A DNA stretch of 50,780 nucleotides from Candidatus Aenigmatarchaeota archaeon (lineage in GTDB: Archaea; Aenigmatarchaeota; Aenigmatarchaeia; QMZS01): assembly GCA_030600555.1 (NCBI GenBank), contig JAUVLW010000003.1, positions 1 through 50,780 on the forward strand, given 5' to 3'. Positions within the stretch are counted from its first letter, which is position 1, and every line of letters begins with the position of its first letter. Made by a program: the position numbers and the translations under genes. Below are positions 1-50,780 of this stretch, one piece after another. The notes beneath the pieces were generated by a model. It was not told where the DNA came from. It searched no databases and was given only the letters and a program-made list of their open reading frames with translations.

Positions 1-1075
1 AATAATAAATGAAAGATCCACTGAAATTTTCCTTAAAATTTCTAAACCAAGTAAGATTTCCATCTTTGAAATAAAAACAATCATTTTTTCTGACAAGATA
101 AGGAACACCTATTGTACCAACTGAAGTTAATAATATATCTCTATGCTTCGGAGCACCATATTTTTCTTTTATTTTATTATATCTTTCTGTAGATATAAAT
201 AATTTCAAACTTATACTTTTACCCGAATGCAATTCTATAATCTCTTTAGACCTGAAAAAAGGAATTCCTGTTTTTTGATATTCTGATTGAAAAATACGTT
301 TACTTGAAGTAATTTCAACTATCTTCTCTAACTTTTCAACTCTCCACCCCTCTGGAATCTCCCCCATTTCACTTTGAATCATCTTCCCGCCTGATGATTT
401 ATAGAGTTTTCCGTTTTCGTCGGGAAATTCAAAATCTACAAACCAATGGCGGAAAATTGTCCGCCCGATTTCTTCGAGTGTTTTATTTTGTTTTTGAAGA
501 ACTTCAATTTTATCGTCAAGGTCGGAAAGGATTTTTGCGATTGCTTTTTGTTCAGGGAATGGCGGGATATTTATTTGATAATTCATAATTGCAATTTTAT
601 CTCCTCGTGGCATTTTTGTACCTTTTGAAGTTAGTACTGTATATTCAAAGAATTTTTCTTGAGATAAATAATAATATAAGAATTGAGGATTTAGAGATGA
701 ATTTTTTGGTCTTATTACTAAAACATCATTTGAGCAACCACCATTAAATTTAGCCAACCACAATTTTTTAAAATAAGTTCTAATGTTTGAAAATAGAATA
801 TCTCCTATTTCAAATTTATTGGTTTTTCCCGTTTGAGGTAAAAATGAAGCCTCAACTATACCTCTCTTATCTGGAAGCATATTTTCTGTTGATATGAAAT
901 TTTTATGATTGAGTTCGGTAGCAGTTATTTTTTCGTTAATATATGAAGCAACATCTCCCAATTCTTTAACTTTCCAATCTTCAGGAATTTTTCCTATTTC
1001 TGTTTGTTTTATCTTCGATGAAACTTCAGAAAAAATTTTGTTTTCTGTTTGTTTGAATTTAGTTTTCTGTTTCAT
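1..1075 (-). CDS. hsdS: Type I restriction-modification specificity subunit HsdS (3' end runs off the window start)
   Basis: Absent from the ORF track because it has no in-window stop. Manual minus-strand translation from ATG 1075-1073 stays open to position 2. It reads MKQKTKFKQTENKIF..IGKIPEDWKVKELGDV (TRD1) ..INIPPFPEQKAIAKILSDLDDKIEVLQKQNKTLEEIGRTIFRHWFVDFEFP (central conserved HsdS helix) ..GEIPEGWRVEKLEKIVEI (TRD2) ..NFSGSFIYY. Confidence 0.88.
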   Translation of the reverse strand, partial: MKQKTKFKQTENKIFSEVSSKIKQTEIGKIPEDWKVKELGDVASYINEKITATELNHKNFISTENMLPDKRGIVEASFLPQTGKTNKFEIGDILFSNIRTYFKKLWLAKFNGGCSNDVLVIRPKNSSLNPQFLYYYLSQEKFFEYTVLTSKGTKMPRGDKIAIMNYQINIPPFPEQKAIAKILSDLDDKIEVLQKQNKTLEEIGRTIFRHWFVDFEFPDENGKLYKSSGGKMIQSEMGEIPEGWRVEKLEKIVEITSSKRIFQSEYQKTGIPFFRSKEIIELHSGKSISLKLFISTERYNKIKEKYGAPKHRDILLTSVGTIGVPYLVRKNDCFYFKDGNLTWFRNFKENFSGSFIYY

Positions 1076-1076
1076 A

Positions 1077-3254
1077 TTAAAGAGCTTCTTTACCTTCTGG
1101 AATATAAGTCCTCAAATTATCCAATTTACGAATAAATTCGGAGATTTTACTTTTCTCTAAATTTCTTAACTCAGAAATCTTATTTAAATCTTTACTTTCA
1201 GAAACTATATTTTTAATCAGGTTCAAATAACTTTCTTTCAATTTCGCATTAGAAGTAATTTTGGATTTGTGAGTTATATATAAATCAAAGAACTCTAATA
1301 AGAATTCTACAGTAAAAAAACCAATCTTATCTTTACAACTTAGCTTTTTTCTAGAATTTAGATTCAAACTCCCTTCTGATTTTAATTTATTTTTACATAC
1401 AACCAAGATACCTTCAATATCTCCGTCACATTCTTGAGGAGGGTGATCTAAATAATCCTTAAATTTTCTTAATTCAGATTTACTTATTTGTTTATGTTGT
1501 TTTGAATCAATCATATAAGAAATATTGTTTAGCTCTAACACACCATCGGGTTCATTTGGACCTCCTAAAGGTGAATAATTACCATAGATATATTTAAGAA
1601 TAATATTAATTGCAAGCTCAACTTCTTTTCCTTCCTTCTTTGCATCTTCAGAATGTTTTTCTGTGGGTGAAACATAATTTTTCAATAATCTAAACGCTTT
1701 ATGAATCTCTTTTTCTAAGTTCAAACCATATTTCTCCAAAATACAATACTGTATTTTATCATACAAGTATTTTAGTATTTTATCAGTCTCCCTTTCATTA
1801 AATATATAATAATAATTAATTTCTTCGATAACTGGATAAAGTATTTTTTCATATTCATTAAATCTACTATCAGTTGAGATAATTATCGTATAATGTCTTG
1901 AAAATTTTGTGTCTTTTTTATCAGAATAAATTTTAACTCGGAGACTTATTCTACTTTTATCTTTATTTACTTCAATCAGTTTAAAATGATTTTCATTCAC
2001 AATTGTTTCTTTATCTGCATGTTTTTTTAGTTCTTTTAAAAATATATTTGTAAACCTTTCTAGATTGAATTTAAATGGTGTTTTAGACACAATTTTCTCT
2101 TTTTCTAAAAGAGTTAATAAATTATTTTCTTTATCTAAATCAATTATTTTATTATAATAGAACTCTTTAATATTCCTCTTCTGAAATAAACTGTTGAAAT
2201 AATAAGCTATTGGTAAATTATAACGGGTGTTTACTTTAATCTTTAATCTATCTAAAATATTAGAAATTTTTTTAGTTAATTTTTCCCCATGAACTCCTTT
2301 AAGCCTATGATCTAATAACAAATTTATCTTGAAATAACCTGAACTAAGATTCTTTTCAATAACAAGAGAATAATTAATTTCTTCACCTATTTCTTTTGGT
2401 GAATTAATTAATAAAACGCCAACCTCTTTCAAATTTAATATATCTATTGTATCTTCCAATAGAGTCTCATTATTAACAACGTGGAAAATATCATAATGAT
2501 CCTTTTTAGAGTGAATATTTATTGAAATATCTTTATCTGAATAGCTTAATTTTTTAATTCTTTGATTATTTTTATTTAATTCTAATAATAAATTTTTAGC
2601 ATCTACCTTGAAATTGTCATAATCATCGATTAAGTCCGAAATTATATTTTCGGAGTGACCTTCCTCGCCATTTATTTTAGAAACAAACAAAATCCTCTCT
2701 TTTATTGATCCTGAAAAATGAATTTTTCCCGTATTATAATTTAATTTGATTAATAAATTTGGGAAAAATTCTTTTTCTCCCGATGTATGTGGCTTTACAT
2801 TTCCTCTATATTTTTTTTCATATGCATAGATGATTCTAATTATTTTATTTTCAGAATCCTTATATACTTTTGAGTTACTAAATAATTCACCATTCAGATC
2901 TATTACGCCCTTTAAAATTTTCTCTTCTTTTTCTTCAAATAATTCATCAAAATGAAATATTTCCAATTCCTTAATAAATTCTTCAAAATTAGTTTTAGAA
3001 AGAGTTAATAATTTCTCAGAATTTATTTCTGATTTACAATAACTATTTTTTAAAATTTCAACAATCTTTTTCCAAAAAATAATTTCTTCCAAGTTTTCTA
3101 ATCTCTCAAATTCATTTTTCAAACCCTCATGAGATAAAGCATTATTAACTTTAAAATAAATTTGAACTCCTTTTAACACCCTAGTTCCATTTTTATTCAT
3201 CAATAAATTTTTCCAAATCTGCTTAAGTTCATTCCTATTCATTTTTCCTACCAT
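1077..3254 (-). CDS. 725-aa protein with an uncharacterised ~560-aa N-terminal region and a FokI-type PD-(D/E)xK nuclease C-terminal domain
   Basis: Long uninterrupted ORF whose stop lies 1 nt from the hsdS ATG. The C-terminal segment YIYGNYSPLGGPNEPDGVLELNNISYMIDSKQHKQISKSELRKFKDYL parallels FokI KVYGYRGKHLGGSRKPDGAIYTVGSPIDYGVIVDTKAYSGG..ADEMQRYV. No Walker A or helicase motifs seen. Confidence 0.65.
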   Translation of the reverse strand: MVGKMNRNELKQIWKNLLMNKNGTRVLKGVQIYFKVNNALSHEGLKNEFERLENLEEIIFWKKIVEILKNSYCKSEINSEKLLTLSKTNFEEFIKELEIFHFDELFEEKEEKILKGVIDLNGELFSNSKVYKDSENKIIRIIYAYEKKYRGNVKPHTSGEKEFFPNLLIKLNYNTGKIHFSGSIKERILFVSKINGEEGHSENIISDLIDDYDNFKVDAKNLLLELNKNNQRIKKLSYSDKDISINIHSKKDHYDIFHVVNNETLLEDTIDILNLKEVGVLLINSPKEIGEEINYSLVIEKNLSSGYFKINLLLDHRLKGVHGEKLTKKISNILDRLKIKVNTRYNLPIAYYFNSLFQKRNIKEFYYNKIIDLDKENNLLTLLEKEKIVSKTPFKFNLERFTNIFLKELKKHADKETIVNENHFKLIEVNKDKSRISLRVKIYSDKKDTKFSRHYTIIISTDSRFNEYEKILYPVIEEINYYYIFNERETDKILKYLYDKIQYCILEKYGLNLEKEIHKAFRLLKNYVSPTEKHSEDAKKEGKEVELAINIILKYIYGNYSPLGGPNEPDGVLELNNISYMIDSKQHKQISKSELRKFKDYLDHPPQECDGDIEGILVVCKNKLKSEGSLNLNSRKKLSCKDKIGFFTVEFLLEFFDLYITHKSKITSNAKLKESYLNLIKNIVSESKDLNKISELRNLEKSKISEFIRKLDNLRTYIPEGKEAL

Positions 3255-3325
3255 ATTTCACACCTTCCACCCCAACATATTTAAATTCTTTTCAATCTTA
3301 TTTTCCAAACAACTAAATTCCATTA

Positions 3326-3739
3326 TCATTTTACATCACCAATCAAAGATTTATTAATGAACTTTTCAAGTTCATATTTATCATGAATACATTCCACCCT
3401 TCTTTCCAATAAACCTTTTAAAAAATTTTCAATTGTTATTGACTTTTTCCCGTAAGATTGTGGATAAAAAGTAATAGGTTCTTCTTTATCAAAAATTACT
3501 AGTTGTGGATACAGGGATTTTGTTTTAGCAGTTTGATGAATTCCTATTCTTTTAGCTACCGATAAACTCCAAAGAAATTTTGATTTTAATTCTTCCTCCT
3601 CCACGGGATTAATAACTTTTTCTAAAATTGCTACAGAATACAAAGATTTAATTTTATCTAATAATTCCTTTACCTTTTTAGTCTCTTCCGTAGATTCCAA
3701 TCCAACAGGGATGTAAAACTCAAACTTTGCAGTTTCCAT
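3326..3739 (-). CDS. Hypothetical 137-aa protein, first gene of the 137aa / 725aa / hsdS transcription unit
   Basis: ATG-initiated ORF, co-oriented and 72 nt upstream of the 725-aa gene. TTTAAA TATA-like box about 22-27 nt upstream of the ATG. No recognisable motif. Confidence 0.6.
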   Translation of the reverse strand: METAKFEFYIPVGLESTEETKKVKELLDKIKSLYSVAILEKVINPVEEEELKSKFLWSLSVAKRIGIHQTAKTKSLYPQLVIFDKEEPITFYPQSYGKKSITIENFLKGLLERRVECIHDKYELEKFINKSLIGDVK

Positions 3740-3841
3740 AAGATAAGCTATTAAAAAAGCTTTAAATGGGTATATCCACCCCCCCTATACTAACTCTTTT
3801 TCGTATTCAATATAAATATAACCTCAATTTAATTTCAACCC

Positions 3842-3856
3842 TCGACAATTTGTCGA
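3842..3856. repeat. 15-nt palindrome TCGACAA-T-TTGTCGA
   Basis: Read directly. Shares the core GACAA-N-TTGTC with the palindrome at 4349-4367. Lies about 100 nt upstream of the 137-aa gene start. Confidence 0.7.
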
Positions 3857-3967
3857 TAAACCAATTTTAGGTCTGCTTTTTTGGGAGGAATTGGCTGGAT
3901 TGTCCTGAACAGGGATTTTTGTATTTGCGCAGTCTGTTTCCCTTAATCTGCCCTCCTCTGCCTGCAA

Positions 3968-4000
3968 TTTCAACTGTCCGATAAACTCGGACAGTTGAAA
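3968..4000. repeat. Perfect 13-bp stem / 7-nt loop hairpin (TTTCAACTGTCCG ATAAACT CGGACAGTTGAAA)
   Basis: Read directly. Relatively GC-rich for its AT-rich surroundings. Lies inside the dubious 91-aa ORF 3824-4099. Confidence 0.8.
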
Positions 4001-4043
4001 CCCTTCTTCTATTAATTTAATTTTCCTCTTACCTAAACACTTG

Positions 4044-4068
4044 ATTATTTGAGATAAACTCAAATAAT
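4044..4068. repeat. Perfect 10-bp stem / 5-nt loop hairpin (ATTATTTGAG ATAAA CTCAAATAAT)
   Basis: Read directly. Its loop/junction GATAAAC also occurs at the 3968-4000 hairpin and just after the 3842-3856 palindrome. Confidence 0.7.
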
Positions 4069-4164
4069 TATTTAATCCACCATTTAATTCTCCACCCAAT
4101 CAGCCATTAAACCACAATATCTTTTTACTCACCCCCACACCACCCCATAATCTTCCGAGTGGCT

Positions 4165-4203
4165 TTCTGGGTAGTTTTCTGGATAGTTTTCTGGATAGTT
4201 TCT
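4165..4203. repeat. 12-bp tandem repeat x3.25 (TTCTGG[G/A]TAGTT) in a non-coding gap
   Basis: Read directly. The minus-strand translation gives ETIQKTIQKTTQKATRK, resembling the TITK repeat of the neighbouring AlbA_2 gene. Confidence 0.8.
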
Positions 4204-4348
4204 AAACAATTATTTGCTCAGTTACATTAAAAAAGCCCACAAACACCAGAATTCTTGTATTTTAGCACTTACCATACCCTCTCAGTTACATACCAGTTAC
4301 ATTAAAAATAGAACTTATTTATTGTCATCTGGAGAACTTAATTTCAAT

Positions 4349-4367
4349 TGGTGACAAATTGTCACCA
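4349..4367. repeat. 19-nt palindrome TGGTGACAA-A-TTGTCACCA
   Basis: Read directly. Lies 32 nt downstream of the AlbA_2-regulator stop codon. Confidence 0.7.
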
Positions 4368-4398
4368 GTTCACATCCATAACCTCTTTAAACTCACTC

Positions 4399-5826
4399 TC
4401 ATTTTTTCTCAATCACCCATTTTCCGGTTCTACTGCTGCCAACTCTTTTAAGCCGTCCTTTTTTCTTTAGGTTATTTAAATGATACCTTACACCCACAAC
4501 CGTTAATCCAACCAGTCTTGACATCTCTTCAGCAGTTAGATGAGGGTTATTTTTTATTATTTCAAATATTTCTCTTTCCTTATACTCTCCTTTAAATTTT
4601 TTGGTGATAGTTTTAGTGATAGTCTTGGTGATAGTCTTGGTGATAGTAATTGGAAAAGTTATCTTGTAAAAATCAAAATCACCTTCAATAATTGGATTTA
4701 AATGATACTGGGCATTCCACCCATTTATCATTTTATGAAATCCACTGCCGATATTCTCAGAAAACCTTATATATCTAAATATCTTTGCAACTATAGGATT
4801 TCTTGGTAATGAGAAATCTTCTTTTAAAATTAATTCAATATCTTTAGGCAATGCCCCAGGATTATAAAATTCAAACCTGTTTATAAAAACCCTTATTCTT
4901 GGATTTGACCTGCTGAAATAATCAGTGTGAACTATCAAATTAACAAGAGCCTCCCTTATTGCCTGTAAATGTGGAGGATCATCATCCCTAACACCTTTTT
5001 TAATTGAAAAAGGTACATTAATTTTTCTTATTAATCTTTCATAAATATCAAAAAAAGTTATGAAGAGATTCCTTTCAGAAGATAAACGGTAATTATATCT
5101 TGCTGGCGCATCCTCATAAGAAGTGCCCTCGATTTCCAGATATTCTATTCTATAATCAGAAATCGCTTCCGCTAAACTATCTTCTTTTCCAAAAACCAAC
5201 AATCCGCCATAGGTAATCTTTCCGTCTTTTAACACACTTAACTTTTGAAGAAATTCTTTATCAGGCAGACCGTTGTACCTATGCGCGGGATTCATTTGAA
5301 TAAAAAAATTTCTATATTGTTTAATCGTTTCTCCGTCCAAATCCTCAAAATTAAAAGTTGTTAATTCCCGATCTTTTTCTTCAAAAGAGGCATTCCTAAA
5401 AAAAGAATCTATTTCTTCTTGTGTTGCTCTCTGGTTTCCGCTTGCTATTCGGATAAAAGTATTTTTCGGATTATTAAAATATATTGGCTTGTCTTTTGGA
5501 GATTTTTTAGGAATATAAAAAACAAGAACAGTTTTTTCACCAAAATTATATTTTTTACTAATAACCTCCATCCCCTTATTAAATTTATCCCCTGTTTTTA
5601 GAGTATTAGTGAAATCTTGCCCTACTTTTTCAGGATTTTTAACACCAACGACCTCATATTTTTTCCCTTCTTTCTTAACTCCAAAAACCAGCCACCCTCC
5701 GGCAGTATTTGAAAAAGCGCTCACGGTTTCCCAACTGCTTTTTGGAATCTCAGATTTAGCCTCTTTAACCTCAAAATCTTCCCACTCAATATCCTCAAGT
5801 TTCTCAACCAATTCTTTCTTATTCAT
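4399..5826 (-). CDS. AlbA_2 (Schlafen-like) / HATPase_c_4 / C-terminal wHTH putative transcriptional regulator (often annotated 'RecG-like')
   Basis: N-terminus ..[40 protein letters not shown] (AlbA_2 signature). Mid-region [13 protein letters not shown] (HATPase_c_4 signature). C-terminal wHTH ..[32 protein letters not shown]. The start overlaps the hsdM stop as ATGA. Confidence 0.82.
4603..4650 (-). repeat. In-frame 12-bp tandem repeat x4 encoding (TITK)4 linker
   Basis: ggtgatagtttt/agtgatagtctt/ggtgatagtctt/ggtgatagtaat on the plus strand. The protein reads [16 protein letters not shown]. Confidence 0.9.
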
Positions 5827-7394
5827 AATTTATACCCCAACCCTGAAAGATTCTTTTTAATTTCTTCTTCCAGTTTCTTGGATTCTTTAAACTGTTCACC
5901 CAACTCAGAAGTCAGTCTTTTCATTTTGTCATCAAACGGCTCCCCATCATCCTTCTCTTCTTCAATCCCAACATAACGACCCGGGGTTAAGATAAATCCC
6001 TGTTTCTCAATTTCTTCAGTTTTAACTGCTTTGCAGAATCCTAAAACATCTTCATACTTACCGCCTTCTCCTCTCCAGGAATGATAAGTATCGGAGATTT
6101 TTTTAAGTTCCTCATCAGTCAGTTCCCTATTTCTTCGCGTTATCATCTGCCCCATCTTCCGGGCATCTATAAACAATACTTCCCCTCTCCTATCCCTGAA
6201 TTTATGATTTTTCTTGTCCCGCGAAACAAACCACAGACAAGCGGGAATCATTGTGTTATAAAATAACTGGGAAGGCAACGCAACCATGCAGTCAACCAAA
6301 TCACCCTCAATAATGTTTTTCCTGATTTCGCCCTCATTTGAAGTATTTGAACTCATTGAACCATTAGCCAAAACAAAACCCGCAATTCCAAAAGGAGATA
6401 AATGATGAATAAAATGCTGCACCCAAGCAAAATTTGCATTCCCAACCGGAGGAACTCCGAACTTCCACCGAACATCATCTCTTAATAACTCTCCTTTCCA
6501 GTCGCTGTCATTAAAGGGGGGATTGGCAAGAACAAAATCCGCCTTCAAATCCCTGTGAGCATCATTGTGAAAAGAATCTCCCCATTGCACATTGGAGTCT
6601 ATCCCGCGGATTGCAAGATTCATTTTGCATAAACGCCAGGTTGTCTGGTTTGATTCCTGACCATAAACAGAAATATTTCCGATTTTCCCACCATGAGCCT
6701 CAATAAACTTTTCGCTTTGCACAAACATTCCTCCTGAACCGCAGCAGGGGTCATAGATTCTTCCTTTGTAAGGTTCAAGCATTTCAGCAAGCAATCCAAC
6801 AATGCTCTTTGGGGTATAAAACTGTCCTCCCTTCTTCCCCTCTGCATCAGCAAACTGACCTATAAAATATTCATAAACTCTTCCAAGAACATCTTTGCTC
6901 CTGCTCTCTTTATCCCCCAAACCAATCGTTCCAATTAAATCTATAAGTTCGCCCAATCTTTGCTTATCAAGAGCGGGTCTTGCATAATTCTTTGAAAGAA
7001 TTCCTCTAAGAGAATGATTATCTTTTTCAATTGCCTCCATCGCATCATCAATCAATTTTCCAATCTCAGGTTTTTTCGCATTTTTTTCAAGATAACTCCA
7101 CCTTGCAGCTTTCGGAACCCAGAAAATGTTTTCAGCTGAATATTCATCTCTATCCTCCATCACACCATAACGGTCAGAAGACTCTTTAACATACACTTCA
7201 CTCTTGGGGTCCAAAGTCTGTTCTTTCAAATAATTATATTTCTCTTCAAAAGCATCTGAAATATATTTCAGGAATATCAGCCCCAAAACAACATGCTTAT
7301 ACTCCGCAGCATCCATATTATTCCTCAATTTGTCCGCCGCCTGCCAGAGTTTCTGCTCAAAACCCAAATCCGAACCATTTGAACTGCCAACCAT
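5823..7394 (-). CDS. hsdM: Type I restriction-modification DNA methyltransferase subunit HsdM (N6-adenine)
   Basis: N-terminal HsdM_N-like [32 protein letters not shown]. AdoMet motif [12 protein letters not shown]. Catalytic NPPFN. Start moved to the internal ATG ([17 protein letters not shown]) rather than the track start at 7421. Confidence 0.95.
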
Positions 7395-7512
7395 AATTAT
7401 TGGTAAATTAAAACAACACAAAAGAATTTGGTTAATGCTCTAATACAAACAGGTTTTAAAAAGAGAATTAGCTTAAAATATTATATTATCACAAACTAAA
7501 ATTAATATAATT

Positions 7513-7707
7513 ATGGAAGATAAAATAAAAGAACTCGTTATAGCCAGACTTAGAAGAATGCCGCTAAACTATAAGTTTGCTATAAGAGGTGAGAGTCTTA
7601 GTAGAGCTGAATTAATATCTTGTGTAAATAAAAGAACTGAAATAGGCGAAAGAATTATTAAAATGCATCTCAATTATCTACGGTCTTTTAAAAAGAATGT
7701 AGAATAA
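7513..7707 (+). CDS. Small conserved hypothetical protein (64 aa)
   Basis: ATG ORF in an otherwise empty gap, divergent from hsdM. The pattern ..VIARLRRMPLNYKFAIRGESLSRAELISCVNKRTEIGERIIKMHLNYLRSF resembles a recurrent small protein family of unknown function. Confidence 0.5.
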   Translation: MEDKIKELVIARLRRMPLNYKFAIRGESLSRAELISCVNKRTEIGERIIKMHLNYLRSFKKNVE

Positions 7708-7716
7708 ATTTTATTA

Positions 7717-8634
7717 TCAAATCAAACCCTTATCCATAAAACTGAAATAATCCTCGAGATTTTTCCCGATTATTATGTGGTCCAGAACTCTGACATTAAC
7801 AAGGTCGCAGGCTTTAACAACTCTGTCCGTAGTTTCAATATCATCTCTCGAAGGATCCACCTCACCGGAAGGGTGGTTGTGAACAAGGATTATTGAAGAC
7901 GCTGTTTCTTTTGTGGCCTCTCTGACAATTTCCAGAGGATCAACAATGCTTGCATTCACGCTTCCCTTTGTCAGTTCCTTTGTGTCTATCACTTTATTTT
8001 TCCTGTCCAACAGAATAATATTGAAAAATTCCTTTTTTGAATCTCTCAAATAAGGACCATAAAAATCCCTGACAAATCCAATTACAGATTCCACATTATT
8101 CAGCCTTTTTTTGCTCTCAGCAATTTCCCGGTAAAACCTTTTTCCAATTTCCAAAGCAGATTTTATCTGAACACCCTTTGCCATCCCGATTCCTTTAATT
8201 AAACACAGGTCATCAACAGAAGCCTGGTCTATCCCCCTCAAATCCCTGAATTTATCCAGCAATTTTCTTGCCAAATCCTCCGCGCTTGAACCATCAAAAC
8301 TATTGCCGGTTCTTAAGATTATTGCTAATAATTTAATTAACGGAACATTCTCAGAACCAACTTTAATTAACATCTCTCTTGGTCTGTCTTCCTTAACCCA
8401 TTTCCTTATTGGTTTTGTTGTTCTTAATTTTGCGGATTCTTCTTTTACAAGTTCCCTAATTTTTCTGCAATCTTCTTTAGTCTTCAACTTTAATTTTTTA
8501 ATTATTTCATCTTTTCTTTTATCAAAAAATTTATCTTTTGGTCCACTGAAAGAAATTTTTCCAAATTTGCTGCAAACCGGATATGCTTTGCTCTTAACTA
8601 AATAATCAATTAAATCCTCTTTTGTTTCGTCCAT
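7717..8634 (-). CDS. radC: RadC-like JAB/MPN domain protein with HhH and a ~75-aa lysine-rich N-terminal extension
   Basis: Motifs DRPREMLIK..LLAIILRTG, HhH L(I)KGIGMAKG, and the JAMM motif HNHPSGEVDPSRDD. Confidence 0.85.
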   Translation of the reverse strand: MDETKEDLIDYLVKSKAYPVCSKFGKISFSGPKDKFFDKRKDEIIKKLKLKTKEDCRKIRELVKEESAKLRTTKPIRKWVKEDRPREMLIKVGSENVPLIKLLAIILRTGNSFDGSSAEDLARKLLDKFRDLRGIDQASVDDLCLIKGIGMAKGVQIKSALEIGKRFYREIAESKKRLNNVESVIGFVRDFYGPYLRDSKKEFFNIILLDRKNKVIDTKELTKGSVNASIVDPLEIVREATKETASSIILVHNHPSGEVDPSRDDIETTDRVVKACDLVNVRVLDHIIIGKNLEDYFSFMDKGLI

Positions 8635-8650
8635 AAATTTAAACCAATAC

Positions 8651-9463
8651 TTAAAACATCAAACCGACCAAGAAAGCTAGGATGACTAAAAACATCAACA
8701 CCTTTGTGGTCTTCTGCGCTTTGCTCACTTCTTTAATTGTCAAAATATAAAGGCAGACAAAAAAGCAGATCAACGCAGAGAGTAAATAAAACTCAGAAAA
8801 TATTCCAGAGAAATATGGAACAAACATGAAAAAAGAACTGAAAGAAATCAACAACTTCCCGAAAAAAACCGCTTTGTTTTTTCCGAAAATAATCGGAAGT
8901 GTTTTTGCCCCCGCGGATTTATCTCCTTTCATATCCTCAACATCCTTTAAAACCTCCCTGCCATAATTTCCGAAAAATGCAATCACCGCAAGAATTGTTG
9001 CTGTGGAAACAATCAATTCTTCAAACCCACCGAAAATTAAAACCGGGGCAATAAAAACCGAACATGCCAGCCAACTGTCTACAATATTTCCAATTGGATT
9101 TTTCTTAAATCTTATTGAATAAACAAGCACCAAAATTGTGTTGTAAATCGAAAGTATGAAAAAATTAACTGAGATAAAATAAGATAAAATTAATCCAATC
9201 AAAGACAAACCAAGATAAAAAATAATTACCTGCTTCTTTGAGATTCTTCCCGAAGGCAAAGGCCTCTTTGGTTTGTTTATCTTGTCTATCTCAATATCAA
9301 AATAATCATTAATCACATTTCCTGAAGCTGAAATTAAAAAAACAGCGAGGACTGGAAAAAACCACAACTCAAAAGGTATGCTCACAAGAAGCAAACCCGC
9401 AATTAAACCAAACACAGATAGAAAACAAATGTTGGGTCGGATAAGTTCAAAGTAAGGATTCAT
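8651..9463 (-). CDS. UbiA-family prenyltransferase, probably digeranylgeranylglyceryl-phosphate synthase-like
   Basis: Polytopic membrane protein with NVINDYFDIEIDKINKPKRPLPSG (NDxxDxxxD plus the RPLPSG motif). Confidence 0.85.
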   Translation of the reverse strand: MNPYFELIRPNICFLSVFGLIAGLLLVSIPFELWFFPVLAVFLISASGNVINDYFDIEIDKINKPKRPLPSGRISKKQVIIFYLGLSLIGLILSYFISVNFFILSIYNTILVLVYSIRFKKNPIGNIVDSWLACSVFIAPVLIFGGFEELIVSTATILAVIAFFGNYGREVLKDVEDMKGDKSAGAKTLPIIFGKNKAVFFGKLLISFSSFFMFVPYFSGIFSEFYLLSALICFFVCLYILTIKEVSKAQKTTKVLMFLVILAFLVGLMF

Positions 9464-9575
9464 AATAAATATAAGTCTATTTTTAATCCTCTGGAAATCA
9501 ATTCCTTTAGGAATAATATCACATAATCAGATGAAAATTAAACAAACATCACAACAAAATCAAACAGAATATTAA

Positions 9576-9893
9576 TTATTTTAAAAATTTCTCCGCTTCT
9601 TTATCAAGTCCGCCAAAATCAAGAACTGCTAAAGTAGAACAACTTACAATCAATTTTGATGATTTTCCAAGTTCTGTTTTTGATGGAACCTCAACACAAG
9701 GTATATTTTTTTCTTTGCATAAAACAGGAATATGCATTAAAATTTCCTTTGGGTCAACATCCTGAGCGGTCACCACTAATTTTGCACTTCCTCTTTCTAC
9801 TTGTTTTGTGACCTCATTTACGCCCTTGGCTATTTTGCCTTTTTCCGCAACTTTCTCTATAAATCCATAGAGAGCCTTAACATCTTCTGCCAT
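9576..9893 (-). CDS. rpl7ae: Ribosomal protein L7Ae (eL8) / K-turn-binding protein
   Basis: KGVNEVTKQVERGSAKLVVTAQDVDPKEILMHIPVLCKEKNIPCVEVPSKTELGK matches the archaeal L7Ae core KGTNETTKAVERG.AKLV.IAEDV.P.EIV.HLP.LCEEK.IPY.YV.SK..LG. Confidence 0.9.
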   Translation of the reverse strand: MAEDVKALYGFIEKVAEKGKIAKGVNEVTKQVERGSAKLVVTAQDVDPKEILMHIPVLCKEKNIPCVEVPSKTELGKSSKLIVSCSTLAVLDFGGLDKEAEKFLK

Positions 9894-9941
9894 AATCTAC
9901 ATTAAAAAAAATTTATAAGTAACCAGATAGTATGTTAGAAA

Positions 9942-10514
9942 TTACCTTGCGCCCTCAGCTTCTTTCTCATTCCTTTTCCTTTCTGCCACAGCATAACTTT
10001 CGTCCTTATTCAGGGAAGCTGCAATAAGTTCTTCTGCCAATATTACAGACATTTTCTTCTTTTTATTAAAAGTCTTTGCGTAACTGCCCTGCACAAGTTT
10101 CCTCAAAGCAAGGTCTAACCTCTTTTTTGGGGAGCATAAAGCTGGTTTCCTCGCCACAATACCACCTATCTGCTGAGAAACAGTCAATTCATAAGGTGAA
10201 GCGTTTTCAAGAGCTTTTATAAACACGGCTATTGGATTTTTCTTGGTTTTTTCAGAAATAATATCAAAAGCTTCTTCAACAAACTGGTAAATTGTCTGGT
10301 ATTTGCCTGAACACAATCCTGAAGTAAACTTATGTTTTTTTCCTTTATGTCCAGGAACCATCAAACGGGTTATTAAACGCTCTACAATCTGTTTATCTGT
10401 TGTTTTGCCATCTGATTTAGGTAAAATTCTAGGTTCAAGATTAATATAACTCTTCAATCCAAGGTCTTCCACCTCAACATTATAATCCCATTTTCCAAAT
10501 AATTTTGGGTCCAT
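9942..10514 (-). CDS. rps7: Ribosomal protein uS7 (archaeal S7)
   Basis: N-terminus LFGKWDYNVEVEDLGLKSYINL, IVERLITRLM, NPIAVFIKALENASP, RLDLALRKLVQG. Typical 190-aa archaeal S7. Confidence 0.92.
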   Translation of the reverse strand: MDPKLFGKWDYNVEVEDLGLKSYINLEPRILPKSDGKTTDKQIVERLITRLMVPGHKGKKHKFTSGLCSGKYQTIYQFVEEAFDIISEKTKKNPIAVFIKALENASPYELTVSQQIGGIVARKPALCSPKKRLDLALRKLVQGSYAKTFNKKKKMSVILAEELIAASLNKDESYAVAERKRNEKEAEGAR

Positions 10515-10580
10515 AAATCTAATTAAAAACTTAAAATAATAACAAAGTACACCAGATTATATATATAATAAAATATAATT

Positions 10581-11483
10581 ATGTGCGCAATTTTAAAGCA
10601 TTTTAGAACGGGATTTAAGAGTTATACAAGAAATTTTGGCACTTTAATTCTTGCAACTCTAATAATATTTACAACATTATTTTCATTTATACTACTCGGA
10701 TTTCTTGCAGGAACCGGAGATGTGGAACAGAGTTTAGCTGGAAGTTATTATTTGTTATTTAGCGGAAATACTGAAGATATGGAACTTATTTCAGAAATAT
10801 TTGAATTTATGAACCCAAGTGGTTTAGGAATACTATTTATATTTTTCCTATTAGGCTCATTAATAACCATTTTCCTTCAGGCAGGTTTATGGGGTGTTTG
10901 TTTGAAAGGTCTTGCCAAAAAAGCAGACATGAAGGTATTCTTTAACACAATCAAAGAAAGAGGTATTTCTTACCTCATAGCAAATCTCCTGATTTGGTTA
11001 ATTCTTATTGCAATTATTATCCCAATGCTCATCATAACAACAATTATTGTAATGATTGCTTTCCCTACTTTACCTGTAGATTCTTCAGTTTTAATGCTTA
11101 TCTACCTAACACCTATAATGTTGATATCCCCTTTCTTTATCCTGATCATTCCAGGTGTTATTTTAGGCAAAAGAATTTCTGAATCAATTGAACAGGGTTT
11201 CTCGCTTGGAAAAGAAAATTACAATGAATTGTTATTATTGCTTCTGATAGTTTATTCTTTCTCCTTAATCTCTTTCATTCCTTTCATAGGAACCATTTTA
11301 GTGTACTTGCTTAACCCGTTAGGGATACTTATAATCTGCTCATACTATCTTGAAAAAACAGGAAAATCCGGAAAAGAAGAATCAATCACAAAACCCGTAA
11401 ATATGCTTGAAAAAAGAATTGTAAGTCCTCTCATTAAACCAAAAACCCAAGTCAAAAAGATTGCAATAAAAAAAAACCATTAA
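10581..11483 (+). CDS. Polytopic membrane protein, function unknown
   Basis: 300-aa ORF with about 6 hydrophobic segments. The stop follows an A9 run, and a Lys-rich frame continues beyond it (see findings). Confidence 0.7.
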   Translation: MCAILKHFRTGFKSYTRNFGTLILATLIIFTTLFSFILLGFLAGTGDVEQSLAGSYYLLFSGNTEDMELISEIFEFMNPSGLGILFIFFLLGSLITIFLQAGLWGVCLKGLAKKADMKVFFNTIKERGISYLIANLLIWLILIAIIIPMLIITTIIVMIAFPTLPVDSSVLMLIYLTPIMLISPFFILIIPGVILGKRISESIEQGFSLGKENYNELLLLLLIVYSFSLISFIPFIGTILVYLLNPLGILIICSYYLEKTGKSGKEESITKPVNMLEKRIVSPLIKPKTQVKKIAIKKNH

Positions 11484-11585
11484 AAAAAAGATAGTTGCAA
11501 AACCAAAAAAAACTGTGAAGAAAATTACAGTGAAAAAACCAGTTAAGAAAAAACTAATTTCTAAGAAATTAAAAGGTAAAAGAAA

Positions 11586-12830
11586 GTGATAATAAAATTT
11601 TTAGGAGGCTGCGATGAAGTGGGAAGAGAAGCTTTTTTAGTTAAAGATAATAATACAAATGTTTTGCTTGAATATGGGGTTGAACTGCAACCAGAAATAC
11701 TGCTTCCTTTGATACCAAATGTACAGGTAGATGGAGTGCTCATTTCGCATGCTCACTTAGACCACTCTGGAATGGTTCCTCTGCTTTACAAATTCCAGAC
11801 CCCAAAATTATTCACCACCCCAGCAACATTGGACTTGATGAACTTACTTCTCGAAGATTATATAAAAGTCGGAAAAATAACCAGAAATTACGCAGAATAC
11901 ACAAAAGCCGATATTATGAAAATGAATAAACATGCAATACCTCAAGGATACAACAAAAGATTCAGGGTTGGAAACTTGCAGGCAGAATTTTTTGACGCAG
12001 GACACATTCCGGGATCTGCATCAATGTTTGTCTCAGGCTCAAAAAACGTATTATATACAGGGGACATTAATACCATTGATACTTACTTGGTTAGATATGG
12101 AACCCAGAAATACCCCAAACTGGACTGTCTTATAACAGAATCAACTTACGCGGGGAGAGAACACGCAGACCGGAAAAATGAAGAAAAAAGGTTTATAGAA
12201 AAGATTAAAGAACATGAAAACGGTCTTGTAATGCTTCCTGCATTTGCTGTTGGAAGAGCTCAGGAATTATTATTAATGTTACAGGAAAATAATATTGGAA
12301 GAGAAATTTATCTGGATGGAATGGGACAAAAAGCCGCAGACATTATCTTATTCCACAAAAACTATATCAACGATGCGGATAAATTAAGAAAAGCCCTTCG
12401 AGAAGTAAATTTCGTAAGAACAAAAAAACAGAGAAACAAAATATTGAGAGAAGGAGGTATTGTAATAACAACTTCTGGAATGCTTAATGGAGGTCCTATA
12501 TTATATTACCTGAACAAAGCAAGAGATTTCAAAGACGCTTGTCTTTTGATAACTGGATATCAAGCAGAAGGAACACCCGGCAAAAAACTGCTTGAGACCG
12601 GATATTTTGAAAATGAAGAAACAAGATTTAAAGTAAATATAGAAATTCAAAGATATAATTTCAGCGGACATGCTGGAGGAACTGAACTTTTAAATCTTAT
12701 TAGAAAAGCAGCGCCTAAAAAAGTTGTATGCGTTCACGGAGACAACACAAAAAAATTCGCAAATGATATAAAATCCAAACTAGGAATTGAAGCCATTGCT
12801 CCTAAAATAGGGGAAAATATTGAAGTATAG
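11586..12830 (+). CDS. Metallo-beta-lactamase / beta-CASP ribonuclease (aCPSF2-type)
   Basis: GTG start. N-terminus IKFLGGCDEVGREAFLV, HAHLDHSG (HxHxDH), beta-CASP-length body, C-terminal VHGD. Confidence 0.9.
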   Translation: MIIKFLGGCDEVGREAFLVKDNNTNVLLEYGVELQPEILLPLIPNVQVDGVLISHAHLDHSGMVPLLYKFQTPKLFTTPATLDLMNLLLEDYIKVGKITRNYAEYTKADIMKMNKHAIPQGYNKRFRVGNLQAEFFDAGHIPGSASMFVSGSKNVLYTGDINTIDTYLVRYGTQKYPKLDCLITESTYAGREHADRKNEEKRFIEKIKEHENGLVMLPAFAVGRAQELLLMLQENNIGREIYLDGMGQKAADIILFHKNYINDADKLRKALREVNFVRTKKQRNKILREGGIVITTSGMLNGGPILYYLNKARDFKDACLLITGYQAEGTPGKKLLETGYFENEETRFKVNIEIQRYNFSGHAGGTELLNLIRKAAPKKVVCVHGDNTKKFANDIKSKLGIEAIAPKIGENIEV

Positions 12831-12887
12831 CACCAGATATAAAAATAAATTAGAATACTCAAACAAATAAATTATTTCTCAATTAAA

Positions 12888-13130
12888 TTAATTTGGATAT
12901 TTTGTTAATTCTCTTGGGTCCTTTCCATCTATTGTGATTCTATAAGAAACGCAGGAACCGATTATCTGCCTTATTTTTGCTTCCTCATTATTTCCGGGAA
13001 TTTCTAGGGTTTTAACCATTTCCTTGATTTTTTCCATAGAAAGGTCTCCCATTATCTCTTCTTTTTTGTCCTTACTTGAAAGTTTTGTAAAGTTGCCCGC
13101 TTTCTTTATCAATTCTGATATTGTTGCCAT
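12888..13130 (-). CDS. Hypothetical 80-aa protein
   Basis: ATG ORF with no motif. Preferred over the overlapping 5' part of track ORF 13024-13401. Confidence 0.4.
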   Translation of the reverse strand: MATISELIKKAGNFTKLSSKDKKEEIMGDLSMEKIKEMVKTLEIPGNNEEAKIRQIIGSCVSYRITIDGKDPRELTKYPN

Positions 13131-13155
13131 TAATTATTTAATTTTAAATTATTAT

Positions 13156-13401
13156 ATGAAAATTGTGGAGAATAAAGAAAATATGACTGTTTTGGAAACA
13201 GAGGAAACATCAACCCTGATTAATTTGCTGGTTGATAGACTTTGGGAAGAAAAAGATGTAAAAAGAGCGGCTTATGGCTCAAAACATCCATTTTTAGATA
13301 ATATGCAGCTACTCATTGAAGGAAAAAATGCAAAGAAATCAATAGAAAAAGCGTGTGATTCAATAACTAAAGACTGCAATAGTCTGCTAAAAAGCATTTA
13401 A
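13156..13401 (+). CDS. Hypothetical 81-aa protein
   Basis: Internal ATG (MKIVENKENMTVLE..) of track ORF 13024-13401. This start removes the overlap with the divergent 80-aa ORF. Confidence 0.4.
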   Translation: MKIVENKENMTVLETEETSTLINLLVDRLWEEKDVKRAAYGSKHPFLDNMQLLIEGKNAKKSIEKACDSITKDCNSLLKSI

Positions 13402-13489
13402 TTTTTGTTTTTACCCGCTTTAATTATTTTTGAATTTTAAAATAGTTTTGAAGTGTAGTGTTCAATATATTCGGGTTTATAATGCTATA

Positions 13490-13666
13490 TGGGCCCGCCC
13501 AGATTTTCCAAATTTGTTTTTTGGGGTGCAGACCTTTTTCAACAATTATACTGAAAAGGGTTGCGTTGAACTGGGGATCTCCGCCATGTCAAGGCGACGT
13601 TTATTACAGATTTCTCTTTAAATTAAACCAAAGAAATACTGACCTAACCAACTAGACCACAGGCCC
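13490..13666 (-). tRNA. tRNA-Val (anticodon GAC) interrupted by two non-canonical introns (D-stem ~23/24, 42 nt; T-loop ~58/59-59/60, 61 nt)
   Basis: Three minus-strand exons restore a 74-nt cloverleaf.
- Exon 1 (13666-13643): GGGCCTG TG GTCT AGTTGGTTA GG.
- Exon 2 (13600-13566): AC G TCGCC TTGACAT GGCGG AGATC CCCAG TTCAA.
- Exon 3 (13504-13490): AT CTGGG CGGGCCC A.
The acceptor stem is 7 bp (one G-U), the D-stem GTCT/GGAC, the anticodon stem 5 bp and the T-arm CCCAG-TTCAAAT-CTGGG. No CCA is encoded. Splice boundaries are +/-2 nt. Confidence 0.8.
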
Positions 13667-13684
13667 ATAATTAACAAAAATTAA

Positions 13685-14929
13685 TTATTTACTCTTACTA
13701 TCAACAGCTCTATTATATACGCTTAAGGTCTCTGAAGCTACCCTATCAAGATTAAATATTTCTTCTGCGCGCTTCCTTCCTCTCTCGCCCATTTCCTTCG
13801 CCTTATTGTCATCCTTTAGAACTTCTTTGATTCCCCAGGCGATGTCTTCGTAACTTCTCCCATCAACATGAACCCCAGTTTGTTCCTCGCCACTTGCAAT
13901 AACCTGTTCCCTAAATCCAGAGATACCGCTTGCCCCAACAATAACTGGTTTCTTCAAACACATCCCTTCAAGTGAAACAATACCGAAAGGCTCTGCGGTG
14001 CTTGGGAAAATAGCAATATCCGATAAAGCATAATGCGCAATTCTTTCTTCCTCAGAAACAAATTCAGACCTTACAACAACCTTATCACCAATCCCATTCC
14101 TCTTTATAATCTCCTCAATGCTTTGTTGTTGTTCACCCTTACCCAAAACAATTAATTTCGTATTAGGATATTCTTTTAACACAATAGGAAAACCTCGCAC
14201 CAAACTTTCCGCGCCTTTAATCCAGGTCAACCTTCCAACAAAGAACACCACCTTTTCATTTTCCTTAATTTTATATTTCTTTTTTAATTCATCAACCAAA
14301 TCCCAATTCACATTTTCAAGTTTGTATTTATCAGTATCGCAACCGTTCCACACAACATTTATTTTTTCTTCTGGATATCCCAATTCTATTAAATGTTCTT
14401 TCATTGCATAAGAAACAGTAATCACCGAATCAGCCTGCTCGGCCATCTCTCTTTCAAAACTTCTTATTGTTGGACTTCCGCCTCCAACTCTCTGCTGTTC
14501 AGTTGAATGCATGTGAAACACAATAGGTAAATCAGTATCTTGTTTTATTATCAACCCTGCAATAGCAGATAACCAATCATGAATAACAACCAAATCATAT
14601 TTTTCATTTTTTAAAGTTTCATTTAAAAATTTCGCCGCAGAAAGATAATTATAAGAAAATATTTTGTTAAAAAAACTCAGATACTCACCCCAGTTATGCA
14701 GGTTCTCACTTACAATTAAATTTAACATTTCTTTGGCTTTTATAATATTTGGTCTATTAACCATTACATCACCCACCTGTTCGCTCGTCTTAAGGGTTCC
14801 ATCATTCAAAGTAAAAACCGTAATTTCATTGCCGAACTTTGCCAACCTTGGAGCAACCTGAGAAGCATAAGTTCCGAGACCTCCAACCATCAACGGCGGA
14901 TACTCCCACACAAAATAAGCAATCTTCAT
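13685..14929 (-). CDS. GT-B glycosyltransferase (GT4/GT5), putative glycogen/starch synthase
   Basis: N-terminus MKIAYFVWEYPPLMVGGLGTY, C-terminal E-x7-E motif FPSTAEPFGIVSLEGM. Neighbours are GH15 and GDE_C genes. Confidence 0.8.
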   Translation of the reverse strand: MKIAYFVWEYPPLMVGGLGTYASQVAPRLAKFGNEITVFTLNDGTLKTSEQVGDVMVNRPNIIKAKEMLNLIVSENLHNWGEYLSFFNKIFSYNYLSAAKFLNETLKNEKYDLVVIHDWLSAIAGLIIKQDTDLPIVFHMHSTEQQRVGGGSPTIRSFEREMAEQADSVITVSYAMKEHLIELGYPEEKINVVWNGCDTDKYKLENVNWDLVDELKKKYKIKENEKVVFFVGRLTWIKGAESLVRGFPIVLKEYPNTKLIVLGKGEQQQSIEEIIKRNGIGDKVVVRSEFVSEEERIAHYALSDIAIFPSTAEPFGIVSLEGMCLKKPVIVGASGISGFREQVIASGEEQTGVHVDGRSYEDIAWGIKEVLKDDNKAKEMGERGRKRAEEIFNLDRVASETLSVYNRAVDSKSK

Positions 14930-15045
14930 AATTATATAACTTGGGTATATACTATAAGAAAAATATTGTATTAAATTAAAAAATTTATTATTTTATCATA
15001 ATATTTCGTCCACCAACATAAAATTTATAATGAGCTGACCTGCAG

Positions 15046-15060
15046 GAGATAAAATATCTC
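15046..15060. promoter_or_regulatory. Palindrome GAGATA-AAA-TATCTC in the divergent GT / GH15 promoter region
   Basis: Read directly, in the 264-bp divergent intergenic region. A regulatory function is not established. Confidence 0.3.
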
Positions 15061-15193
15061 AAAAGGATTTTTTATTTTCTGACCGAAGTTTTATTTAAAA
15101 AAATCCTAGGTATAATAAACTCTCTTGAAAAAACAAAGATAATATGCATAGAACAAATAATATAATCTGTATATCTCTTAAATAATATTATTT

Positions 15194-16399
15194 ATGAATT
15201 CTAAAATTAAACAATTAGTTAAAACAAGTAAAAAAGTAATTTTAGATTGTTGCTTGGAAAATGGCGCTATTGTCGCTGGAAATCCTGGAAATTCAGGATA
15301 TCTTAAAGACACTCCCAACTATTTTTATGTATGGCCAAGAGATTCTGCATTTACCTGTGTTGCTTTAGATATTCTTGGAATGAAAAAACAGGTAGAAAAA
15401 TTTTTTAAGTGGTGTTCAAATCGTGCATGCGACAAAGAAGGTCTATTATGGCAACATTATGCACCAAATGGATTGCCGACTGGTTTCTTCATAAGTGAAT
15501 TATACAACAACAAAGAAATAAAAAAATTTGAAAAATATATTCATCCAAATGCAGTTTATCCCATTTCAAAATCAATCAGAAGCCAATTACAACCTGATGG
15601 GGATGGTCTGCTTCTTTGGGCTCTTGAACACCATATAAAATACAACAAAAAAGCAAAAGATGAATTTGGTGAATTGGCCAATTGCCTCGCTAATAGTATC
15701 TGCAAAATATGGTCTGAAACAAATTATAAATACTTAATCAATGATCCTTGGGAAGAAAAAATTGGATACCCTGGCGTTAATCTTACTTATACAATTGCTA
15801 CATCAATTTACGGTTTGAGTGCCGCAGATAAATTATATGGTAAAAAGAAAATATGGACCAAAACAAAAGAAAGTATGGAAAAAACAATCCAAAAAGCTTT
15901 TGATAAAAACGGGAATATTTCTGCGGTATTTGGACCTAAATATACACAAAAAAATTATAAAAAACTATTTTCAAAAATGTTTAGTGTTGGGAAATTTAAC
16001 CCGGAAATAGATGCTTCATTATTTTCTGTTATCTGGCCTGCAAAATTAACCAATATAAAAAATCAGAAAAATATGCTCAAAACTCTTATTGAAAAATTAG
16101 ACAAAAAAGGAGGAATTATAAGATATCCCGGAGATTCTTATGATGGAATATTTATTGAAGGTTCTTCATTTAGAAAAGGCGGAAATGCCTGGCCTCTACT
16201 AAATTTCTGGGCAGCGATATGCCTTAACAAAACTGGAAGAACAAAAGAAGCTTTAAAATATTATAATTGGGTTCTTAATAGAACTGATAAATATATACCA
16301 GAACAAATAGACAACAAAAACATGCATAAAGGACCCTCTCCTTTAATCTGGTCGCATGCGATGTTTATCATAGCCTCAAAAGAATTAGGTTTTTTATAA
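15194..16399 (+). CDS. GH15 glucoamylase-like (alpha/alpha)6 catalytic-domain protein
   Basis: YFYVWPRDSAFTCVAL, LQPDGDGLLLWAL and a C-terminal PLIWSHAMFI pattern typical of GH15. Confidence 0.82.
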   Translation: MNSKIKQLVKTSKKVILDCCLENGAIVAGNPGNSGYLKDTPNYFYVWPRDSAFTCVALDILGMKKQVEKFFKWCSNRACDKEGLLWQHYAPNGLPTGFFISELYNNKEIKKFEKYIHPNAVYPISKSIRSQLQPDGDGLLLWALEHHIKYNKKAKDEFGELANCLANSICKIWSETNYKYLINDPWEEKIGYPGVNLTYTIATSIYGLSAADKLYGKKKIWTKTKESMEKTIQKAFDKNGNISAVFGPKYTQKNYKKLFSKMFSVGKFNPEIDASLFSVIWPAKLTNIKNQKNMLKTLIEKLDKKGGIIRYPGDSYDGIFIEGSSFRKGGNAWPLLNFWAAICLNKTGRTKEALKYYNWVLNRTDKYIPEQIDNKNMHKGPSPLIWSHAMFIIASKELGFL

Positions 16400-16404
16400 T
16401 AATT

Positions 16405-17610
16405 ATGGAAAAAAACAATCTGCAAAAATTTTTTATTGGGGTTATAATAATAAGTTTTACAACTACTGCAGGATATCTTATTGCGCCTATAGAAGTAAGA
16501 TTCCTCCAAACCCTCACAAATAACTCTATACTGATAGGTCTAACCTTCGCAATAGGTTCATTTGTTTTTGCTATTTTATCACTATATGTAGGCAGACTCT
16601 CAGATAGATTTGGGAGACAAAAATTTATATTAATGGGTTTGATGCTTGGAATTCTATACCCTCTGCTATATGCCTCAACTTATAATATCCTCCAATACAT
16701 GGGTGTCAAATTTGTCTGGGCCTTTTCAACCGCCACAACAGTTCCTGTTTTTATGGCTTATCTGCAGGATCTGATAAAAACCAATAATAAAAAAGGATAT
16801 TATTTCGGAGTGCTATTCTCGATGCAATCTATTAGTGGAAGTATCGGAGCTTTGTTTGGCGGTCTATTAAGTGACACCTATGGTTTGGTGGCTGGTTATT
16901 ATGCCATGGCATTTATTTTTCTTCTGGCAACAATCCTTGCAATCACACAATTTGGGTTTAAAGACAAATTTGCTACAAACAAAATCAAGAAAACACAAAA
17001 AAATGAGGAAAAAAGAAGTTTATTATTTTCTTTATATTATATCTTAAAAAAACCCGAGTTAATATTTTATATTGTTCACAATACAGGATTTGCTCTTGGT
17101 TGGGGTATAAAACCATTTTTATGGCCTCTAATAATCTACGAACTAACTGGAAAAGATTTTATCACAGGGTGTATTTTTGCAACTATGGGTGTTGTGGCTT
17201 TTTTTGTATTGCCTTTTGCAGGAAAATATATAGATAAAAAAGGCCCTTTTCATGGAGCGATGATAGCTATGATTATTCTTGGAAGTTCTGGACTGGTTTT
17301 GGCTTTTTCAAAAGATATCTCAATCATCTGGATTATGGCAGCAATTTACGCAATAGGAGAAGCAATTAACGGACCTACACAAGGTGTTCTGTTAACAGAA
17401 CATGTAGACTCAAAATGCAGGGGTGAAATTCTTGGATTTGATGCTGTCCTCGACAGAAGCGTACTTAGTATATCTCCTTTTATAGCAGGAGCGCTCTTGC
17501 TTTTTATGGAAATGCAAATGGTTTTTTTGTTATATGTCCTAGTCTACTGGATAACCTTAATTGCTTTAATCTATATTTACAACACAAAAATCAAAATTAA
17601 GCAAAAATGA
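16405..17610 (+). CDS. MFS transporter
   Basis: About 12 TM segments, with the MFS loop motif GRLSDRFGRQKF between TM2 and TM3. Confidence 0.85.
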   Translation: MEKNNLQKFFIGVIIISFTTTAGYLIAPIEVRFLQTLTNNSILIGLTFAIGSFVFAILSLYVGRLSDRFGRQKFILMGLMLGILYPLLYASTYNILQYMGVKFVWAFSTATTVPVFMAYLQDLIKTNNKKGYYFGVLFSMQSISGSIGALFGGLLSDTYGLVAGYYAMAFIFLLATILAITQFGFKDKFATNKIKKTQKNEEKRSLLFSLYYILKKPELIFYIVHNTGFALGWGIKPFLWPLIIYELTGKDFITGCIFATMGVVAFFVLPFAGKYIDKKGPFHGAMIAMIILGSSGLVLAFSKDISIIWIMAAIYAIGEAINGPTQGVLLTEHVDSKCRGEILGFDAVLDRSVLSISPFIAGALLLFMEMQMVFLLYVLVYWITLIALIYIYNTKIKIKQK

Positions 17611-17641
17611 AATAATAAATTATTTTCTAATAGATAATTAT

Positions 17642-18229
17642 ATGAATGTAAAAAATTATTTCAGAGAAAGAGAACCTATGAAAGATAAAGAGTTATTATT
17701 GGCTATTCCTTTTTCCAACGCTCTATTTATTCCTACCCCAATCATTTATCCGTTTAACACAACCTATGAAATAAAAGAAGAATCTGAAGATGGATATGAC
17801 TGGTCTAAATATATTGAAGGTGATGAAGGTCATATAATTGAACTTTATGAAACCGGAGAATTTGATGTGTGGAAAAAAGTAATAATTGAAGAATATCAGG
17901 GTCGCATAAGAAAAATAAATATAGAAGAAAAATGGAAAGCACCTAGTTATTATAAACTAGAGGGTTGGGATTTTGATGAATTGATTGTTGAAACTCCCGT
18001 TTATGAAATTCTTGACAGAAATCATTTTGAGAAAACTCTGGGATTTAATGATGTTGAAGTTTATCTTACAGGCACTCAACAGATTCTTTCCAGGGATGAA
18101 TACTGGGTAAAAGAATTCTGGAACACAGATAAAAAAATACAGGAAAATGCCTTAATTGCCACTGTACTTGAAAAGCGCATGGACGAAAAAGGACGAAAAT
18201 GGAATAAAACTTTTAAGAGAATTATTTAA
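17642..18229 (+). CDS. Hypothetical 195-aa protein
   Basis: ATG ORF with ordinary, non-repetitive composition and no motif recognised. Confidence 0.5.
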   Translation: MNVKNYFREREPMKDKELLLAIPFSNALFIPTPIIYPFNTTYEIKEESEDGYDWSKYIEGDEGHIIELYETGEFDVWKKVIIEEYQGRIRKINIEEKWKAPSYYKLEGWDFDELIVETPVYEILDRNHFEKTLGFNDVEVYLTGTQQILSRDEYWVKEFWNTDKKIQENALIATVLEKRMDEKGRKWNKTFKRII

Positions 18230-18275
18230 TCTATATAAAATAACATTTTTAGTAAAATATATTCTTGGTTTGGAA

Positions 18276-18671
18276 TTACTTTTTCAAAAGAATTTTATCC
18301 GCTTTGTCTACAATATCATCAATCTTTGGATCACGAATGGTGTTTAGATCAAAAAACCAATTCTCTGGTGAATTGCCTCCCCCATCCAACAATTCTGATA
18401 ATGCATCATATCTTATGCTAACCACTCTAAGCTCGCTTTTAGATATAATTCTATTCACAATAATTTCAAGAAGAGGGGTTTTTTCTATAATAATTTCATA
18501 TTCTGACATTAAACCTCTATCTTTAAGCTTCTGTCTAAACAACATTTCAACTTTATCAAATTTTTCCTGTCCTCTTAAATAATAACTTGCTCCATTTGGA
18601 TGAGTATAATTATTTCGTTTTATTAAATGTTCATACTCTCTATATAAATCACCAAGATATTTCAGTACCAT
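18276..18671 (-). CDS. Hypothetical 131-aa protein
   Basis: ATG ORF convergent with the 195-aa ORF. No motif recognised. Confidence 0.5.
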   Translation of the reverse strand: MVLKYLGDLYREYEHLIKRNNYTHPNGASYYLRGQEKFDKVEMLFRQKLKDRGLMSEYEIIIEKTPLLEIIVNRIISKSELRVVSIRYDALSELLDGGGNSPENWFFDLNTIRDPKIDDIVDKADKILLKK

Positions 18672-18706
18672 AAAGTGATATATAAAACTTTAAATAATTT
18701 AAAATC

Positions 18707-19870
18707 TCAATAATAATAAGCATAAAGCAGCATTGCTGCGCTCCAACTCTGGTTCGCAGAACCCATTGGTTTTCCTTCTGAATTCAACCACTCAGAGAAT
18801 CTCCAGTTTTCCAGTTTACAACTTTCAACTAATTTATCAAATTTCTTCTCAAAAAGTCTTCCCTCTTTTTTCAGTGTTGCAATGTAAAAACCACCTACAA
18901 AAGGCCATACACCTCCATTATGATAATTTCCGGGTTCCTGCAAATAAGGCAATTCCGACCACCTGAAATAAAAATTCCAGAAAGGGTCGTTTCTTTGAAT
19001 TGGGGGGTGCAACACTTTTAAGGGATAAGGTTCGTCTATTTTCTCAGTTTCAATATAATTTAAAATCTTGTTTTTTTTGTCATCATCCGCAACATCAAAC
19101 AAAACCGCAAGCAGGTTTGCAAAAGAATCAAATCTTGAATCAAATTTCCTGAAGCCCAAATCCGCAAGATAGTAGTTTCTTTCCTTATCCAACTCAGCTC
19201 CAAGAATCTCTATATCCTTCTCAATCCCTGTATGACCATAATCTTCTTTTATTTTCTCCAGATTATTTTTTGACGGCCAGAAAAATAAATTGATGCTTTC
19301 TTTTAGGTTTTCCGCAATCCACCCAAATTTTTCTTCCTTTCCAAAAATAGCGCTGATTTCATCTGCATCTTTCAAAGCCTTGTAAAGCAACACATTATCA
19401 TAAAGAACCCTCCCGCTTCTCAAAAGCAGATCCATCCAATCAGAACCCTCATTTGTTTCAATCAACCAATCATTATTCTGGTCAAGGCATAAAGCCCAAT
19501 TAAGCGCGTTATTTATTTTTTTATAATGGTCCCTCAGGAAATTCAAATCTTTAGTTGATTTGTAGAAATTTAAAACCGTGATAGGATACCACAAACTTGA
19601 ATCAACGCAACCGCCTTCTCCAAAACAAACTTTATCCCCTGATGAAATTTTATTTGGAATCTGTCCTGTAAATTTTTGATATTTGGAAGCGACATTAATG
19701 GTTCTCCTCGCCATTTCAATTAAATTCTTATCCCCGGAAGCAACCATTCCAAGCGTGGAAATTAAAGCATCTCTTATCCAAAATTCAGGATAATAATAAC
19801 CAGCCCTCACCCCATTATCAATCTTATTATTCAAAATAATTTCTTTTGCTTTCTCAATAAACAAGTCCAT
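18707..19870 (-). CDS. Amylo-alpha-1,6-glucosidase / glycogen-debranching-enzyme C-terminal-like (GDE_C) protein
   Basis: EFWIRDALIS, GSDWMDLL, HNGGVWPFVGGFY, NQSWSAAMLLYAYY; an (alpha/alpha)6 GDE_C-type pattern. Confidence 0.82.
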   Translation of the reverse strand: MDLFIEKAKEIILNNKIDNGVRAGYYYPEFWIRDALISTLGMVASGDKNLIEMARRTINVASKYQKFTGQIPNKISSGDKVCFGEGGCVDSSLWYPITVLNFYKSTKDLNFLRDHYKKINNALNWALCLDQNNDWLIETNEGSDWMDLLLRSGRVLYDNVLLYKALKDADEISAIFGKEEKFGWIAENLKESINLFFWPSKNNLEKIKEDYGHTGIEKDIEILGAELDKERNYYLADLGFRKFDSRFDSFANLLAVLFDVADDDKKNKILNYIETEKIDEPYPLKVLHPPIQRNDPFWNFYFRWSELPYLQEPGNYHNGGVWPFVGGFYIATLKKEGRLFEKKFDKLVESCKLENWRFSEWLNSEGKPMGSANQSWSAAMLLYAYYY

Positions 19871-19996
19871 AATTAATACACCTAAATGAATATCCTAAGA
19901 GTTGCAACTAAACTTATTAAAAATAAATTGATTAATTATACTAATATTGCAATCAGTTCCATTAAAAACAATAATTAATAAAAAATCTTAAATGAT

Positions 19997-20929
19997 TTAA
20001 ACAGTCCTTCTGAATGAATTTAAAAGATTTTCAAAAAAAGTTTTTTTTCTTTTTATCTCAAATCCCGCTATCGTGGACGCCAAAGAATATAAAGCATCAT
20101 TTGATTTCGCTTTTGGATTATAAAATGAAAGAGGTAATTTTTTTACTAGCGCTCTTTCTATCTCCATATCATAAGGTATGCTGCTAATCACAGGAATCTC
20201 TGTAATTTTTTCTATTTCATCATTTGTAAGTTCATGATTTTTATTCTTCCTGTTATTTACCACAATACCAATGATTTTTTTATCAAGTTTCTCAGCAACT
20301 TTTCTGCATCGATATAAATCCACAACTGCAGTTGTATATGGCTGGGTTACAAAAAGTATTTCGTCCGCGGCGGAAATTGCTGCAAGACCTTCCCTCCCTA
20401 AACCAGGCGCGGAATCAAGAATAACATTTATATTTAAATCATCAAGTTTTTCGGGCAATTTAAACATATCCACTTCGCTTAAATCAGTTAATTTTAGTGA
20501 AGAAGGAATCACCTTAACCCCTGTATTATGCTCAAATATCCCCTCTTCTGCCCTAGATTCATCTTTTAAAATATGATTCAAAGTTATGTCAACATTATAC
20601 AAACCCAGATTAACGCCTAAATGCGGAGTAGTCATATTGCAATCAACAACAACATTATCCATTTTAAATTCCTTGTTTAACAAATAACCTAAATTAATCG
20701 CCAAAGTTGTTTTGCCAATCCCTCCTTTACCTGAAACAATTGCAATCTTTCTTGGTTCTGATTTAAATTCTTTTTTAACCGATGTTTCATCATCACTATT
20801 TTGTTTCAGCATTTTGGTTTTTTTCCTGTGTAAATTATACTTTGAAATATTGTCTATTTTGCATTTAGTTTTAGAAACCGACTCTACTTTAGCTTTATTC
20901 TTTCTATAAAAATTTTTAAGTATACTCAT
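19997..20929 (-). CDS. MinD/ParA-family P-loop ATPase with a ~60-aa basic N-terminal extension
   Basis: Deviant Walker A IAIVSGKGGIGKTTLAINLG and Walker B ILDSAPG. Confidence 0.88.
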   Translation of the reverse strand: MSILKNFYRKNKAKVESVSKTKCKIDNISKYNLHRKKTKMLKQNSDDETSVKKEFKSEPRKIAIVSGKGGIGKTTLAINLGYLLNKEFKMDNVVVDCNMTTPHLGVNLGLYNVDITLNHILKDESRAEEGIFEHNTGVKVIPSSLKLTDLSEVDMFKLPEKLDDLNINVILDSAPGLGREGLAAISAADEILFVTQPYTTAVVDLYRCRKVAEKLDKKIIGIVVNNRKNKNHELTNDEIEKITEIPVISSIPYDMEIERALVKKLPLSFYNPKAKSNDALYSLASTIAGFEIKRKKTFFENLLNSFRRTV

Positions 20930-20937
20930 AAGTTACT

Positions 20938-21546
20938 TTACTTATTATAATAAAAAGAGGTAAAAAAGTTCTCAAATCCCTTTAAAATAACCCCCTCTCG
21001 ATATTTAACATTACTAGGGTCTTTTAATATTTCCATGGATCCCTTCACTGAACCCAACCTCACATTATATTTATACTCAAGTCCAAGCAGTTCAGTTTCA
21101 AGTTTTTTATCTCCAATATAAAAAAAAGTTATTTTGTTTTTAGGTTTTGTTGAAACATCAATAACAGACAGAAATTCCGAATTTAAATTCTCTGCTTTTC
21201 TGATACACTCGCTTATCTGATCTGAATCCGCCACTTTTGAAACTCCTCCTTTAGATAATTCGCCCCCATACAAAATATTTTTCTGCTCTGCATAAAAATT
21301 CAGTTTCCTGTTAATCGCATAATGAACAAAACCCAACAAAGCAAAATCAGAATTATAATTGACTCCCGCAACAATCACATTACCATATTTTTTTAGTTCA
21401 AGTATATTTTTTTTTCTTAGAGATAATACTGCAGAATAAACTCTCTCATAGGAATAACCGCAGTTTTTCTGAATTTCTTTTATGGTTTTTAATTCTTTAT
21501 CTGGAAATAAACTTGCAATGACTTCCAATTCATTACGCGGTAACAT
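20938..21546 (-). CDS. Predicted winged-helix DNA-binding protein (202 aa from the ATG)
   Basis: N-terminus ELEVIASLFPDKELKTIKEIQKNCGYSYERVYSAVLSLRKKNILELKKYG has a wHTH pattern. The track start at 21564 is TTG; the ATG at 21546 is preferred. Sits immediately upstream of minD and divergent from secreted paralog A. Confidence 0.55.
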   Translation of the reverse strand: MLPRNELEVIASLFPDKELKTIKEIQKNCGYSYERVYSAVLSLRKKNILELKKYGNVIVAGVNYNSDFALLGFVHYAINRKLNFYAEQKNILYGGELSKGGVSKVADSDQISECIRKAENLNSEFLSVIDVSTKPKNKITFFYIGDKKLETELLGLEYKYNVRLGSVKGSMEILKDPSNVKYREGVILKGFENFFTSFYYNK

Positions 21547-21560
21547 AACTATAGAACACT

Positions 21561-21576
21561 TCAATATATTTATTGA
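21561..21576. promoter_or_regulatory. Inverted repeat TCAATA-TATT-TATTGA between the wHTH gene and secreted paralog A
   Basis: Read directly. Uses the same half-sites as 22650-22666 and 23782-23798, in the opposite arrangement. Confidence 0.45.
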
Positions 21577-21593
21577 TTTTTCATTAGGATAAC

Positions 21594-21603
21594 CTTATAT
21601 ATA
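21594..21603 (+). promoter_or_regulatory. TATA-like box (CTTATATATA) about 20 nt upstream of the paralog A ATG
   Basis: AT-rich TATA-like element at archaeal spacing, implying a leaderless or near-leaderless mRNA. Confidence 0.35.
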
Positions 21604-21620
21604 CCAACAAATATATTATT

Positions 21621-22598
21621 ATGAAGAACTTCGATAATTATACAACCAATAAATTTAGAACTAAAACTAATAAATCCTATATTTGTCTAACTCTATTTGC
21701 TATATTAACCTTGCTTGTTGCAGGAACTCCTGTAATGGCTGCGGAAAATTCATCAGGCACAATTAATATTACTGTACTGGTATCCGCAAAGACAATAGTT
21801 GTTATTGACCCCGACATTCTTACATGGATAGGCGGTGAATCTGTAAATCCTGGTGAAGAAGGAATTGTAAAAGCAATACAAATAGAAAACATGGGTTCAA
21901 CAAATATCAGCTACCTTTGGGCAAACACCAGCTATGAAGACACATCTCCTTTTGGCACTGGTAATGCTGCAGGGTATGATGCGGGAAATTTTGTGGCAAT
22001 GAGCAAAGCCAATGACACCAATTTCTTCTTTGTTAATCGCGTTGATTACAATGAAACACACCAGGATATTTATTTAAACTTGCCAGCAAATACAGTAAGT
22101 TACGGCAGGATGAGAGATGCAGGCAATGAATATTTCTGGGCTCTTGAATCTGGGGGAGTAAACTGCACAAACGGGACTATTTCCATTGGTGTATTACCTC
22201 ATACAGATAATAGTTCAGGAACAACAGATCTTTCAAATTGCGGGGGTGTGGGTTTAACAGATACAGCCAATGCAGGTTGCAGATCCGGAGATTTAACTGC
22301 GGTTTCTTCAGGAGATTATGAAGGAATTTGGGGCTGGGCTGACATCAACATGGATTACAGTAATAGCTATCATAATTATACAGTTGCCGTGCATTCTGAT
22401 TGCAACATAACAATGTTTTATCACTGGAATAAAGATGCTCCAGGAGCTGACAGTGCAACCAATCCAGAATATTTATCTGAAACAACCCTTTATCCCGGTG
22501 GTGCAGTAATAATGTATGTAAAAGTAAAAGTTCCTTATGGAACCGCAGCGGGTAATGTTGGTGAAGGATTTTTAACAATAACCGCACAATCAACTTAA
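21621..22598 (+). CDS. Secreted sequon-rich protein, paralog A (325 aa)
   Basis: Signal peptide ..LTLLVAGTPVMA|AENSS. Shares with paralog B the motifs IQIENMGSTNISYLW.NTSY..PFGT.N..YDAGNFV, NRVDY, YGRMR..NEYFW, HWNKDA and KVKVPYG..G.V.EGFLTIT. Confidence 0.8.
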   Translation: MKNFDNYTTNKFRTKTNKSYICLTLFAILTLLVAGTPVMAAENSSGTINITVLVSAKTIVVIDPDILTWIGGESVNPGEEGIVKAIQIENMGSTNISYLWANTSYEDTSPFGTGNAAGYDAGNFVAMSKANDTNFFFVNRVDYNETHQDIYLNLPANTVSYGRMRDAGNEYFWALESGGVNCTNGTISIGVLPHTDNSSGTTDLSNCGGVGLTDTANAGCRSGDLTAVSSGDYEGIWGWADINMDYSNSYHNYTVAVHSDCNITMFYHWNKDAPGADSATNPEYLSETTLYPGGAVIMYVKVKVPYGTAAGNVGEGFLTITAQST

Positions 22599-22649
22599 TT
22601 AATTTTATTTTTTATTTAAAATTATTAAAATTCAGTTGATTTATTTTCA

Positions 22650-22666
22650 ATATTGATATTTCAATA
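22650..22666. promoter_or_regulatory. 17-mer ATATTGATATTTCAATA (inverted repeat TATTGA-TATT-TCAATA) upstream of paralog B
   Basis: Identical 17-mer at 23782-23798. Additional TTGAT half-sites at 22636 and 22673. Lies between the T-rich terminator of paralog A and the TATA box of paralog B. Confidence 0.5.
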
Positions 22667-22696
22667 TCTTTATTGATACTTCTGTAAGCTAAAAAC

Positions 22697-22704
22697 TTTA
22701 TATA
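22697..22704 (+). promoter_or_regulatory. TATA box TTTATATA about 21 nt upstream of the paralog B ATG
   Basis: Canonical archaeal TATA-like octamer; the spacing implies a leaderless mRNA. Confidence 0.4.
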
Positions 22705-22724
22705 GTCTATTTACAAATATATAT

Positions 22725-23726
22725 ATGGTATACAAAAATAACAACCTAATAAAAATATCCACAATAATAACCGCACTAGTGATAATAGCAATGACAAATC
22801 CAGCGATGGCTTTAACTGTCAATGATAATGAAACAGCAAACATATCTGTAACAATCTCAACAATAACAATGGTAAACATAGACCCTTATGTTCTTACATG
22901 GAGTGGTCTTAACCCAGGAGATATTGGTAATGCAACTGAAGAAACCACAGGCTACTTTGCAATCCAGATAGAAAATATTGGTTCAAACAATATAACACAT
23001 ATTTGGTTCAATTCAAGTTACCCTTCAAGCCGACCATTTGGAACCGCAAATTCAAGCGCCTATGATGCAGGAAACTTTGTTGTGCTTGCAAGAGAAAATC
23101 TAAGTGAAATTCCAACGGGAGCAACCGCAAGTTATTGCGCAGACCTAAGCAATTCAACTTATGATGAAAGATATGGACGTTATAAATATCCAAACAGAGT
23201 TGAATATCCTGAAGTAAGAACCTTAGTTTACCTCAAAGATGATAACGGGATAATGCCTCCATTAGATAAGGATTACGGTAGATTCAGGTTTGCTAATGAA
23301 GAGTTCTTCTGGATGATAAGCAATGCTACTGATTGCGGAGGAAATGACTTTCTAATTGGTAACGACTCACATACCTCAACGCAAACAGGTACAGTAGATT
23401 TCCAAGGAAGTGATGTTGCTACAGTATCTTTAGTAGCCACTCCTATTGAAGGATGGTGTTACGGAAATATAAGCAGTCACAGTCATCTGGATGGTTATGG
23501 AGTGCTTGTGCAAAATGGAACTTCAGGAGCAGATAGAAAAGTTCAGTTAGTATGGTGGAACAAAGATGCTTTAACAAATGGAATGGTGGGTCACTACTTA
23601 TTTGAAGGAGAGAATTTAGTTCCAGGGCAATCAACAGCAGCATGCATCAAAGTATATGTTCCTTATGGAGTTAACGAAGGTAGTGTTGAAACCGGAATAT
23701 TAACTGTAGTTGTGAATAGCGTATAA
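22725..23726 (+). CDS. Secreted sequon-rich protein, paralog B (333 aa)
   Basis: Signal peptide ..VIIAMTNPAMA|LTVND. Shares the conserved blocks listed for paralog A. Confidence 0.8.
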   Translation: MVYKNNNLIKISTIITALVIIAMTNPAMALTVNDNETANISVTISTITMVNIDPYVLTWSGLNPGDIGNATEETTGYFAIQIENIGSNNITHIWFNSSYPSSRPFGTANSSAYDAGNFVVLARENLSEIPTGATASYCADLSNSTYDERYGRYKYPNRVEYPEVRTLVYLKDDNGIMPPLDKDYGRFRFANEEFFWMISNATDCGGNDFLIGNDSHTSTQTGTVDFQGSDVATVSLVATPIEGWCYGNISSHSHLDGYGVLVQNGTSGADRKVQLVWWNKDALTNGMVGHYLFEGENLVPGQSTAACIKVYVPYGVNEGSVETGILTVVVNSV

Positions 23727-23781
23727 TTTAATTTTTTATTTTTATAATTGTTTTTTAAATGAACTAGTTTATCCATCAAAG

Positions 23782-23798
23782 ATATTGATATTTCAATA
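23782..23798. promoter_or_regulatory. 17-mer ATATTGATATTTCAATA upstream of the MoxR operon
   Basis: Identical to 22650-22666, and 41 nt upstream of the moxR ATG. Confidence 0.5.
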
Positions 23799-23838
23799 AC
23801 AATATTCTTGTCTTTTCTACTAATAAATCTATTTAATT

Positions 23839-24813
23839 ATGAATAAAAACATAGAATTATATAAAAAAAAAATATTCGAAATTAAAAAAGAAATTCATAA
23901 AGGATTTATTGGTCAGGAAGATACAGTAGATGGAATTATTAAATGTTTAATCTGCAATTCTCATGTACTGCTTGAAGGAGTTCCGGGCGTCGCAAAAACC
24001 TTTTTAATTAAATGTTTGTCTGAAACAATAAAAAATTGCAATTTCTCAAGGATTCAATTTACTCCTGACCTTCTTCCAAGCGATATTACCGGAGTTCAAA
24101 TCTACGAAGAATCCAAAGGATTTTATGTTAGAAAAGGTCCTATATTTGTAAATTTTACTCTAGCTGATGAAATCAATAGAGCGCCTCCAAAAGTTCAGGC
24201 CGCTATGCTTCAATGCATGCAGGAAAGGCAGGTGACTATAGGAAGACAAACCTTTGACCTGCCAAAACCATTCTTCGTTCTTGCAACCCAGAACCCTTTG
24301 GAACAACAAGGAGTATACCCTCTAGGTATCGCTTCTGTGGATAGATTTTTATTTAAAATAAAAGTTGGGTATCCTGATAAAGAAGCAGAATTAAAAATTA
24401 TAGACTCAAATTTCGAAACAAAGGGTATTGATCAATATGGAATTAAAAAAATTGTATCGCTTGAAGATCTCTCTGAAATGCAAAAAGAAGTAAAAAAAAT
24501 ATTCATCTCAGAAGAGATAAAAGATTATATTACGCTTCTTATAGATGCAACAAGGAACCCGAAAAAATATAATCTTGAAACCGGAAAATATGTAAAATGG
24601 GGTAGCAGTCCAAGAGCTTCGATATATTTGGGTCTTGCAGCAAAATCAAATGCTTTATTTGATGGAAGAGATTATGTAATCCCAGAAGATGTGCAAGCTA
24701 TTGCAAAAAATGTGTTAAGACACAGGCTTATCTTAAGTTATGAAGGCAAAGCAAAAAATATTGAAAGTGATATTATTATTGATGAAATTTTGGACAAAGT
24801 TGAAATAATATGA
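23839..24813 (+). CDS. MoxR-family AAA+ ATPase, copy 1 (324 aa, intact)
   Basis: Walker A GVPGVAKT, Walker B ADEINRA, sensor ATQNP, AAA_lid region GSSPRASIYL. The usual PLPEAQLDRF motif is altered to PLGIASVDRF. Confidence 0.93.
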   Translation: MNKNIELYKKKIFEIKKEIHKGFIGQEDTVDGIIKCLICNSHVLLEGVPGVAKTFLIKCLSETIKNCNFSRIQFTPDLLPSDITGVQIYEESKGFYVRKGPIFVNFTLADEINRAPPKVQAAMLQCMQERQVTIGRQTFDLPKPFFVLATQNPLEQQGVYPLGIASVDRFLFKIKVGYPDKEAELKIIDSNFETKGIDQYGIKKIVSLEDLSEMQKEVKKIFISEEIKDYITLLIDATRNPKKYNLETGKYVKWGSSPRASIYLGLAAKSNALFDGRDYVIPEDVQAIAKNVLRHRLILSYEGKAKNIESDIIIDEILDKVEII

Positions 24814-25412
24814 ATCATATAGATAAAAAAGATTTGGTTGGGATAAAAAATAAATTTCAGGATTTAAAAAAAGAAGTTCATAAAGGAGTTATTGGTCAGG
24901 AAGAAACTGTTGATGGTATCATTAAATGTTTAATCTGCAACTCGCATGCATTGATTGAAGGAGTTCCTGGCGTCGCAAAAACCCTGCTAATCAAATGTTT
25001 AGCTGAAACAATAAGCGGAGCCAAATTATCAAGAATTCAATTTACTCCTGACCTTCTTCCAAGCGATATTACTGGCGTAGAAATATACGAAAAGAAAAAA
25101 GGTTTTTCAACCGTTTATGGACCCATATTCGCCACTTTGGTAACCGCTGATGAAATCAACAGAGCACCTCCAAAGGTTCAGGCCGCTATGCTTCAATGCA
25201 TGCAGGAAAGGCAGGTGACTATAGGAAGAAATACATTTGACCTGCCAAAACCATTCTTTGTTCTTGCAACCCAGAACCCTTTAGAAACAATGGGTGTTTA
25301 TCCGCTTCCGGAAGCTCAAGTTGATAGATTTTTATTTAAAATAAAAATGGGATATCCCAGCAGGGAAGATGAGAAAAAAATTATCCTAAACAATATAGAT
25401 GTAAAAAAATGA
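24810..25412 (+). CDS. MoxR-family AAA+ ATPase, copy 2, N-terminal ATPase core (split ORF)
   Basis: About 75% identical to copy 1 by eye and keeps the canonical PLPEAQVDRF. Ends at a TGA directly after GTA AAA AAA. Confidence 0.85.
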   Translation: MNHIDKKDLVGIKNKFQDLKKEVHKGVIGQEETVDGIIKCLICNSHALIEGVPGVAKTLLIKCLAETISGAKLSRIQFTPDLLPSDITGVEIYEKKKGFSTVYGPIFATLVTADEINRAPPKVQAAMLQCMQERQVTIGRNTFDLPKPFFVLATQNPLETMGVYPLPEAQVDRFLFKIKMGYPSREDEKKIILNNIDVKK

Positions 25413-25795
25413 GTGATTTCAAAATTGAAAAAATAATAACTATAAAAGAACTATTAAAATATCAGCAACTTCTTCACAAAGTATATAACTCAGAAGAGAT
25501 TAAAAGATACATTTACAATCTGGTGGATTCAACAAGAAATCCAACAAAATATTCAATTGAAACCGGAAAATATATTAGATGCGGCGGAAGCCCAAGAGCT
25601 TCCATATTCTTAGGTATTGCGGCAAAATCAAATGCTCTAATTAATGGAAGGGATTATGTTATTCCAGAAGATGTACAGGCAATTGTAAAAAATGTGTTAA
25701 GACATAGGATAATATTAAATTATGAAGGTAAAGCAAAAAATATTGAAAGCGATGAGATTATCGATGAAATTTTAGATAAAATTGAAATTTTATAA
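25409..25795 (+). CDS. MoxR-family AAA+ ATPase, copy 2, C-terminal lid domain (split ORF)
   Basis: Colinear with residues ~197-324 of copy 1 (GGSPRASIFLGIAAKSNALINGRDYVIPEDVQAIVKNVLRHR). Its ATG overlaps the upstream TGA (ATGA). Confidence 0.8.
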   Translation: MSDFKIEKIITIKELLKYQQLLHKVYNSEEIKRYIYNLVDSTRNPTKYSIETGKYIRCGGSPRASIFLGIAAKSNALINGRDYVIPEDVQAIVKNVLRHRIILNYEGKAKNIESDEIIDEILDKIEIL

Positions 25796-25796
25796 A

Positions 25797-26711
25797 ATGA
25801 AATGGTTTGGCAAATCAGCAGAAATTGAGAAAAACAAAACTGTTACGGAAATTGATGAATTGGTGGAAGAGGTTGACAAAAATGTAATGGGTTTTACAGA
25901 GATATTCAATTTCATACTAAAATATAAAATTCTATTCCAGAGCAGCGGTTTGGAATTTGCAGGATTAAGAGAATATTCTCCGGGAGAAGACGATGCTTCA
26001 AGAATTGACTGGAAATCAAGTTTAAAAGGTCAAAAAATATATGTAAAACAATACGAAGAAGAAAAAAATCTGGACATCTTTATTCTGTTTGACTCTTCCT
26101 CAAGCATGTTATTTGGCACCCAGGAAAAACTAAAAAGTGAATATGCCTCCATAGTTGCAGCAACTATTTCGTTTGCCAGCGTGGAGGTTGGGGATAATAT
26201 TGGATTTGCAATGTTTAACGATAAAATAATAAATTTTCTGGAACCTCTGCAGGACATTTCACAATACTACCACATATTAAATTTGTTGGTTGATAAAAAA
26301 AATTATGGGGGGGGATGCAAAATGGGGGATGCTTTATCCATGGTATTAAATAATATACCGGAAAAAACCATATTATTCATAATTTCTGATTTTATAGGAA
26401 CTGATGATATAGAAGACAAAATAAAAATGTGTGCCGGAAAATTTGATAAAGTTTTTGGAATTGTAGTGCGGGACCCCAGAGATGAATCATTGCCTCCGGA
26501 TTTAGGTTATATTTCTTTTCTGGATCCTTTTTCAAACAAAACAATGACCGTAAACACAGATAAAATCAGGGAGAAATTTGAACAGGAAGCAAAACTACAA
26601 ATAGCAAAACTTGAAAAAATATTTGTGGAATCAGGAGCCAGTTTCATTAAAGTATACACAAATGAATCCTTTGCGGAACCCATAATTAACCACTTGCAAT
26701 TTATGGAATAA
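25797..26711 (+). CDS. DUF58 (VWA-like) protein
   Basis: Hallmark LREYSPGEDDASRIDWKSS plus a MIDAS-like FDSSSSM. ATG at 25797 preferred over the TTG at 25782. Confidence 0.88.
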   Translation: MKWFGKSAEIEKNKTVTEIDELVEEVDKNVMGFTEIFNFILKYKILFQSSGLEFAGLREYSPGEDDASRIDWKSSLKGQKIYVKQYEEEKNLDIFILFDSSSSMLFGTQEKLKSEYASIVAATISFASVEVGDNIGFAMFNDKIINFLEPLQDISQYYHILNLLVDKKNYGGGCKMGDALSMVLNNIPEKTILFIISDFIGTDDIEDKIKMCAGKFDKVFGIVVRDPRDESLPPDLGYISFLDPFSNKTMTVNTDKIREKFEQEAKLQIAKLEKIFVESGASFIKVYTNESFAEPIINHLQFME

Positions 26712-26721
26712 TACTACTATT

Positions 26722-27675
26722 ATGGAGATTTCATTTACCTTGGAACATACTAACCTGCTAATAATCTTGGTTAGTATGGTAATTATATTGTATTTACTCT
26801 CAAAGAAATTTTCAAAAAAAAGAGCATTAAGATTTGGAAATTTTGAAACTCTGCAAAAAGTTGCGGGGAAAAAACTTCTGTCATATTCCATAATACCCAT
26901 TATGATTAGAATATTTGCGCTCATTTTAATAATTTTGAGTCTATCAAACCCTGTTATAACAATTATGACTCCTTCCTCAGACACAGATTATATTCTTGCA
27001 ATTGATACTTCTTCGAGTATGTTAACTCCGGACATCACCCCAAACAGACTGGAAGCGACCAGAATTACTGCTCTTGACTTTGTAAAAGAAAACTACGCAA
27101 GCAATATAGGCATAATAACTTTTTCAGGTGAAGCCCATATAAAAACTGAACCAATTAAAGACACCGCAAAATTAACAGAAATTATCAAAGAACTTAATAT
27201 TGACAATACAGGAGGGACCGCAATAGGTGAAGCGGTTATTGTCTCTTCCAGTCTGCTATCTGGAACAGAAAATAACAAAACAATTATATTAATCACAGAT
27301 GGAAGAAATAACAAAGGCATTGAAATTAATAAAACATATTCGTCCCTTGAAGAAAAAAGAATCAAAATAATTTCAATTGGGCTGGGAAATAAAATTAACG
27401 AAAGTGTTCAAATACCAAAAGAACTTGAAGGTCTAAACGCAACAGTTGCAAAATTCCCCTCCATTGATGAAGATACTCTCAAAAAACTTTCCAACCTAAC
27501 AAAAGGCACTTATTACAAAATAACCAGCTTAGACGAATTCAAAGATGCAATGAAAAAAAGCACACATCAAAAAGATCTAATAATTAATATACAATTTTAT
27601 TTATTGCTGCTTGCTTGTATCACTTTATTATTTGGATGGGGTCTGGAACTAACCAAGTACCGGGTAATTCCTTAA
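26722..27675 (+). CDS. BatA-like membrane-anchored von Willebrand factor A domain protein
   Basis: Two N-terminal TM segments, MIDAS ILAIDTSSSM, ..TGGTAIGEA.., ITDGRNN, and a C-terminal TM. Confidence 0.88.
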   Translation: MEISFTLEHTNLLIILVSMVIILYLLSKKFSKKRALRFGNFETLQKVAGKKLLSYSIIPIMIRIFALILIILSLSNPVITIMTPSSDTDYILAIDTSSSMLTPDITPNRLEATRITALDFVKENYASNIGIITFSGEAHIKTEPIKDTAKLTEIIKELNIDNTGGTAIGEAVIVSSSLLSGTENNKTIILITDGRNNKGIEINKTYSSLEEKRIKIISIGLGNKINESVQIPKELEGLNATVAKFPSIDEDTLKKLSNLTKGTYYKITSLDEFKDAMKKSTHQKDLIINIQFYLLLLACITLLFGWGLELTKYRVIP

Positions 27676-27699
27676 TGTATATCTAAGAAATTAATTATT

Positions 27700-28758
27700 A
27701 TGGACAACAATTTTAATCAGATTGATACTATAGATAACACTCCAAACCAAGCTAATGAGACAGAAAATAAATCAAATCAGATTGACAAGATAAGTAACAT
27801 GGTAGACCAAGCTAATAAAACAAAAAATAAATCTAATCCTATCAATAATGTAGACCAAACTAATAAAACAAAAAATAGATCCAAACCTCCCGCTAAAAAA
27901 AAGAGGAATGTAAAAACGAATAATAAAAAACAAAAAAAAACCAAAAGTTCAAATGAACTTGCAGATTTAATAAAAACATTAATAAATATTGAAACAAAAC
28001 AGGAGTTGTATATAAAAGAACTGCTGGATATTGTTAAAAACGGCGGAACTTTTGTCAAAAATCCTTTAAAGGAAACCGAAACAAAAATCGCAAATATAGG
28101 CAACCTAAAAAAAGTTTTGGATTTAAAATTAAAGAAAAATAATATGACAAATGTAGAAAGAGAAATATCTCTAGATATACCTTCACTTAGGATTAAAGAC
28201 AAATTTAAAATTGAAGATAAATTAGAAAATAAAATAAGAAAATTTGAAAATAAGAAAATAAAAAGTTTTTTTGGTTTTAAAAAAAATGACGATGACAAAG
28301 ATTTATTAAAAAAAATGGTTACTAAAAACATGAAGAAACTTTTGCAATTGAATGACGACCGAAAACAGATAATTGGACTTAGCTATATTTTAAGACAATT
28401 TCTTGAAATAAAATTTAGTATTCCGCAAACATTGACCTATCTGGAAATGATAACCGAATTAAAATCCAGAGATATAAATAATGATTTGAAAATTAAATTA
28501 ATTGAATTTTTCAGCAAATTATTGGAAGAAATTTATAAAGGCGATGAACTAACAATCTCTGTGGATGAATCATTTGAGTTAACTAACCAAACAATTCAGG
28601 AACTCGGTAAACAGGACAAAATAAAAAAAGAACTTGAAAAAAAACAGGAAATACTAACGCAAGATTCAAACAAACCCGACCAAAAAATAACAGAATCGCC
28701 TCAAATAACAACAAATAATAACACTGAAACCGCAATAAACACCCAAAAACAACAGTGA
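27700..28758 (+). CDS. N/K/Q-rich low-complexity protein with a possibly DUF4129-like C-terminal region
   Basis: The N-terminus is encoded by about 2.8 copies of a 60-nt repeat (27715-27882). The C-terminal segment ..IIGLSYILRQFLEIKFSIPQTLTYLEMITELKSRD..LIEFFSKLLEEIYKG resembles the helical pattern of DUF4129-type partners of MoxR/DUF58 operons; this is a weak call. Confidence 0.6.
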   Translation: MDNNFNQIDTIDNTPNQANETENKSNQIDKISNMVDQANKTKNKSNPINNVDQTNKTKNRSKPPAKKKRNVKTNNKKQKKTKSSNELADLIKTLINIETKQELYIKELLDIVKNGGTFVKNPLKETETKIANIGNLKKVLDLKLKKNNMTNVEREISLDIPSLRIKDKFKIEDKLENKIRKFENKKIKSFFGFKKNDDDKDLLKKMVTKNMKKLLQLNDDRKQIIGLSYILRQFLEIKFSIPQTLTYLEMITELKSRDINNDLKIKLIEFFSKLLEEIYKGDELTISVDESFELTNQTIQELGKQDKIKKELEKKQEILTQDSNKPDQKITESPQITTNNNTETAINTQKQQ

Positions 28759-28830
28759 ATCTTACAAATAAGCCATTTAATTAAAAAGCACCCTCAGAGA
28801 ATATCAATAAAACTAATAATATAAAATATT

Positions 28831-29313
28831 ATGAAAGTAAAACTTAGTATTTCACTGGGTGTATTATTGCTGACCTGCTTAATAATAGCCCCATTTATCC
28901 ACGAAATGGTGCATATCTTCACATTTAACTCTCTTTCAGGCAATTATTTTGCGGATATTGCTGTGTCCTCCAGTGTTTACGGTTCCTTTAAGGTCTTATC
29001 CCCTATGAATTTATTCGAATATATTGTGCTTCTTTCAGGAGGCGTCGCTTCAAGCCTAATTCTCGGAGCCTTATTTATCCACCTTGGAAGGAAAAAAGTC
29101 AGCTATATCTCTACAAACTTTGGCATAGGTTTCCTTTTAAACCCTTCTCTTTCAATGCTTACAAAAAATGATATCTCCACATTATTTTCATTCATAGGTC
29201 TAAATTATTTATCTATTTTAATAGGGGTCTGCATACTGGGGGTCTGTCTTTTTGAATTTAATTATTCCACAAAAATCATGATGGCACATAACCAAAATAT
29301 TGCAGCAGCATAA
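28831..29313 (+). CDS. Small polytopic membrane protein with an HExxH motif (putative membrane zinc peptidase, DUF3267-like)
   Basis: FIHEMVHIF sits at the end of TM1, followed by 3-4 further TM segments. Confidence 0.6.
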   Translation: MKVKLSISLGVLLLTCLIIAPFIHEMVHIFTFNSLSGNYFADIAVSSSVYGSFKVLSPMNLFEYIVLLSGGVASSLILGALFIHLGRKKVSYISTNFGIGFLLNPSLSMLTKNDISTLFSFIGLNYLSILIGVCILGVCLFEFNYSTKIMMAHNQNIAAA

Positions 29314-31504
29314 TTGCAAAAGAAATAATCAACAAGAAAAACACGAAATAAATTAAACTATTAATCATTCTTGATTCTTCTTCGCCTCTTAGCTCCCGTT
29401 CTTTCTTATGATGTATTAATATCAATTCTATTAATATTAAAATAAATATAATCAAAGGCAATAAAGGAATTTGAGGGGATAAAATTTCCGGAAAAGTAAA
29501 TATTGTCAAAGGAGAAAAAGCGTAAGCATTTTCTTTACTCCATAAAATAACTGTGGCGTTGCAGGTTGCAGGTAGATTCTTTGTTTTTACAGTTACTATT
29601 ATCGTATCCGACATTGATTCATTTAAACCAGATAGTTCTGTATAATTATAAGATTCAATGCATTGCTCTGCATTTTCCAATCTTAATCTTATGTCATGCA
29701 AAGGAACTTTTCCTGTATTTTCTATAAGTATTGGAAAACTATTGACTGTATTTATATTAAAACCAATTTCTCTTGGTATTTCTATTATCTCCAACCTAGT
29801 TCTGTTAATTCCTTCAACCACAGTCAACCAAAAATAATCTATGTCTAAAGTCATATCTCCAATAACCGCTTTTACCGGGATAACATATTGTCCAAATGCT
29901 GTGTAAGGAGGCAATACAAATATGGTTCTATTTACTGTTTGATTTGCATCCAAAAAAGAAATCAACGCATCCTGCTTTTGCCAATCTTCAGGAACAATAG
30001 GAATTAAAGTAATATTTGAGATATTAACATTTCCTATATTGGTTATATTAAAAATAGAAGGAATCCAATTTCCCTGAGAACCTTGAAGTGATTCATTAAA
30101 AGGTTTTATGGTCAAAGCCAATTCAACGGTTTCTATTTCGGGTATTGGTTGCGGTATTGGTTGCGGTTCTGGTTTTGGTTCAGGTTGTGGTTCTGGTCGC
30201 GGTACTATTTCGGGTTCAGGTTGTGGTTCAGGGGTAGCTAAATTCCCAGTAATATTAATTATCTCAAAATCTTCAAATCTATCAATAGAACCGCTGCATT
30301 CCACGAGCTTCGTGCAGTTTGCAGTTACATTATCCGCCAATAAGGTACAGTTATAAGTTGTTTTCATACTGCTGCATCTTTGAGTTCGGACACTAAATTC
30401 AACTGAAGAGCCATTTAGGTCTATTGATTCCACAAAAAAATTATAATTATTTATTTTGTTATCATTAAAAGCGCAATCCTCGGGAGTGAGATTTAAAGAA
30501 GTGGAGTTTAAATCATCTGAAAGACATGCGTAACAATAATCACTGCAACTATTCAAAGTATAAGAAAACGCCCGATAATCAGTTCCATTTATAGCTCCAA
30601 TACCCTCATAACCAACAGTGCCATTCTTAATACCAGACACGTTAATGCCTGAAACTGTGTCTGTATTTATGTTATGGGTTGATTCTGTTACGTAAGTGTT
30701 GCATGTTGCTTTCTCACTTACACATATCCAATATATCCCTATTTTAGTGCAATTCATAGTGGTATTGAGTGTCTCAAATTCTGTGGTAACCTGTTCGTCA
30801 GCAATATAACTTGAATAATCCACAATAACCACTGCGGTATAATTTCCAATAGGGGTGCTAATTGTATCCCATATAGCCCAGTAAAAACTCATATCCCCAG
30901 TTTCGATATCGCTTTCAGGATACCCACTGCCTGAAGAACTCCATTCAGTTCCCCCACTGCTATTATCCACTCTCAACTCAAAAGATTTTCCAGTTAAAAC
31001 AATATTGCCTGTGTTTTCAAAATAAACTAAAATAGGCAGAGTTTGATTTTGAAAATATTTTTTTTGAATATCAAAAGGAATGAACCTGACTATAGAAGCC
31101 ATGCATGTTGCAGTAACCTGCACAGAAATATCCACTTCTCCAGTTACCTCAATTATATCCATCACAAAGAAAAAAGAAGTATTTGAAACAGAAAGAGTTC
31201 CATTATCCAAATAATAAACAAGATAATAATAAGTGCCTAAATAAGAATTATTATCCGGAACATAGTAATCATAGTAATAAGTTGTATTGCTTATATTAAG
31301 CATTGGATAAGTCTGATTCTCTCCGAAGGGTGTGGTTATATTTATAGAAACATTTGTTATATTTTCCCCAGTAATATTTGCATATAATCCCATATGCCCC
31401 CCGAGTTCCGTATAAACAGGTCCATTCCATATTGTGATATTTGCTCCAAGAACTGGCGCAAAAATAAAAAACAAACATAACAACAAGAAATAAACAGATT
31501 TCAT
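29276..31504 (-). CDS. 742-aa sequon- and Cys-rich surface protein with a PEPQ linker, CARDB/COG1470-like repeats and C-terminal TM anchors
   Basis: Signal peptide MKSVYFLLLCLFFIFAPVLG. Linker PEPQPEPEIVPRPEPQPEPKPEPQPIPQPIPE. NITNIGNVNISNITL and LIENTGKVPLHDIRL blocks. C-terminus LLPLIIFILILIELILIHHKK plus a second TM. Confidence 0.85.
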   Translation of the reverse strand: MKSVYFLLLCLFFIFAPVLGANITIWNGPVYTELGGHMGLYANITGENITNVSINITTPFGENQTYPMLNISNTTYYYDYYVPDNNSYLGTYYYLVYYLDNGTLSVSNTSFFFVMDIIEVTGEVDISVQVTATCMASIVRFIPFDIQKKYFQNQTLPILVYFENTGNIVLTGKSFELRVDNSSGGTEWSSSGSGYPESDIETGDMSFYWAIWDTISTPIGNYTAVVIVDYSSYIADEQVTTEFETLNTTMNCTKIGIYWICVSEKATCNTYVTESTHNINTDTVSGINVSGIKNGTVGYEGIGAINGTDYRAFSYTLNSCSDYCYACLSDDLNSTSLNLTPEDCAFNDNKINNYNFFVESIDLNGSSVEFSVRTQRCSSMKTTYNCTLLADNVTANCTKLVECSGSIDRFEDFEIINITGNLATPEPQPEPEIVPRPEPQPEPKPEPQPIPQPIPEIETVELALTIKPFNESLQGSQGNWIPSIFNITNIGNVNISNITLIPIVPEDWQKQDALISFLDANQTVNRTIFVLPPYTAFGQYVIPVKAVIGDMTLDIDYFWLTVVEGINRTRLEIIEIPREIGFNINTVNSFPILIENTGKVPLHDIRLRLENAEQCIESYNYTELSGLNESMSDTIIVTVKTKNLPATCNATVILWSKENAYAFSPLTIFTFPEILSPQIPLLPLIIFILILIELILIHHKKERELRGEEESRMINSLIYFVFFLLIISFAIMLLQYFGYVPS

Positions 31505-31516
31505 AATTTGACTAAA

Positions 31517-32311
31517 TTATTTTTTTACTAAATAGATAATCAAAGATATAACCGCAATAATTAAAACAAGAATCAACCAATTAAAGTTTTCGTTATTCTT
31601 ATCAAAAAACAAATATCCTGTTGGCACACTTCCCTGCGCATCCTCAGAATCTCCTGAATCAATCAGACCTTTATCAACATTATCCCTGACTGGATTGGAA
31701 ACCTTTTGATATTCGCCAGTTGGCGAAGCCTCATAATTAGTTGGATTTACTCCAGGCAACTGGTAAGCAGGATAATTGGATATATTATAAAAGTCCTCAT
31801 TTAAATCCACATATTCTTCAGTTCTCGTAACAGACCCTGGAACCTCAATACGCAGGTTATACTGCAAAGCCTGAATAACATTCTGAACTACTTCATTACC
31901 TCCATTTTTATTTAAAGTTCCCGCCGCCGAGACAATTATAGGAATATTGTAATGACTTGTGGTTATTTGCTTAGGCACATTCACATAAACCTTAACCTTA
32001 TAGAGTTTTGCATATTTATCGCCTCCAATAATAACCCAACTTGAATCGCCTGTTGGGGTTGCAGTAAGACCGCCCTGCAAATTAAAAGTTTTGGGGACCA
32101 CCTGCACATTTAAATCTTCCACACTTCCCGCATTAACTGAGATCTCTAATGAAGTTTCATCTAATGAAAAAACAGAAATCTCAAACATACCCGCACTTCC
32201 TTTATTTATAGCCATGGAAGTTTTGTCAATTGTTCCACCTAAGGTTGCGGCTAATATAGGACTCAAAAGAATCAAATATATTATCATCACCGAAAAAAAT
32301 ATTGCTTTCAT
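31517..32311 (-). CDS. 264-aa secreted, C-terminally anchored surface protein
   Basis: Signal peptide ..LLSPILAA. C-terminus WLILVLIIAVISLIIYLVKK. Lies 3 nt downstream of the 4056-aa gene and 12 nt upstream of the 742-aa gene. Confidence 0.8.
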   Translation of the reverse strand: MKAIFFSVMIIYLILLSPILAATLGGTIDKTSMAINKGSAGMFEISVFSLDETSLEISVNAGSVEDLNVQVVPKTFNLQGGLTATPTGDSSWVIIGGDKYAKLYKVKVYVNVPKQITTSHYNIPIIVSAAGTLNKNGGNEVVQNVIQALQYNLRIEVPGSVTRTEEYVDLNEDFYNISNYPAYQLPGVNPTNYEASPTGEYQKVSNPVRDNVDKGLIDSGDSEDAQGSVPTGYLFFDKNNENFNWLILVLIIAVISLIIYLVKK

Positions 32312-32314
32312 AAT

Positions 32315-35300
32315 TTAACCTGTGGCGTTTGCCATAATATAGATATAACCGTAATAATAGCCTGTGGTTATGCCTTGCGGGGTATTTATCCAGTAATATG
32401 TTGACTGATTTGTGCCTGCTGGGGCAGGAGAAACCATATCTTGATAGGATTCAGTTATATCTGCACCTACACCCGAATTATTGACAAAAGCATAGCTCAT
32501 ATTCTCAACATATATTGAATAACCCGAAGGTCCGGTTAAATTTGACCCTTTTATATATATTCCCTCCGCATCATTGGAATTTTCATTTATTGTAACATAA
32601 ACAGGTCCTCCAGCCAACTCAACTTTATTTACACTCGGCCATGAAGGCTCTACAGTAGCGCTAAGCTGATTATTAGAAAGACTCATTATCAGGACAATTG
32701 AAATATCTATCTTCGTATTGTTTGTATTATTATTTGATGACTGGGTTCCTGTGAACAAAACATCCAAATTCCAAAGGGTATGCAGATTTCCTGTTGAATT
32801 TATTGTCCAGTTTAAAAGACAGGATTCATTTTCATTCAGGGTTCCGCAACTCACAGGATTCTGAGCAGTCCCGTTTGAAGAATCTATAACATAAAAAGGA
32901 GTGGCATACCCAACACTAACTGCTGTATCAGGTTCAGTTCCTGATGAATTATATCTAATAGTTCCCTGCACAACTCCGCAATCTCCGCCTCTGCAGGTAA
33001 CATTTGCTTTCAGGACAAATATCCTGTCCATACCCACCTTATAACCTTCATTGGAATCAGCATCGCCTTTTCCTGGGATTGACGGTGGTAACATTAAAGA
33101 CACTTCAAAATTACTATTGCTCACCGAACTGTTTAGTCCTATAGTTGCATTTGCCTCATTTTTTTCTGTTGTATTATAATATACTGTTGAGTTGTGTGTA
33201 ATATTGCACATTGTAGTATAATTATCTGCGCTTAGCCCAGAGGTATCCCAAGATACTATTGCTATGCCTGTTAAATTTGTTGTGCTTAAAGAAATAAAAT
33301 GCCACCCCCCTTCTGTAGAATTTTGATAATAAAAATATACCGGATAATTCTCAATTTCATCTGAAGTATTAACATCTTTGACTGAACATGTTAAGTCTAT
33401 CAAAGTTCCTACAGAATAATTCCCGCCCGCAGGAGTTCCCCAGGTAATATTTGACCAACCCCATATTTCAATACTTACATTGTTAATTCCATCATCATAA
33501 TAAATTTTACTTGAATTAACTTTTATTGTTTCAGGACCTAATTTATAATCCACAGGTATTGTCCAATTCGTATCCTCTCCTGTCGCTATCTGTGAAGTTG
33601 AATTATGCCATAAAACTGAATCTGGTGTTACAGAGTTACTATTTTCATCAATAGTTGTTGAATTTAAATCAATTGTTTCTCCTCTATGAAAAACCATATT
33701 TGCTGCAGGATAAGCAATAGTTGTATTAAGCAGTCCCTTTACAGTTAAAGTATTTGACCTTGTTATCGGGATTCCTGTTGAAGTATTATAATATATTGAT
33801 GGCGCATCATAGATTTTGCAACTAAAACTATTGCTCCCAACCGGATACTCAGATATATCATAAGTAAAATAAGCTGTTCCGTTTTCATCTGTGGTATTGC
33901 TTCCTATACTGGCAGTACTATTATAAAAATACACTAAATAATTTGCCACATCCCCTGAATTATATATATCTGTAACATTGCAACTAAAAGTAACATCCCC
34001 TCTATAAACACTGCCTGTTGGAGCATTCCAGGTAAGATTGCTTTTACCCCAAACATAGAAATTCTTGTATGGTAGAGAATCATTCCAATTATTATTCTGG
34101 TCTTTTGTATAAATTTTTACAGAATGCTCTCCAACCAGCCAAGTTGAATCTGTATCTATTGTATAATTTGTCCAGTTTTGTGGGTTAAGAGAAGGCAACG
34201 TTATTGTATAATTCTGGAAAGAATCTGTTGTTGAATTAAATTCTGCTTGCGATTCATTTATTGATTCATTCCATCTTGCATAAACAAGAACGGATTCCCC
34301 TTTCCAAACAACTGTATCATTCAAATCATAGATATCATTGTATAAAACAGGTGGTTTAGTATCGCCTGTTTTAGTATCTAAAATACTTTTTCCTTCATTC
34401 TGGGAAGAAGCATTATAATACAAAAAAGAGGCATCAGTAATATTACAGGTTATATTCTCATAACCAAGAGAATTATCAACAAAACTATACTCAGCCCAAC
34501 CTGTTGAATTTGTTGTGTTTGTTCCCAACAATCCTGTTGAGTTATAGAAAGACACAGTATAATTAAAGATTGATGCAGATGAATCCGCATCCCTCACCTT
34601 ACAAAACATTGTTGTGCTGTTTCCAGGTTCAATTGTGGAAGGATTTAAAAAATGTTCAGAAATCTCCGACCAACCCCATACATTCAAATAAAATATATTA
34701 GTTTGATTTAAATTGCCAAAAGTATCATTTGCGTAAATTTTCCAATAAATTTCTCCAGGTGTTATTGAAATATTTGACCATGTAAAATTTGCCCAACTTC
34801 CAGTGTCATTTAAATCCATAGGAGAACCATAAGAGGTTTTGTTTTCCCAAACCCCAGTTTCATTCGTGGATAATATTGCATAACATAACTCAAAATTATC
34901 CTGCCAGTAAGAATATATGATTGTGGGGTCATTTTTATGCACCACAGTTCCATTGTCAGGCCCAACATTTGAATAATTTGGCGGCTGGTTTTCACTGGTT
35001 TCCAAAAGTTCAACTAATCCATCCTGAGAAGAAGCATCATAATACATAGAAATCGGATCCGTAATATTACAGGTAATATTTTCAAACCCCAGAGAATTAT
35101 CAACAAAGCTATACTCAGCCCAACCTGTTGAATTTGTTGTGTTTGTTCCCAACAATCCTGTTGAGTTGTAGAAAGACACAGTATAATCTGATATTGGAGT
35201 GCTATTGTCATCAGTCACCCTGCATCTCATAGTCGTAGACTGCCCCGGTTGAATAACACTTGGATCTAACGAAGAATTAGTTAATGAAGCCAAACCCCAA

Positions 35301-38300
35301 ACAGTAAATATTAAATAATCCAAAGTATCGTTCCAATTATAAGATAAATCTTTTGCATAAATTTTTACAGAATGCTCTCCAACCAACCAAGTTGAATTTG
35401 TATCTATTGTATAATTTGTCCAGTTTTGTGGGTTGGGAGAAGGCAAAGTCATTGTATAATTCTGAAAAGAACTTGTTGTTGAATTAAATTCTACCTGTGA
35501 TTCATTTATTGATTCATTCCACCTTGCATAAACAACAAGCGAATTCCCTCTATATAAATCAACCGTACTCAAATCATAGAGGTTATTATATAAAACAGGC
35601 GGATCACCCTCATATAAAATAATATGATAATTTGAATAATCTTCTTCTATTAAACTGGAAGTCTCTAATTTAAAATGCACTCCATAATCTTCACCATTTA
35701 AGGTTATGTTAACAACATAATAAAAAGTAATATTGTTACCAACACCAATACTTCCTCCCAACGAAGTATTCCAGTTTATTTTTCCCACGGAAAAATTACC
35801 TCCTGTAAAATTATGCGTGGAATTGCTATACCATATATCATTTATTCCGTCCACAGTCCAGGAATCATTTAGATATTCGTGGAAGATTGAATCAGAAGAT
35901 TGAATGCTCCATCCCGCTGAACTATTTTCATCATTATTAATAATGAGTTCAACTCGATAAACTTTAGAAGTATATAAATTAAAGGATTTATTTAATCCAT
36001 TTCCAATTAAATCTGAAATATCCGAATGAGTATCTTTTCCTGTAACATCATATATTTTTATCTCCTGTAGACTCAAATCTATTGAAGATGAAATTATATT
36101 AAACTCATAACTGCCATTAATACCACTTCCATTATCTATCTGCAAAACATTTCCTGAAGAATCCCTTAAAACCGCATAAATACGATAAGAACCAGGGGTT
36201 TCTTTGCTGGTGTTCCAAGAAATTGTATTCCAAATTCCGGCCAAATCCAAAGCCTCACCAGAAATTATCTTCCTGGAAAAAGTCTCATTAATAGTTGTAT
36301 TTACAACAACCCAATCTCCACTAACATTTGAGTAAACCTGCATCAACAAATAACCGGTTATATCTGTAGAACCTATATTTGAAAGACAGGAACCATTATT
36401 CCAAGTAACATTCCAATTAGTTATAATTGGTGAACTTGAGGTGTTTGTTGTTGACATATTTGCATATACTTTTATTGAACTCGCGCCTGAAGCGCAAGAA
36501 TGAATATCATATCCTGAACTGGCTTCTGCAGAAGTTATTGCGCACAACACCGAATTATCAGAAGTGTCTAATAAATTATAAGTGACCTCTGTTCCTGTTT
36601 GCACTGTAGCCTCAACAAAAAATTTATCCCAACCCGCAAGATGTGTTGGAGTTATTGGTACTGAAGTTAGATTCCCTTTGAGTTCATATCCATCATATTC
36701 CACATCCAGTTTAACATAATCAACATATAAATATTCACTGGTGGTCTCTGAACCCCATATCCAAAGTATATGACCACTTCCATTAACCACATCTAAAAAC
36801 CCTGAAGTAAGAGAACCTTCAACAGTTGTATCTGGTGGATTTTGTGTCACTTGCTGTTGGACAACCTGTATCCATGAACTGCAATTTGGAAGAGTTGCTG
36901 TATTAGCTGTGAGATTGCAAACATATACTCTGCTGGTAACATCCACACTCCCATACCCTTCTCCAGTAAAATTTATTCTTGTAATTTTAGAAGCATTTTG
37001 AGCAAGTCTCATCTGAGTTCTAATCCACATCCGGTCTCCAACACCAGGGTCAGGCAATTGCCAACGAGTACCCCCTGAGATTGCAATAGCGGTGTAATCT
37101 GTTGATGTAGCTGCAACTTCACTATTTGGATTGCTTTCAGGAGGCGCATTATTTGATTCTACAGACCACGCCCAGCAATCTGTTCCTGTGGTGCAGGAAT
37201 CAAAATCATAGGTTGTTGAATAAGCGGTTTCATTAAGTCTTGCTGTTCCATCAGTTATATCATAATCAGAAGATAAAGAAGAATTTATTTTTGTCTCATC
37301 ACTGAAATTATCTTCCCAGGAACCTAAACCGCAAGCTGTGAGATTAACCATTTTATTTGGTTCATAAGAATTTTTCTCAGTCAAAATTTTTATTGAAGCA
37401 TTTGCCTTAACATAAAAATAATGATTAACAGACTGATTTGTTTTTCCTGCTGTGTCATTAGTCCAAATATAATAGATATAAGTGCCTAACTGCCAGGTAT
37501 TTGTAAAATTATATTCATAAATATCCTCAGTATTATTGGTCATAGAATAATAATTAGTTTGTGAATCCGGATCTGTTATATAAACTCTTACTAAATCCAC
37601 ACCTTCTTCGTCAGTTACATTCACCTGTATTGTAACATTGTATCCATACCCGACTATTTGCGGTGTTGCTGAAATATCCATAATCAAAGGCACATCATGC
37701 ACAGTTATTGTTGTTGTATTTTCACGAGAATTTGTGTATTTGGTTTCAGAACCCAGATAAGTAATATTTATTGTATGGGTGCCTACTGAAGCGCCACCCA
37801 GGATTATATAATTCGCCCTTGCCCAACCACCTGAATCTGTTGTATCTGAACCAATATCCTGTGAAGCAGTCTCATCCCTAAAAGATACAGTTTCTCCAAC
37901 CATAACACTTCCATTATCATACAACAACCTTGTGGATAACTGAATTGTTTCTCCCCTAACAGGGTCTGAATTATTTGAACCAATATTCGCAAAAGAAGTA
38001 TTTGCATGTACGGTAATATAACGTATTTTCCATGCTGCGCCAAAATTATCCGAGGTTGATTCTAATTCAACCTGTTGCTGTCCAAGTTCTGCTCCGATTA
38101 ATAAATTAACAGTAATATTATTCCAATCAAGTTCAGAAGGACTTAAATTCCCTACAAATTTATTTAGATTTCCTGTGGTATTTACCCAATTTGAAGGAAG
38201 AGTCCAGTTTGAAACAACCTCTAATGCATCCTGAGAAGAATTTTCATTAATAACATAACCCTTTAAATCAGTTGTGTTTCCTCTGGTTATTTTAACAGGG

Positions 38301-41300
38301 TAATATGTTATATTAACGTCCATGGCTCCTCCAACCCTCACCTCTAAAATTTTATTCTGCAACTCTTCCCTTGAATGGAATTCAGAACCGGGGTTTGTAT
38401 AATTTAAAGTAGCATTTATGTTATAATCTCCTGCGGGAGTTGATGAATTGGTGGATATATTAAAAGTAGCCACTGAACCTGAACTTATATTTCCCAAATC
38501 ACAATAATCATTGGTGGTCCCTTCACACACACAAACCAAACCAAGTATATTAGGACAGTTTATTTTTACCGCAACATCAGTGAGATTTTCAGAGAAAGGA
38601 TTATTTATAGTAAAATTATAGGCGGTAAATTCGCCGGTGTCTATTTCTGATGGATCTAACACTGAAGAAACATTTTGTTTTAAATCATGTATTTTAAATA
38701 TATAAGAATGATTTTCGACATAATTTCCTCCCGGGTCCCAGGTCAGCGAAATATTCCACTTGAAATCATAAGTCCCTGTAGCAGCATCAGAAGGAATAAA
38801 ATAACCTTGCGTACTATTGTCAAATCTTTTCTCGCAGGTTTCATCTTTATTTATTGTGCCGCATGATTTTGTTTCATCCGGACCCCACGAAACCTTATTA
38901 TCAGAATTATCCAAAATATTCAGAGATATATTTGCATTAAGAGCAGTAGCATTTTTACTGGTAATTGTAATATTTATCCATTCCAGAGTATCTTCAAGTT
39001 CATATTCATTCACTCCATAAGTATACTCATTTTCATGTTCCACATTTGAAATAAGCAATTCAGCAGAGATTATTGTGAAATTGTATGTTGCTTCTATGTT
39101 ATAACCATTTGTATCTGTAAGAATTCCGCTATCAGGATTCCTTATGCTAGAATGAACCCGGTATAAACCACCATCATGACTATCAGTGTCCCACGCCCCA
39201 TTACTCACCCATACTGCTGAAATATCCAAACTGTTTCCTGGAATAATAGTTCTTGGCACCCAGTCATCCACCACAGGAATCCCATAATCATTCCAGGTAC
39301 CCCCGCTATATTGCTGTATTCTCATCAACAAATAACCAGTAAGATTATAAGAACCTGTATTCGTAAGTTTTGACTCAATTATATATTCTTCTTCTTCTCC
39401 AAAATCCACATAACTGCTCTGATATTCCGCCATTTCTTTTGTCTGATTTATCCAATCCATACTTCTAACCGTATTTGAAATGCGGACTTCGTCAAGGAAT
39501 CCATTCATATATTCAAGCGAACCAATATCATCTTCTATTCCAAAATATATATGACTATCTGCGGTATCATAAGTATGTGTAAAACCAGAGGCCAACTCTG
39601 AACCTCCCACATACCATCTAAGTGTAGTTCCATCATGCACTATCGCATGGTGTGTCCACACATCGGTTACAGGTGTCACTCCAGTATTCCAATCATTTCC
39701 GCCGCCCCAGCCCCACAAAAACCAATGATTGGTACGCACTGCAATTTCAAAATGTTGAGACGAACCATCTTCACCCCAACCAATAATACCGCATCTATCT
39801 GTATTATCTATGTTAAGCCAAAATTCTATGGTCCTTACAGAATTGCCAGTAATGCCTGCGTCATTAACTGATTCCAAATAATCATCAAGACCATCAAAAT
39901 CATCACCGCCGTCCACTACTGCTGAAGAAAGATGAGCTACCCCATTACCGGGATTGGCATTATTTGCATTTGAAGTTGAATCTTTGCGTACATTAGTTCC
40001 ATTTTCAGATAAATGCCAAACACCAGTATAATTGTTATCCCAAACACCCGTGATATTTTCCGCAGAATTTGCATTGGAATTTCCATAATACATATAAATC
40101 GTTGTTGTCCCTGTTGACAAATTAGGAATCCTGACCCAGACATCTAAATTATTATCTCCGCAATACTCAATTTCATAATCCATCAATGTAGAATTATCAA
40201 TAAATCTAACATCATTGCAATTAACCAGCATTTCAGATTCTTTTGATATATTTAGATAAACCGGAAAATTAATCAAATCAGTAGAACCTGCATTAGATAA
40301 ATTTATCTCCTTCCTGCGAGACCATGAAGAATTCCACCATATTGGATTGAAAATAGAAATATCCGTTAAATTAACCTGATTATTTGGTCCATAAGTATCA
40401 TTCACAGTAGCCACATACATCGCAGCATTCGCAACAACATAAAACGGATAAATTTCACTTGTGCTATTATATCCCGCAGAATTATTTGACCATATATAAT
40501 ATAAATACTCACCGCCTATCCATGTATTGGAATAATTATATTGGTACATTGTTTCAGAAATATTTATCATTTCATAACCTGTATAACTTTCACCAGGTCT
40601 TGCTATATAAACATAAACTTTATTTGCAGTGGTATCCAGCATCTCAGCTGAAATCAGAACAGTTTCTGAATAACCAACAATCTGCGGAGTTGCATTTATT
40701 GTTCCAAACACAGTTATCTTAAATAAATCATTGCCTTCTATTGAAACACCATCATCCCCCTGAAGAACATTTCCATTATCATCTGTCAAAGCAGCATAAA
40801 CCCTGTAAGTTCCGGAAGGACTTGAACCTGTATTCCAGGGATTAGCATTCCATAGAGAACCTATATCAAAATATTCTCCCGCAGAAATATTCCTCAAAAG
40901 AGAAACATTTGTATCATTAATTACCGTATCCACAACATTCCATAAACCTGAAGAATTGGTCTGCACTTGCATTAAAAGATAACCTGAAATATTAGTCTGA
41001 CCTGTATTTAATATAGAAGAACCATTATAAATATTTACCCAAACACCTGTCCAGTTTATCTCATCAATGTTGGAAGAATTATAATAATCAAAATTTATTC
41101 CTCTTATCCTTAAATCCCGGTTTTCTTCAGTTTCCCAGGATTCCAATATTGTTAAATTAGTTGTAAAAAGACTTACATTACCCGTTCCAGTAACATTAAA
41201 ATTACCAATCAAAACCCAATCAGAACCATCATATAATTCCAATTGCAAATCCGAATTATTATTTCCCCTTAAAGTAGAACCTGAATTATCATAAACCGGC

Positions 41301-44300
41301 ACATCCACAATAATTTCTATTTTGTTTAGCTCATTTAAAGCCCCGGAAATAACTTCTGTATAATTTGTATAGGTGGTATTTGCTTCTATTTCTGGAGGAG
41401 GTCCTATGGTCGCAGAAACATTTATTTCATCTATATATACATTATCATCATTTCCTGTTGCATCGCACTGAAAACGGATTTTCGAAGTTGTTGAAAAAGT
41501 ATAACTGGTTTCATTAATATACACGGTCTCATTATAAAATAAATCATTTACAAATTCAGTATTGTGATTATAATCTGCCACAGTATCCCATGAAGACCCA
41601 TCATCATCAGAATATCTCACCCAAAAATCTTCATCATCATCCATACTCAAAGCATAAAACCAAAAATCAATTTTTATAGATGTATAATCAGGAGTATCTA
41701 CATCCAAGCCATTGGTATGATAAAAAGAAGATGACGTGCCACTGTTGTCCCGGATATTCCCTGCATTAGAACCTTGATGCGCATAAGTGCCTCCAGTATA
41801 TAAAGAACAATCGCCGCCGCCATCAATATAACTCCCAAATCCAGATTCAAAATTATCATAAGTTAAAACAATCCATTCAGGCTCTAACAACCCTGCTTTC
41901 TTTTGCACTGCTCCATTTTCAAGATTATCATAAGTCTTATTTTCAAGCAAATTCAAAATAACATTCTCGTTTAAAGGGTAACTGTTTTTATTTACAGAAA
42001 CCGTTGAAGTTGCATTTCCATGCACATAAATATAAGGGTCATATATTTGGATATTCCCGGTAGTATCATTAGCAATTATTTCATAATAATAAGCTCCTGT
42101 TTTTGCAACCTGAAAAGAATACTGATAAATATCCTGTGAATTATTAACCATAACATAAATTTCAGGACTCCCGCCCGGAGGAGTTAAATTTAAGAGCACC
42201 GTATCAACCGCAATATTATCAGTAACATTCGCCTGCACAGTAACAATCTTCCCAAGACCAAAACTCTGGTTTACAGGAGATACATCAATTATATTTGGTT
42301 TAACAGGATCCTGCGTTATTGTAAGATAATGCGTTTCTTCTGTCGCAGTATAATTTTCATTCCCGCTGAAATTTCCTTTAATCAAATAAATTCCGTGACT
42401 GTAATCCAGCTTAGTTAGATTCTCCAACGGACTTGAACCTGAATCCCAAAGCTGCATTGTTCCTGTTAAATCAGTCCATAGTTCTACAGTCATTCCAGGA
42501 ACACTTAAACTCACCGTAAAATTGGTTGTATCATTTTGATAATAACCCACATCATCGTCTGTTCCGTTTAGGTAAAGGTTCAAAGTTGGTGTTGCTTTTT
42601 GCACTGTAAAAGATTGTGCGGGCATTGAATTATTCCAATTAGCCGCAGTATCATTTGCCCAATAATTCCAGCCCACGACTTCACCCCCTGTGAGTTGAGA
42701 AATGGGAATAATATAATCATAAACTGATCCTAAATTAGAAGGAGTATAATTCTCCCAGGAACCTGTGTAATTTGACCTAAAAATCACTGCGCTCAAATCA
42801 ACATTATCTTCCCATGTTGAATTACATTGAACAGAATCCCCATACTCAGGATTCCCTGAGGGTAATTGTATTACATTAGAATAAATTGGGGGTTGACTAT
42901 CTGTATAAGTTATGTTTAAATAAGGTCTCTGCGAAACAGAACACCCTGTGGGACTGCCAGAAATTGATTCCTTTGAACAAAATAAATCAGCTGTAAGGGA
43001 AGCTGATTCTGGAGTCCTTAATACTAAAGAAATATTAGAATCAACAGCAGCATACTCTATATCAACCATATTAGCCACATTCCAACAGACCCAACCCACT
43101 GCATTAATATTTTGCGTATCTTCTGCAGTAAGATTACAATCGCCTGAATCATCAAACCCTATACCGCATACCTGATTATTCCAAGTAATTCCTGTTTCAG
43201 TTTGCCCGTCCCAAGTATAATCATAAACATGATGCACAGAAGCGCTTGAGGTAGCACCATTGCTATATAAATATATACAAAATTTTGCTTCATCAATAAC
43301 AACACCTGAAGGAATTTCTGAAATATTGAATTTGATATAAATTCTTCGTCTTCTGGCCTGATAGTCTCTAAGAGATAAACTGGTATCTCCTCCGTAATTA
43401 GTATTTACCCGATTACTTCTGCTATTTACATAAGTATCCTCCAGATTTTCTGTATCTGCTGTCTGCAACTGGATTGTTGGGTCAAGCCACAATTCTGTTT
43501 TGTTTCCCACACCACCAATTAGAATTGTTGATTTGTTCACAATAGAAAGATTATAATCTTTAAGCAAATCATTAAATCCAAGATGAATTTCATCATTTAT
43601 TATAATACCTGCCTCGGTTTTTTTAATTTCATCCCAGGCAATCCCTTTAACATCAACCAATTCAAGACCTACATACTCAAAAGCTTCCGCAAGAAAAGAA
43701 GATATATTTGAAATATTTAAACCATATTTATAAACTTCATTATAATCATCTATCACTGCGCCTACTTCAAGTCCGGGAAACATATTCTGCAATTCATTAA
43801 AACTGTATCGGGTTCCCTTATAAATTGCAAAAGTCTGCAGTTCTAAAGAAGAGTTCGGCCATGAAATATAAAAAGAATTATTATTCCATTCAAAATCAAC
43901 AACATCTGTGAAATTAACATGAACTCCTGCTGAATCCACTAAAGTTTTTGTAGGTGAATTTATAATTAGACTGCATTCGCTTGATGCGCATTTCTGTGTT
44001 GGTTGTAAAGTTTTTATAGATAATGTTGAAAAATTTGTTACTGGTAGAATTTCAGGCTCGGAGGTAACAGTTGTAACTATTTTAATTGGAATTGCCGGCA
44101 CCTCAGATATAATTTTTGTTTCTTCTTTTACAAAAATCTCAGGGTTTTCTTTCACAGGCTCTTCCACAAAAACAACATCTTTCACAATTATAATTTTGGT
44201 TTCATCCCCGCATTTAATTAAATATTCCCCAGACTCTTGAAGGATATATTCTAGAGTTCCAAGACTTTTTTCTTTTAATTCTCCATCTTTATAGACCTCG

Positions 44301-44485
44301 ATATTTCCGAAACAGGTTATTGAAATTTTTGTTCCAATTGCAAAATTATCCGCAGTTCCAAAACCAGATTCTACCCTCAGAGTATTATAAGACTGGCTGA
44401 ACACAATTCCAGAACCAAACTGAAGTACAAATACTAAAAACACAATCAGCAAGATAACTGTCGACACTTTTAACTCTGCACGCAT
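32315..44485 (-). CDS. Giant (4056 aa) sequon-rich surface protein with a DUF2341-LamG core and many Ig/FN3-like repeats
   Basis: Single uninterrupted 12.2-kb ORF with an N-terminal TM/signal VSTVILLIVFLVFVLQF. No C-terminal TM. Confidence 0.92.
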   Translation of the reverse strand: MRAELKVSTVILLIVFLVFVLQFGSGIVFSQSYNTLRVESGFGTADNFAIGTKISITCFGNIEVYKDGELKEKSLGTLEYILQESGEYLIKCGDETKIIIVKDVVFVEEPVKENPEIFVKEETKIISEVPAIPIKIVTTVTSEPEILPVTNFSTLSIKTLQPTQKCASSECSLIINSPTKTLVDSAGVHVNFTDVVDFEWNNNSFYISWPNSSLELQTFAIYKGTRYSFNELQNMFPGLEVGAVIDDYNEVYKYGLNISNISSFLAEAFEYVGLELVDVKGIAWDEIKKTEAGIIINDEIHLGFNDLLKDYNLSIVNKSTILIGGVGNKTELWLDPTIQLQTADTENLEDTYVNSRSNRVNTNYGGDTSLSLRDYQARRRRIYIKFNISEIPSGVVIDEAKFCIYLYSNGATSSASVHHVYDYTWDGQTETGITWNNQVCGIGFDDSGDCNLTAEDTQNINAVGWVCWNVANMVDIEYAAVDSNISLVLRTPESASLTADLFCSKESISGSPTGCSVSQRPYLNITYTDSQPPIYSNVIQLPSGNPEYGDSVQCNSTWEDNVDLSAVIFRSNYTGSWENYTPSNLGSVYDYIIPISQLTGGEVVGWNYWANDTAANWNNSMPAQSFTVQKATPTLNLYLNGTDDDVGYYQNDTTNFTVSLSVPGMTVELWTDLTGTMQLWDSGSSPLENLTKLDYSHGIYLIKGNFSGNENYTATEETHYLTITQDPVKPNIIDVSPVNQSFGLGKIVTVQANVTDNIAVDTVLLNLTPPGGSPEIYVMVNNSQDIYQYSFQVAKTGAYYYEIIANDTTGNIQIYDPYIYVHGNATSTVSVNKNSYPLNENVILNLLENKTYDNLENGAVQKKAGLLEPEWIVLTYDNFESGFGSYIDGGGDCSLYTGGTYAHQGSNAGNIRDNSGTSSSFYHTNGLDVDTPDYTSIKIDFWFYALSMDDDEDFWVRYSDDDGSSWDTVADYNHNTEFVNDLFYNETVYINETSYTFSTTSKIRFQCDATGNDDNVYIDEINVSATIGPPPEIEANTTYTNYTEVISGALNELNKIEIIVDVPVYDNSGSTLRGNNNSDLQLELYDGSDWVLIGNFNVTGTGNVSLFTTNLTILESWETEENRDLRIRGINFDYYNSSNIDEINWTGVWVNIYNGSSILNTGQTNISGYLLMQVQTNSSGLWNVVDTVINDTNVSLLRNISAGEYFDIGSLWNANPWNTGSSPSGTYRVYAALTDDNGNVLQGDDGVSIEGNDLFKITVFGTINATPQIVGYSETVLISAEMLDTTANKVYVYIARPGESYTGYEMINISETMYQYNYSNTWIGGEYLYYIWSNNSAGYNSTSEIYPFYVVANAAMYVATVNDTYGPNNQVNLTDISIFNPIWWNSSWSRRKEINLSNAGSTDLINFPVYLNISKESEMLVNCNDVRFIDNSTLMDYEIEYCGDNNLDVWVRIPNLSTGTTTIYMYYGNSNANSAENITGVWDNNYTGVWHLSENGTNVRKDSTSNANNANPGNGVAHLSSAVVDGGDDFDGLDDYLESVNDAGITGNSVRTIEFWLNIDNTDRCGIIGWGEDGSSQHFEIAVRTNHWFLWGWGGGNDWNTGVTPVTDVWTHHAIVHDGTTLRWYVGGSELASGFTHTYDTADSHIYFGIEDDIGSLEYMNGFLDEVRISNTVRSMDWINQTKEMAEYQSSYVDFGEEEEYIIESKLTNTGSYNLTGYLLMRIQQYSGGTWNDYGIPVVDDWVPRTIIPGNSLDISAVWVSNGAWDTDSHDGGLYRVHSSIRNPDSGILTDTNGYNIEATYNFTIISAELLISNVEHENEYTYGVNEYELEDTLEWINITITSKNATALNANISLNILDNSDNKVSWGPDETKSCGTINKDETCEKRFDNSTQGYFIPSDAATGTYDFKWNISLTWDPGGNYVENHSYIFKIHDLKQNVSSVLDPSEIDTGEFTAYNFTINNPFSENLTDVAVKINCPNILGLVCVCEGTTNDYCDLGNISSGSVATFNISTNSSTPAGDYNINATLNYTNPGSEFHSREELQNKILEVRVGGAMDVNITYYPVKITRGNTTDLKGYVINENSSQDALEVVSNWTLPSNWVNTTGNLNKFVGNLSPSELDWNNITVNLLIGAELGQQQVELESTSDNFGAAWKIRYITVHANTSFANIGSNNSDPVRGETIQLSTRLLYDNGSVMVGETVSFRDETASQDIGSDTTDSGGWARANYIILGGASVGTHTINITYLGSETKYTNSRENTTTITVHDVPLIMDISATPQIVGYGYNVTIQVNVTDEEGVDLVRVYITDPDSQTNYYSMTNNTEDIYEYNFTNTWQLGTYIYYIWTNDTAGKTNQSVNHYFYVKANASIKILTEKNSYEPNKMVNLTACGLGSWEDNFSDETKINSSLSSDYDITDGTARLNETAYSTTYDFDSCTTGTDCWAWSVESNNAPPESNPNSEVAATSTDYTAIAISGGTRWQLPDPGVGDRMWIRTQMRLAQNASKITRINFTGEGYGSVDVTSRVYVCNLTANTATLPNCSSWIQVVQQQVTQNPPDTTVEGSLTSGFLDVVNGSGHILWIWGSETTSEYLYVDYVKLDVEYDGYELKGNLTSVPITPTHLAGWDKFFVEATVQTGTEVTYNLLDTSDNSVLCAITSAEASSGYDIHSCASGASSIKVYANMSTTNTSSSPIITNWNVTWNNGSCLSNIGSTDITGYLLMQVYSNVSGDWVVVNTTINETFSRKIISGEALDLAGIWNTISWNTSKETPGSYRIYAVLRDSSGNVLQIDNGSGINGSYEFNIISSSIDLSLQEIKIYDVTGKDTHSDISDLIGNGLNKSFNLYTSKVYRVELIINNDENSSAGWSIQSSDSIFHEYLNDSWTVDGINDIWYSNSTHNFTGGNFSVGKINWNTSLGGSIGVGNNITFYYVVNITLNGEDYGVHFKLETSSLIEEDYSNYHIILYEGDPPVLYNNLYDLSTVDLYRGNSLVVYARWNESINESQVEFNSTTSSFQNYTMTLPSPNPQNWTNYTIDTNSTWLVGEHSVKIYAKDLSYNWNDTLDYLIFTVWGLASLTNSSLDPSVIQPGQSTTMRCRVTDDNSTPISDYTVSFYNSTGLLGTNTTNSTGWAEYSFVDNSLGFENITCNITDPISMYYDASSQDGLVELLETSENQPPNYSNVGPDNGTVVHKNDPTIIYSYWQDNFELCYAILSTNETGVWENKTSYGSPMDLNDTGSWANFTWSNISITPGEIYWKIYANDTFGNLNQTNIFYLNVWGWSEISEHFLNPSTIEPGNSTTMFCKVRDADSSASIFNYTVSFYNSTGLLGTNTTNSTGWAEYSFVDNSLGYENITCNITDASFLYYNASSQNEGKSILDTKTGDTKPPVLYNDIYDLNDTVVWKGESVLVYARWNESINESQAEFNSTTDSFQNYTITLPSLNPQNWTNYTIDTDSTWLVGEHSVKIYTKDQNNNWNDSLPYKNFYVWGKSNLTWNAPTGSVYRGDVTFSCNVTDIYNSGDVANYLVYFYNSTASIGSNTTDENGTAYFTYDISEYPVGSNSFSCKIYDAPSIYYNTSTGIPITRSNTLTVKGLLNTTIAYPAANMVFHRGETIDLNSTTIDENSNSVTPDSVLWHNSTSQIATGEDTNWTIPVDYKLGPETIKVNSSKIYYDDGINNVSIEIWGWSNITWGTPAGGNYSVGTLIDLTCSVKDVNTSDEIENYPVYFYYQNSTEGGWHFISLSTTNLTGIAIVSWDTSGLSADNYTTMCNITHNSTVYYNTTEKNEANATIGLNSSVSNSNFEVSLMLPPSIPGKGDADSNEGYKVGMDRIFVLKANVTCRGGDCGVVQGTIRYNSSGTEPDTAVSVGYATPFYVIDSSNGTAQNPVSCGTLNENESCLLNWTINSTGNLHTLWNLDVLFTGTQSSNNNTNNTKIDISIVLIMSLSNNQLSATVEPSWPSVNKVELAGGPVYVTINENSNDAEGIYIKGSNLTGPSGYSIYVENMSYAFVNNSGVGADITESYQDMVSPAPAGTNQSTYYWINTPQGITTGYYYGYIYIMANATG
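39420..40346 (-). other. DUF2341 + LamG_3 (concanavalin-like) domain region of the 4056-aa protein
   Basis: PIWWNSSWSRRKEINLSN..FPVYLNI..VRFID..DVWVRIPNL..IYMYYGN (DUF2341 pattern). Then VWHLSE..DGLDDYLES..RTIEFWLN..WTHHAIVHDGTTLRWYVGG..GFLDEVRISNTVRSMDWI (LamG_3 pattern). Confidence 0.75.
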
Positions 44486-44573
44486 AATTATCTATGGAAT
44501 GTTTAATTATTGAATGTATGGGGCAATATTGACAAGATATCAGGCTTCAACCTAAATTAATTCGACAGAAAAA

Positions 44574-47500
44574 CTATGTTGTCGAGTTTCCGAGGAAATA
44601 TAAACTGCCCCTATATTCCTGAGCCTCCAGACCCCCGGGAACATTTATCCAGAAAAACATACTTTTATTCTCTCCTGAACTTAAATCTGAATCAATTAAC
44701 TGATAATCCGGGGTTATACTTTGCGAAAGACTAAAATTACTTTCATTATACCAGGTAATATTGCCTATTCCAATCTCATAAGTTATTAAACCATAACCCG
44801 GATTATCCTGAGGTTCTAAATCTGTCCCTTTTATCCACAAATTATCTATTGAATTGGAATTACTGTGCGCCAGAATTGAATAATTTGAATTATTCAAAGC
44901 AGGATTTTGGTCTCCTATAGTCGCCGGAGTTACAACTCCAAAATTTATTTCAGTAAATGAAATCGACATTATCAATATCTTTGTTATTTCAATTTTTGTG
45001 GAATTTGTTATATTTCCTGTTGTTGAAGTATTGAACATAACATCAAATTCCCAGATTGAATTTAAATCACCTGTTGAATTTATTGTCCAGTTCAAGACAC
45101 AAGAATCATTTTCATTTAGAATTCCGCAACTAACAGGATTCTGCGCGCTTCCATTTGAAGAATTTACAACATAGAATGGTGTGTCTGAAGTTGCATTCAC
45201 GGGTTTCCATTCAGAAGAAGATAAATTATATCTCACAGTTCCATTTACATCCCCGCAGTCTCCGCCCCTGCAGGTAACATTTGCTTTCAGAATAAAAACT
45301 TTATTCTGACCAACTTTATATTCTCCACCATTCTCCGCATCGCCTTCCCCGGGAATTGATAAAGGCAACATCAGATAAACTTCCAGTGAAGACGAGCCCA
45401 CTTCAACATCATCCGAAGTATTCAGGATTTCATAGCTTAAAGAAGAACCATTGCAGGTTACATTCCAATCATAAATTCCTGAAGAACCAAAACTGCGGTT
45501 GTATTCATAAAGCGAAGAAGTTTCATTGAAAGTCATATTATCTGTTGAATCAAAAAATTGTATTTCACAATAAACCAGACCTGTGCTGTTTATTGATTCT
45601 CCTGAAGTTCGGTTTGTATAATTCGCAAAAAATGTTATCTGCTCGCCAGCGGACTTTACCAGATTCCCCCCTTCAGGGTCTGTTTCATCCCAAATTGTCA
45701 GATTGCTGTTTGCGCCTGAAGTATAATTTGTGAAATGAGTTATATTAAAGGTCAAGTTGCCCTGTTGGTAAGATTCTATTTTGCAGTCAGAGCAAATTTC
45801 ATTGTCTCTCAGGATAATTGGTGTTTGTTCGTAAGTCAAATTATAAAAAAACAATCTTGCGGATTTATTTAATCTTTGCTCTGTCACAACATCAACAGAA
45901 ATAAAGTTATTAGAAATAGTTATTAAATTATTTAAATTAACGCCCCCGCTAAGATTTATATTTTGAATATATTCTATCTTTCCATCATCCGGATTTTCCA
46001 CAGTAAAATTTTCAATATCTGAAGTGTCATTCACCTGCGATAAATCAGTTGTTTCCCCACCGAAATCAGTTGTAAGAACCACATCAAAATATTTTGTAAG
46101 TGAATTTCCCTGGTTGCTAACATCATCATAACACAAAATACTCCAATTATATCCACATTCAATAAGATTGTTTATATAAAAACTTTGTGTCTGGTTCCTA
46201 ACCACCGTTTCATTTGTTTGATTTGACCCTCCCTGAAATATTAAAGTGCAGTTTGTTATATTAGTGGCATCAGTAACATTATACTCAAAAATAATATTTC
46301 CATCATTATCTCCTGAATTATTTACTGGAGTTATCAAAGTAATGATTGGTCCGGAAATGTCAATTGTTATCTGCCTGTTCTCTGTCTGGTTTATATGATT
46401 TACAGTATCATTAATCCACGCGTAAAAAACATAGGTATCCTCTGATAAACTGGTTTTGTTTTTCCAGTAAAAGTTTCCGTCATTATTGTCAAAAATCTCT
46501 GGTGTTCCATTCCAGTAAAGCAGAACTGCATCTTTGTTCGCATCTGAAGCTGTTATATTTATGAATATCCAATCCCGACCATAAGTATTGTTTGTATCTG
46601 TATTTGGATTGAAGGATATGAAAGGGTTTGTATTGTCGATTGTGAAATTTTCATGGGTTAAATGACTTTCAATATCATTCAGATTATCATCCGCTATTGC
46701 AGTCACATTTATTTTATATATTCCATCAGGAACCAAACTGGTATTAAAATCCATACTCATATCACTATCATCGTTGCTGTAAAAACTGTTGTTGATAGTA
46801 AAATTTATTGAGCCATCAGGATTGCATAGATATAAACTATGATTCACGCTTCCAACTGCATCTGCATCTTTAGCTGTATTAACTCTTATAATCATAACCT
46901 CGCCATGAGTTCCATTTAAATTCATATCTAAACCTGTTACGCTGCTGTTATACCAGCCTATATTCGGACTGGTTATTGGATAACTTACATCCCCGATATC
47001 ATCTGTATAAAACGTGAAATTAGTTAGATTATTTCCCGCTTTATCTTCCACATAAAAACCTAACTGAAACTGATCACCATTTTTTACTGTTGAAAACCAT
47101 ATATCCGGAGTGAATTGCGCCTGATTATAATTAACACCATTATCTACCGTAGTCCATGCAACTTCACTATCCGCAAAACTCACATTTGTTCCTGAAGTCC
47201 CGTTTGCATACCTCACCAGATATATTCCCTTCACAGCAAGGACTGTAGAAATATAATAAATATAATAAGTATCTGTTGCTATAATCCCGTCCCACAATCC
47301 ATTTGTTATAGAATAACAGGAACCGCCGCCATAACTGCTATTTCTTGAAGTATAATAAATATAATCTAAATCGGTTGTTGAAAATGAAGCAATGGATACA
47401 CAGTTAGAAGATAAAGGTGGCTGCAACCCATCGCTTACATTGTAAGAACTGTTGCAATAATAAGTTAATAAATCTTTGTTTGGGGCTCCTGAATACTGTA

Positions 47501-50500
47501 TATTTCTAAATCCGCAAATCGTATAATTCTGCGTTCCCCTCATTACTTCCAAATTCCAGTATTTTATTAATAATGAATTATCCTTATATAACTCATAATC
47601 TTTCTTGAGTTCAGTTTCCATATAACCTCTTGATAAAAATAAAGTGCTTCTAAAAGCTACAGGTTCAATATTCCAACTAAGATTCAAGGATGCCCATGTA
47701 GTGCCATTGGCGAGGGAAAGATAAGGATTTACTAAAGGACCCTTATAAGCGCTAACCGCATAATCATAATTATTTGTGAATATCTCAGAATCATACCATT
47801 TACCCATACCTCTCGAATCCGCCAATAATATTTGCGAGATATTATATTCAGCAGAACTATAATTCTGTGCGTGGTCATTCACAGGAGGTCTTATACTCCA
47901 TAAATTAGGAAGACCAGGAGGAGTCATCCCTTCAAGAGTTCTAGTAATTAAATATCTCGATTGGTTTATTCCAGATTCATCTGTGCAATTTATAATAACC
48001 TCAAATAATCCTGTTGAATTTGCCTCTATATCATTTGGGGTTATGCTTACCAGAATACAGTTTGGAGGTGTTGTATCTATTGTAAGTTCCCTTATTTCTG
48101 ACTGGTTAGTTACTCCATTCACAGTGCAGTTTACATACCATTCATAGAAACCATCATCAAGTTCTGTTGAAGTTATAATTGTTGAGATATCATTTGAAAC
48201 AGAATCATTATTTCCTTTATTGGTGTCATTCAAATACAGAGTACAGTTATAAAAATTCTTGTTTCCTGAAACAGTGAAATTAAAATCTGTTGTGTTATCA
48301 TTTGTCGGGATTTGGTTCTGTGGAGAATTCAAAGAAACGGAAAAAGCCACCAGATCCGACCCTGTTGTAAAATTCCAGATGTCGCTTTTATTTTCATATT
48401 CCCCGTCAGTTGAATTTGCGTACCAGTAATAAATTGTTGTGTAACTCAAACCAGACCACATTACTGTTGCATAGCCTCCGTTTGCTATACCTGTCTGGGT
48501 AATATTTATCTGCTGTCCTGTTGAATTATCCCAAAAAGTTACATTCATCGCATCTCCATTGGGATCTGTTACAGTTACATTTAGAATTACTGAAATTTCC
48601 TGATTTGCTGCGCCATCTGAAGGTAAATTTAGGGTTGGTTTATTTGGGGGATTATTTTCAACTAAAACACTGTCTGTTAATGAAGTTCCGTTTTCATAAC
48701 CGTCGTAAGGAATAACCGTGCAATTCCAGGTTTCTCCATTAGTGGTATTTCCTGAACTCAAAATGTTTGTTGTCTGGTCTGAAGGAATTGTTAAATTCAA
48801 ATTCCCATTTTTATACCATTCATAATAATAATTCTGTGAATCTCCATCTTCATCATTCCAACCCAAAACAGCGCAAGTAAGGTCATTATTTTGAGTTGGT
48901 GAATCCGGGGTTAACTCCACAGTTGTTATTTCAGGAATCTTATTTGGATATGAATTTATAGTTTGTGTTGTTTGAATATAAGAACTGGATGCATCTGTAA
49001 AACCGATAATTATTGTTGTGGACTGGAAAGCGATTCCTGAACAATTCCATGTTGAGTTGAAATAATTTTCTGAAGTTGAATTCGCAATATTTATGCAAGT
49101 TCCACTGGTTGAAGAAATGTTTGTTGCTGTTATATCAGAAAAACCATCAAGATCTACAACTCCCGCAGTTACATCAAAACAATGCCCCGCAGAGCAGTTT
49201 ACAAAAATATTCTGGATTTGTATGCTCGGCGCAGAATTTTGTATTGTTGCAGTATTTGAAGAATTTATCCAGGTCGAATTGTCTTCGCCGTCATTTACTG
49301 CAATAGAACATATAATTGTATCGCCCTTGTCTAGATTGGAAACTGATAAATCCAAAGTATTGGTGGTCTGACCTGACATTAAAACATCTGAATCATACCA
49401 TCGATAATATCTTGCTGATTCTGAATCTCCATCCCCATCGCTGAAAATTCCCCCATCGCAACTCAAAATATCATCTGTCAAAGGGGTTGTATTATTCAAA
49501 GTTGGTTCTGTAACTGCAGGTAGTGAATTAGAAATAGTCACAGATGAAGAATTATATTTTGTTGAATTGTCTTCTCCATCAGCTGCCCAAATCTCGCAAA
49601 TTAACACATCGTCTTTATTATAAGAAATATTTGAAATACTCTGCGTGGTAACACCTTCAATATCATTTACATACCATTGATAATGCCAGTTTATTGAATC
49701 CCCGTCAGCATCTGAAACAGTCCCATTATTACAAGTAACTTGTGAGGTGGTTTTGTAAACTGTTATTGGGTCTAAAGTTGGGTTAACTGTTGTTGGGGGG
49801 GAATTTGAAATTATAACAACAGTTAAATTTGATTTGGTTATATTTTCCGTCCCATCGCTCGCCCATACTTCCACAGTTAAATTATCCCATTTGCTGAAAT
49901 TACCAGAACCTAAAGTTGCTATTAAAGTGTTCGTGTTATTATCTACTGTCTGTGAATGAACTGAACCGACCTTTGAATCATTTATATAAAACTGAACATA
50001 ACCTGTTAAAGTATTTCCTAAATTGGGGTCTGTTATTGTCAAATTAATCAACCAATCGGTATTGGTGTAAAGTAGGCTTGGTGAAGTCGCATTTGCTATT
50101 ATTGCAGGGGGGGTGGTTGAAATATTAACCCTTAATTCAACCCAATCAACAAACCAGTTTACGGTATCTTCACCCCCAGACACGCCATTACCAATTATTC
50201 TTATCTTAGCCGCATTAACCTCCGCAATAGTATCCAGACCTAAAGATTTAACATCCCAACTATCATTTGTATCCTGCGTTGGCGGACCGCTTCCATCTGT
50301 ATAAGACTGAACATTTATCCATGTCGAGCCATTGTATATCTGGATTAAATAATTATCATCCGCCCACAAGCTCTGGTAGTGCCTAAGATGAAGAGTTACA
50401 TTATTTATATCTCCTGTTTGCGTTAAATTAGCCATTGTAAATTCCCACCATTCATAAGTGGCTTTTGTCCATTTCCCGCTTGCATCCGCCCAGGTTCCGG

Positions 50501-50780
50501 TTCCTGAACCATCTGCATTTGATGAAGATGTTAAACTTAAACCACTGGACACCGAATTGCTCTCTGACCATAAACTTTCTACAGGGTCAACAGCCAAATA
50601 CCAAGGTCTTGCTTCTATAAAAATTTTATTAAAATAATCAATTTCAGCAGGACCTATTTCATACAAATAAGGGTGAATTAAAGGGGTCTGAACTGAATAA
50701 GAAACCAAAGAATTATTTGTTAAATTATTCCATTCAAGAATTTTTGCATTATCATCGATTAAAATATTTGCATTTGTATT
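44574..50780 (-). CDS. Second giant surface protein, 5'-partial (at least 2068 aa in the window)
   Basis: The track start at 50708 is a TTG. The frame is open upstream to the window end (..NTNANILIDDNAKILEWNNLTNNSL-VSYSVQ). Contains tandem ~95-aa DxDGD repeats and the same C-terminal module as the 4056-aa protein. Confidence 0.9.
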   Translation of the reverse strand, partial: NTNANILIDDNAKILEWNNLTNNSLVSYSVQTPLIHPYLYEIGPAEIDYFNKIFIEARPWYLAVDPVESLWSESNSVSSGLSLTSSSNADGSGTGTWADASGKWTKATYEWWEFTMANLTQTGDINNVTLHLRHYQSLWADDNYLIQIYNGSTWINVQSYTDGSGPPTQDTNDSWDVKSLGLDTIAEVNAAKIRIIGNGVSGGEDTVNWFVDWVELRVNISTTPPAIIANATSPSLLYTNTDWLINLTITDPNLGNTLTGYVQFYINDSKVGSVHSQTVDNNTNTLIATLGSGNFSKWDNLTVEVWASDGTENITKSNLTVVIISNSPPTTVNPTLDPITVYKTTSQVTCNNGTVSDADGDSINWHYQWYVNDIEGVTTQSISNISYNKDDVLICEIWAADGEDNSTKYNSSSVTISNSLPAVTEPTLNNTTPLTDDILSCDGGIFSDGDGDSESARYYRWYDSDVLMSGQTTNTLDLSVSNLDKGDTIICSIAVNDGEDNSTWINSSNTATIQNSAPSIQIQNIFVNCSAGHCFDVTAGVVDLDGFSDITATNISSTSGTCINIANSTSENYFNSTWNCSGIAFQSTTIIIGFTDASSSYIQTTQTINSYPNKIPEITTVELTPDSPTQNNDLTCAVLGWNDEDGDSQNYYYEWYKNGNLNLTIPSDQTTNILSSGNTTNGETWNCTVIPYDGYENGTSLTDSVLVENNPPNKPTLNLPSDGAANQEISVILNVTVTDPNGDAMNVTFWDNSTGQQINITQTGIANGGYATVMWSGLSYTTIYYWYANSTDGEYENKSDIWNFTTGSDLVAFSVSLNSPQNQIPTNDNTTDFNFTVSGNKNFYNCTLYLNDTNKGNNDSVSNDISTIITSTELDDGFYEWYVNCTVNGVTNQSEIRELTIDTTPPNCILVSITPNDIEANSTGLFEVIINCTDESGINQSRYLITRTLEGMTPPGLPNLWSIRPPVNDHAQNYSSAEYNISQILLADSRGMGKWYDSEIFTNNYDYAVSAYKGPLVNPYLSLANGTTWASLNLSWNIEPVAFRSTLFLSRGYMETELKKDYELYKDNSLLIKYWNLEVMRGTQNYTICGFRNIQYSGAPNKDLLTYYCNSSYNVSDGLQPPLSSNCVSIASFSTTDLDYIYYTSRNSSYGGGSCYSITNGLWDGIIATDTYYIYYISTVLAVKGIYLVRYANGTSGTNVSFADSEVAWTTVDNGVNYNQAQFTPDIWFSTVKNGDQFQLGFYVEDKAGNNLTNFTFYTDDIGDVSYPITSPNIGWYNSSVTGLDMNLNGTHGEVMIIRVNTAKDADAVGSVNHSLYLCNPDGSINFTINNSFYSNDDSDMSMDFNTSLVPDGIYKINVTAIADDNLNDIESHLTHENFTIDNTNPFISFNPNTDTNNTYGRDWIFINITASDANKDAVLLYWNGTPEIFDNNDGNFYWKNKTSLSEDTYVFYAWINDTVNHINQTENRQITIDISGPIITLITPVNNSGDNDGNIIFEYNVTDATNITNCTLIFQGGSNQTNETVVRNQTQSFYINNLIECGYNWSILCYDDVSNQGNSLTKYFDVVLTTDFGGETTDLSQVNDTSDIENFTVENPDDGKIEYIQNINLSGGVNLNNLITISNNFISVDVVTEQRLNKSARLFFYNLTYEQTPIILRDNEICSDCKIESYQQGNLTFNITHFTNYTSGANSNLTIWDETDPEGGNLVKSAGEQITFFANYTNRTSGESINSTGLVYCEIQFFDSTDNMTFNETSSLYEYNRSFGSSGIYDWNVTCNGSSLSYEILNTSDDVEVGSSSLEVYLMLPLSIPGEGDAENGGEYKVGQNKVFILKANVTCRGGDCGDVNGTVRYNLSSSEWKPVNATSDTPFYVVNSSNGSAQNPVSCGILNENDSCVLNWTINSTGDLNSIWEFDVMFNTSTTGNITNSTKIEITKILIMSISFTEINFGVVTPATIGDQNPALNNSNYSILAHSNSNSIDNLWIKGTDLEPQDNPGYGLITYEIGIGNITWYNESNFSLSQSITPDYQLIDSDLSSGENKSMFFWINVPGGLEAQEYRGSLYFLGNSTT

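What the first reader, a model, noticed from the sequence alone, without database searches (positions are those of the whole stretch)
1077..3254. 725-aa protein: a FokI-type cleavage domain fused to a 560-aa unrecognisable N-terminal region
Seen in sequence: the last ~165 aa are colinear by eye with the whole FokI cleavage domain.
- E-rich helix then YIYGNY..LGGPNEPDG versus FokI KVYGYRGKHLGGSRKPDG.
- ISYMIDSK versus VIVDTK. Together these give the D...D-x-K triad.
- KSELRKFKDYL versus ADEMQRYV.
- GILVVCKNKLK versus FLFVSGHFKG.
- FFTVEFLLEFF versus VLSVEELLIGG.
The N-terminal 560 aa have no Walker A, no helicase motif and no methyltransferase motif.

Established knowledge: the FokI domain is a sequence-nonspecific nuclease that acts as a dimer and is targeted by whatever it is fused to.

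Inference: this is a targeted or sensor-activated DNA nuclease, either a Type IIS-like enzyme without a cognate methylase or an abortive-infection effector.
Basis: partly seen in the sequence, partly recalled or inferred. Interest (0 to 1): 0.72.

Follow-up and report, generated by a model that had tools for sequence, protein, structure and literature searches.

The report
FokI-like nuclease embedded in Type I R-M operon
The 725-aa gene belongs to a small, unnamed archaeal protein family with a FokI/BspD6I-class DNA-cutting domain behind a ~480-aa region of unknown fold, and it sits inside a Type I restriction-modification operon, so it is most likely an extra defence nuclease.

Summary
The ORF is real: 1077..3254 on the minus strand, 725 aa.

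**C-terminal domain.** It is a PD-(D/E)xK nuclease of the Type IIS cleavage-domain class.
- FokI_cleav_dom is the only recurrent Pfam hit, but it stays below threshold.
- Profile-profile comparison with a FokI family alignment gives 92% probability.
- The AlphaFold2 model (pLDDT 90) best matches N.BspD6I and the R.BspD6I small subunit.
- E546, P569-D570 and D583-x-K585 are invariant in all 25 homologues that cover them.

**N-terminal region.** About 480 aa have no sequence or fold match.

The gene lies between hsdM and hsdS, and hsdS starts 1 nt after its stop codon. I examined 13 distinct homologue loci, and 10 had informative flanks.
- Eight of those 10 carry Type I genes beside the homologue, usually as hsdM-X-hsdS with overlapping stop and start codons.
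- All five visible HsdR copies keep their own nuclease motif, so X does not replace HsdR.
- Two lineages sit beside TIR and AlbA_2 genes instead, one next to an Eco57I-type methylase.

**Reading.** It is an R-M-embedded archaeal defence endonuclease. Its trigger or target is unknown. It is a new variant of a known kind.

The parts
1077..3254 (-). Gene X: 725-aa protein (721 aa if translation starts at the second ATG, 3242). It belongs to a small uncharacterised archaeal family.
   Evidence: ORF. Exhaustive phmmer found 28 representatives in 1.84 billion proteins, with full-length homologues of ~730 aa at 22-35% identity. Named members are all 'hypothetical protein'. AF2 full-length model: pLDDT 86, pTM 0.72.
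1806..3254 (-). N-terminal region, residues 1-483, with several sub-domains: helical 1-105, beta-rich 110-181, alpha/beta 205-336, a three-helix plus hairpin segment 344-395 (winged-helix-like by secondary-structure pattern only), and a beta-sheet 415-460. No known family or fold matches it.
   Evidence: No Pfam, NCBIfam or PADLOC hit. Foldseek against PDB and BFVD gave no credible N-terminal match. No similarity to HsdM, HsdS or HsdR and no internal repeats. Mean pairwise identity is 22-27%, and the conserved residues are mostly hydrophobic.
1650..1805 (-). Long linker helix, residues 484-535 (helix 490-528), preceding the nuclease core.
   Evidence: AF2 secondary structure. This segment is included in the 239-column Foldseek alignment to N.BspD6I.
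1299..1649 (-). PD-(D/E)xK nuclease core of the FokI/BspD6I (Type IIS cleavage-domain) class, residues 536-652.
   Evidence: It is the most conserved part of the protein, at 38% mean pairwise identity.
1500..1550 (-). Catalytic motif P569-D570 ... D583-S-K585. The helix glutamate E546 lies upstream at 1617-1619.
   Evidence: G542, E546, P569, D570, D583 and K585 are invariant in 25/25 sequences that cover them. They align to FokI PD450 and D467-T-K469.
1080..1298 (-). C-terminal helical tail, residues 653-725, with invariant E700 and a near-invariant Y717-x-P719 at the extreme C-terminus. It has no FokI counterpart.
2..1075 (-). hsdS (Type I specificity subunit). It starts 1 nt after the stop of X and is cut off by the contig end.
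   Evidence: The translation shows the typical HsdS N-terminus and two TRD-like halves. The orthologous position in other loci is Pfam Methylase_S.
3326..3739 (-). 137-aa orphan ORF directly upstream of X, function unknown.
   Evidence: No family hits. It is not similar to the small ORFs next to X in other loci.
4399..5826 (-). AlbA_2 (Schlafen-type) + HATPase_c_4 + winged-helix protein, also embedded in the operon.
   Evidence: Pfam. The same gene type lies next to X homologues in L008, L010/L011/L024 and L017.
5823..7421 (-). hsdM (Type I N6-adenine DNA methyltransferase). It overlaps the AlbA_2 gene by 4 nt.
   Evidence: Pfam N6_Mtase E 3.5e-111 and HsdM_N E 4.2e-28. PADLOC MTase_I E 5.7e-228.

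Best explanation
X is a two-module DNA endonuclease of a small, so far unnamed archaeal family that lives inside restriction-modification loci. The typical arrangement is hsdM-X-hsdS in a Type I operon.

Shown:
- The C-terminal ~190 aa form a PD-(D/E)xK domain of the Type IIS cleavage-domain class (FokI, N.BspD6I), with a complete and invariant E...PD...DxK site.
- The N-terminal ~480 aa are a confidently folded multi-domain region with no known relative. It evolves faster than the nuclease core.
- The accompanying Type I systems are complete and keep their own HsdR nuclease motif.

Inferred: X is an additional, self-contained defence effector co-expressed with the Type I system. The N-terminal module recognises its cue. 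That cue could be a feature of foreign DNA, such as a modification the host lacks, or an infection signal. The non-specific C-terminal domains then pair up, as FokI's do, and cut DNA. X would thereby cover invaders that escape Type I restriction.
For: Nuclease domain:
- Sub-threshold but recurrent FokI_cleav_dom hits.
- hhalign 86-92% probability.
- Foldseek top hits N.BspD6I and the R.BspD6I small subunit, prob 1.00. Nt.BspD6I is described as structurally similar to FokI, with a C-terminal catalytic domain (PMC8533099).
- Invariant E546, P569-D570, D583 and K585.

Context in the window: hsdM, an AlbA_2 gene, a 137-aa ORF, X and hsdS lie on one strand.

Context in homologue loci:
- hsdM-X-hsdS in L001/L002, L003, L004/L005, L012 and L013, and in L020 with a 180-aa ORF between X and hsdS. 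Stop and start codons overlap or abut.
- In L019 X is followed directly by hsdS.
- In L008 X lies inside an hsdR...hsdM operon.
- In L007 X lies next to hsdRSM in Haloarcula.

HsdR keeps PD...ExK in 5 of 5 loci.

Autonomy: the P0005 and L017 lineages sit with CAP12-type TIR and AlbA_2 genes, and in L024 beside an Eco57I-type methylase rather than hsdM. The window's HsdM is 75% identical to L001's, yet the X proteins are only 34% identical.

Precedent:
- Self-contained defence systems embedded in Type I operons, such as TgvAB (PMC11411939).
- 'Guilt by embedding' for Type I R-M (bioRxiv 10.1101/2024.01.29.577857).
Against: - No biochemical data exist for any member.
- The Pfam score is below the gathering threshold, and FokI itself is not among the top 50 structural matches.
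- No DNA-binding or modification-reader domain could be identified in the N-terminus. The target or cue is therefore pure inference.
- Near-exclusive and tightly coupled placement between hsdM and hsdS is also what a protein that physically depends on the M2S complex would show.
- No PADLOC model matches.
Confidence: 0.5

Rival explanations
1. PrrC-like guardian. X is held latent by physical association with the Type I methylase/restriction complex. It is released as a DNase when a viral anti-restriction factor disables that complex, which causes abortive infection.
For: X is found almost only inside or next to Type I operons, usually between hsdM and hsdS with overlapping codons. [quoted passage not shown] X similarity rank-correlates with HsdM similarity across 7 loci (Spearman 0.76, though the pairs are not independent). 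There are conserved charged residues on the helix after DxK and a conserved C-terminal Y-x-P tail.
Against: Two lineages lack adjacent hsd genes. HsdM at 75% identity pairs with X at 34%, which is unexpected for a tight interface. X has no similarity to PrrC's ATPase or anticodon-nuclease domains. In Haloarcula, X is transcribed convergently to the hsd operon.
Confidence: 0.2
2. Alternative restriction subunit. X docks on the HsdM2S complex and uses its sequence recognition and methylation sensing to cut at a fixed position without translocation, in the manner of a Type IIB or IIS enzyme. It would act alongside HsdR.
For: The hsdM-X-hsdS order suggests co-translation with translational coupling. 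X has no methylase of its own, so host protection would be explained by HsdM methylation. The FokI-class domain is a module that is targeted by whatever carries it.
Against: HsdR is present with an intact nuclease motif in every locus long enough to show it. The N-terminus has no similarity to HsdR, HsdM or HsdS. Some lineages sit outside Type I operons. There is no precedent.
Confidence: 0.1
3. Classical Type IIS-like restriction enzyme. The N-terminus reads a DNA sequence by itself, the C-terminus cuts nearby, and there is no protective methylase.
For: The architecture matches FokI and N.BspD6I: a recognition region, a linker helix, then the cleavage domain. The Foldseek alignment to N.BspD6I includes the linker. 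A winged-helix-like secondary-structure pattern occurs at 344-395 (inference).
Against: No Type II methyltransferase is adjacent in any locus. The N-terminus does not match FokI or BspD6I recognition domains, and no FokI recognition-domain family appears among the Pfam hits. A sequence-specific cutter without cognate methylation would be self-toxic.
Confidence: 0.1
4. The nuclease-like domain is inactive or has a non-defence role, for example as a structural, regulatory or mobile-element protein.
For: No experimental data exist. Pfam is sub-threshold. GC is low at 23-25% against ~33% for the window, which may hint at foreign origin.
Against: The complete catalytic set is invariant over 25 sequences down to 22% identity. 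All contexts are defence loci. There are no hits in viral contigs.
Confidence: 0.05

Closest known systems
FokI cleavage domain (Pfam PF09254; PDB 1FOK/2FOK)
   Same: Both are C-terminal PD-(D/E)xK domains with a helix glutamate, GG-x-x-x-PDG, D-x-K and a following helix in the same order. Profile-profile probability is 92%. FokI_cleav_dom is the only recurrent Pfam family.
   Different: X is below the Pfam gathering score (17.7 vs 25 bits). Only ~45-76 columns align by sequence. FokI is not among the top 50 structural hits. X has an extra ~70-aa helical tail. The N-terminus is unrelated to FokI's D1-D3 recognition domains.
N.BspD6I / R.BspD6I small subunit (Type IIS nickase and its catalytic partner; PDB 6QNZ, 2P14)
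   Same: They are the best structural matches to residues 484-725 (E 1.9e-4 and 1.4e-3, prob 1.00, TMq 0.48 and 0.37). The linker-plus-catalytic-domain layout is shared.
   Different: Sequence identity is 11-13% and rmsd 6-7 A. BspD6I belongs to a Type II system with its own methylase and a FokI-like DNA-binding domain. X has neither.
Defence genes embedded in Type I R-M operons (PrrC, TgvAB/GmrSD, Rlo genes)
   Same: They occupy the same genomic niche, inside hsd operons, which the literature takes as a predictor of defence function. In L004 X and a GmrSD gene share one operon.
   Different: There is no sequence or domain relation to any of them. X carries a FokI-class DNase rather than an anticodon nuclease or a DUF262/HNH module. 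The X family is archaeal.
HsdR, the Type I restriction subunit
   Same: Both are PD-(D/E)xK nucleases encoded in the hsd operon.
   Different: X has no SF2 helicase motor, no HSDR_N domain and no detectable similarity to HsdR. HsdR is present as well, and intact.

Membership tests
FokI_cleav_dom (PF09254) | Score at or above the Pfam gathering threshold (25 bits) | tested here: not met
   17.7 bits and E 0.0026 for the C-terminal fragment; no hit for the whole protein. 8 of 28 homologues hit at E<=1, best 1.2e-4.
FokI_cleav_dom (PF09254) | Catalytic PD ... D-x-K with an upstream helix glutamate, conserved in relatives | tested here: met
   E546, P569-D570 and D583-x-K585 are invariant in 25/25 sequences. 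They align to FokI D450 and D467/K469.
FokI_cleav_dom (PF09254) | Profile-profile homology to a FokI family alignment | tested here: met
   hhalign A2 vs A4: probability 92%, E 6.5e-7, but over only 45 core columns. Against the single FokI sequence: 86-88% over 73-76 columns.
FokI_cleav_dom (PF09254) | Fold closest to solved Type IIS cleavage domains | tested here: met
   The top two Foldseek PDB hits are N.BspD6I and the R.BspD6I small subunit. FokI itself (1FOK/2FOK) is not in the top 50.
FokI_cleav_dom (PF09254) | Sequence-nonspecific cleavage that requires dimerisation | not testable with these tools
   This needs biochemistry or a multimer model.
Type IIS restriction-modification system | Own sequence-specific DNA-recognition domain (FokI D1-D3 or BspD6I N-domain type) | tested here: not met
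   Pfam found no recognition-domain family, in X or in any of the 28 family members. The full-length model does not align to the N-terminal domains of FokI or N.BspD6I.
Type IIS restriction-modification system | Adjacent cognate Type II methyltransferase | tested here: not met
   The only methylases nearby are Type I HsdM in 9 distinct loci (window included) and one Eco57I-type enzyme.
HsdR (Type I R subunit) | SF2 helicase/translocase motor plus HSDR_N nuclease domain | tested here: not met
   No ResIII, SWI2_SNF2 or HSDR_N hit, no Walker A or DEAD motif, and hhalign against HsdR gives probability 0.04%.
Type I R-M-embedded defence gene ('guilt by embedding') | Located inside an hsd operon, with the location conserved among distant homologues | tested here: met
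   Window. Homologue loci L001-L008, L012, L013, L019 and L020. Exceptions: L010/L011/L024 and L017.
Type I R-M-embedded defence gene ('guilt by embedding') | Demonstrated protection against viruses or plasmids | not testable with these tools
   This needs an experiment.
PrrC-type latent nuclease | ABC-type ATPase N-domain plus anticodon-nuclease C-domain, and binding to the Type I complex | tested here: not met
   No PADLOC or Pfam hit and no Walker A. Binding is not testable here.
Type IV (modification-dependent) restriction enzyme | Recognisable modified-base reader domain (SRA, EVE/PUA, YTH, DUF262 and others) | tested here: inconclusive
   None was found by Pfam or by whole-model Foldseek.
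Known defence systems in PADLOC-DB v2 | Match to any effector model at E <= 1 | tested here: not met
   0 families at E<=1.

The most novel reading that the evidence does not exclude
X is a functional partner of the Type I methylase core. One form is a helicase-free restriction subunit that docks on HsdM2S and cuts at a fixed distance from unmethylated sites. The other is a PrrC-like DNase that guards the Type I complex and fires when viral anti-restriction proteins attack it. Either would be a new mode of Type I R-M function, so far seen only in archaea.
Probability: 0.25. Interest if true: 0.8.

Novelty: new variant of a known kind. Interest (0 to 1): 0.55.

Why it matters
Archaeal antiviral defence is far less charted than bacterial defence. 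This family spans Nanoarchaeia/DPANN-like genomes, Methanoperedenaceae and Haloarcula. Every named member is annotated 'hypothetical protein', and no Pfam, NCBIfam or PADLOC model matches the window protein.

The family joins a well-understood programmable cleavage module (FokI class) to a ~480-aa module of unknown fold that AlphaFold2 models with confidence. It sits in a fixed slot between hsdM and hsdS.

If it acts on its own, it adds a new effector and a new sensor or targeting domain to the list of R-M-embedded defences. If it depends on HsdM/HsdS, it would show a new way to use the Type I recognition core. A naturally modular FokI-class nuclease with a new targeting domain could also interest enzyme engineers.

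Tried and rejected
- **Word-indexed homologue searches.** Searches with the protein and with the family alignment returned only the query itself. The lysine/asparagine-rich words probably saturate the candidate list. The exhaustive phmmer was needed.
- **PDB sequence searches.** phmmer and hmmsearch with the protein, A1 and A2 found no FokI or other nuclease, only weak hits to AcaB, PCNA and others at E>0.05. I treat these as noise.
- **Full-length Foldseek.** The PDB list was dominated by SHP2 matches with TM<0.1 and rmsd>20 A, which is junk. The only matches with high probability and modest rmsd in PDB and BFVD were PD-(D/E)xK enzymes, consistent with the C-terminal domain.
- **The search for related loci.** A1 and A2 failed because they have no sufficiently conserved stretch. 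The 7-sequence subset A3 worked.
- **Viral contigs.** No relatives were found, so there is no sign that X is virus-borne.
- **'X supplies the nuclease for a nuclease-dead HsdR'.** Rejected: PD...ExK is intact in all five HsdR sequences.
- **'The N-terminus is a TRD, HsdM or HsdR-derived domain, or made of internal repeats'.** Rejected at hhalign sensitivity; all probabilities were below 2%.
- **'The 137-aa upstream ORF is a conserved partner'.** It shows no similarity to the small ORFs beside X elsewhere. Only the L019 and L020 small ORFs resemble each other.
- **'The 660-nt gap hides a decayed TIR, AlbA_2, NYN or GmrSD gene'.** tblastn found nothing convincing.
- **Per-domain net charge.** The result was not decisive. 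Residues 413-483 tend to be basic.
Full report
**1. The observation**

The ORF listing gives an ATG-started ORF of 725 aa at 1077..3254 on the minus strand. A second in-frame ATG four codons later gives the 721-aa product stored in the protein collection. An SD-like GGTG lies 6-7 nt upstream of the first ATG.

The region has 23-25% G+C, against about 33% for the rest of the window. A regex check finds no Walker A, DEAD/H or NPPY motif, and one PD...DxK at residues 569-585.

The whole protein has no hit in Pfam, NCBIfam, PADLOC or the PDB sequences.

**2. Is the C-terminus FokI-like?**

Sequence evidence:
- Scanning the last 223 aa alone gives PF09254 FokI_cleav_dom as the top Pfam family. The score is E 0.0026 and 17.7 bits against a 25-bit cut-off. 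It covers profile positions 31-83, which are the helix, PDG and DxK.
- An exhaustive phmmer against 1.84 billion representatives found 28 proteins. Sixteen of these are full-length (~640-770 aa) at 22-35% identity.
- When all 28 are scanned one by one, FokI_cleav_dom is hit by 8 of them (best E 1.2e-4). No other family is hit more than once.
- In the alignment of the C-terminal 242 aa, G542, E546, P569, D570, D583, K585, L630 and E700 are invariant.
- I checked my recalled FokI cleavage-domain sequence against 1FOK/2FOK (E 8e-131, full length).
- hhalign of the family profile against that sequence gives 86-88% probability and E 3-5e-6.
- Against a 15-member FokI family alignment built here, the probability is 92% and E 6.5e-7. 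Only 45 core columns align.

Structure evidence:
- AlphaFold2 with the family alignment gives a confident model of residues 484-725 (pLDDT 90.2, pTM 0.86).
- Its best PDB matches are the Type IIS nickase N.BspD6I (6qnz_B: E 1.9e-4, prob 1.00, 239 columns, TMq 0.48) and the catalytic small subunit of R.BspD6I (2p14).
- HindIII, McrC, Hjc, MspJI and viral cap-snatching endonucleases follow. All are PD-(D/E)xK enzymes.
- Nt.BspD6I is described as structurally similar to FokI, with a C-terminal catalytic domain (PMC8533099).

Conclusion for this section: the domain is a PD-(D/E)xK nuclease of the Type IIS cleavage-domain class with a complete active site.

Limits:
- The Pfam threshold is not reached.
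- FokI itself is not in the top 50 structural hits.
- The final ~70 aa form an extra helical tail.

**3. The N-terminus**

The full-length AF2 model is confident (pLDDT 86, pTM 0.72). It shows these elements:
- a helical domain (1-105);
- a seven-strand beta domain (110-181);
- an alpha/beta domain (205-336);
- a three-helix plus hairpin segment (344-395), whose pattern resembles a winged helix (my inference only);
- a four-strand sheet (415-460);
- a 40-residue linker helix (490-528).

Foldseek against PDB and BFVD gives no credible N-terminal match. The SHP2 hits have TM below 0.1.

hhalign finds no relation to the HsdM, HsdS or HsdR of the same loci, and no internal repeats.

Conserved N-terminal positions are mostly aromatic or aliphatic. 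Mean pairwise identity is 22-27%, against 38% for the nuclease core.

**4.

On the same strand as X, in order:
- upstream: hsdM at 5823-7421 (N6_Mtase E 3.5e-111, HsdM_N);
- an AlbA_2/HATPase_c_4/winged-helix gene at 4399-5826, overlapping hsdM by 4 nt;
- a ~660-nt stretch without a good ORF;
- a 137-aa orphan ORF at 3326-3739;
- X itself;
- one nucleotide after the stop of X, an hsdS gene that runs off the contig.

X is therefore embedded in a Type I R-M operon. I fetched homologue loci to test whether this is incidental:

| Locus (homologue) | Arrangement |
|---|---|
| L001/L002 (P0002) | hsdM-X-hsdS |
| L003 (P0003) | hsdM-X-hsdS |
| L004/L005/L006 (P0004) | hsdM-X-hsdS-GmrSD-hsdR |
| L012 (P0006) | hsdM-X-hsdS |
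| L013 (P0008; Methanoperedenaceae MAG) | hsdM-X-hsdS-ATPase-hsdR-YgjP |
| L020 | hsdM-X-180aa-hsdS-ABC-3C genes-hsdR |
| L019 | 183aa-X-hsdS |
| L008 (P0012) | hsdR-X-134aa-AlbA_2-hsdS-...-hsdM |
| L007 (P0007; Haloarcula nitratireducens, WP_220581586.1) | X convergent to hsdR-hsdS-hsdM, next to an OLD-type nuclease |

In most of these loci, stop and start codons overlap or abut.

Two lineages differ:
- P0005 (L010, L011, L024) is arranged Eco57I-type methylase, 574-aa unknown, CAP12-type TIR, X, AlbA_2.
- L017 is arranged X-TIR-AlbA_2.

Other points on distribution:
- A Nanoarchaeia MAG carries X next to Fic and AAA_14 genes.
- None of 2.9 million viral contigs carries a relative.
- The window itself looks archaeal and DPANN-like. 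It encodes a UbiA prenyltransferase, S7p/S5e, a beta-CASP nuclease and giant surface proteins.

**5. What this says about mechanism**

All five HsdR sequences in X-containing loci keep their PD...ExK motif. X is therefore not a stand-in for a dead HsdR nuclease.

A non-specific FokI-class nuclease cannot be constitutively active on host DNA. Three ways to make it safe are possible:
- (a) it attacks a DNA feature the host lacks, as Type IV enzymes do;
- (b) it is latent until an infection signal appears, as in abortive infection or a guardian such as PrrC;
- (c) it borrows recognition and methylation sensing from HsdM2S.

Evidence for autonomy, that is (a) or (b) without an obligate complex:
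- Two lineages lie outside Type I operons.
- The Haloarcula copy is transcribed convergently.
- The window and L001 share 75%-identical HsdM but only 34%-identical X.
- Self-contained systems embedded in Type I operons are documented (PMC11411939; bioRxiv 10.1101/2024.01.29.577857).

Evidence for coupling, that is (c) or a PrrC-like guardian:
- The hsdM-X-hsdS slot is kept in homologues only 22-39% identical to one another.
- Codons overlap at the gene junctions.
- The pattern is PrrC-like, with near-exclusive embedding.
- X and HsdM similarities are rank-correlated (Spearman 0.76 on non-independent pairs).

I commit to the autonomous embedded defence endonuclease as the most likely reading (about 0.5). 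The coupled models together get about 0.3.

**6. Comparison and novelty**

The C-terminal module is a divergent member of the FokI/BspD6I cleavage-domain class. The whole protein is not a Type IIS enzyme, because it lacks both a recognisable recognition domain and a Type II methylase. It is not HsdR, not PrrC, and not any PADLOC effector.

It is best filed as a new variant of a known kind: an R-M-embedded defence nuclease. It has a novel N-terminal module and a conserved slot between hsdM and hsdS. It belongs to a rare archaeal family (28 clusters at 50% identity in 1.84 billion) in which every named member is 'hypothetical protein'.

**7. Limits**

- The contig ends inside hsdS, so the presence of hsdR in this genome is unknown.
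- No experiment exists for any family member.

Noticed in passing
window 3740-4398: About 660 nt have no ORF longer than 91 aa, between the AlbA_2 gene and the 137-aa ORF. A 12-nt tandem repeat at 4164-4201 (3.2 copies) resembles the 12-nt repeat at 4601-4647, which encodes the TKTITKTI linker inside the AlbA_2 gene. This may be a remnant of a second AlbA_2-type gene. tblastn found nothing convincing.
   Followed up: partly
window 5823-7421 vs L001 1649-3214: The window's HsdM is 75% identical to the HsdM of metagenome locus L001. The X proteins between hsdM and hsdS are only 34% identical, and HsdS 33%. X therefore diverges, or is swapped, about as fast as the specificity subunit.
   Followed up: partly
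window 4399-5826; L008 12846-14246; L024 5610-7043; L017 3383-4753: AlbA_2 (Schlafen-type) + HATPase_c_4 + winged-helix genes lie within one or two genes of X in four separate lineages. CAP12/Pycsar-type TIR genes flank X in two of them. I could not tell whether this is functional linkage or a shared defence-island niche.
   Followed up: partly
window 1001-3000: G+C is 23-25% across gene X, against about 33% for the rest of the window. This fits recent acquisition or a different codon regime.
   Followed up: no
window 32315-44485 and 44574-50708, minus strand: Two adjacent giant ORFs of 4056 and 2044 aa. The larger has Laminin_G_3, Big_3_5 and DUF2341 domains, which suggests a surface or adhesion protein as seen in DPANN-type archaea. 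The smaller has no Pfam hit.
   Followed up: partly
window 7717-8634, minus strand: A RadC/JAB protein with a UPF0758 and helix-hairpin-helix N-terminus lies immediately upstream of the hsd operon, in an otherwise archaeal-looking window (UbiA prenyltransferase, S7p/S5e, beta-CASP).
   Followed up: no
L019 333-884 and L020 10582-11124: A 180-183-aa protein of unknown function (72% identical between the two loci) sits before X in one locus and after X in the other. It is absent from the window.
   Followed up: partly
window 474-514, minus strand: A sub-threshold Rfam match to RAGATH-25 (22.5 bits vs a gathering score of 49, E 0.058) lies inside the hsdS coding region. It is probably chance.
   Followed up: no

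Follow-up and report, generated by a model that had tools for sequence, protein, structure and literature searches.

A tRNA-Val(GAC) gene with two predicted non-canonical introns in an Aenigmatarchaeota (DPANN) archaeon

On the minus strand of the window (the whole stretch of 50,780 nucleotides analyzed here), three exon blocks of 24, 35 and 15 nt located between positions 13666 and 13490 join into a 74-nt tRNA-Val(GAC) (Table 1). The original prediction of a cloverleaf assembled from three minus-strand blocks is borne out by ARAGORN, which calls the spliced 74-mer as tRNA-Val(GAC) with stems of 7 bp (acceptor), 4 bp (D) and 5 bp (anticodon and T); excision of just one of the two inserts yields no proper tRNA. 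The first insert (intron 1) splits the 3′ strand of the D-stem and the second (intron 2) splits the T-loop. The anticodon arm is uninterrupted, that is, there is no intron at 37/38, as had been claimed, and both inserts contain the internal hairpins that had been described. The distance between the two acceptor strands, originally given as 163 nt, measures 162 nt. CCA is not encoded after the discriminator A73, the following bases being TAT, and the GC content of the joined 74-mer is 60.8%, against 33.4% for the window. A split or permuted tRNA gene is excluded, given that all three exons are collinear, on one strand and within 177 nt.

The neighboring ORFs in the window are housekeeping genes of archaeal type and include RNA polymerase subunit L (RpoL), ribosomal proteins S7 and L7Ae, a beta-CASP nuclease and a GT4 glycosyltransferase. 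About 15 nt of the AT-rich stretch upstream of exon 1 are invariant in four orthologues, and it is possible that this stretch is a TATA/BRE-like promoter region for the tRNA. The two plus-strand ORFs that overlap the tRNA locus had been put down as spurious; both do exist, and the lack of homology in intron 2 from one orthologue to the next means that they cannot be conserved genes.

Table 1. Features of the tRNA-Val(GAC) locus in window coordinates
Feature	Position	Strand	Size and tRNA position	Sequence and structure
Conserved upstream stretch	13667..13695	-		AT-rich, TAAATAATTAATTTTTGTTAATTAT; overlap with the stop codon of the glycosyltransferase gene that lies upstream
Exon 1	13643..13666	-	24 nt; tRNA nt 1-23	GGGCCTG TG GTCT AGTTGGTTA GG; acceptor 5′ strand GGGCCUG, U8 G9, D-stem 5′ strand GUCU, D-loop AGUUGGUUA, G22 G23
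Intron 1	13601..13642	-	42 nt; position 23/24	AT-rich; D-stem 3′ strand
Intron 1 central helix	13648-13645 with 13606-13603			GUUA (G19-U20-U20a-A21) paired with UAAU
Intron 1 bulges	13644-13642 (5′); 13602-13600 (3′)			GG|U (5′); AA|A (3′)
Intron 1 flanking helices				inner helix CAG/CUG + 8 bp; outer helix 2 bp (G18-C25, U17.G26)
Exon 2, favored 59/60 register	13565..13600	-	tRNA nt 24-59	anticodon arm UCGCC-UUGACAU-GGCGG, variable loop AGAUC, T-stem 5′ strand CCCAG, UUCAA(C)
Exon 2, originally predicted 58/59 register	13566-13600	-	35 nt; tRNA nt 24-58	13600-13566: AC G TCGCC TTGACAT GGCGG AGATC CCCAG TTCAA
Anticodon GAC	13590-13588	-		within exon 2
Intron 2, favored 59/60 register	13504..13564	-	61 nt	T-loop
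Intron 2, originally predicted 58/59 register	13565-13505	-	61 nt	
Multi-copy core of intron 2	13518..13564	-	47 nt	GCAACCCUUUUCAGUAUAAUUGUUGAAAAAGGUCUGCACCCCAAAA
Intron 2 central helix	13570-13567 with 13509-13506			UUCA paired with GGAA; 3/4 pairs, A.G mismatch
Intron 2 3′ bulge	13505-13503			AA|U
Exon 3, favored 59/60 register	13490..13503	-		U60, T-stem 3′ strand CUGGG, acceptor 3′ strand CGGGCCC, discriminator A73 (13490)
Exon 3, originally predicted 58/59 register	13504-13490	-	15 nt	AT CTGGG CGGGCCC A; adds A59 at 13504
ORF overlapping the tRNA locus	13430-13621	+		
ORF overlapping the tRNA locus	13458-13655	+		

The joined exons match tRNA-Val far better than chance would allow. No gap is needed to align the spliced product to 17 archaeal tRNA-Val(GAC) genes that are uninterrupted, and 67 of the 74 positions are identical; six of the seven differences are located in the stem pairs 4:69, 6:67 and 52:62, where pairing is kept, and the seventh is at position 57 in the T-loop. 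The expectation that standard scans would miss the gene holds for both ARAGORN and Rfam: ARAGORN detects not a single tRNA in the 50.8-kb window when it is left unspliced, and Rfam yields no match to the unspliced locus at gathering thresholds and, at E<=10 on a 561-nt slice, no partial tRNA, the hits being noise (HOTAIRM1 and SCARNA7 among them). A scan of the window for further hidden tRNA genes, with a T-arm and acceptor pattern tolerant to introns, identified only the tRNA-Val as a candidate with GC-rich stems; the other five candidates are AT-rich and were taken as chance matches. A C/D-box sRNA within the introns was also considered and rejected, the C and D box motifs being absent.

A search with the middle exon against 185,579 species-representative genomes returned 23 loci. 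Twenty of these, from Poseidoniia/MGIII, Thermoplasmatota and similar lineages, are ordinary uninterrupted tRNA-Val(GAC) genes. The other three (L002, L003 and L012, on contigs with the prefixes JAGLVB01, QMZS01 and JAUWTN01) bear the label Candidatus Aenigmatarchaeota (a DPANN phylum) and show synteny with the window, and their two insertions are located exactly where those of the window are; ARAGORN misses these interrupted genes as well. The window shares ~92% nucleotide identity with the Aenigmatarchaeota MAG loci. The lineage of the host is a DPANN one and not the Thermoproteales with which the original prediction had drawn its comparison. A scan of metagenomes with exon 2 added a single new locus, L026, where the tRNA-Val is uninterrupted and the organism richer in GC; another metagenomic match (L025) is the same contig as L003.

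Variation was compared over four species-level genomes, namely the window, L002, L003 and L012. Not one of the 74 exon columns is variable, a count in which the identity of exon 2 among the orthologues is partly an ascertainment effect given that exon 2 is the search pattern; exons 1 and 3, which lie outside the pattern, are invariant in all four genomes (0/39). By comparison, variable columns make up 7/42 in intron 1, 48/61 in intron 2, and 103/200 among the third-codon positions of the adjacent glycosyltransferase gene. Intron 2 ranges in length from 29 to 62 nt across the four orthologues and is largely unalignable, and the intron nucleotides next to the predicted bulge-helix-bulge (BHB) motifs are conserved. 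The combination of fixed exons with freely changing introns implies a functional gene from which the interruptions are removed at the RNA level, as opposed to a decaying copy. Furthermore, a DNA contig from X1, the cold-seep metagenome run that holds the window at 100% and whose contigs were aligned to the locus, contains the tRNA-Val of a relative without intron 1; its sequence, ...GGTTAGG|ACGTCGCC, shows the GG|AC junction predicted between exons 1 and 2.

In the canonical geometry at 37/38, EndA cuts after the second nucleotide of the bulge. A BHB scan detects a strict 3-4-3 motif for intron 1 exactly at the junction predicted from the cloverleaf in all four orthologues, which upholds the proposed 42-nt interruption of the D-stem 3′ strand and places it at 23/24; the cut rule is itself supported by the fact that it reproduces this junction exactly. 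The sole change in the central helix among the orthologues is a U-A to U.G substitution in L003 that keeps the pairing. Unconstrained MFE folding recovers the motif in three of the four orthologues, and shuffling of the intron gives p ~0.006 for an equally good motif at the fixed junction.

That the T-arm is split by 61 nt was correctly predicted; the junction assigned to this split, 58/59, fares less well, given that the BHB geometry favors 59/60. The folding of the junctions, which had been proposed beforehand as a check, does produce BHB-like structures. When registers were compared in the four orthologues, 59/60 was the best in all of them: the T-stem serves as a 5-bp outer helix, followed by the 3-nt AA|U bulge and the central helix formed by UUCA. 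In L012, this is a strict BHB with 4/4 central pairs (UGAA), whereas in the window, L002 and L003 the motif is relaxed, with 3/4 central pairs (GGAA, with an A.G mismatch); the motif of the window is of the relaxed HBh′ type. The 5′ site AC|G adjoins the intron hairpin GCA..CCUUUUCA/UGAAAAAGG..UGC, and a 17-nt A-rich linker lies between the hairpin and the central helix in the window. Free folding of the window's intron 2 favors intron-internal hairpins over the central helix, and the shuffle control for this relaxed motif is weak (p ~0.13). A BHB at 56/57, 57/58 or 58/59 was rejected: in none of the orthologues do these registers have an outer helix, and their central pairs number 0-3. Position 59/60 is a documented site of non-canonical introns, the T-arm equivalent of 37/38 (PMC4090602, PMC3239211), and the EndA of ARMAN-2 cleaves at 59/60 in vitro, including relaxed motifs (PMC3239211).

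The core of the window's intron 2 belongs to a multi-copy family, which appears to have spread among the tRNA genes of the host genome. In X1, at least seven contigs match the 47-nt core together with the adjacent GTTCAAC at ~90% identity, each at 11-16x depth, as for the contigs of the window itself. Intron 1 and the locus flanks are single-copy. The core is also found in other sediment metagenomes (X2, X4 and X7). Within the window, blastn-short detected no second copy of either intron. For most of the matches to the core, the similarity breaks off precisely at G53 in the universal GTTCAA, and the diverging flanks, in tRNA orientation, resemble other tRNA bodies as far as partial contig views extend. 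One of these flanks includes a Lys(UUU)-like anticodon arm; others present T-stem and acceptor 3′ strands. Ahead of these strands stands UGGA-AA|U or UGAA-AA|U, either of which makes a perfect 3′ half of a BHB at 59/60. The core of one X4 contig is directly preceded by a D-arm and anticodon loop of an Arg(UCU)-like type, which suggests the same intron at or near 37/38. We infer that the core copies come from the same genome and that the tRNA bodies around them are complete. The intron 2 type of L002 and L003 is not multi-copy; in L003, where intron 2 is unrelated to that of the window, it is present once. Intron spread would explain the presence of non-homologous introns at the same site in orthologous tRNA-Val genes.

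A hint at the RNA level comes from X21, a small metatranscriptome of the same sample, in which one 140-nt contig (depth ~22; 106 of the 140 nt visible) carries a paralogous intron core. In this contig, the upstream neighbor ...GGGGUUGCAUUGAAAA is joined directly to GCAACCC at the position equivalent to 13564 (...UUGAAAA|GCAACCC). A DNA contig from X2 has the same downstream flank as the X21 contig and runs upstream into GTTCAAC, i.e., a T-loop context; GGGGUUGC is complementary to the 5′ GCAACCCC of the intron. The X21 junction is the one expected of a circularized intron cut at C59|G and A|U60, an observation that we regard as suggestive only, considering that metatranscriptomes can contain DNA.

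As a tentative extension, which we consider possible rather than probable, the 47-nt core could be an actively proliferating BHB intron that was recently copied into the T-loop (59/60) and the anticodon loop (37/38) of several tRNAs of one Aenigmatarchaeota genome, replaced an older, unrelated intron of tRNA-Val, and persists as a stable circular RNA after excision. If this were the case, tRNA-intron “transposition” would have occurred a second time, recently and independently, in an AT-rich DPANN lineage, the donor RNA form would be visible in environmental transcriptomes, and intron gain in archaea would become testable, with reverse splicing of circular introns and DNA-level conversion as the competing mechanisms.

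The exact T-loop register is the point on which an alternative deserves the most attention. The gene could be functional and spliced with the T-loop intron at 58/59, yielding the commoner T-loop UUCAAAU in place of UUCAACU, the product of 59/60. The chief point in its favor is that the uninterrupted homologues have A59-U60 (UUCGAAU in 17 genes, UUCAAAU in L026), to which the 58/59 product is slightly closer; ARAGORN accepts the products of both registers as tRNA-Val(GAC); moreover, the UUCAA+AU product arises equally from the registers 56/57, 57/58 and 58/59. Against this stands the geometry, with 2/4 central pairs and no outer helix at 58/59 in all four orthologues versus the 5-bp outer helix, 3-nt bulge and 3-4 of 4 pairs at 59/60. 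The cut rule that favors 59/60 also recovers the junction of intron 1, the paralogous copies of the intron show UGGA or UGAA followed by the AA|U bulge, the X21 RNA contig joins ...GAAAA directly to GCAAC, without the C, and 59/60 is an established intron site. We consider 58/59 an unlikely, even if not far-fetched, choice, and 59/60, one nucleotide 3′ of it, the probable junction.

Far less likely is the possibility that the locus is a decayed tRNA-Val copy with two insertions that are never removed, for instance a small repeated element in the T-loop, while another tRNA gene decodes valine. Such a scenario would fit the multi-copy state of the intron 2 core in the source metagenome, as would be expected of a small mobile insertion, the relaxed motif of the window's intron 2, and the results for RNA, given that no RNA spanning the tRNA-Val junctions was found in the three metatranscriptomes of the same study, in which the contigs containing exon 2 belong to other organisms. 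A dead gene would nevertheless accumulate exon changes, whereas here the exons have remained fixed over four species-level genomes in which about half of the neutral sites vary, even as intron 2 changed in length or gave way to another sequence. Each insertion site is placed exactly where a BHB can form, and the repeats stop at the GTTCAA of other tRNA-like bodies, so that many essential tRNAs would have to be dead as well. A decayed copy, the outcome raised beforehand as counterevidence, does not accord with the strong purifying selection on the exons. Another alternative, to which we assign a negligible probability, sees in the inserts either group I or II introns, which splice themselves, or what is left of an element integrated at a tRNA attachment site. 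Indeed, tRNA genes are common integration sites, and group I introns occur in bacterial tRNA genes and are reported for archaea (PMC6125680). However, at 42 and 61 nt the inserts are far below the size of group I and II ribozymes, which effectively refutes self-splicing, and Rfam gives no match; next to the gene there is neither an integrase nor a direct repeat of a part of the tRNA, and BHB geometry bounds both inserts.

Taken together, the cloverleaf, the three syntenic orthologues and the BHB/HBh′ motifs at the junctions agree with the central claim of the original prediction, a tRNA-Val(GAC) with two non-canonical introns. Judging from these comparisons, we estimate at about 0.88 the probability that this tRNA-Val(GAC) gene is functional, with two predicted protein-spliced introns, and that its host is an Aenigmatarchaeota (DPANN) archaeon of cold-seep or marine sediment. 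Both introns are most likely spliced by EndA. The precursor would be a transcript of ~177 nt with two BHB-type introns, each of which would be cut by EndA after the second nucleotide of both bulges flanking the 4-bp helix. The BHB of intron 1 would borrow G19-A21 of the D-loop, such that the D-stem would be pre-empted until this intron is removed. Intron 2, in its most likely location at 59/60, the T-loop equivalent of 37/38, would present the T-stem, the AA|U bulge and a helix of 3-4 bp, and its 5′ cut would fall at the base of the intron hairpin. The exons would then be joined by an RtcB-type ligase, and CCA would be added post-transcriptionally.

Archaeal EndA recognizes two 3-nt bulges around a 4-bp helix (PMC5829648, PMC6379350). 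Because the intron 2 motif of the window is relaxed, a broad-specificity EndA in the host is a reasonable proposition, which the motif supports but does not prove. No EndA gene was detected by Pfam among 31 ORFs searched in the window. The EndAs of DPANN archaea that contain the L3 insert correlate with disrupted tRNA genes (PMC5829648).

The wider significance of the locus pertains primarily to the tRNA repertoires of DPANN archaea, whose genomes are routinely reported with incomplete tRNA sets, and such gaps affect both completeness estimates and claims on host dependence. The present locus is a comparatively validated case of an essential tRNA that is present in the genome and invisible to ARAGORN and Rfam, and it could be used as an Aenigmatarchaeota BHB/HBh′ training example for intron-aware tRNA finders (PMC8450103). 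It extends multi-intron tRNAs that lack the canonical intron to another DPANN phylum and predicts a broad-specificity EndA in Aenigmatarchaeota. A full-text literature search found no published description of tRNA introns in Aenigmatarchaeota; Kaneta et al. (2018) anticipated undetected disrupted tRNAs in DPANN genomes (PMC5829648).

Multi-intron tRNAs with non-canonical intron sites and relaxed BHB motifs are known from Thermoproteales, Thaumarchaeota, Nanoarchaeota, Methanopyrus kandleri and ARMAN-2. In ARMAN-2 (Ca. Micrarchaeum acidiphilum), which has an EndA of the epsilon2 type, pre-tRNA-Cys(GCA) contains a relaxed-motif intron at 59/60, and pre-tRNA-Pro(GGG) contains two T-arm introns, at 53/54 and 59/60 (Fujishima et al., 2011; PMC3239211). 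The gene described here resembles this system in the DPANN affiliation of the host, in the T-loop intron at or next to 59/60 with a relaxed BHB, and in the presence of more than one non-canonical intron in a single tRNA with none at 37/38. It differs in the phylum, Aenigmatarchaeota, in the location of the other intron, in the D-stem 3′ strand (23/24) instead of the T-arm, and in the size of intron 2, which spans 61 nt with a hairpin and a linker, compared to 13 nt in ARMAN-2. In pre-tRNA-Glu(UUC) of M. kandleri, a canonical intron is combined with a D-loop HBh′ intron (Kaneta et al., 2018; PMC5829648), and removal of the relaxed motif depends on EndA inserts (PMC5829648). Both cases involve a non-canonical D-arm intron together with a second intron; in the present gene, unlike in M. 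kandleri, there is no intron at 37/38 and the D-arm motif is strict, whereas in M. kandleri it is relaxed. The Thaumarchaeota (Nitrososphaeria), whose non-canonical tRNA introns are handled by tRNAscan-SE 2.0 (PMC8450103), are similarly AT-rich archaea with many non-canonical BHB introns that required clade-specific BHB models. They represent a different lineage, and the BHB models of tRNAscan-SE 2 come from Crenarchaeota/Euryarchaeota and Thaumarchaeota, not from DPANN (PMC8450103).

In Thermoproteales, multi-intron tRNA genes and families of introns undergoing “transposition” have been described (Sugahara et al., 2008; Fujishima et al., 2010; summarized in PMC4090602). There, two or three non-canonical BHB introns can occur in one tRNA, in the D-arm (22/23, 25/26) and the T-loop (56/57, 59/60), and near-identical introns are found in different tRNA genes of one genome, for which the intron 2 core, with its copies assigned by inference to the same genome, would be the counterpart here; the multi-copy core points to ongoing intron spread similar to that in Thermoproteales. 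Position 23/24 is absent from the Thermoproteales positions quoted in PMC4090602. The hosts are also quite different: Thermoproteales are hyperthermophilic, GC-rich Thermoproteota (TACK) with an (alpha-beta)2 EndA containing the crenarchaeal loop, whereas the present host is an AT-rich (33% GC) DPANN archaeon from a cold seep or sediment. The structure of the gene is of a known archaeal kind, and what appears to be new, judging from the literature search, is the phylum in which it is found, Aenigmatarchaeota.

The core of intron 2, the 61-nt T-loop insert of the tRNA-Val(GAC) gene, is not unique to this locus. When window positions 13518–13571 were compared with the cold-seep metagenome that contains the window (X1) and three other sediment metagenomes (X2, X4 and X7), at least seven contigs of X1 matched the core with ~90% identity, and the depth of the X1 contigs bearing it is the same as that of the window. 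Most of the matches end at G53 of GTTCAA, and the flanks of some copies are similar to other tRNAs (Lys-UUU-like and Arg-UCU-like). Judging by these sequence comparisons, the core looks like a member of a proliferating family of tRNA introns.

A match to the core also occurs in a metatranscriptome. In X21, a small metatranscriptome from the same sample as X1, a 140-nt contig matches window positions 13519–13564 and contains ...GGGGTTGCATTGAAAA joined directly to GCAACCC, the start of which coincides with the first base of intron 2 under the favoured 59/60 register. A DNA contig from X2 carries the same downstream flank but has a linear T-loop context in place of the junction. The RNA contig would fit an excised intron of ~110 nt that had become circular.

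ARAGORN reported no tRNA in the whole window (1–50780, 50.8 kb), and an intron-tolerant scan for a T-arm plus acceptor recovered the Val gene only, so that, by this limited test, the window harbors no further hidden tRNAs.

A metagenome search with exon 2 recovered an uninterrupted tRNA-Val(GAC) from a GC-richer organism on contig Ga0315294_10018857 (L026, region 3232–3420). Its T-stem has an A52–C62 mismatch, a 15-nt direct repeat of the tRNA 5' end (GGGCTCGTGGTCTAG) lies 114 nt upstream of the gene, and a GC-rich hairpin region also precedes it. The repeat and the hairpin may be the scar of an integration event or some other unusual arrangement of a tRNA.

Several other features of the window are listed in the table.

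Other features of the window
Feature	Positions	Strand	Domains or context
Defence-like cluster	4399–8634	−	
80-aa ORF	12888–13130	−	PF00298 match, 28.9 bits
Tandem MoxR-type AAA_3 ATPase genes (2)	23839–25412	+	
Giant ORF, 4056 aa	32315–44485	−	Laminin_G_3, DUF2341, bacterial Ig-like domains
Giant ORF, 2044 aa	44574–50708	−	Adjoins the 4056-aa ORF

The defence-like cluster, where local GC rises to 38%, encodes a protein combining Schlafen/AlbA_2, HATPase_c_4 and HTH domains, a type I restriction-modification HsdM methylase and a RadC-like JAB protein. The 80-aa ORF matches ribosomal protein L11 in the C-terminal RNA-binding domain only; a search of every frame upstream detected no N-terminal domain, this space being occupied by the RpoL gene on the opposite strand. 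The second MoxR-type gene (200 aa) has no lid domain, and a 370-nt gap separates it from the DUF58 and VWA genes that come next; possibly it is a shortened duplicate in a cluster of the MoxR-DUF58-VWA (BatA-like) type. The 2044-aa ORF has no Pfam match. Both giant ORFs probably encode huge surface or adhesion proteins, which are common in DPANN episymbionts.

Follow-up and report, generated by a model that had tools for sequence, protein, structure and literature searches.

A gene cluster kept across DPANN archaea joins a MoxR/VWA module to secreted and giant surface proteins

MoxR AAA+ ATPases remodel dedicated targets in partnership with VWA proteins (PMC9976466, PMC13036017), and the Bat-like modules of bacteria have pleiotropic envelope and stress phenotypes (PMC3557215, PMC5700661). 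Archaeal type IV pilus (T4P) loci have been linked with MinD/FleN and KaiC-like ATPases and with MoxR/vWA pairs (PMC4858521), and TafC, the tip subunit of haloarchaeal tafi, carries a laminin-G-like domain (PMC11821415). Here we analyse a stretch of 50,780 nucleotides from a Candidatus Aenigmatarchaeota archaeon (the window), in which a 30-kb block is a real gene cluster that is kept across many DPANN archaea, a group of very small symbionts. The cluster joins a MoxR/VWA ATPase module to secreted and giant surface proteins, providing candidate substrates for that module, and is also a candidate attachment apparatus.

Gene layout and regulatory region

The features of the locus, in window coordinates, are:

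19997-20929, minus strand: MinD/FleN-like P-loop ATPase with an N-terminal extension of ~55 residues (Pfam CbiA 9e-17, ParA)
20938-21546, minus strand: putative transcription factor with a BlaI-like N-terminal winged helix (4-homologue profile)
21561-21586: operator-like array 1, TCAATA-N4-TATTGA-N4-TCATTA, upstream of paralog A
21621-22598, plus strand: secreted paralog A, 325 aa, with a Sec-type signal peptide and an all-beta glycoprotein body
22647-22676: operator-like array 2, (TCAATA)TATTGA-N4-TCAATA-N4-TATTGA, before paralog B
22725-23726, plus strand: secreted paralog B, 333 aa, 32% identical to paralog A
23783-23798: operator-like site 3, TATTGA-N4-TCAATA, upstream of MoxR1
23839-24813, plus strand: MoxR1, a MoxR-class AAA+ ATPase of 324 aa (AAA_3 2.2e-56, AAA_lid_2 4e-19)
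24810-25795, plus strand: MoxR2, two open reading frames (24810-25412 and 25409-25795) with a -1 frameshift in an A7 run
25782-26711, plus strand: VWA-like DUF58 protein with a DSSSS motif (DUF58 1.6e-40)
26722-27675, plus strand: BatA-like membrane VWA protein (VWA_2 9e-19; VWA match; weak BatA N-terminal match, 1.2e-3)
27700-28758, plus strand: N/K-rich protein (11.6% N, 17.6% K) with no transmembrane (TM) segment
28831-29313, plus strand: small polytopic membrane protein, putative zinc metalloprotease, with HExxH at the outer end of TM1
29276-31504, minus strand: 742-aa surface glycoprotein with a signal peptide, beta-rich domains, a PEPQ linker and two C-terminal TM segments
31517-32311, minus strand: 264-aa single-pass membrane protein with a signal peptide, an Ig-like domain of ~150 aa and a C-terminal TM segment
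32315-44485, minus strand: 4056-aa giant surface protein with an N-terminal signal/anchor and many Ig-like repeats
44574-50780, minus strand: second giant, at least 2068 aa, an open frame with no stop codons whose N-terminus is cut by the window end

Every open reading frame of the original prediction was recovered at the same coordinates and on the same strand. The minus-strand genes are separated by 88, 3 and 12 nt, as had been described, and the two blocks converge with a 38-nt overlap (29276-29313) between the 3' end of the gene for the 742-aa protein and the HExxH gene. The 0-70 nt spacing claimed for the plus strand holds from MoxR1 to the HExxH gene, where it ranges from -14 to 72 nt, but not for the paralog genes, whose spacers measure 126 and 112 nt and which have promoter regions of their own. 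The two strands together carry at least five transcription units. Whilst this layout stands, two further observations of the prediction do not, namely a split MoxR gene and a likeness between the C-termini of the giants and the N-termini of the paralogs.

The assignments of the MoxR, DUF58 and VWA proteins are confirmed by Pfam. The supposedly split MoxR2 is better read as a gene that shifts frame by -1 in the A7 run at 25401-25407: adding a single A brings back the sequence DVKKMSDFKI, and the gene is intact, at 328 aa, in a close relative whose paralog A is 87% identical (locus L031); L008 also has it in frame. Two MoxR genes in tandem are a common arrangement among the related loci. The DUF58 protein has no TM segment and is predicted to be cytoplasmic. 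The VWA protein also matches NCBIfam VWA_BatA_Lepto (1.5e-22) and has a K/R-rich loop between two N-terminal TM segments and a single C-terminal TM segment; its VWA domain, in which a full MIDAS motif (DTSSS...T...D) can be read, is predicted by the positive-inside rule only to face outwards. The N/K-rich protein, which has no match in Pfam, NCBIfam or the PDB, combines an N-terminal part of variable, low-complexity sequence with a helical C-terminal domain of ~100 aa (residues ~200-300) that is conserved in 10 loci. The HExxH motif of the last plus-strand protein is present as described and is invariant in 10 homologues, the full set of invariant residues being P21, H24, E25, H28, G71, F101, D114 and G132; the Peptidase_M50B-like match, at 21.4 bits, does not reach the cut-off of 26, and only 2 of the 10 members show it. 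For most families of the cluster there is no match in Pfam, the PDB or the literature. The giants, the 742-aa protein and the paralogs have N-glycosylation sequons at a density of 4-6 per 100 aa, compared with 1 or fewer in the cytoplasmic proteins.

The MinD-like gene lies 8 nt downstream of the winged-helix (wHTH) gene. Its identity is supported by NCBIfam minD_arch (TIGR01969) at 186 bits, which is below the 201.75-bit cut-off of that model, and MinD-family genes are found in 12 of the first 28 related loci examined. The wHTH protein, which likely starts at the ATG at 21546 of a frame that opens at TTG 21564, has no Pfam match; a 4-homologue profile aligned to the BlaI wHTH over residues 5-67 (E 0.0047) supports the call weakly, and the remainder of the protein is a ~135-aa C-terminal domain of unknown type. 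Homologues are divergent and upstream of paralog A in L001, L030 and L031. The inverted-repeat motif reported to precede all three plus-strand units is indeed common to them and is enriched over shuffled sequence (3 matches against 0.10 expected; 7 against 0.38). Array 1 is in the promoter region common to paralog A and the divergent wHTH gene, with a TATA-like box (TTATATATA, 21595-21603) 8 nt past its end on the paralog A side, and the same array occupies the same position in L031, L030 and L001. A TTTATATA box in front of paralog B lies about 20 nt downstream of array 2, which is conserved in L030 (exactly), L001, L031 and L007. Site 3 is present in the close relatives L031 and L007 and absent from L001 and L030. 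Operator-like arrays precede both paralog genes in four genomes, all of which carry a BlaI-like wHTH gene.

Conservation of gene order

From Aenigmatarchaeota to Nanohaloarchaea, the genes of the cluster remain neighbours in one and the same convergent arrangement. The recurrent order is paralogs, one or two MoxR genes, DUF58, VWA, N/K protein and HExxH, followed by the convergent 742-aa, 264-aa and module-bearing genes (the module being the C-terminal region of the giants described below). This full order is found in loci retrieved with the giant module (L007-L009, L011-L013) and in loci retrieved with the paralogs (L003, L005, L031, L033, L034, L044, L047, L048, L051, L054, L059-L063 and L066), and the lineages represented are Aenigmatarchaeota, Altiarchaeota, Micrarchaeota and Nanohaloarchaea. 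Across syntenic loci the proteins are 25-60% identical to those of the window, dropping to 25-45%. Sub-blocks are inverted in L013 and L051 and moved in L006, with all parts still retained. Synteny of paralogs, MoxR/DUF58/VWA genes and giants in related genomes was the test named in the original prediction, and its outcome is positive. This recurrence of gene order strongly supports the blocks being one functionally linked unit; it is the other half of the earlier interpretation, in which a shared module links the giants to a filament of paralogs, that is not supported.

Many loci with a paralog, MinD, the module and the 264-aa gene (L016-L025) do not have the MoxR block, which is therefore accessory rather than essential. 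Five more families (F817, F445, F192, F261 and F332) accompany the system elsewhere and are absent from the window, implying that the unit here is incomplete or is completed elsewhere in the genome.

The surface proteins

The two giants have the same C-terminal module, formed by the last ~270 aa of the 4056-aa protein (32315-33136) and by 44574-45395 in the second giant. Its conservation, noted previously, extends over about 260 aa with 47% identity between the two. The module always occupies the C-terminal extremity of its protein, whose length ranges from 380 to more than 4000 aa, and its occurrence on proteins of only about 450 aa indicates that giant size is lineage-specific. The AF2 model of the module (pLDDT 88.1) consists of two tandem Ig-like sandwiches and has 74 PDB matches at E<1e-3, the top ones being RbmA, pilus chaperones and integrin legs. 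Elsewhere in the 4056-aa giant Pfam identifies Laminin_G_3, DUF2341 and Big_3_5, with DUF2341 and Laminin_G_3 together covering residues 1422-1679.

The giants had been described as having no C-terminal anchor. Neither has a C-terminal hydrophobic segment, but the description missed a probable anchor in trans, C-terminal TM segments being present in the 264-aa and 742-aa proteins. The 264-aa protein, in which a variable linker precedes the TM segment and a basic tail, is encoded by the closest partner of the module-bearing gene, which it follows in 17 of 23 loci, and for this reason we consider it the probable anchor of the giants. In 10 loci a homologue of the 742-aa protein is encoded convergently with the HExxH gene.

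As proposed, the small secreted proteins A and B are paralogs of each other (full-length identity 32%, E 6e-40). A profile search collects 339 clusters of this family, nearly all of them stand-alone proteins of 290-380 aa, and loci have 2-4 copies in tandem. The paralogs are glycosylated single-domain proteins that contain cysteine, carry Sec signals and have a sequon density of 3.6-4 per 100 aa. The model of paralog A (AF2 pLDDT 89.5) shows one larger beta domain for which no fold in the PDB or BFVD matches at E<1e-3, the top PDB fold match being a non-significant one to the TasA fibre (E 0.017, probability 0.51); given this lack of a significant structural neighbour, the designation 'filament subunit' is unsupported by homology. 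Residues 47-62 of paralog A form a conserved amphipathic N-terminal strand in which the alternating positions 48, 50, 52 and 54 are 98-100% hydrophobic across the family. This segment is as conserved as the core of the protein and is modelled as unplaced coil (pLDDT ~62-65).

Function of the cluster

We lean towards reading the cluster as a conserved DPANN cell-envelope and adhesion system composed of co-inherited sub-modules for display, polymer formation, assembly and placement. The display unit would be formed by the giants, replaced by small proteins in other lineages, acting as Sec-exported, heavily glycosylated adhesins without an anchor of their own. Their invariant tandem-Ig module may dock onto the co-encoded 264-aa protein, and probably also onto the two-TM 742-aa protein, so that these two would hold the giants at the membrane. 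The ~325-aa beta-rich paralogs may be the subunits, made in abundance, of a filament or lattice, joined in a donor-strand manner through their conserved N-terminal strand; this polymerisation, like module docking, is proposed from gene order and sequence pattern. Expression of the paralogs would be controlled by the BlaI-like factor through the 10-bp-phased TCAATA/TATTGA arrays. As the assembly unit, hexamers of MoxR in the cytoplasm and the DUF58 adaptor would act on the BatA-like protein, whose outward-facing, MIDAS-bearing VWA domain may grip an extracellular partner, and the outward-facing putative HExxH protease may trim or release components; as a set these proteins would assemble or remodel the structure, with the N/K-rich protein as a possible cytoplasmic scaffold. 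The MinD-like ATPase may position the structure on the cell.

It is possible, albeit fairly unlikely, that the paralogs are instead an S-layer-like lattice, matrix or cargo, and that the MoxR/DUF58/VWA/HExxH set is a general Bat-like envelope-homeostasis module that is merely co-regulated with them. The pleiotropy of bacterial Bat-like modules is consistent with this, as is the resemblance of the single-domain, glycosylated, cysteine-bearing paralogs to many archaeal envelope proteins, and among PDB sequences the paralog profile matches only an 'S-layer protein', with an E of 0.1 that is not significant. However, at ~300 aa each and 2-4 per locus the paralogs are small for S-layer proteins. 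Moreover, the order of the genes does not change from phylum to phylum, and the lineage-specific N/K and HExxH families are found only alongside this MoxR/VWA module, which together argue for a dedicated rather than a general role.

The original prediction had the paralogs building a filament that the giants tip or decorate, their C-terminal module mimicking the N-terminal part of the paralogs and inserting into the polymer. We judge this unlikely. The conserved N-terminal strand of the paralogs would suit such a filament, the weak top matches of the paralog fold are TasA and FimA, and the 4056-aa giant shares a laminin-G-like domain with the tafi tip subunit TafC (PMC11821415). However, the claimed resemblance between the last ~150 aa of the giants and the N-terminal part of the paralogs is not borne out, with no blastp match at 1e-3 and an hhalign probability of 0.9% for the C-terminal half of the module; the only hhalign signal is a weak one joining the C-terminal ends of both families (probability 16-31%). 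Nor is a shared module favoured by structure, the two Ig-like sandwiches of the module and the single larger domain of the paralogs lying in different fold neighbourhoods. The paralog family is almost exclusively stand-alone rather than embedded in large proteins, and the constant neighbour of the module is the 264-aa membrane protein, not a paralog.

That a Bat-like operon, an adhesin operon and two secreted-protein genes are chance neighbours with no functional link is very improbable: the number of transcription units, their placement on two strands and the loci lacking the MoxR block are compatible with it, but co-location recurs in more than 20 loci of several phyla at low identity and survives inversions and translocations. 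We can dismiss as extremely unlikely a MoxR-vWA conflict/defence system or a T4P-related locus, for although the bpMoxR Pfam model matches both MoxR copies (47-50 bits) and a link between archaeal T4P loci and MinD/FleN, KaiC-like and MoxR/vWA genes has been drawn before, the AAA_3 score is about 190 bits compared with about 50 for bpMoxR, genes for a beta-propeller or an effector are lacking, PilB/FlaI ATPase, TadC/FlaJ and prepilin peptidase are absent from the window and the annotated related loci, the signal peptides are of Sec class I rather than class III type, and the locus has a stable chromosomal position, adjoining a GDE_C gene in four genomes.

Gene order and conservation of the cluster

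The cluster belongs with MoxR/VWA-associated surface complexes, and consists mostly of uncharacterised families that are conserved across DPANN archaea. It lies in AT-rich DNA (window G+C 26-38%) that also encodes the archaeal proteins L7Ae, S7 and RpoL, and the nearest relatives of the window genes are found in MAGs labelled Aenigmatarchaeota. Our ORF map agrees with the original prediction in genes, strands and coordinates, including the 38-nt overlap of the two convergent blocks, which is located at 29276-29313.

Genes of the cluster: coordinates, strand and product
19997-20929, minus: MinD-like ATPase (Pfam call solid)
20938-21564 (likely start ATG at 21546), minus: gene upstream of the MinD-like gene, putative winged-helix-turn-helix (wHTH) protein, without Pfam match
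21621-22598, plus: secreted paralog A
22725-23726, plus: secreted paralog B
23839-24813, plus: MoxR1 (Pfam call solid)
24810-25412 and 25409-25795, plus: MoxR2, read as two ORFs (Pfam call solid)
25782-26711, plus: DUF58 protein (Pfam call solid)
26722-27675, plus: VWA membrane protein (Pfam call solid)
27700-28758, plus: N/K-rich protein
28831-29313, plus: HExxH membrane protein
Convergent block, minus: surface proteins of 742, 264, 4056 and at least 2068 aa, their genes separated by 12, 3 and 88 nt

We looked for this arrangement in related genomes, and the association of paralogs, MoxR/DUF58/VWA genes and giants recurs there. Loci found with the paralogs as seed carry two to four paralogs, two MoxR genes, DUF58, VWA, N/K and HExxH genes plus, in convergent orientation, a homologue of the 742-aa gene. 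An independent scan, seeded with the C-terminal module common to the two giants, returned 23 loci. At six loci (L007, L008, L009, L011, L012 and L013) a module-bearing giant and the 264-aa and 742-aa genes face a convergent series of HExxH, N/K, VWA, DUF58, MoxR, MoxR and paralog genes. A second paralog-seeded scan extended the set by 36 loci, drawn from Aenigmat-, Alti-, Woese- and Micrarchaeota, Nanohaloarchaea and 'Nanobdellati'. HMMs built from the cluster families place MoxR inside the locus in 22 of these 36, most of the others being short contigs. The entire convergent architecture is repeated in Nanohaloarchaea (L060-L063, L066), for which a scan for cultured relatives gave MAGs only.

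Occurrence of the cluster families, from an unbiased clustering of every ORF in the window and in the first 28 non-duplicate loci
C-terminal module family: 23 loci
264-aa family: 17 loci
Paralog family: 13 loci
MinD family: 12 loci
MoxR family: 11 loci
N/K family: 10 loci
HExxH family: 10 loci
742-aa family: 10 loci
DUF58 family: 9 loci
VWA family: 9 loci

Even where identity has fallen to 25-45%, and despite inversions (L013, L051) and relocations (L006), the blocks remain together, which argues that they are functionally linked. The proposal that the cluster is one functional unit is thus well supported by synteny. The MoxR block is an accessory part of this unit, since it is missing from L016-L025, which nevertheless carry the MinD and 264-aa genes, the module and a paralog. 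The same set of loci also holds five families (F817, F445, F192, F261 and F332) that the window lacks altogether, most of them with a signal peptide and a C-terminal TM segment. F817 contains a CarboxypepD_reg domain, and F332 has a domain in common with the 742-aa protein. These extra, uncharacterised families, for which Pfam, NCBIfam and PDB-sequence searches gave no family, are conserved companions of the system in other DPANN lineages; they were seen in L003, L004, L006, L017, L020, L022, L024 and L060-L063, and a block F332-F192-F261-F817 often lies beside MinD and divergent from the paralogs (for example L061:3991-9900).

The MoxR-DUF58-VWA block and its downstream genes

Both MoxR proteins are MoxR-class AAA+ ATPases (AAA_3, 2.2e-56 and 9.1e-58; AAA_lid_2, 4e-19 and 2.5e-19). 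The DUF58 gene (PF01882, 1.6e-40) follows directly downstream and overlaps the end of MoxR2. The VWA protein matches VWA_2 (9e-19), and a complete MIDAS motif, DTSSS...T...D, can be read from its sequence; its scores against the BatA profiles lie below the cut-offs (PF07584, 19.7 bits against 25.9; NCBIfam VWA_BatA_Lepto, 80 bits against 380). A K/R-rich loop between TM1 and TM2 would, by the positive-inside rule, place the VWA domain outside the cell. DUF58 and MoxR contain no TM segment and carry at most one N-x-S/T sequon per 100 aa, as expected on the cytoplasmic side.

The second MoxR gene had been described as split. Its frame breaks at an A7 run, gtaaaaaaatgag (25399-25411), where an A_AAA_AAA heptamer directly precedes a TGA stop. 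Inserting an A, or slipping by -1, gives a full-length MoxR2 (...DVKKMSDFKI...) that aligns with the intact 328-aa MoxR2 of the close relative L031 and with that of L008, so that the break reflects a homopolymer error or a recent lesion and not a designed feature. Given the intact L031 gene, we reject both a conserved split and programmed frameshifting; in L008, a stretch of N accounts for what looks like a split. The two MoxR proteins of the window are 76% identical, and a relative of ~87% identity has a single MoxR gene (L007:7995-9092) in place of the pair found in the window and L031, so the tandem copies seem to be easily lost or recombined. At another locus (L006:13445-14911) the MoxR genes flank two inserted KaiC/RecA-like ATPase genes, and a further KaiC-like gene lies beside MinD at L003:3895-4686.

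The N/K protein has no hydrophobic segment and is thus probably also cytoplasmic, despite 2.6 sequons per 100 aa. It has a conserved helical C-terminal domain for which Pfam, NCBIfam and PDB-sequence searches returned no family; a likeness of this domain to DUF4129 was considered, found no confirmation in the searches and was dropped.

In the HExxH protein, residues H24, E25, H28 and D114 are invariant among 10 homologues and P105 is nearly so. The HExxH motif lies in or next to a TM segment and the distal Asp in another, the arrangement that characterises M50B/site-2 proteases. The match to the M50B family itself is under threshold (PF13398, 21.4 bits against a cut-off of 26), with two of the 10 members matching at all, and DUF3267 matches one of the 10. 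The protein fits a putative minimal membrane zinc protease with a predicted outward-facing site.

Surface proteins and the proposed apparatus

Paralogs A and B are true paralogs (32% identity, E 6e-40). Like the 742-aa protein and the giants, they contain 4-6 sequons per 100 aa, which together with their hydrophobic segments places them outside the cell. An exhaustive profile search gathered 339 clusters of the paralog family, with few exceptions stand-alone proteins 290-380 aa long, and found the family nowhere as a module inside giants. The AF2 model of the paralog (pLDDT 89.5) is a single larger all-beta domain that has no match in the PDB or BFVD at E<1e-3. The best Foldseek match, to the TasA fibre 8aur_A, is not significant (E 0.017, probability 0.51, TM 0.21-0.27). 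None of 45 members belongs to a Pfam family, NCBIfam likewise gave no family, and the paralog profile reaches E 0.1 at best against PDB sequences.

The tandem arrangement, Sec signals and dense sequons of the paralogs are indirect evidence for reading them as polymer subunits. Directly after the predicted cleavage site, the alternating residues 48, 50, 52 and 54 are 98-100% hydrophobic. They belong to a segment, residues 47-62, that is conserved like the core and is left unplaced in the AF2 monomer (pLDDT ~62-65). Such a pattern is compatible with the segment serving as a donor strand. N-terminal donor strands are a feature of TasA fibres, threads, cannulae, bundling pili and tafi (PMC9674648, PMC9715654, PMC12518558, PMC12337348, PMC11821415). 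Subunits of donor-strand filaments (TasA, AbpA, threads, cannulae and tafi) are, like the paralogs, small, secreted, beta-rich and encoded in tandem; they are also glycosylated, as the sequons predict for the paralogs. Neither the donor-strand systems nor the cluster have type IV pilus machinery, and TafC/TafF of tafi have counterparts in the cluster's laminin-G-bearing large protein and its protein with a C-terminal TM anchor (PMC11821415). However, neither sequence nor fold links the paralogs significantly to the TasA, AbpA, thread, cannula or tafi subunit families, and at ~300 aa they are roughly twice the usual size of a donor-strand subunit. The cluster also lacks a dedicated signal peptidase of the SipW/TafD type, whereas the donor-strand systems lack MoxR/DUF58/VWA genes.

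Both giants end in a common module of ~260 aa, 47% identical between them, and neither has a C-terminal hydrophobic segment. The 4056-aa giant contains Laminin_G_3, DUF2341 and Ig-like domains. The AF2 model of the module (pLDDT 88, from an alignment of 28 sequences) consists of two tandem Ig-like sandwiches and has 74 PDB matches at E<1e-3, including RbmA, fimbrial chaperones, integrin legs and transglutaminase C-domains. The last ~150 aa of the giants had been thought to resemble the N-terminal part of the paralogs. This likeness did not hold up: the hhalign probability is 0.9%, the folds differ, blastp found nothing with whole proteins or 150-aa fragments, and hhalign on whole and sliced profiles gave nothing significant. 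A weak hhalign signal (probability 16-31%) between the last beta-hairpins of the module and paralog families looks like a generic beta-sandwich end. A structural bridge between giants and paralogs thus finds no support; a better supported bridge joins the module to the 264-aa protein. This single-pass protein is the invariant partner of the module-bearing protein (17 of 23 loci), and the pairing suggests a general archaeal way to display giants that have no anchor of their own. The module always occupies the extreme C-terminus, in proteins of ~380 to >4000 aa, and giant size is thus a lineage-specific elaboration. Pfam, NCBIfam and PDB-sequence searches found no family for the 264-aa and 742-aa proteins. 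An [LIV]P[TV]G motif, which recalls sorting signals, lies ahead of the C-terminal TM segment and basic tail of the 264-aa protein, at a distance of 13-20 residues (window 31517-31660; L007-L012 homologues); it occurs in the Aenigmat- and Altiarchaeota members without being conserved in more distant ones.

Giant DPANN surface proteins, such as the SPEARE proteins of Nanohaloarchaeota, are repeat-rich, secreted and thought to mediate host contact. The cluster giants resemble them in being very large, repeat-rich and secreted, and in coming from small-genome episymbiotic archaea. They differ in being defined by a C-terminal tandem-Ig module that also occurs on ~450-aa proteins, and in having a dedicated small partner protein in the membrane. 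We detected neither protease nor nuclease domains in them.

Bat-like MoxR-DUF58-VWA modules are widespread in bacteria and archaea, and their substrates are largely unknown. The Bat operons of Bacteroides, Leptospira, Borrelia and Mycobacterium, whose MoxR belongs to the MRP subfamily, have the same order of MoxR, DUF58 and membrane VWA genes as the cluster; the layout read from the cluster VWA protein, a pair of TM segments at the N-terminus and a VWA domain with a MIDAS motif, may correspond to that of BatA. Unlike in Bat operons, the cluster MoxR gene is tandem-duplicated and BatB, BatC (TPR), BatD and BatE are absent: the VWA gene is followed by neither a second VWA gene nor a TPR gene, but by the lineage-specific N/K and HExxH genes, which have no Pfam family, and the module is synteny-locked to the paralogs and the surface operon. 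This locking to a small and specific extracellular set provides concrete candidate clients for the module.

A predicted archaeal secretion or membrane-remodelling complex around arCOG01314/DUF4350 was described by Makarova et al. in 2015 (PMC5898192). Like our cluster, it was defined by comparative genomics and combines a MoxR/GvpN-type ATPase, one vWA protein and several membrane-anchored Ig-like 'S-layer-like' proteins (PMC5898192). The two differ in that the arCOG01314/DUF4350 complex is found in euryarchaea and has no DUF58, paralog or C-terminal module family, whereas the cluster is found in DPANN archaea; MoxR and vWA are present in the window, and no window protein matches the GldG-like DUF4350 (PF14258) or DUF1616 (PF07760).

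Makarova and colleagues also noted MoxR/vWA and MinD genes near archaeal type IV pilus loci (PMC4858521). A type IV pilus or archaellum is nevertheless rejected, as the signal peptides have a hydrophobic core before an AxA-type site and are not class III; no Pfam families of the PilB/FlaI ATPase, TadC/FlaJ or prepilin peptidase occur in the window or the annotated related loci. A link to the altiarchaeal hami was considered and looks improbable, the hamus subunit being described as a 97-kDa protein from another gene context (PMC4460559). A MoxR-vWA-beta-propeller conflict system is dismissed because bpMoxR scores 47-50 bits against ~190 for AAA_3 and a beta-propeller gene is absent. In the literature library searched, no paper connects DPANN archaea with a MoxR/DUF58/von Willebrand module or describes this cluster.

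On balance, we find it somewhat probable that the cluster works as follows. The adhesins would dock through their C-terminal module onto the 264-aa anchor, the paralogs would polymerise by strand donation, MoxR, VWA and HExxH proteins would act as an assembly unit, and the MinD-like ATPase would place the structure. We think it rather unlikely, going further, that the cluster encodes an undescribed DPANN-wide surface organelle, either a filament or an apparatus for adhesion, that depends on neither type IV pili nor chaperone-usher systems. Its subunits would be strand-donating and of a new fold, its adhesins, large and small alike, would be docked by tandem-Ig modules on dedicated membrane anchors, and a MoxR-DUF58-VWA relay would control its assembly or tension state from across the membrane. 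If true, this would give the widespread Bat-like modules their first defined substrate.

DPANN archaea need physical contact with their hosts, and the molecular basis of attachment is poorly known. Conserved from Aenigmatarchaeota to Nanohaloarchaea, and combining mostly uncharacterised secreted or anchored families with MinD and MoxR, the cluster is a strong candidate for an attachment or envelope apparatus. The lineages in which it occurs include cultivated representatives, and direct study would be possible if cultivated strains carry it.

Operator-like repeats and chromosomal setting

The inverted repeat reported ahead of the three plus-strand units is real and enriched over shuffles (3 found against 0.1 expected, and 7 against 0.38).

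Repeat sites upstream of the plus-strand units
21561-21586: TCAATA-N4-TATTGA-N4-TCATTA
22651-22676: TATTGA-N4-TCAATA-N4-TATTGA
23783-23798: TATTGA-N4-TCAATA

Arrays of three half-sites at a 10-bp phase lie directly upstream of the TATA-like boxes of both paralog genes in all four wHTH-bearing genomes (the window, L031, L001 and L030, whose proteins are 43-57% identical), and abut the BRE/TATA region. The site upstream of MoxR is confined to the window and its closest relatives. From this layout we infer a small regulon that comprises both paralog genes and the divergent wHTH-MinD unit, and in the window the MoxR operon as well; control might be positive or negative. A fourth operator was considered for the 88 nt that precede the 4056-aa gene (44486-44573) and rejected: two TCAATA half-sites lie there, one inside CAATATTG, but they do not follow the N4 spacing of the arrays, and L010 does not preserve the pattern. 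A scan for sigma-70 promoters and terminators showed no enrichment, sigma-70 models being uninformative for an archaeon.

The assignment of the regulator as a wHTH protein receives modest support from a profile of four homologues, which matches the BlaI winged helix 1p6r over residues 5-67 (E 0.0047), but it is not backed by a Pfam match. A BlaI/BlaR1-like pairing of this protein with the HExxH protein is out, as the HExxH site is predicted to face outward and HExxH genes also occur in loci without this wHTH; a search for a BlaR1/MecR1 sensor-protease partner found no M56 protein. In loci that lack the wHTH gene, ORFs of 73-82 aa are found among or after the paralogs (L003:8566-8814, L003:12065-12289, L005:12102-12323, L006:12163-12399). 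Both small L003 ORFs have weak HTH matches, and the four ORFs may be alternative regulators.

Directly left of the cluster are glycogen-type genes (GT4/GT5 synthase-like, GH15, MFS transporter and GDE_C; window 13685-19870). The GDE_C neighbour is kept in L001, L030 and L031, which indicates that the chromosomal position of the cluster is stable. The left end of the window (1-7421) has a very low G+C content, 26-28% over 1-4000, and carries a 725-aa ORF without Pfam match (1077-3254), followed by a Schlafen/AlbA_2-HATPase-wHTH gene and type I restriction-modification HsdM; it may be a defence or foreign island. In an Aenigmatarchaeota relative, an IS605-type OrfB/TnpB gene and a Y1 transposase fragment (L030:19-1400) lie a few kb from the cluster.
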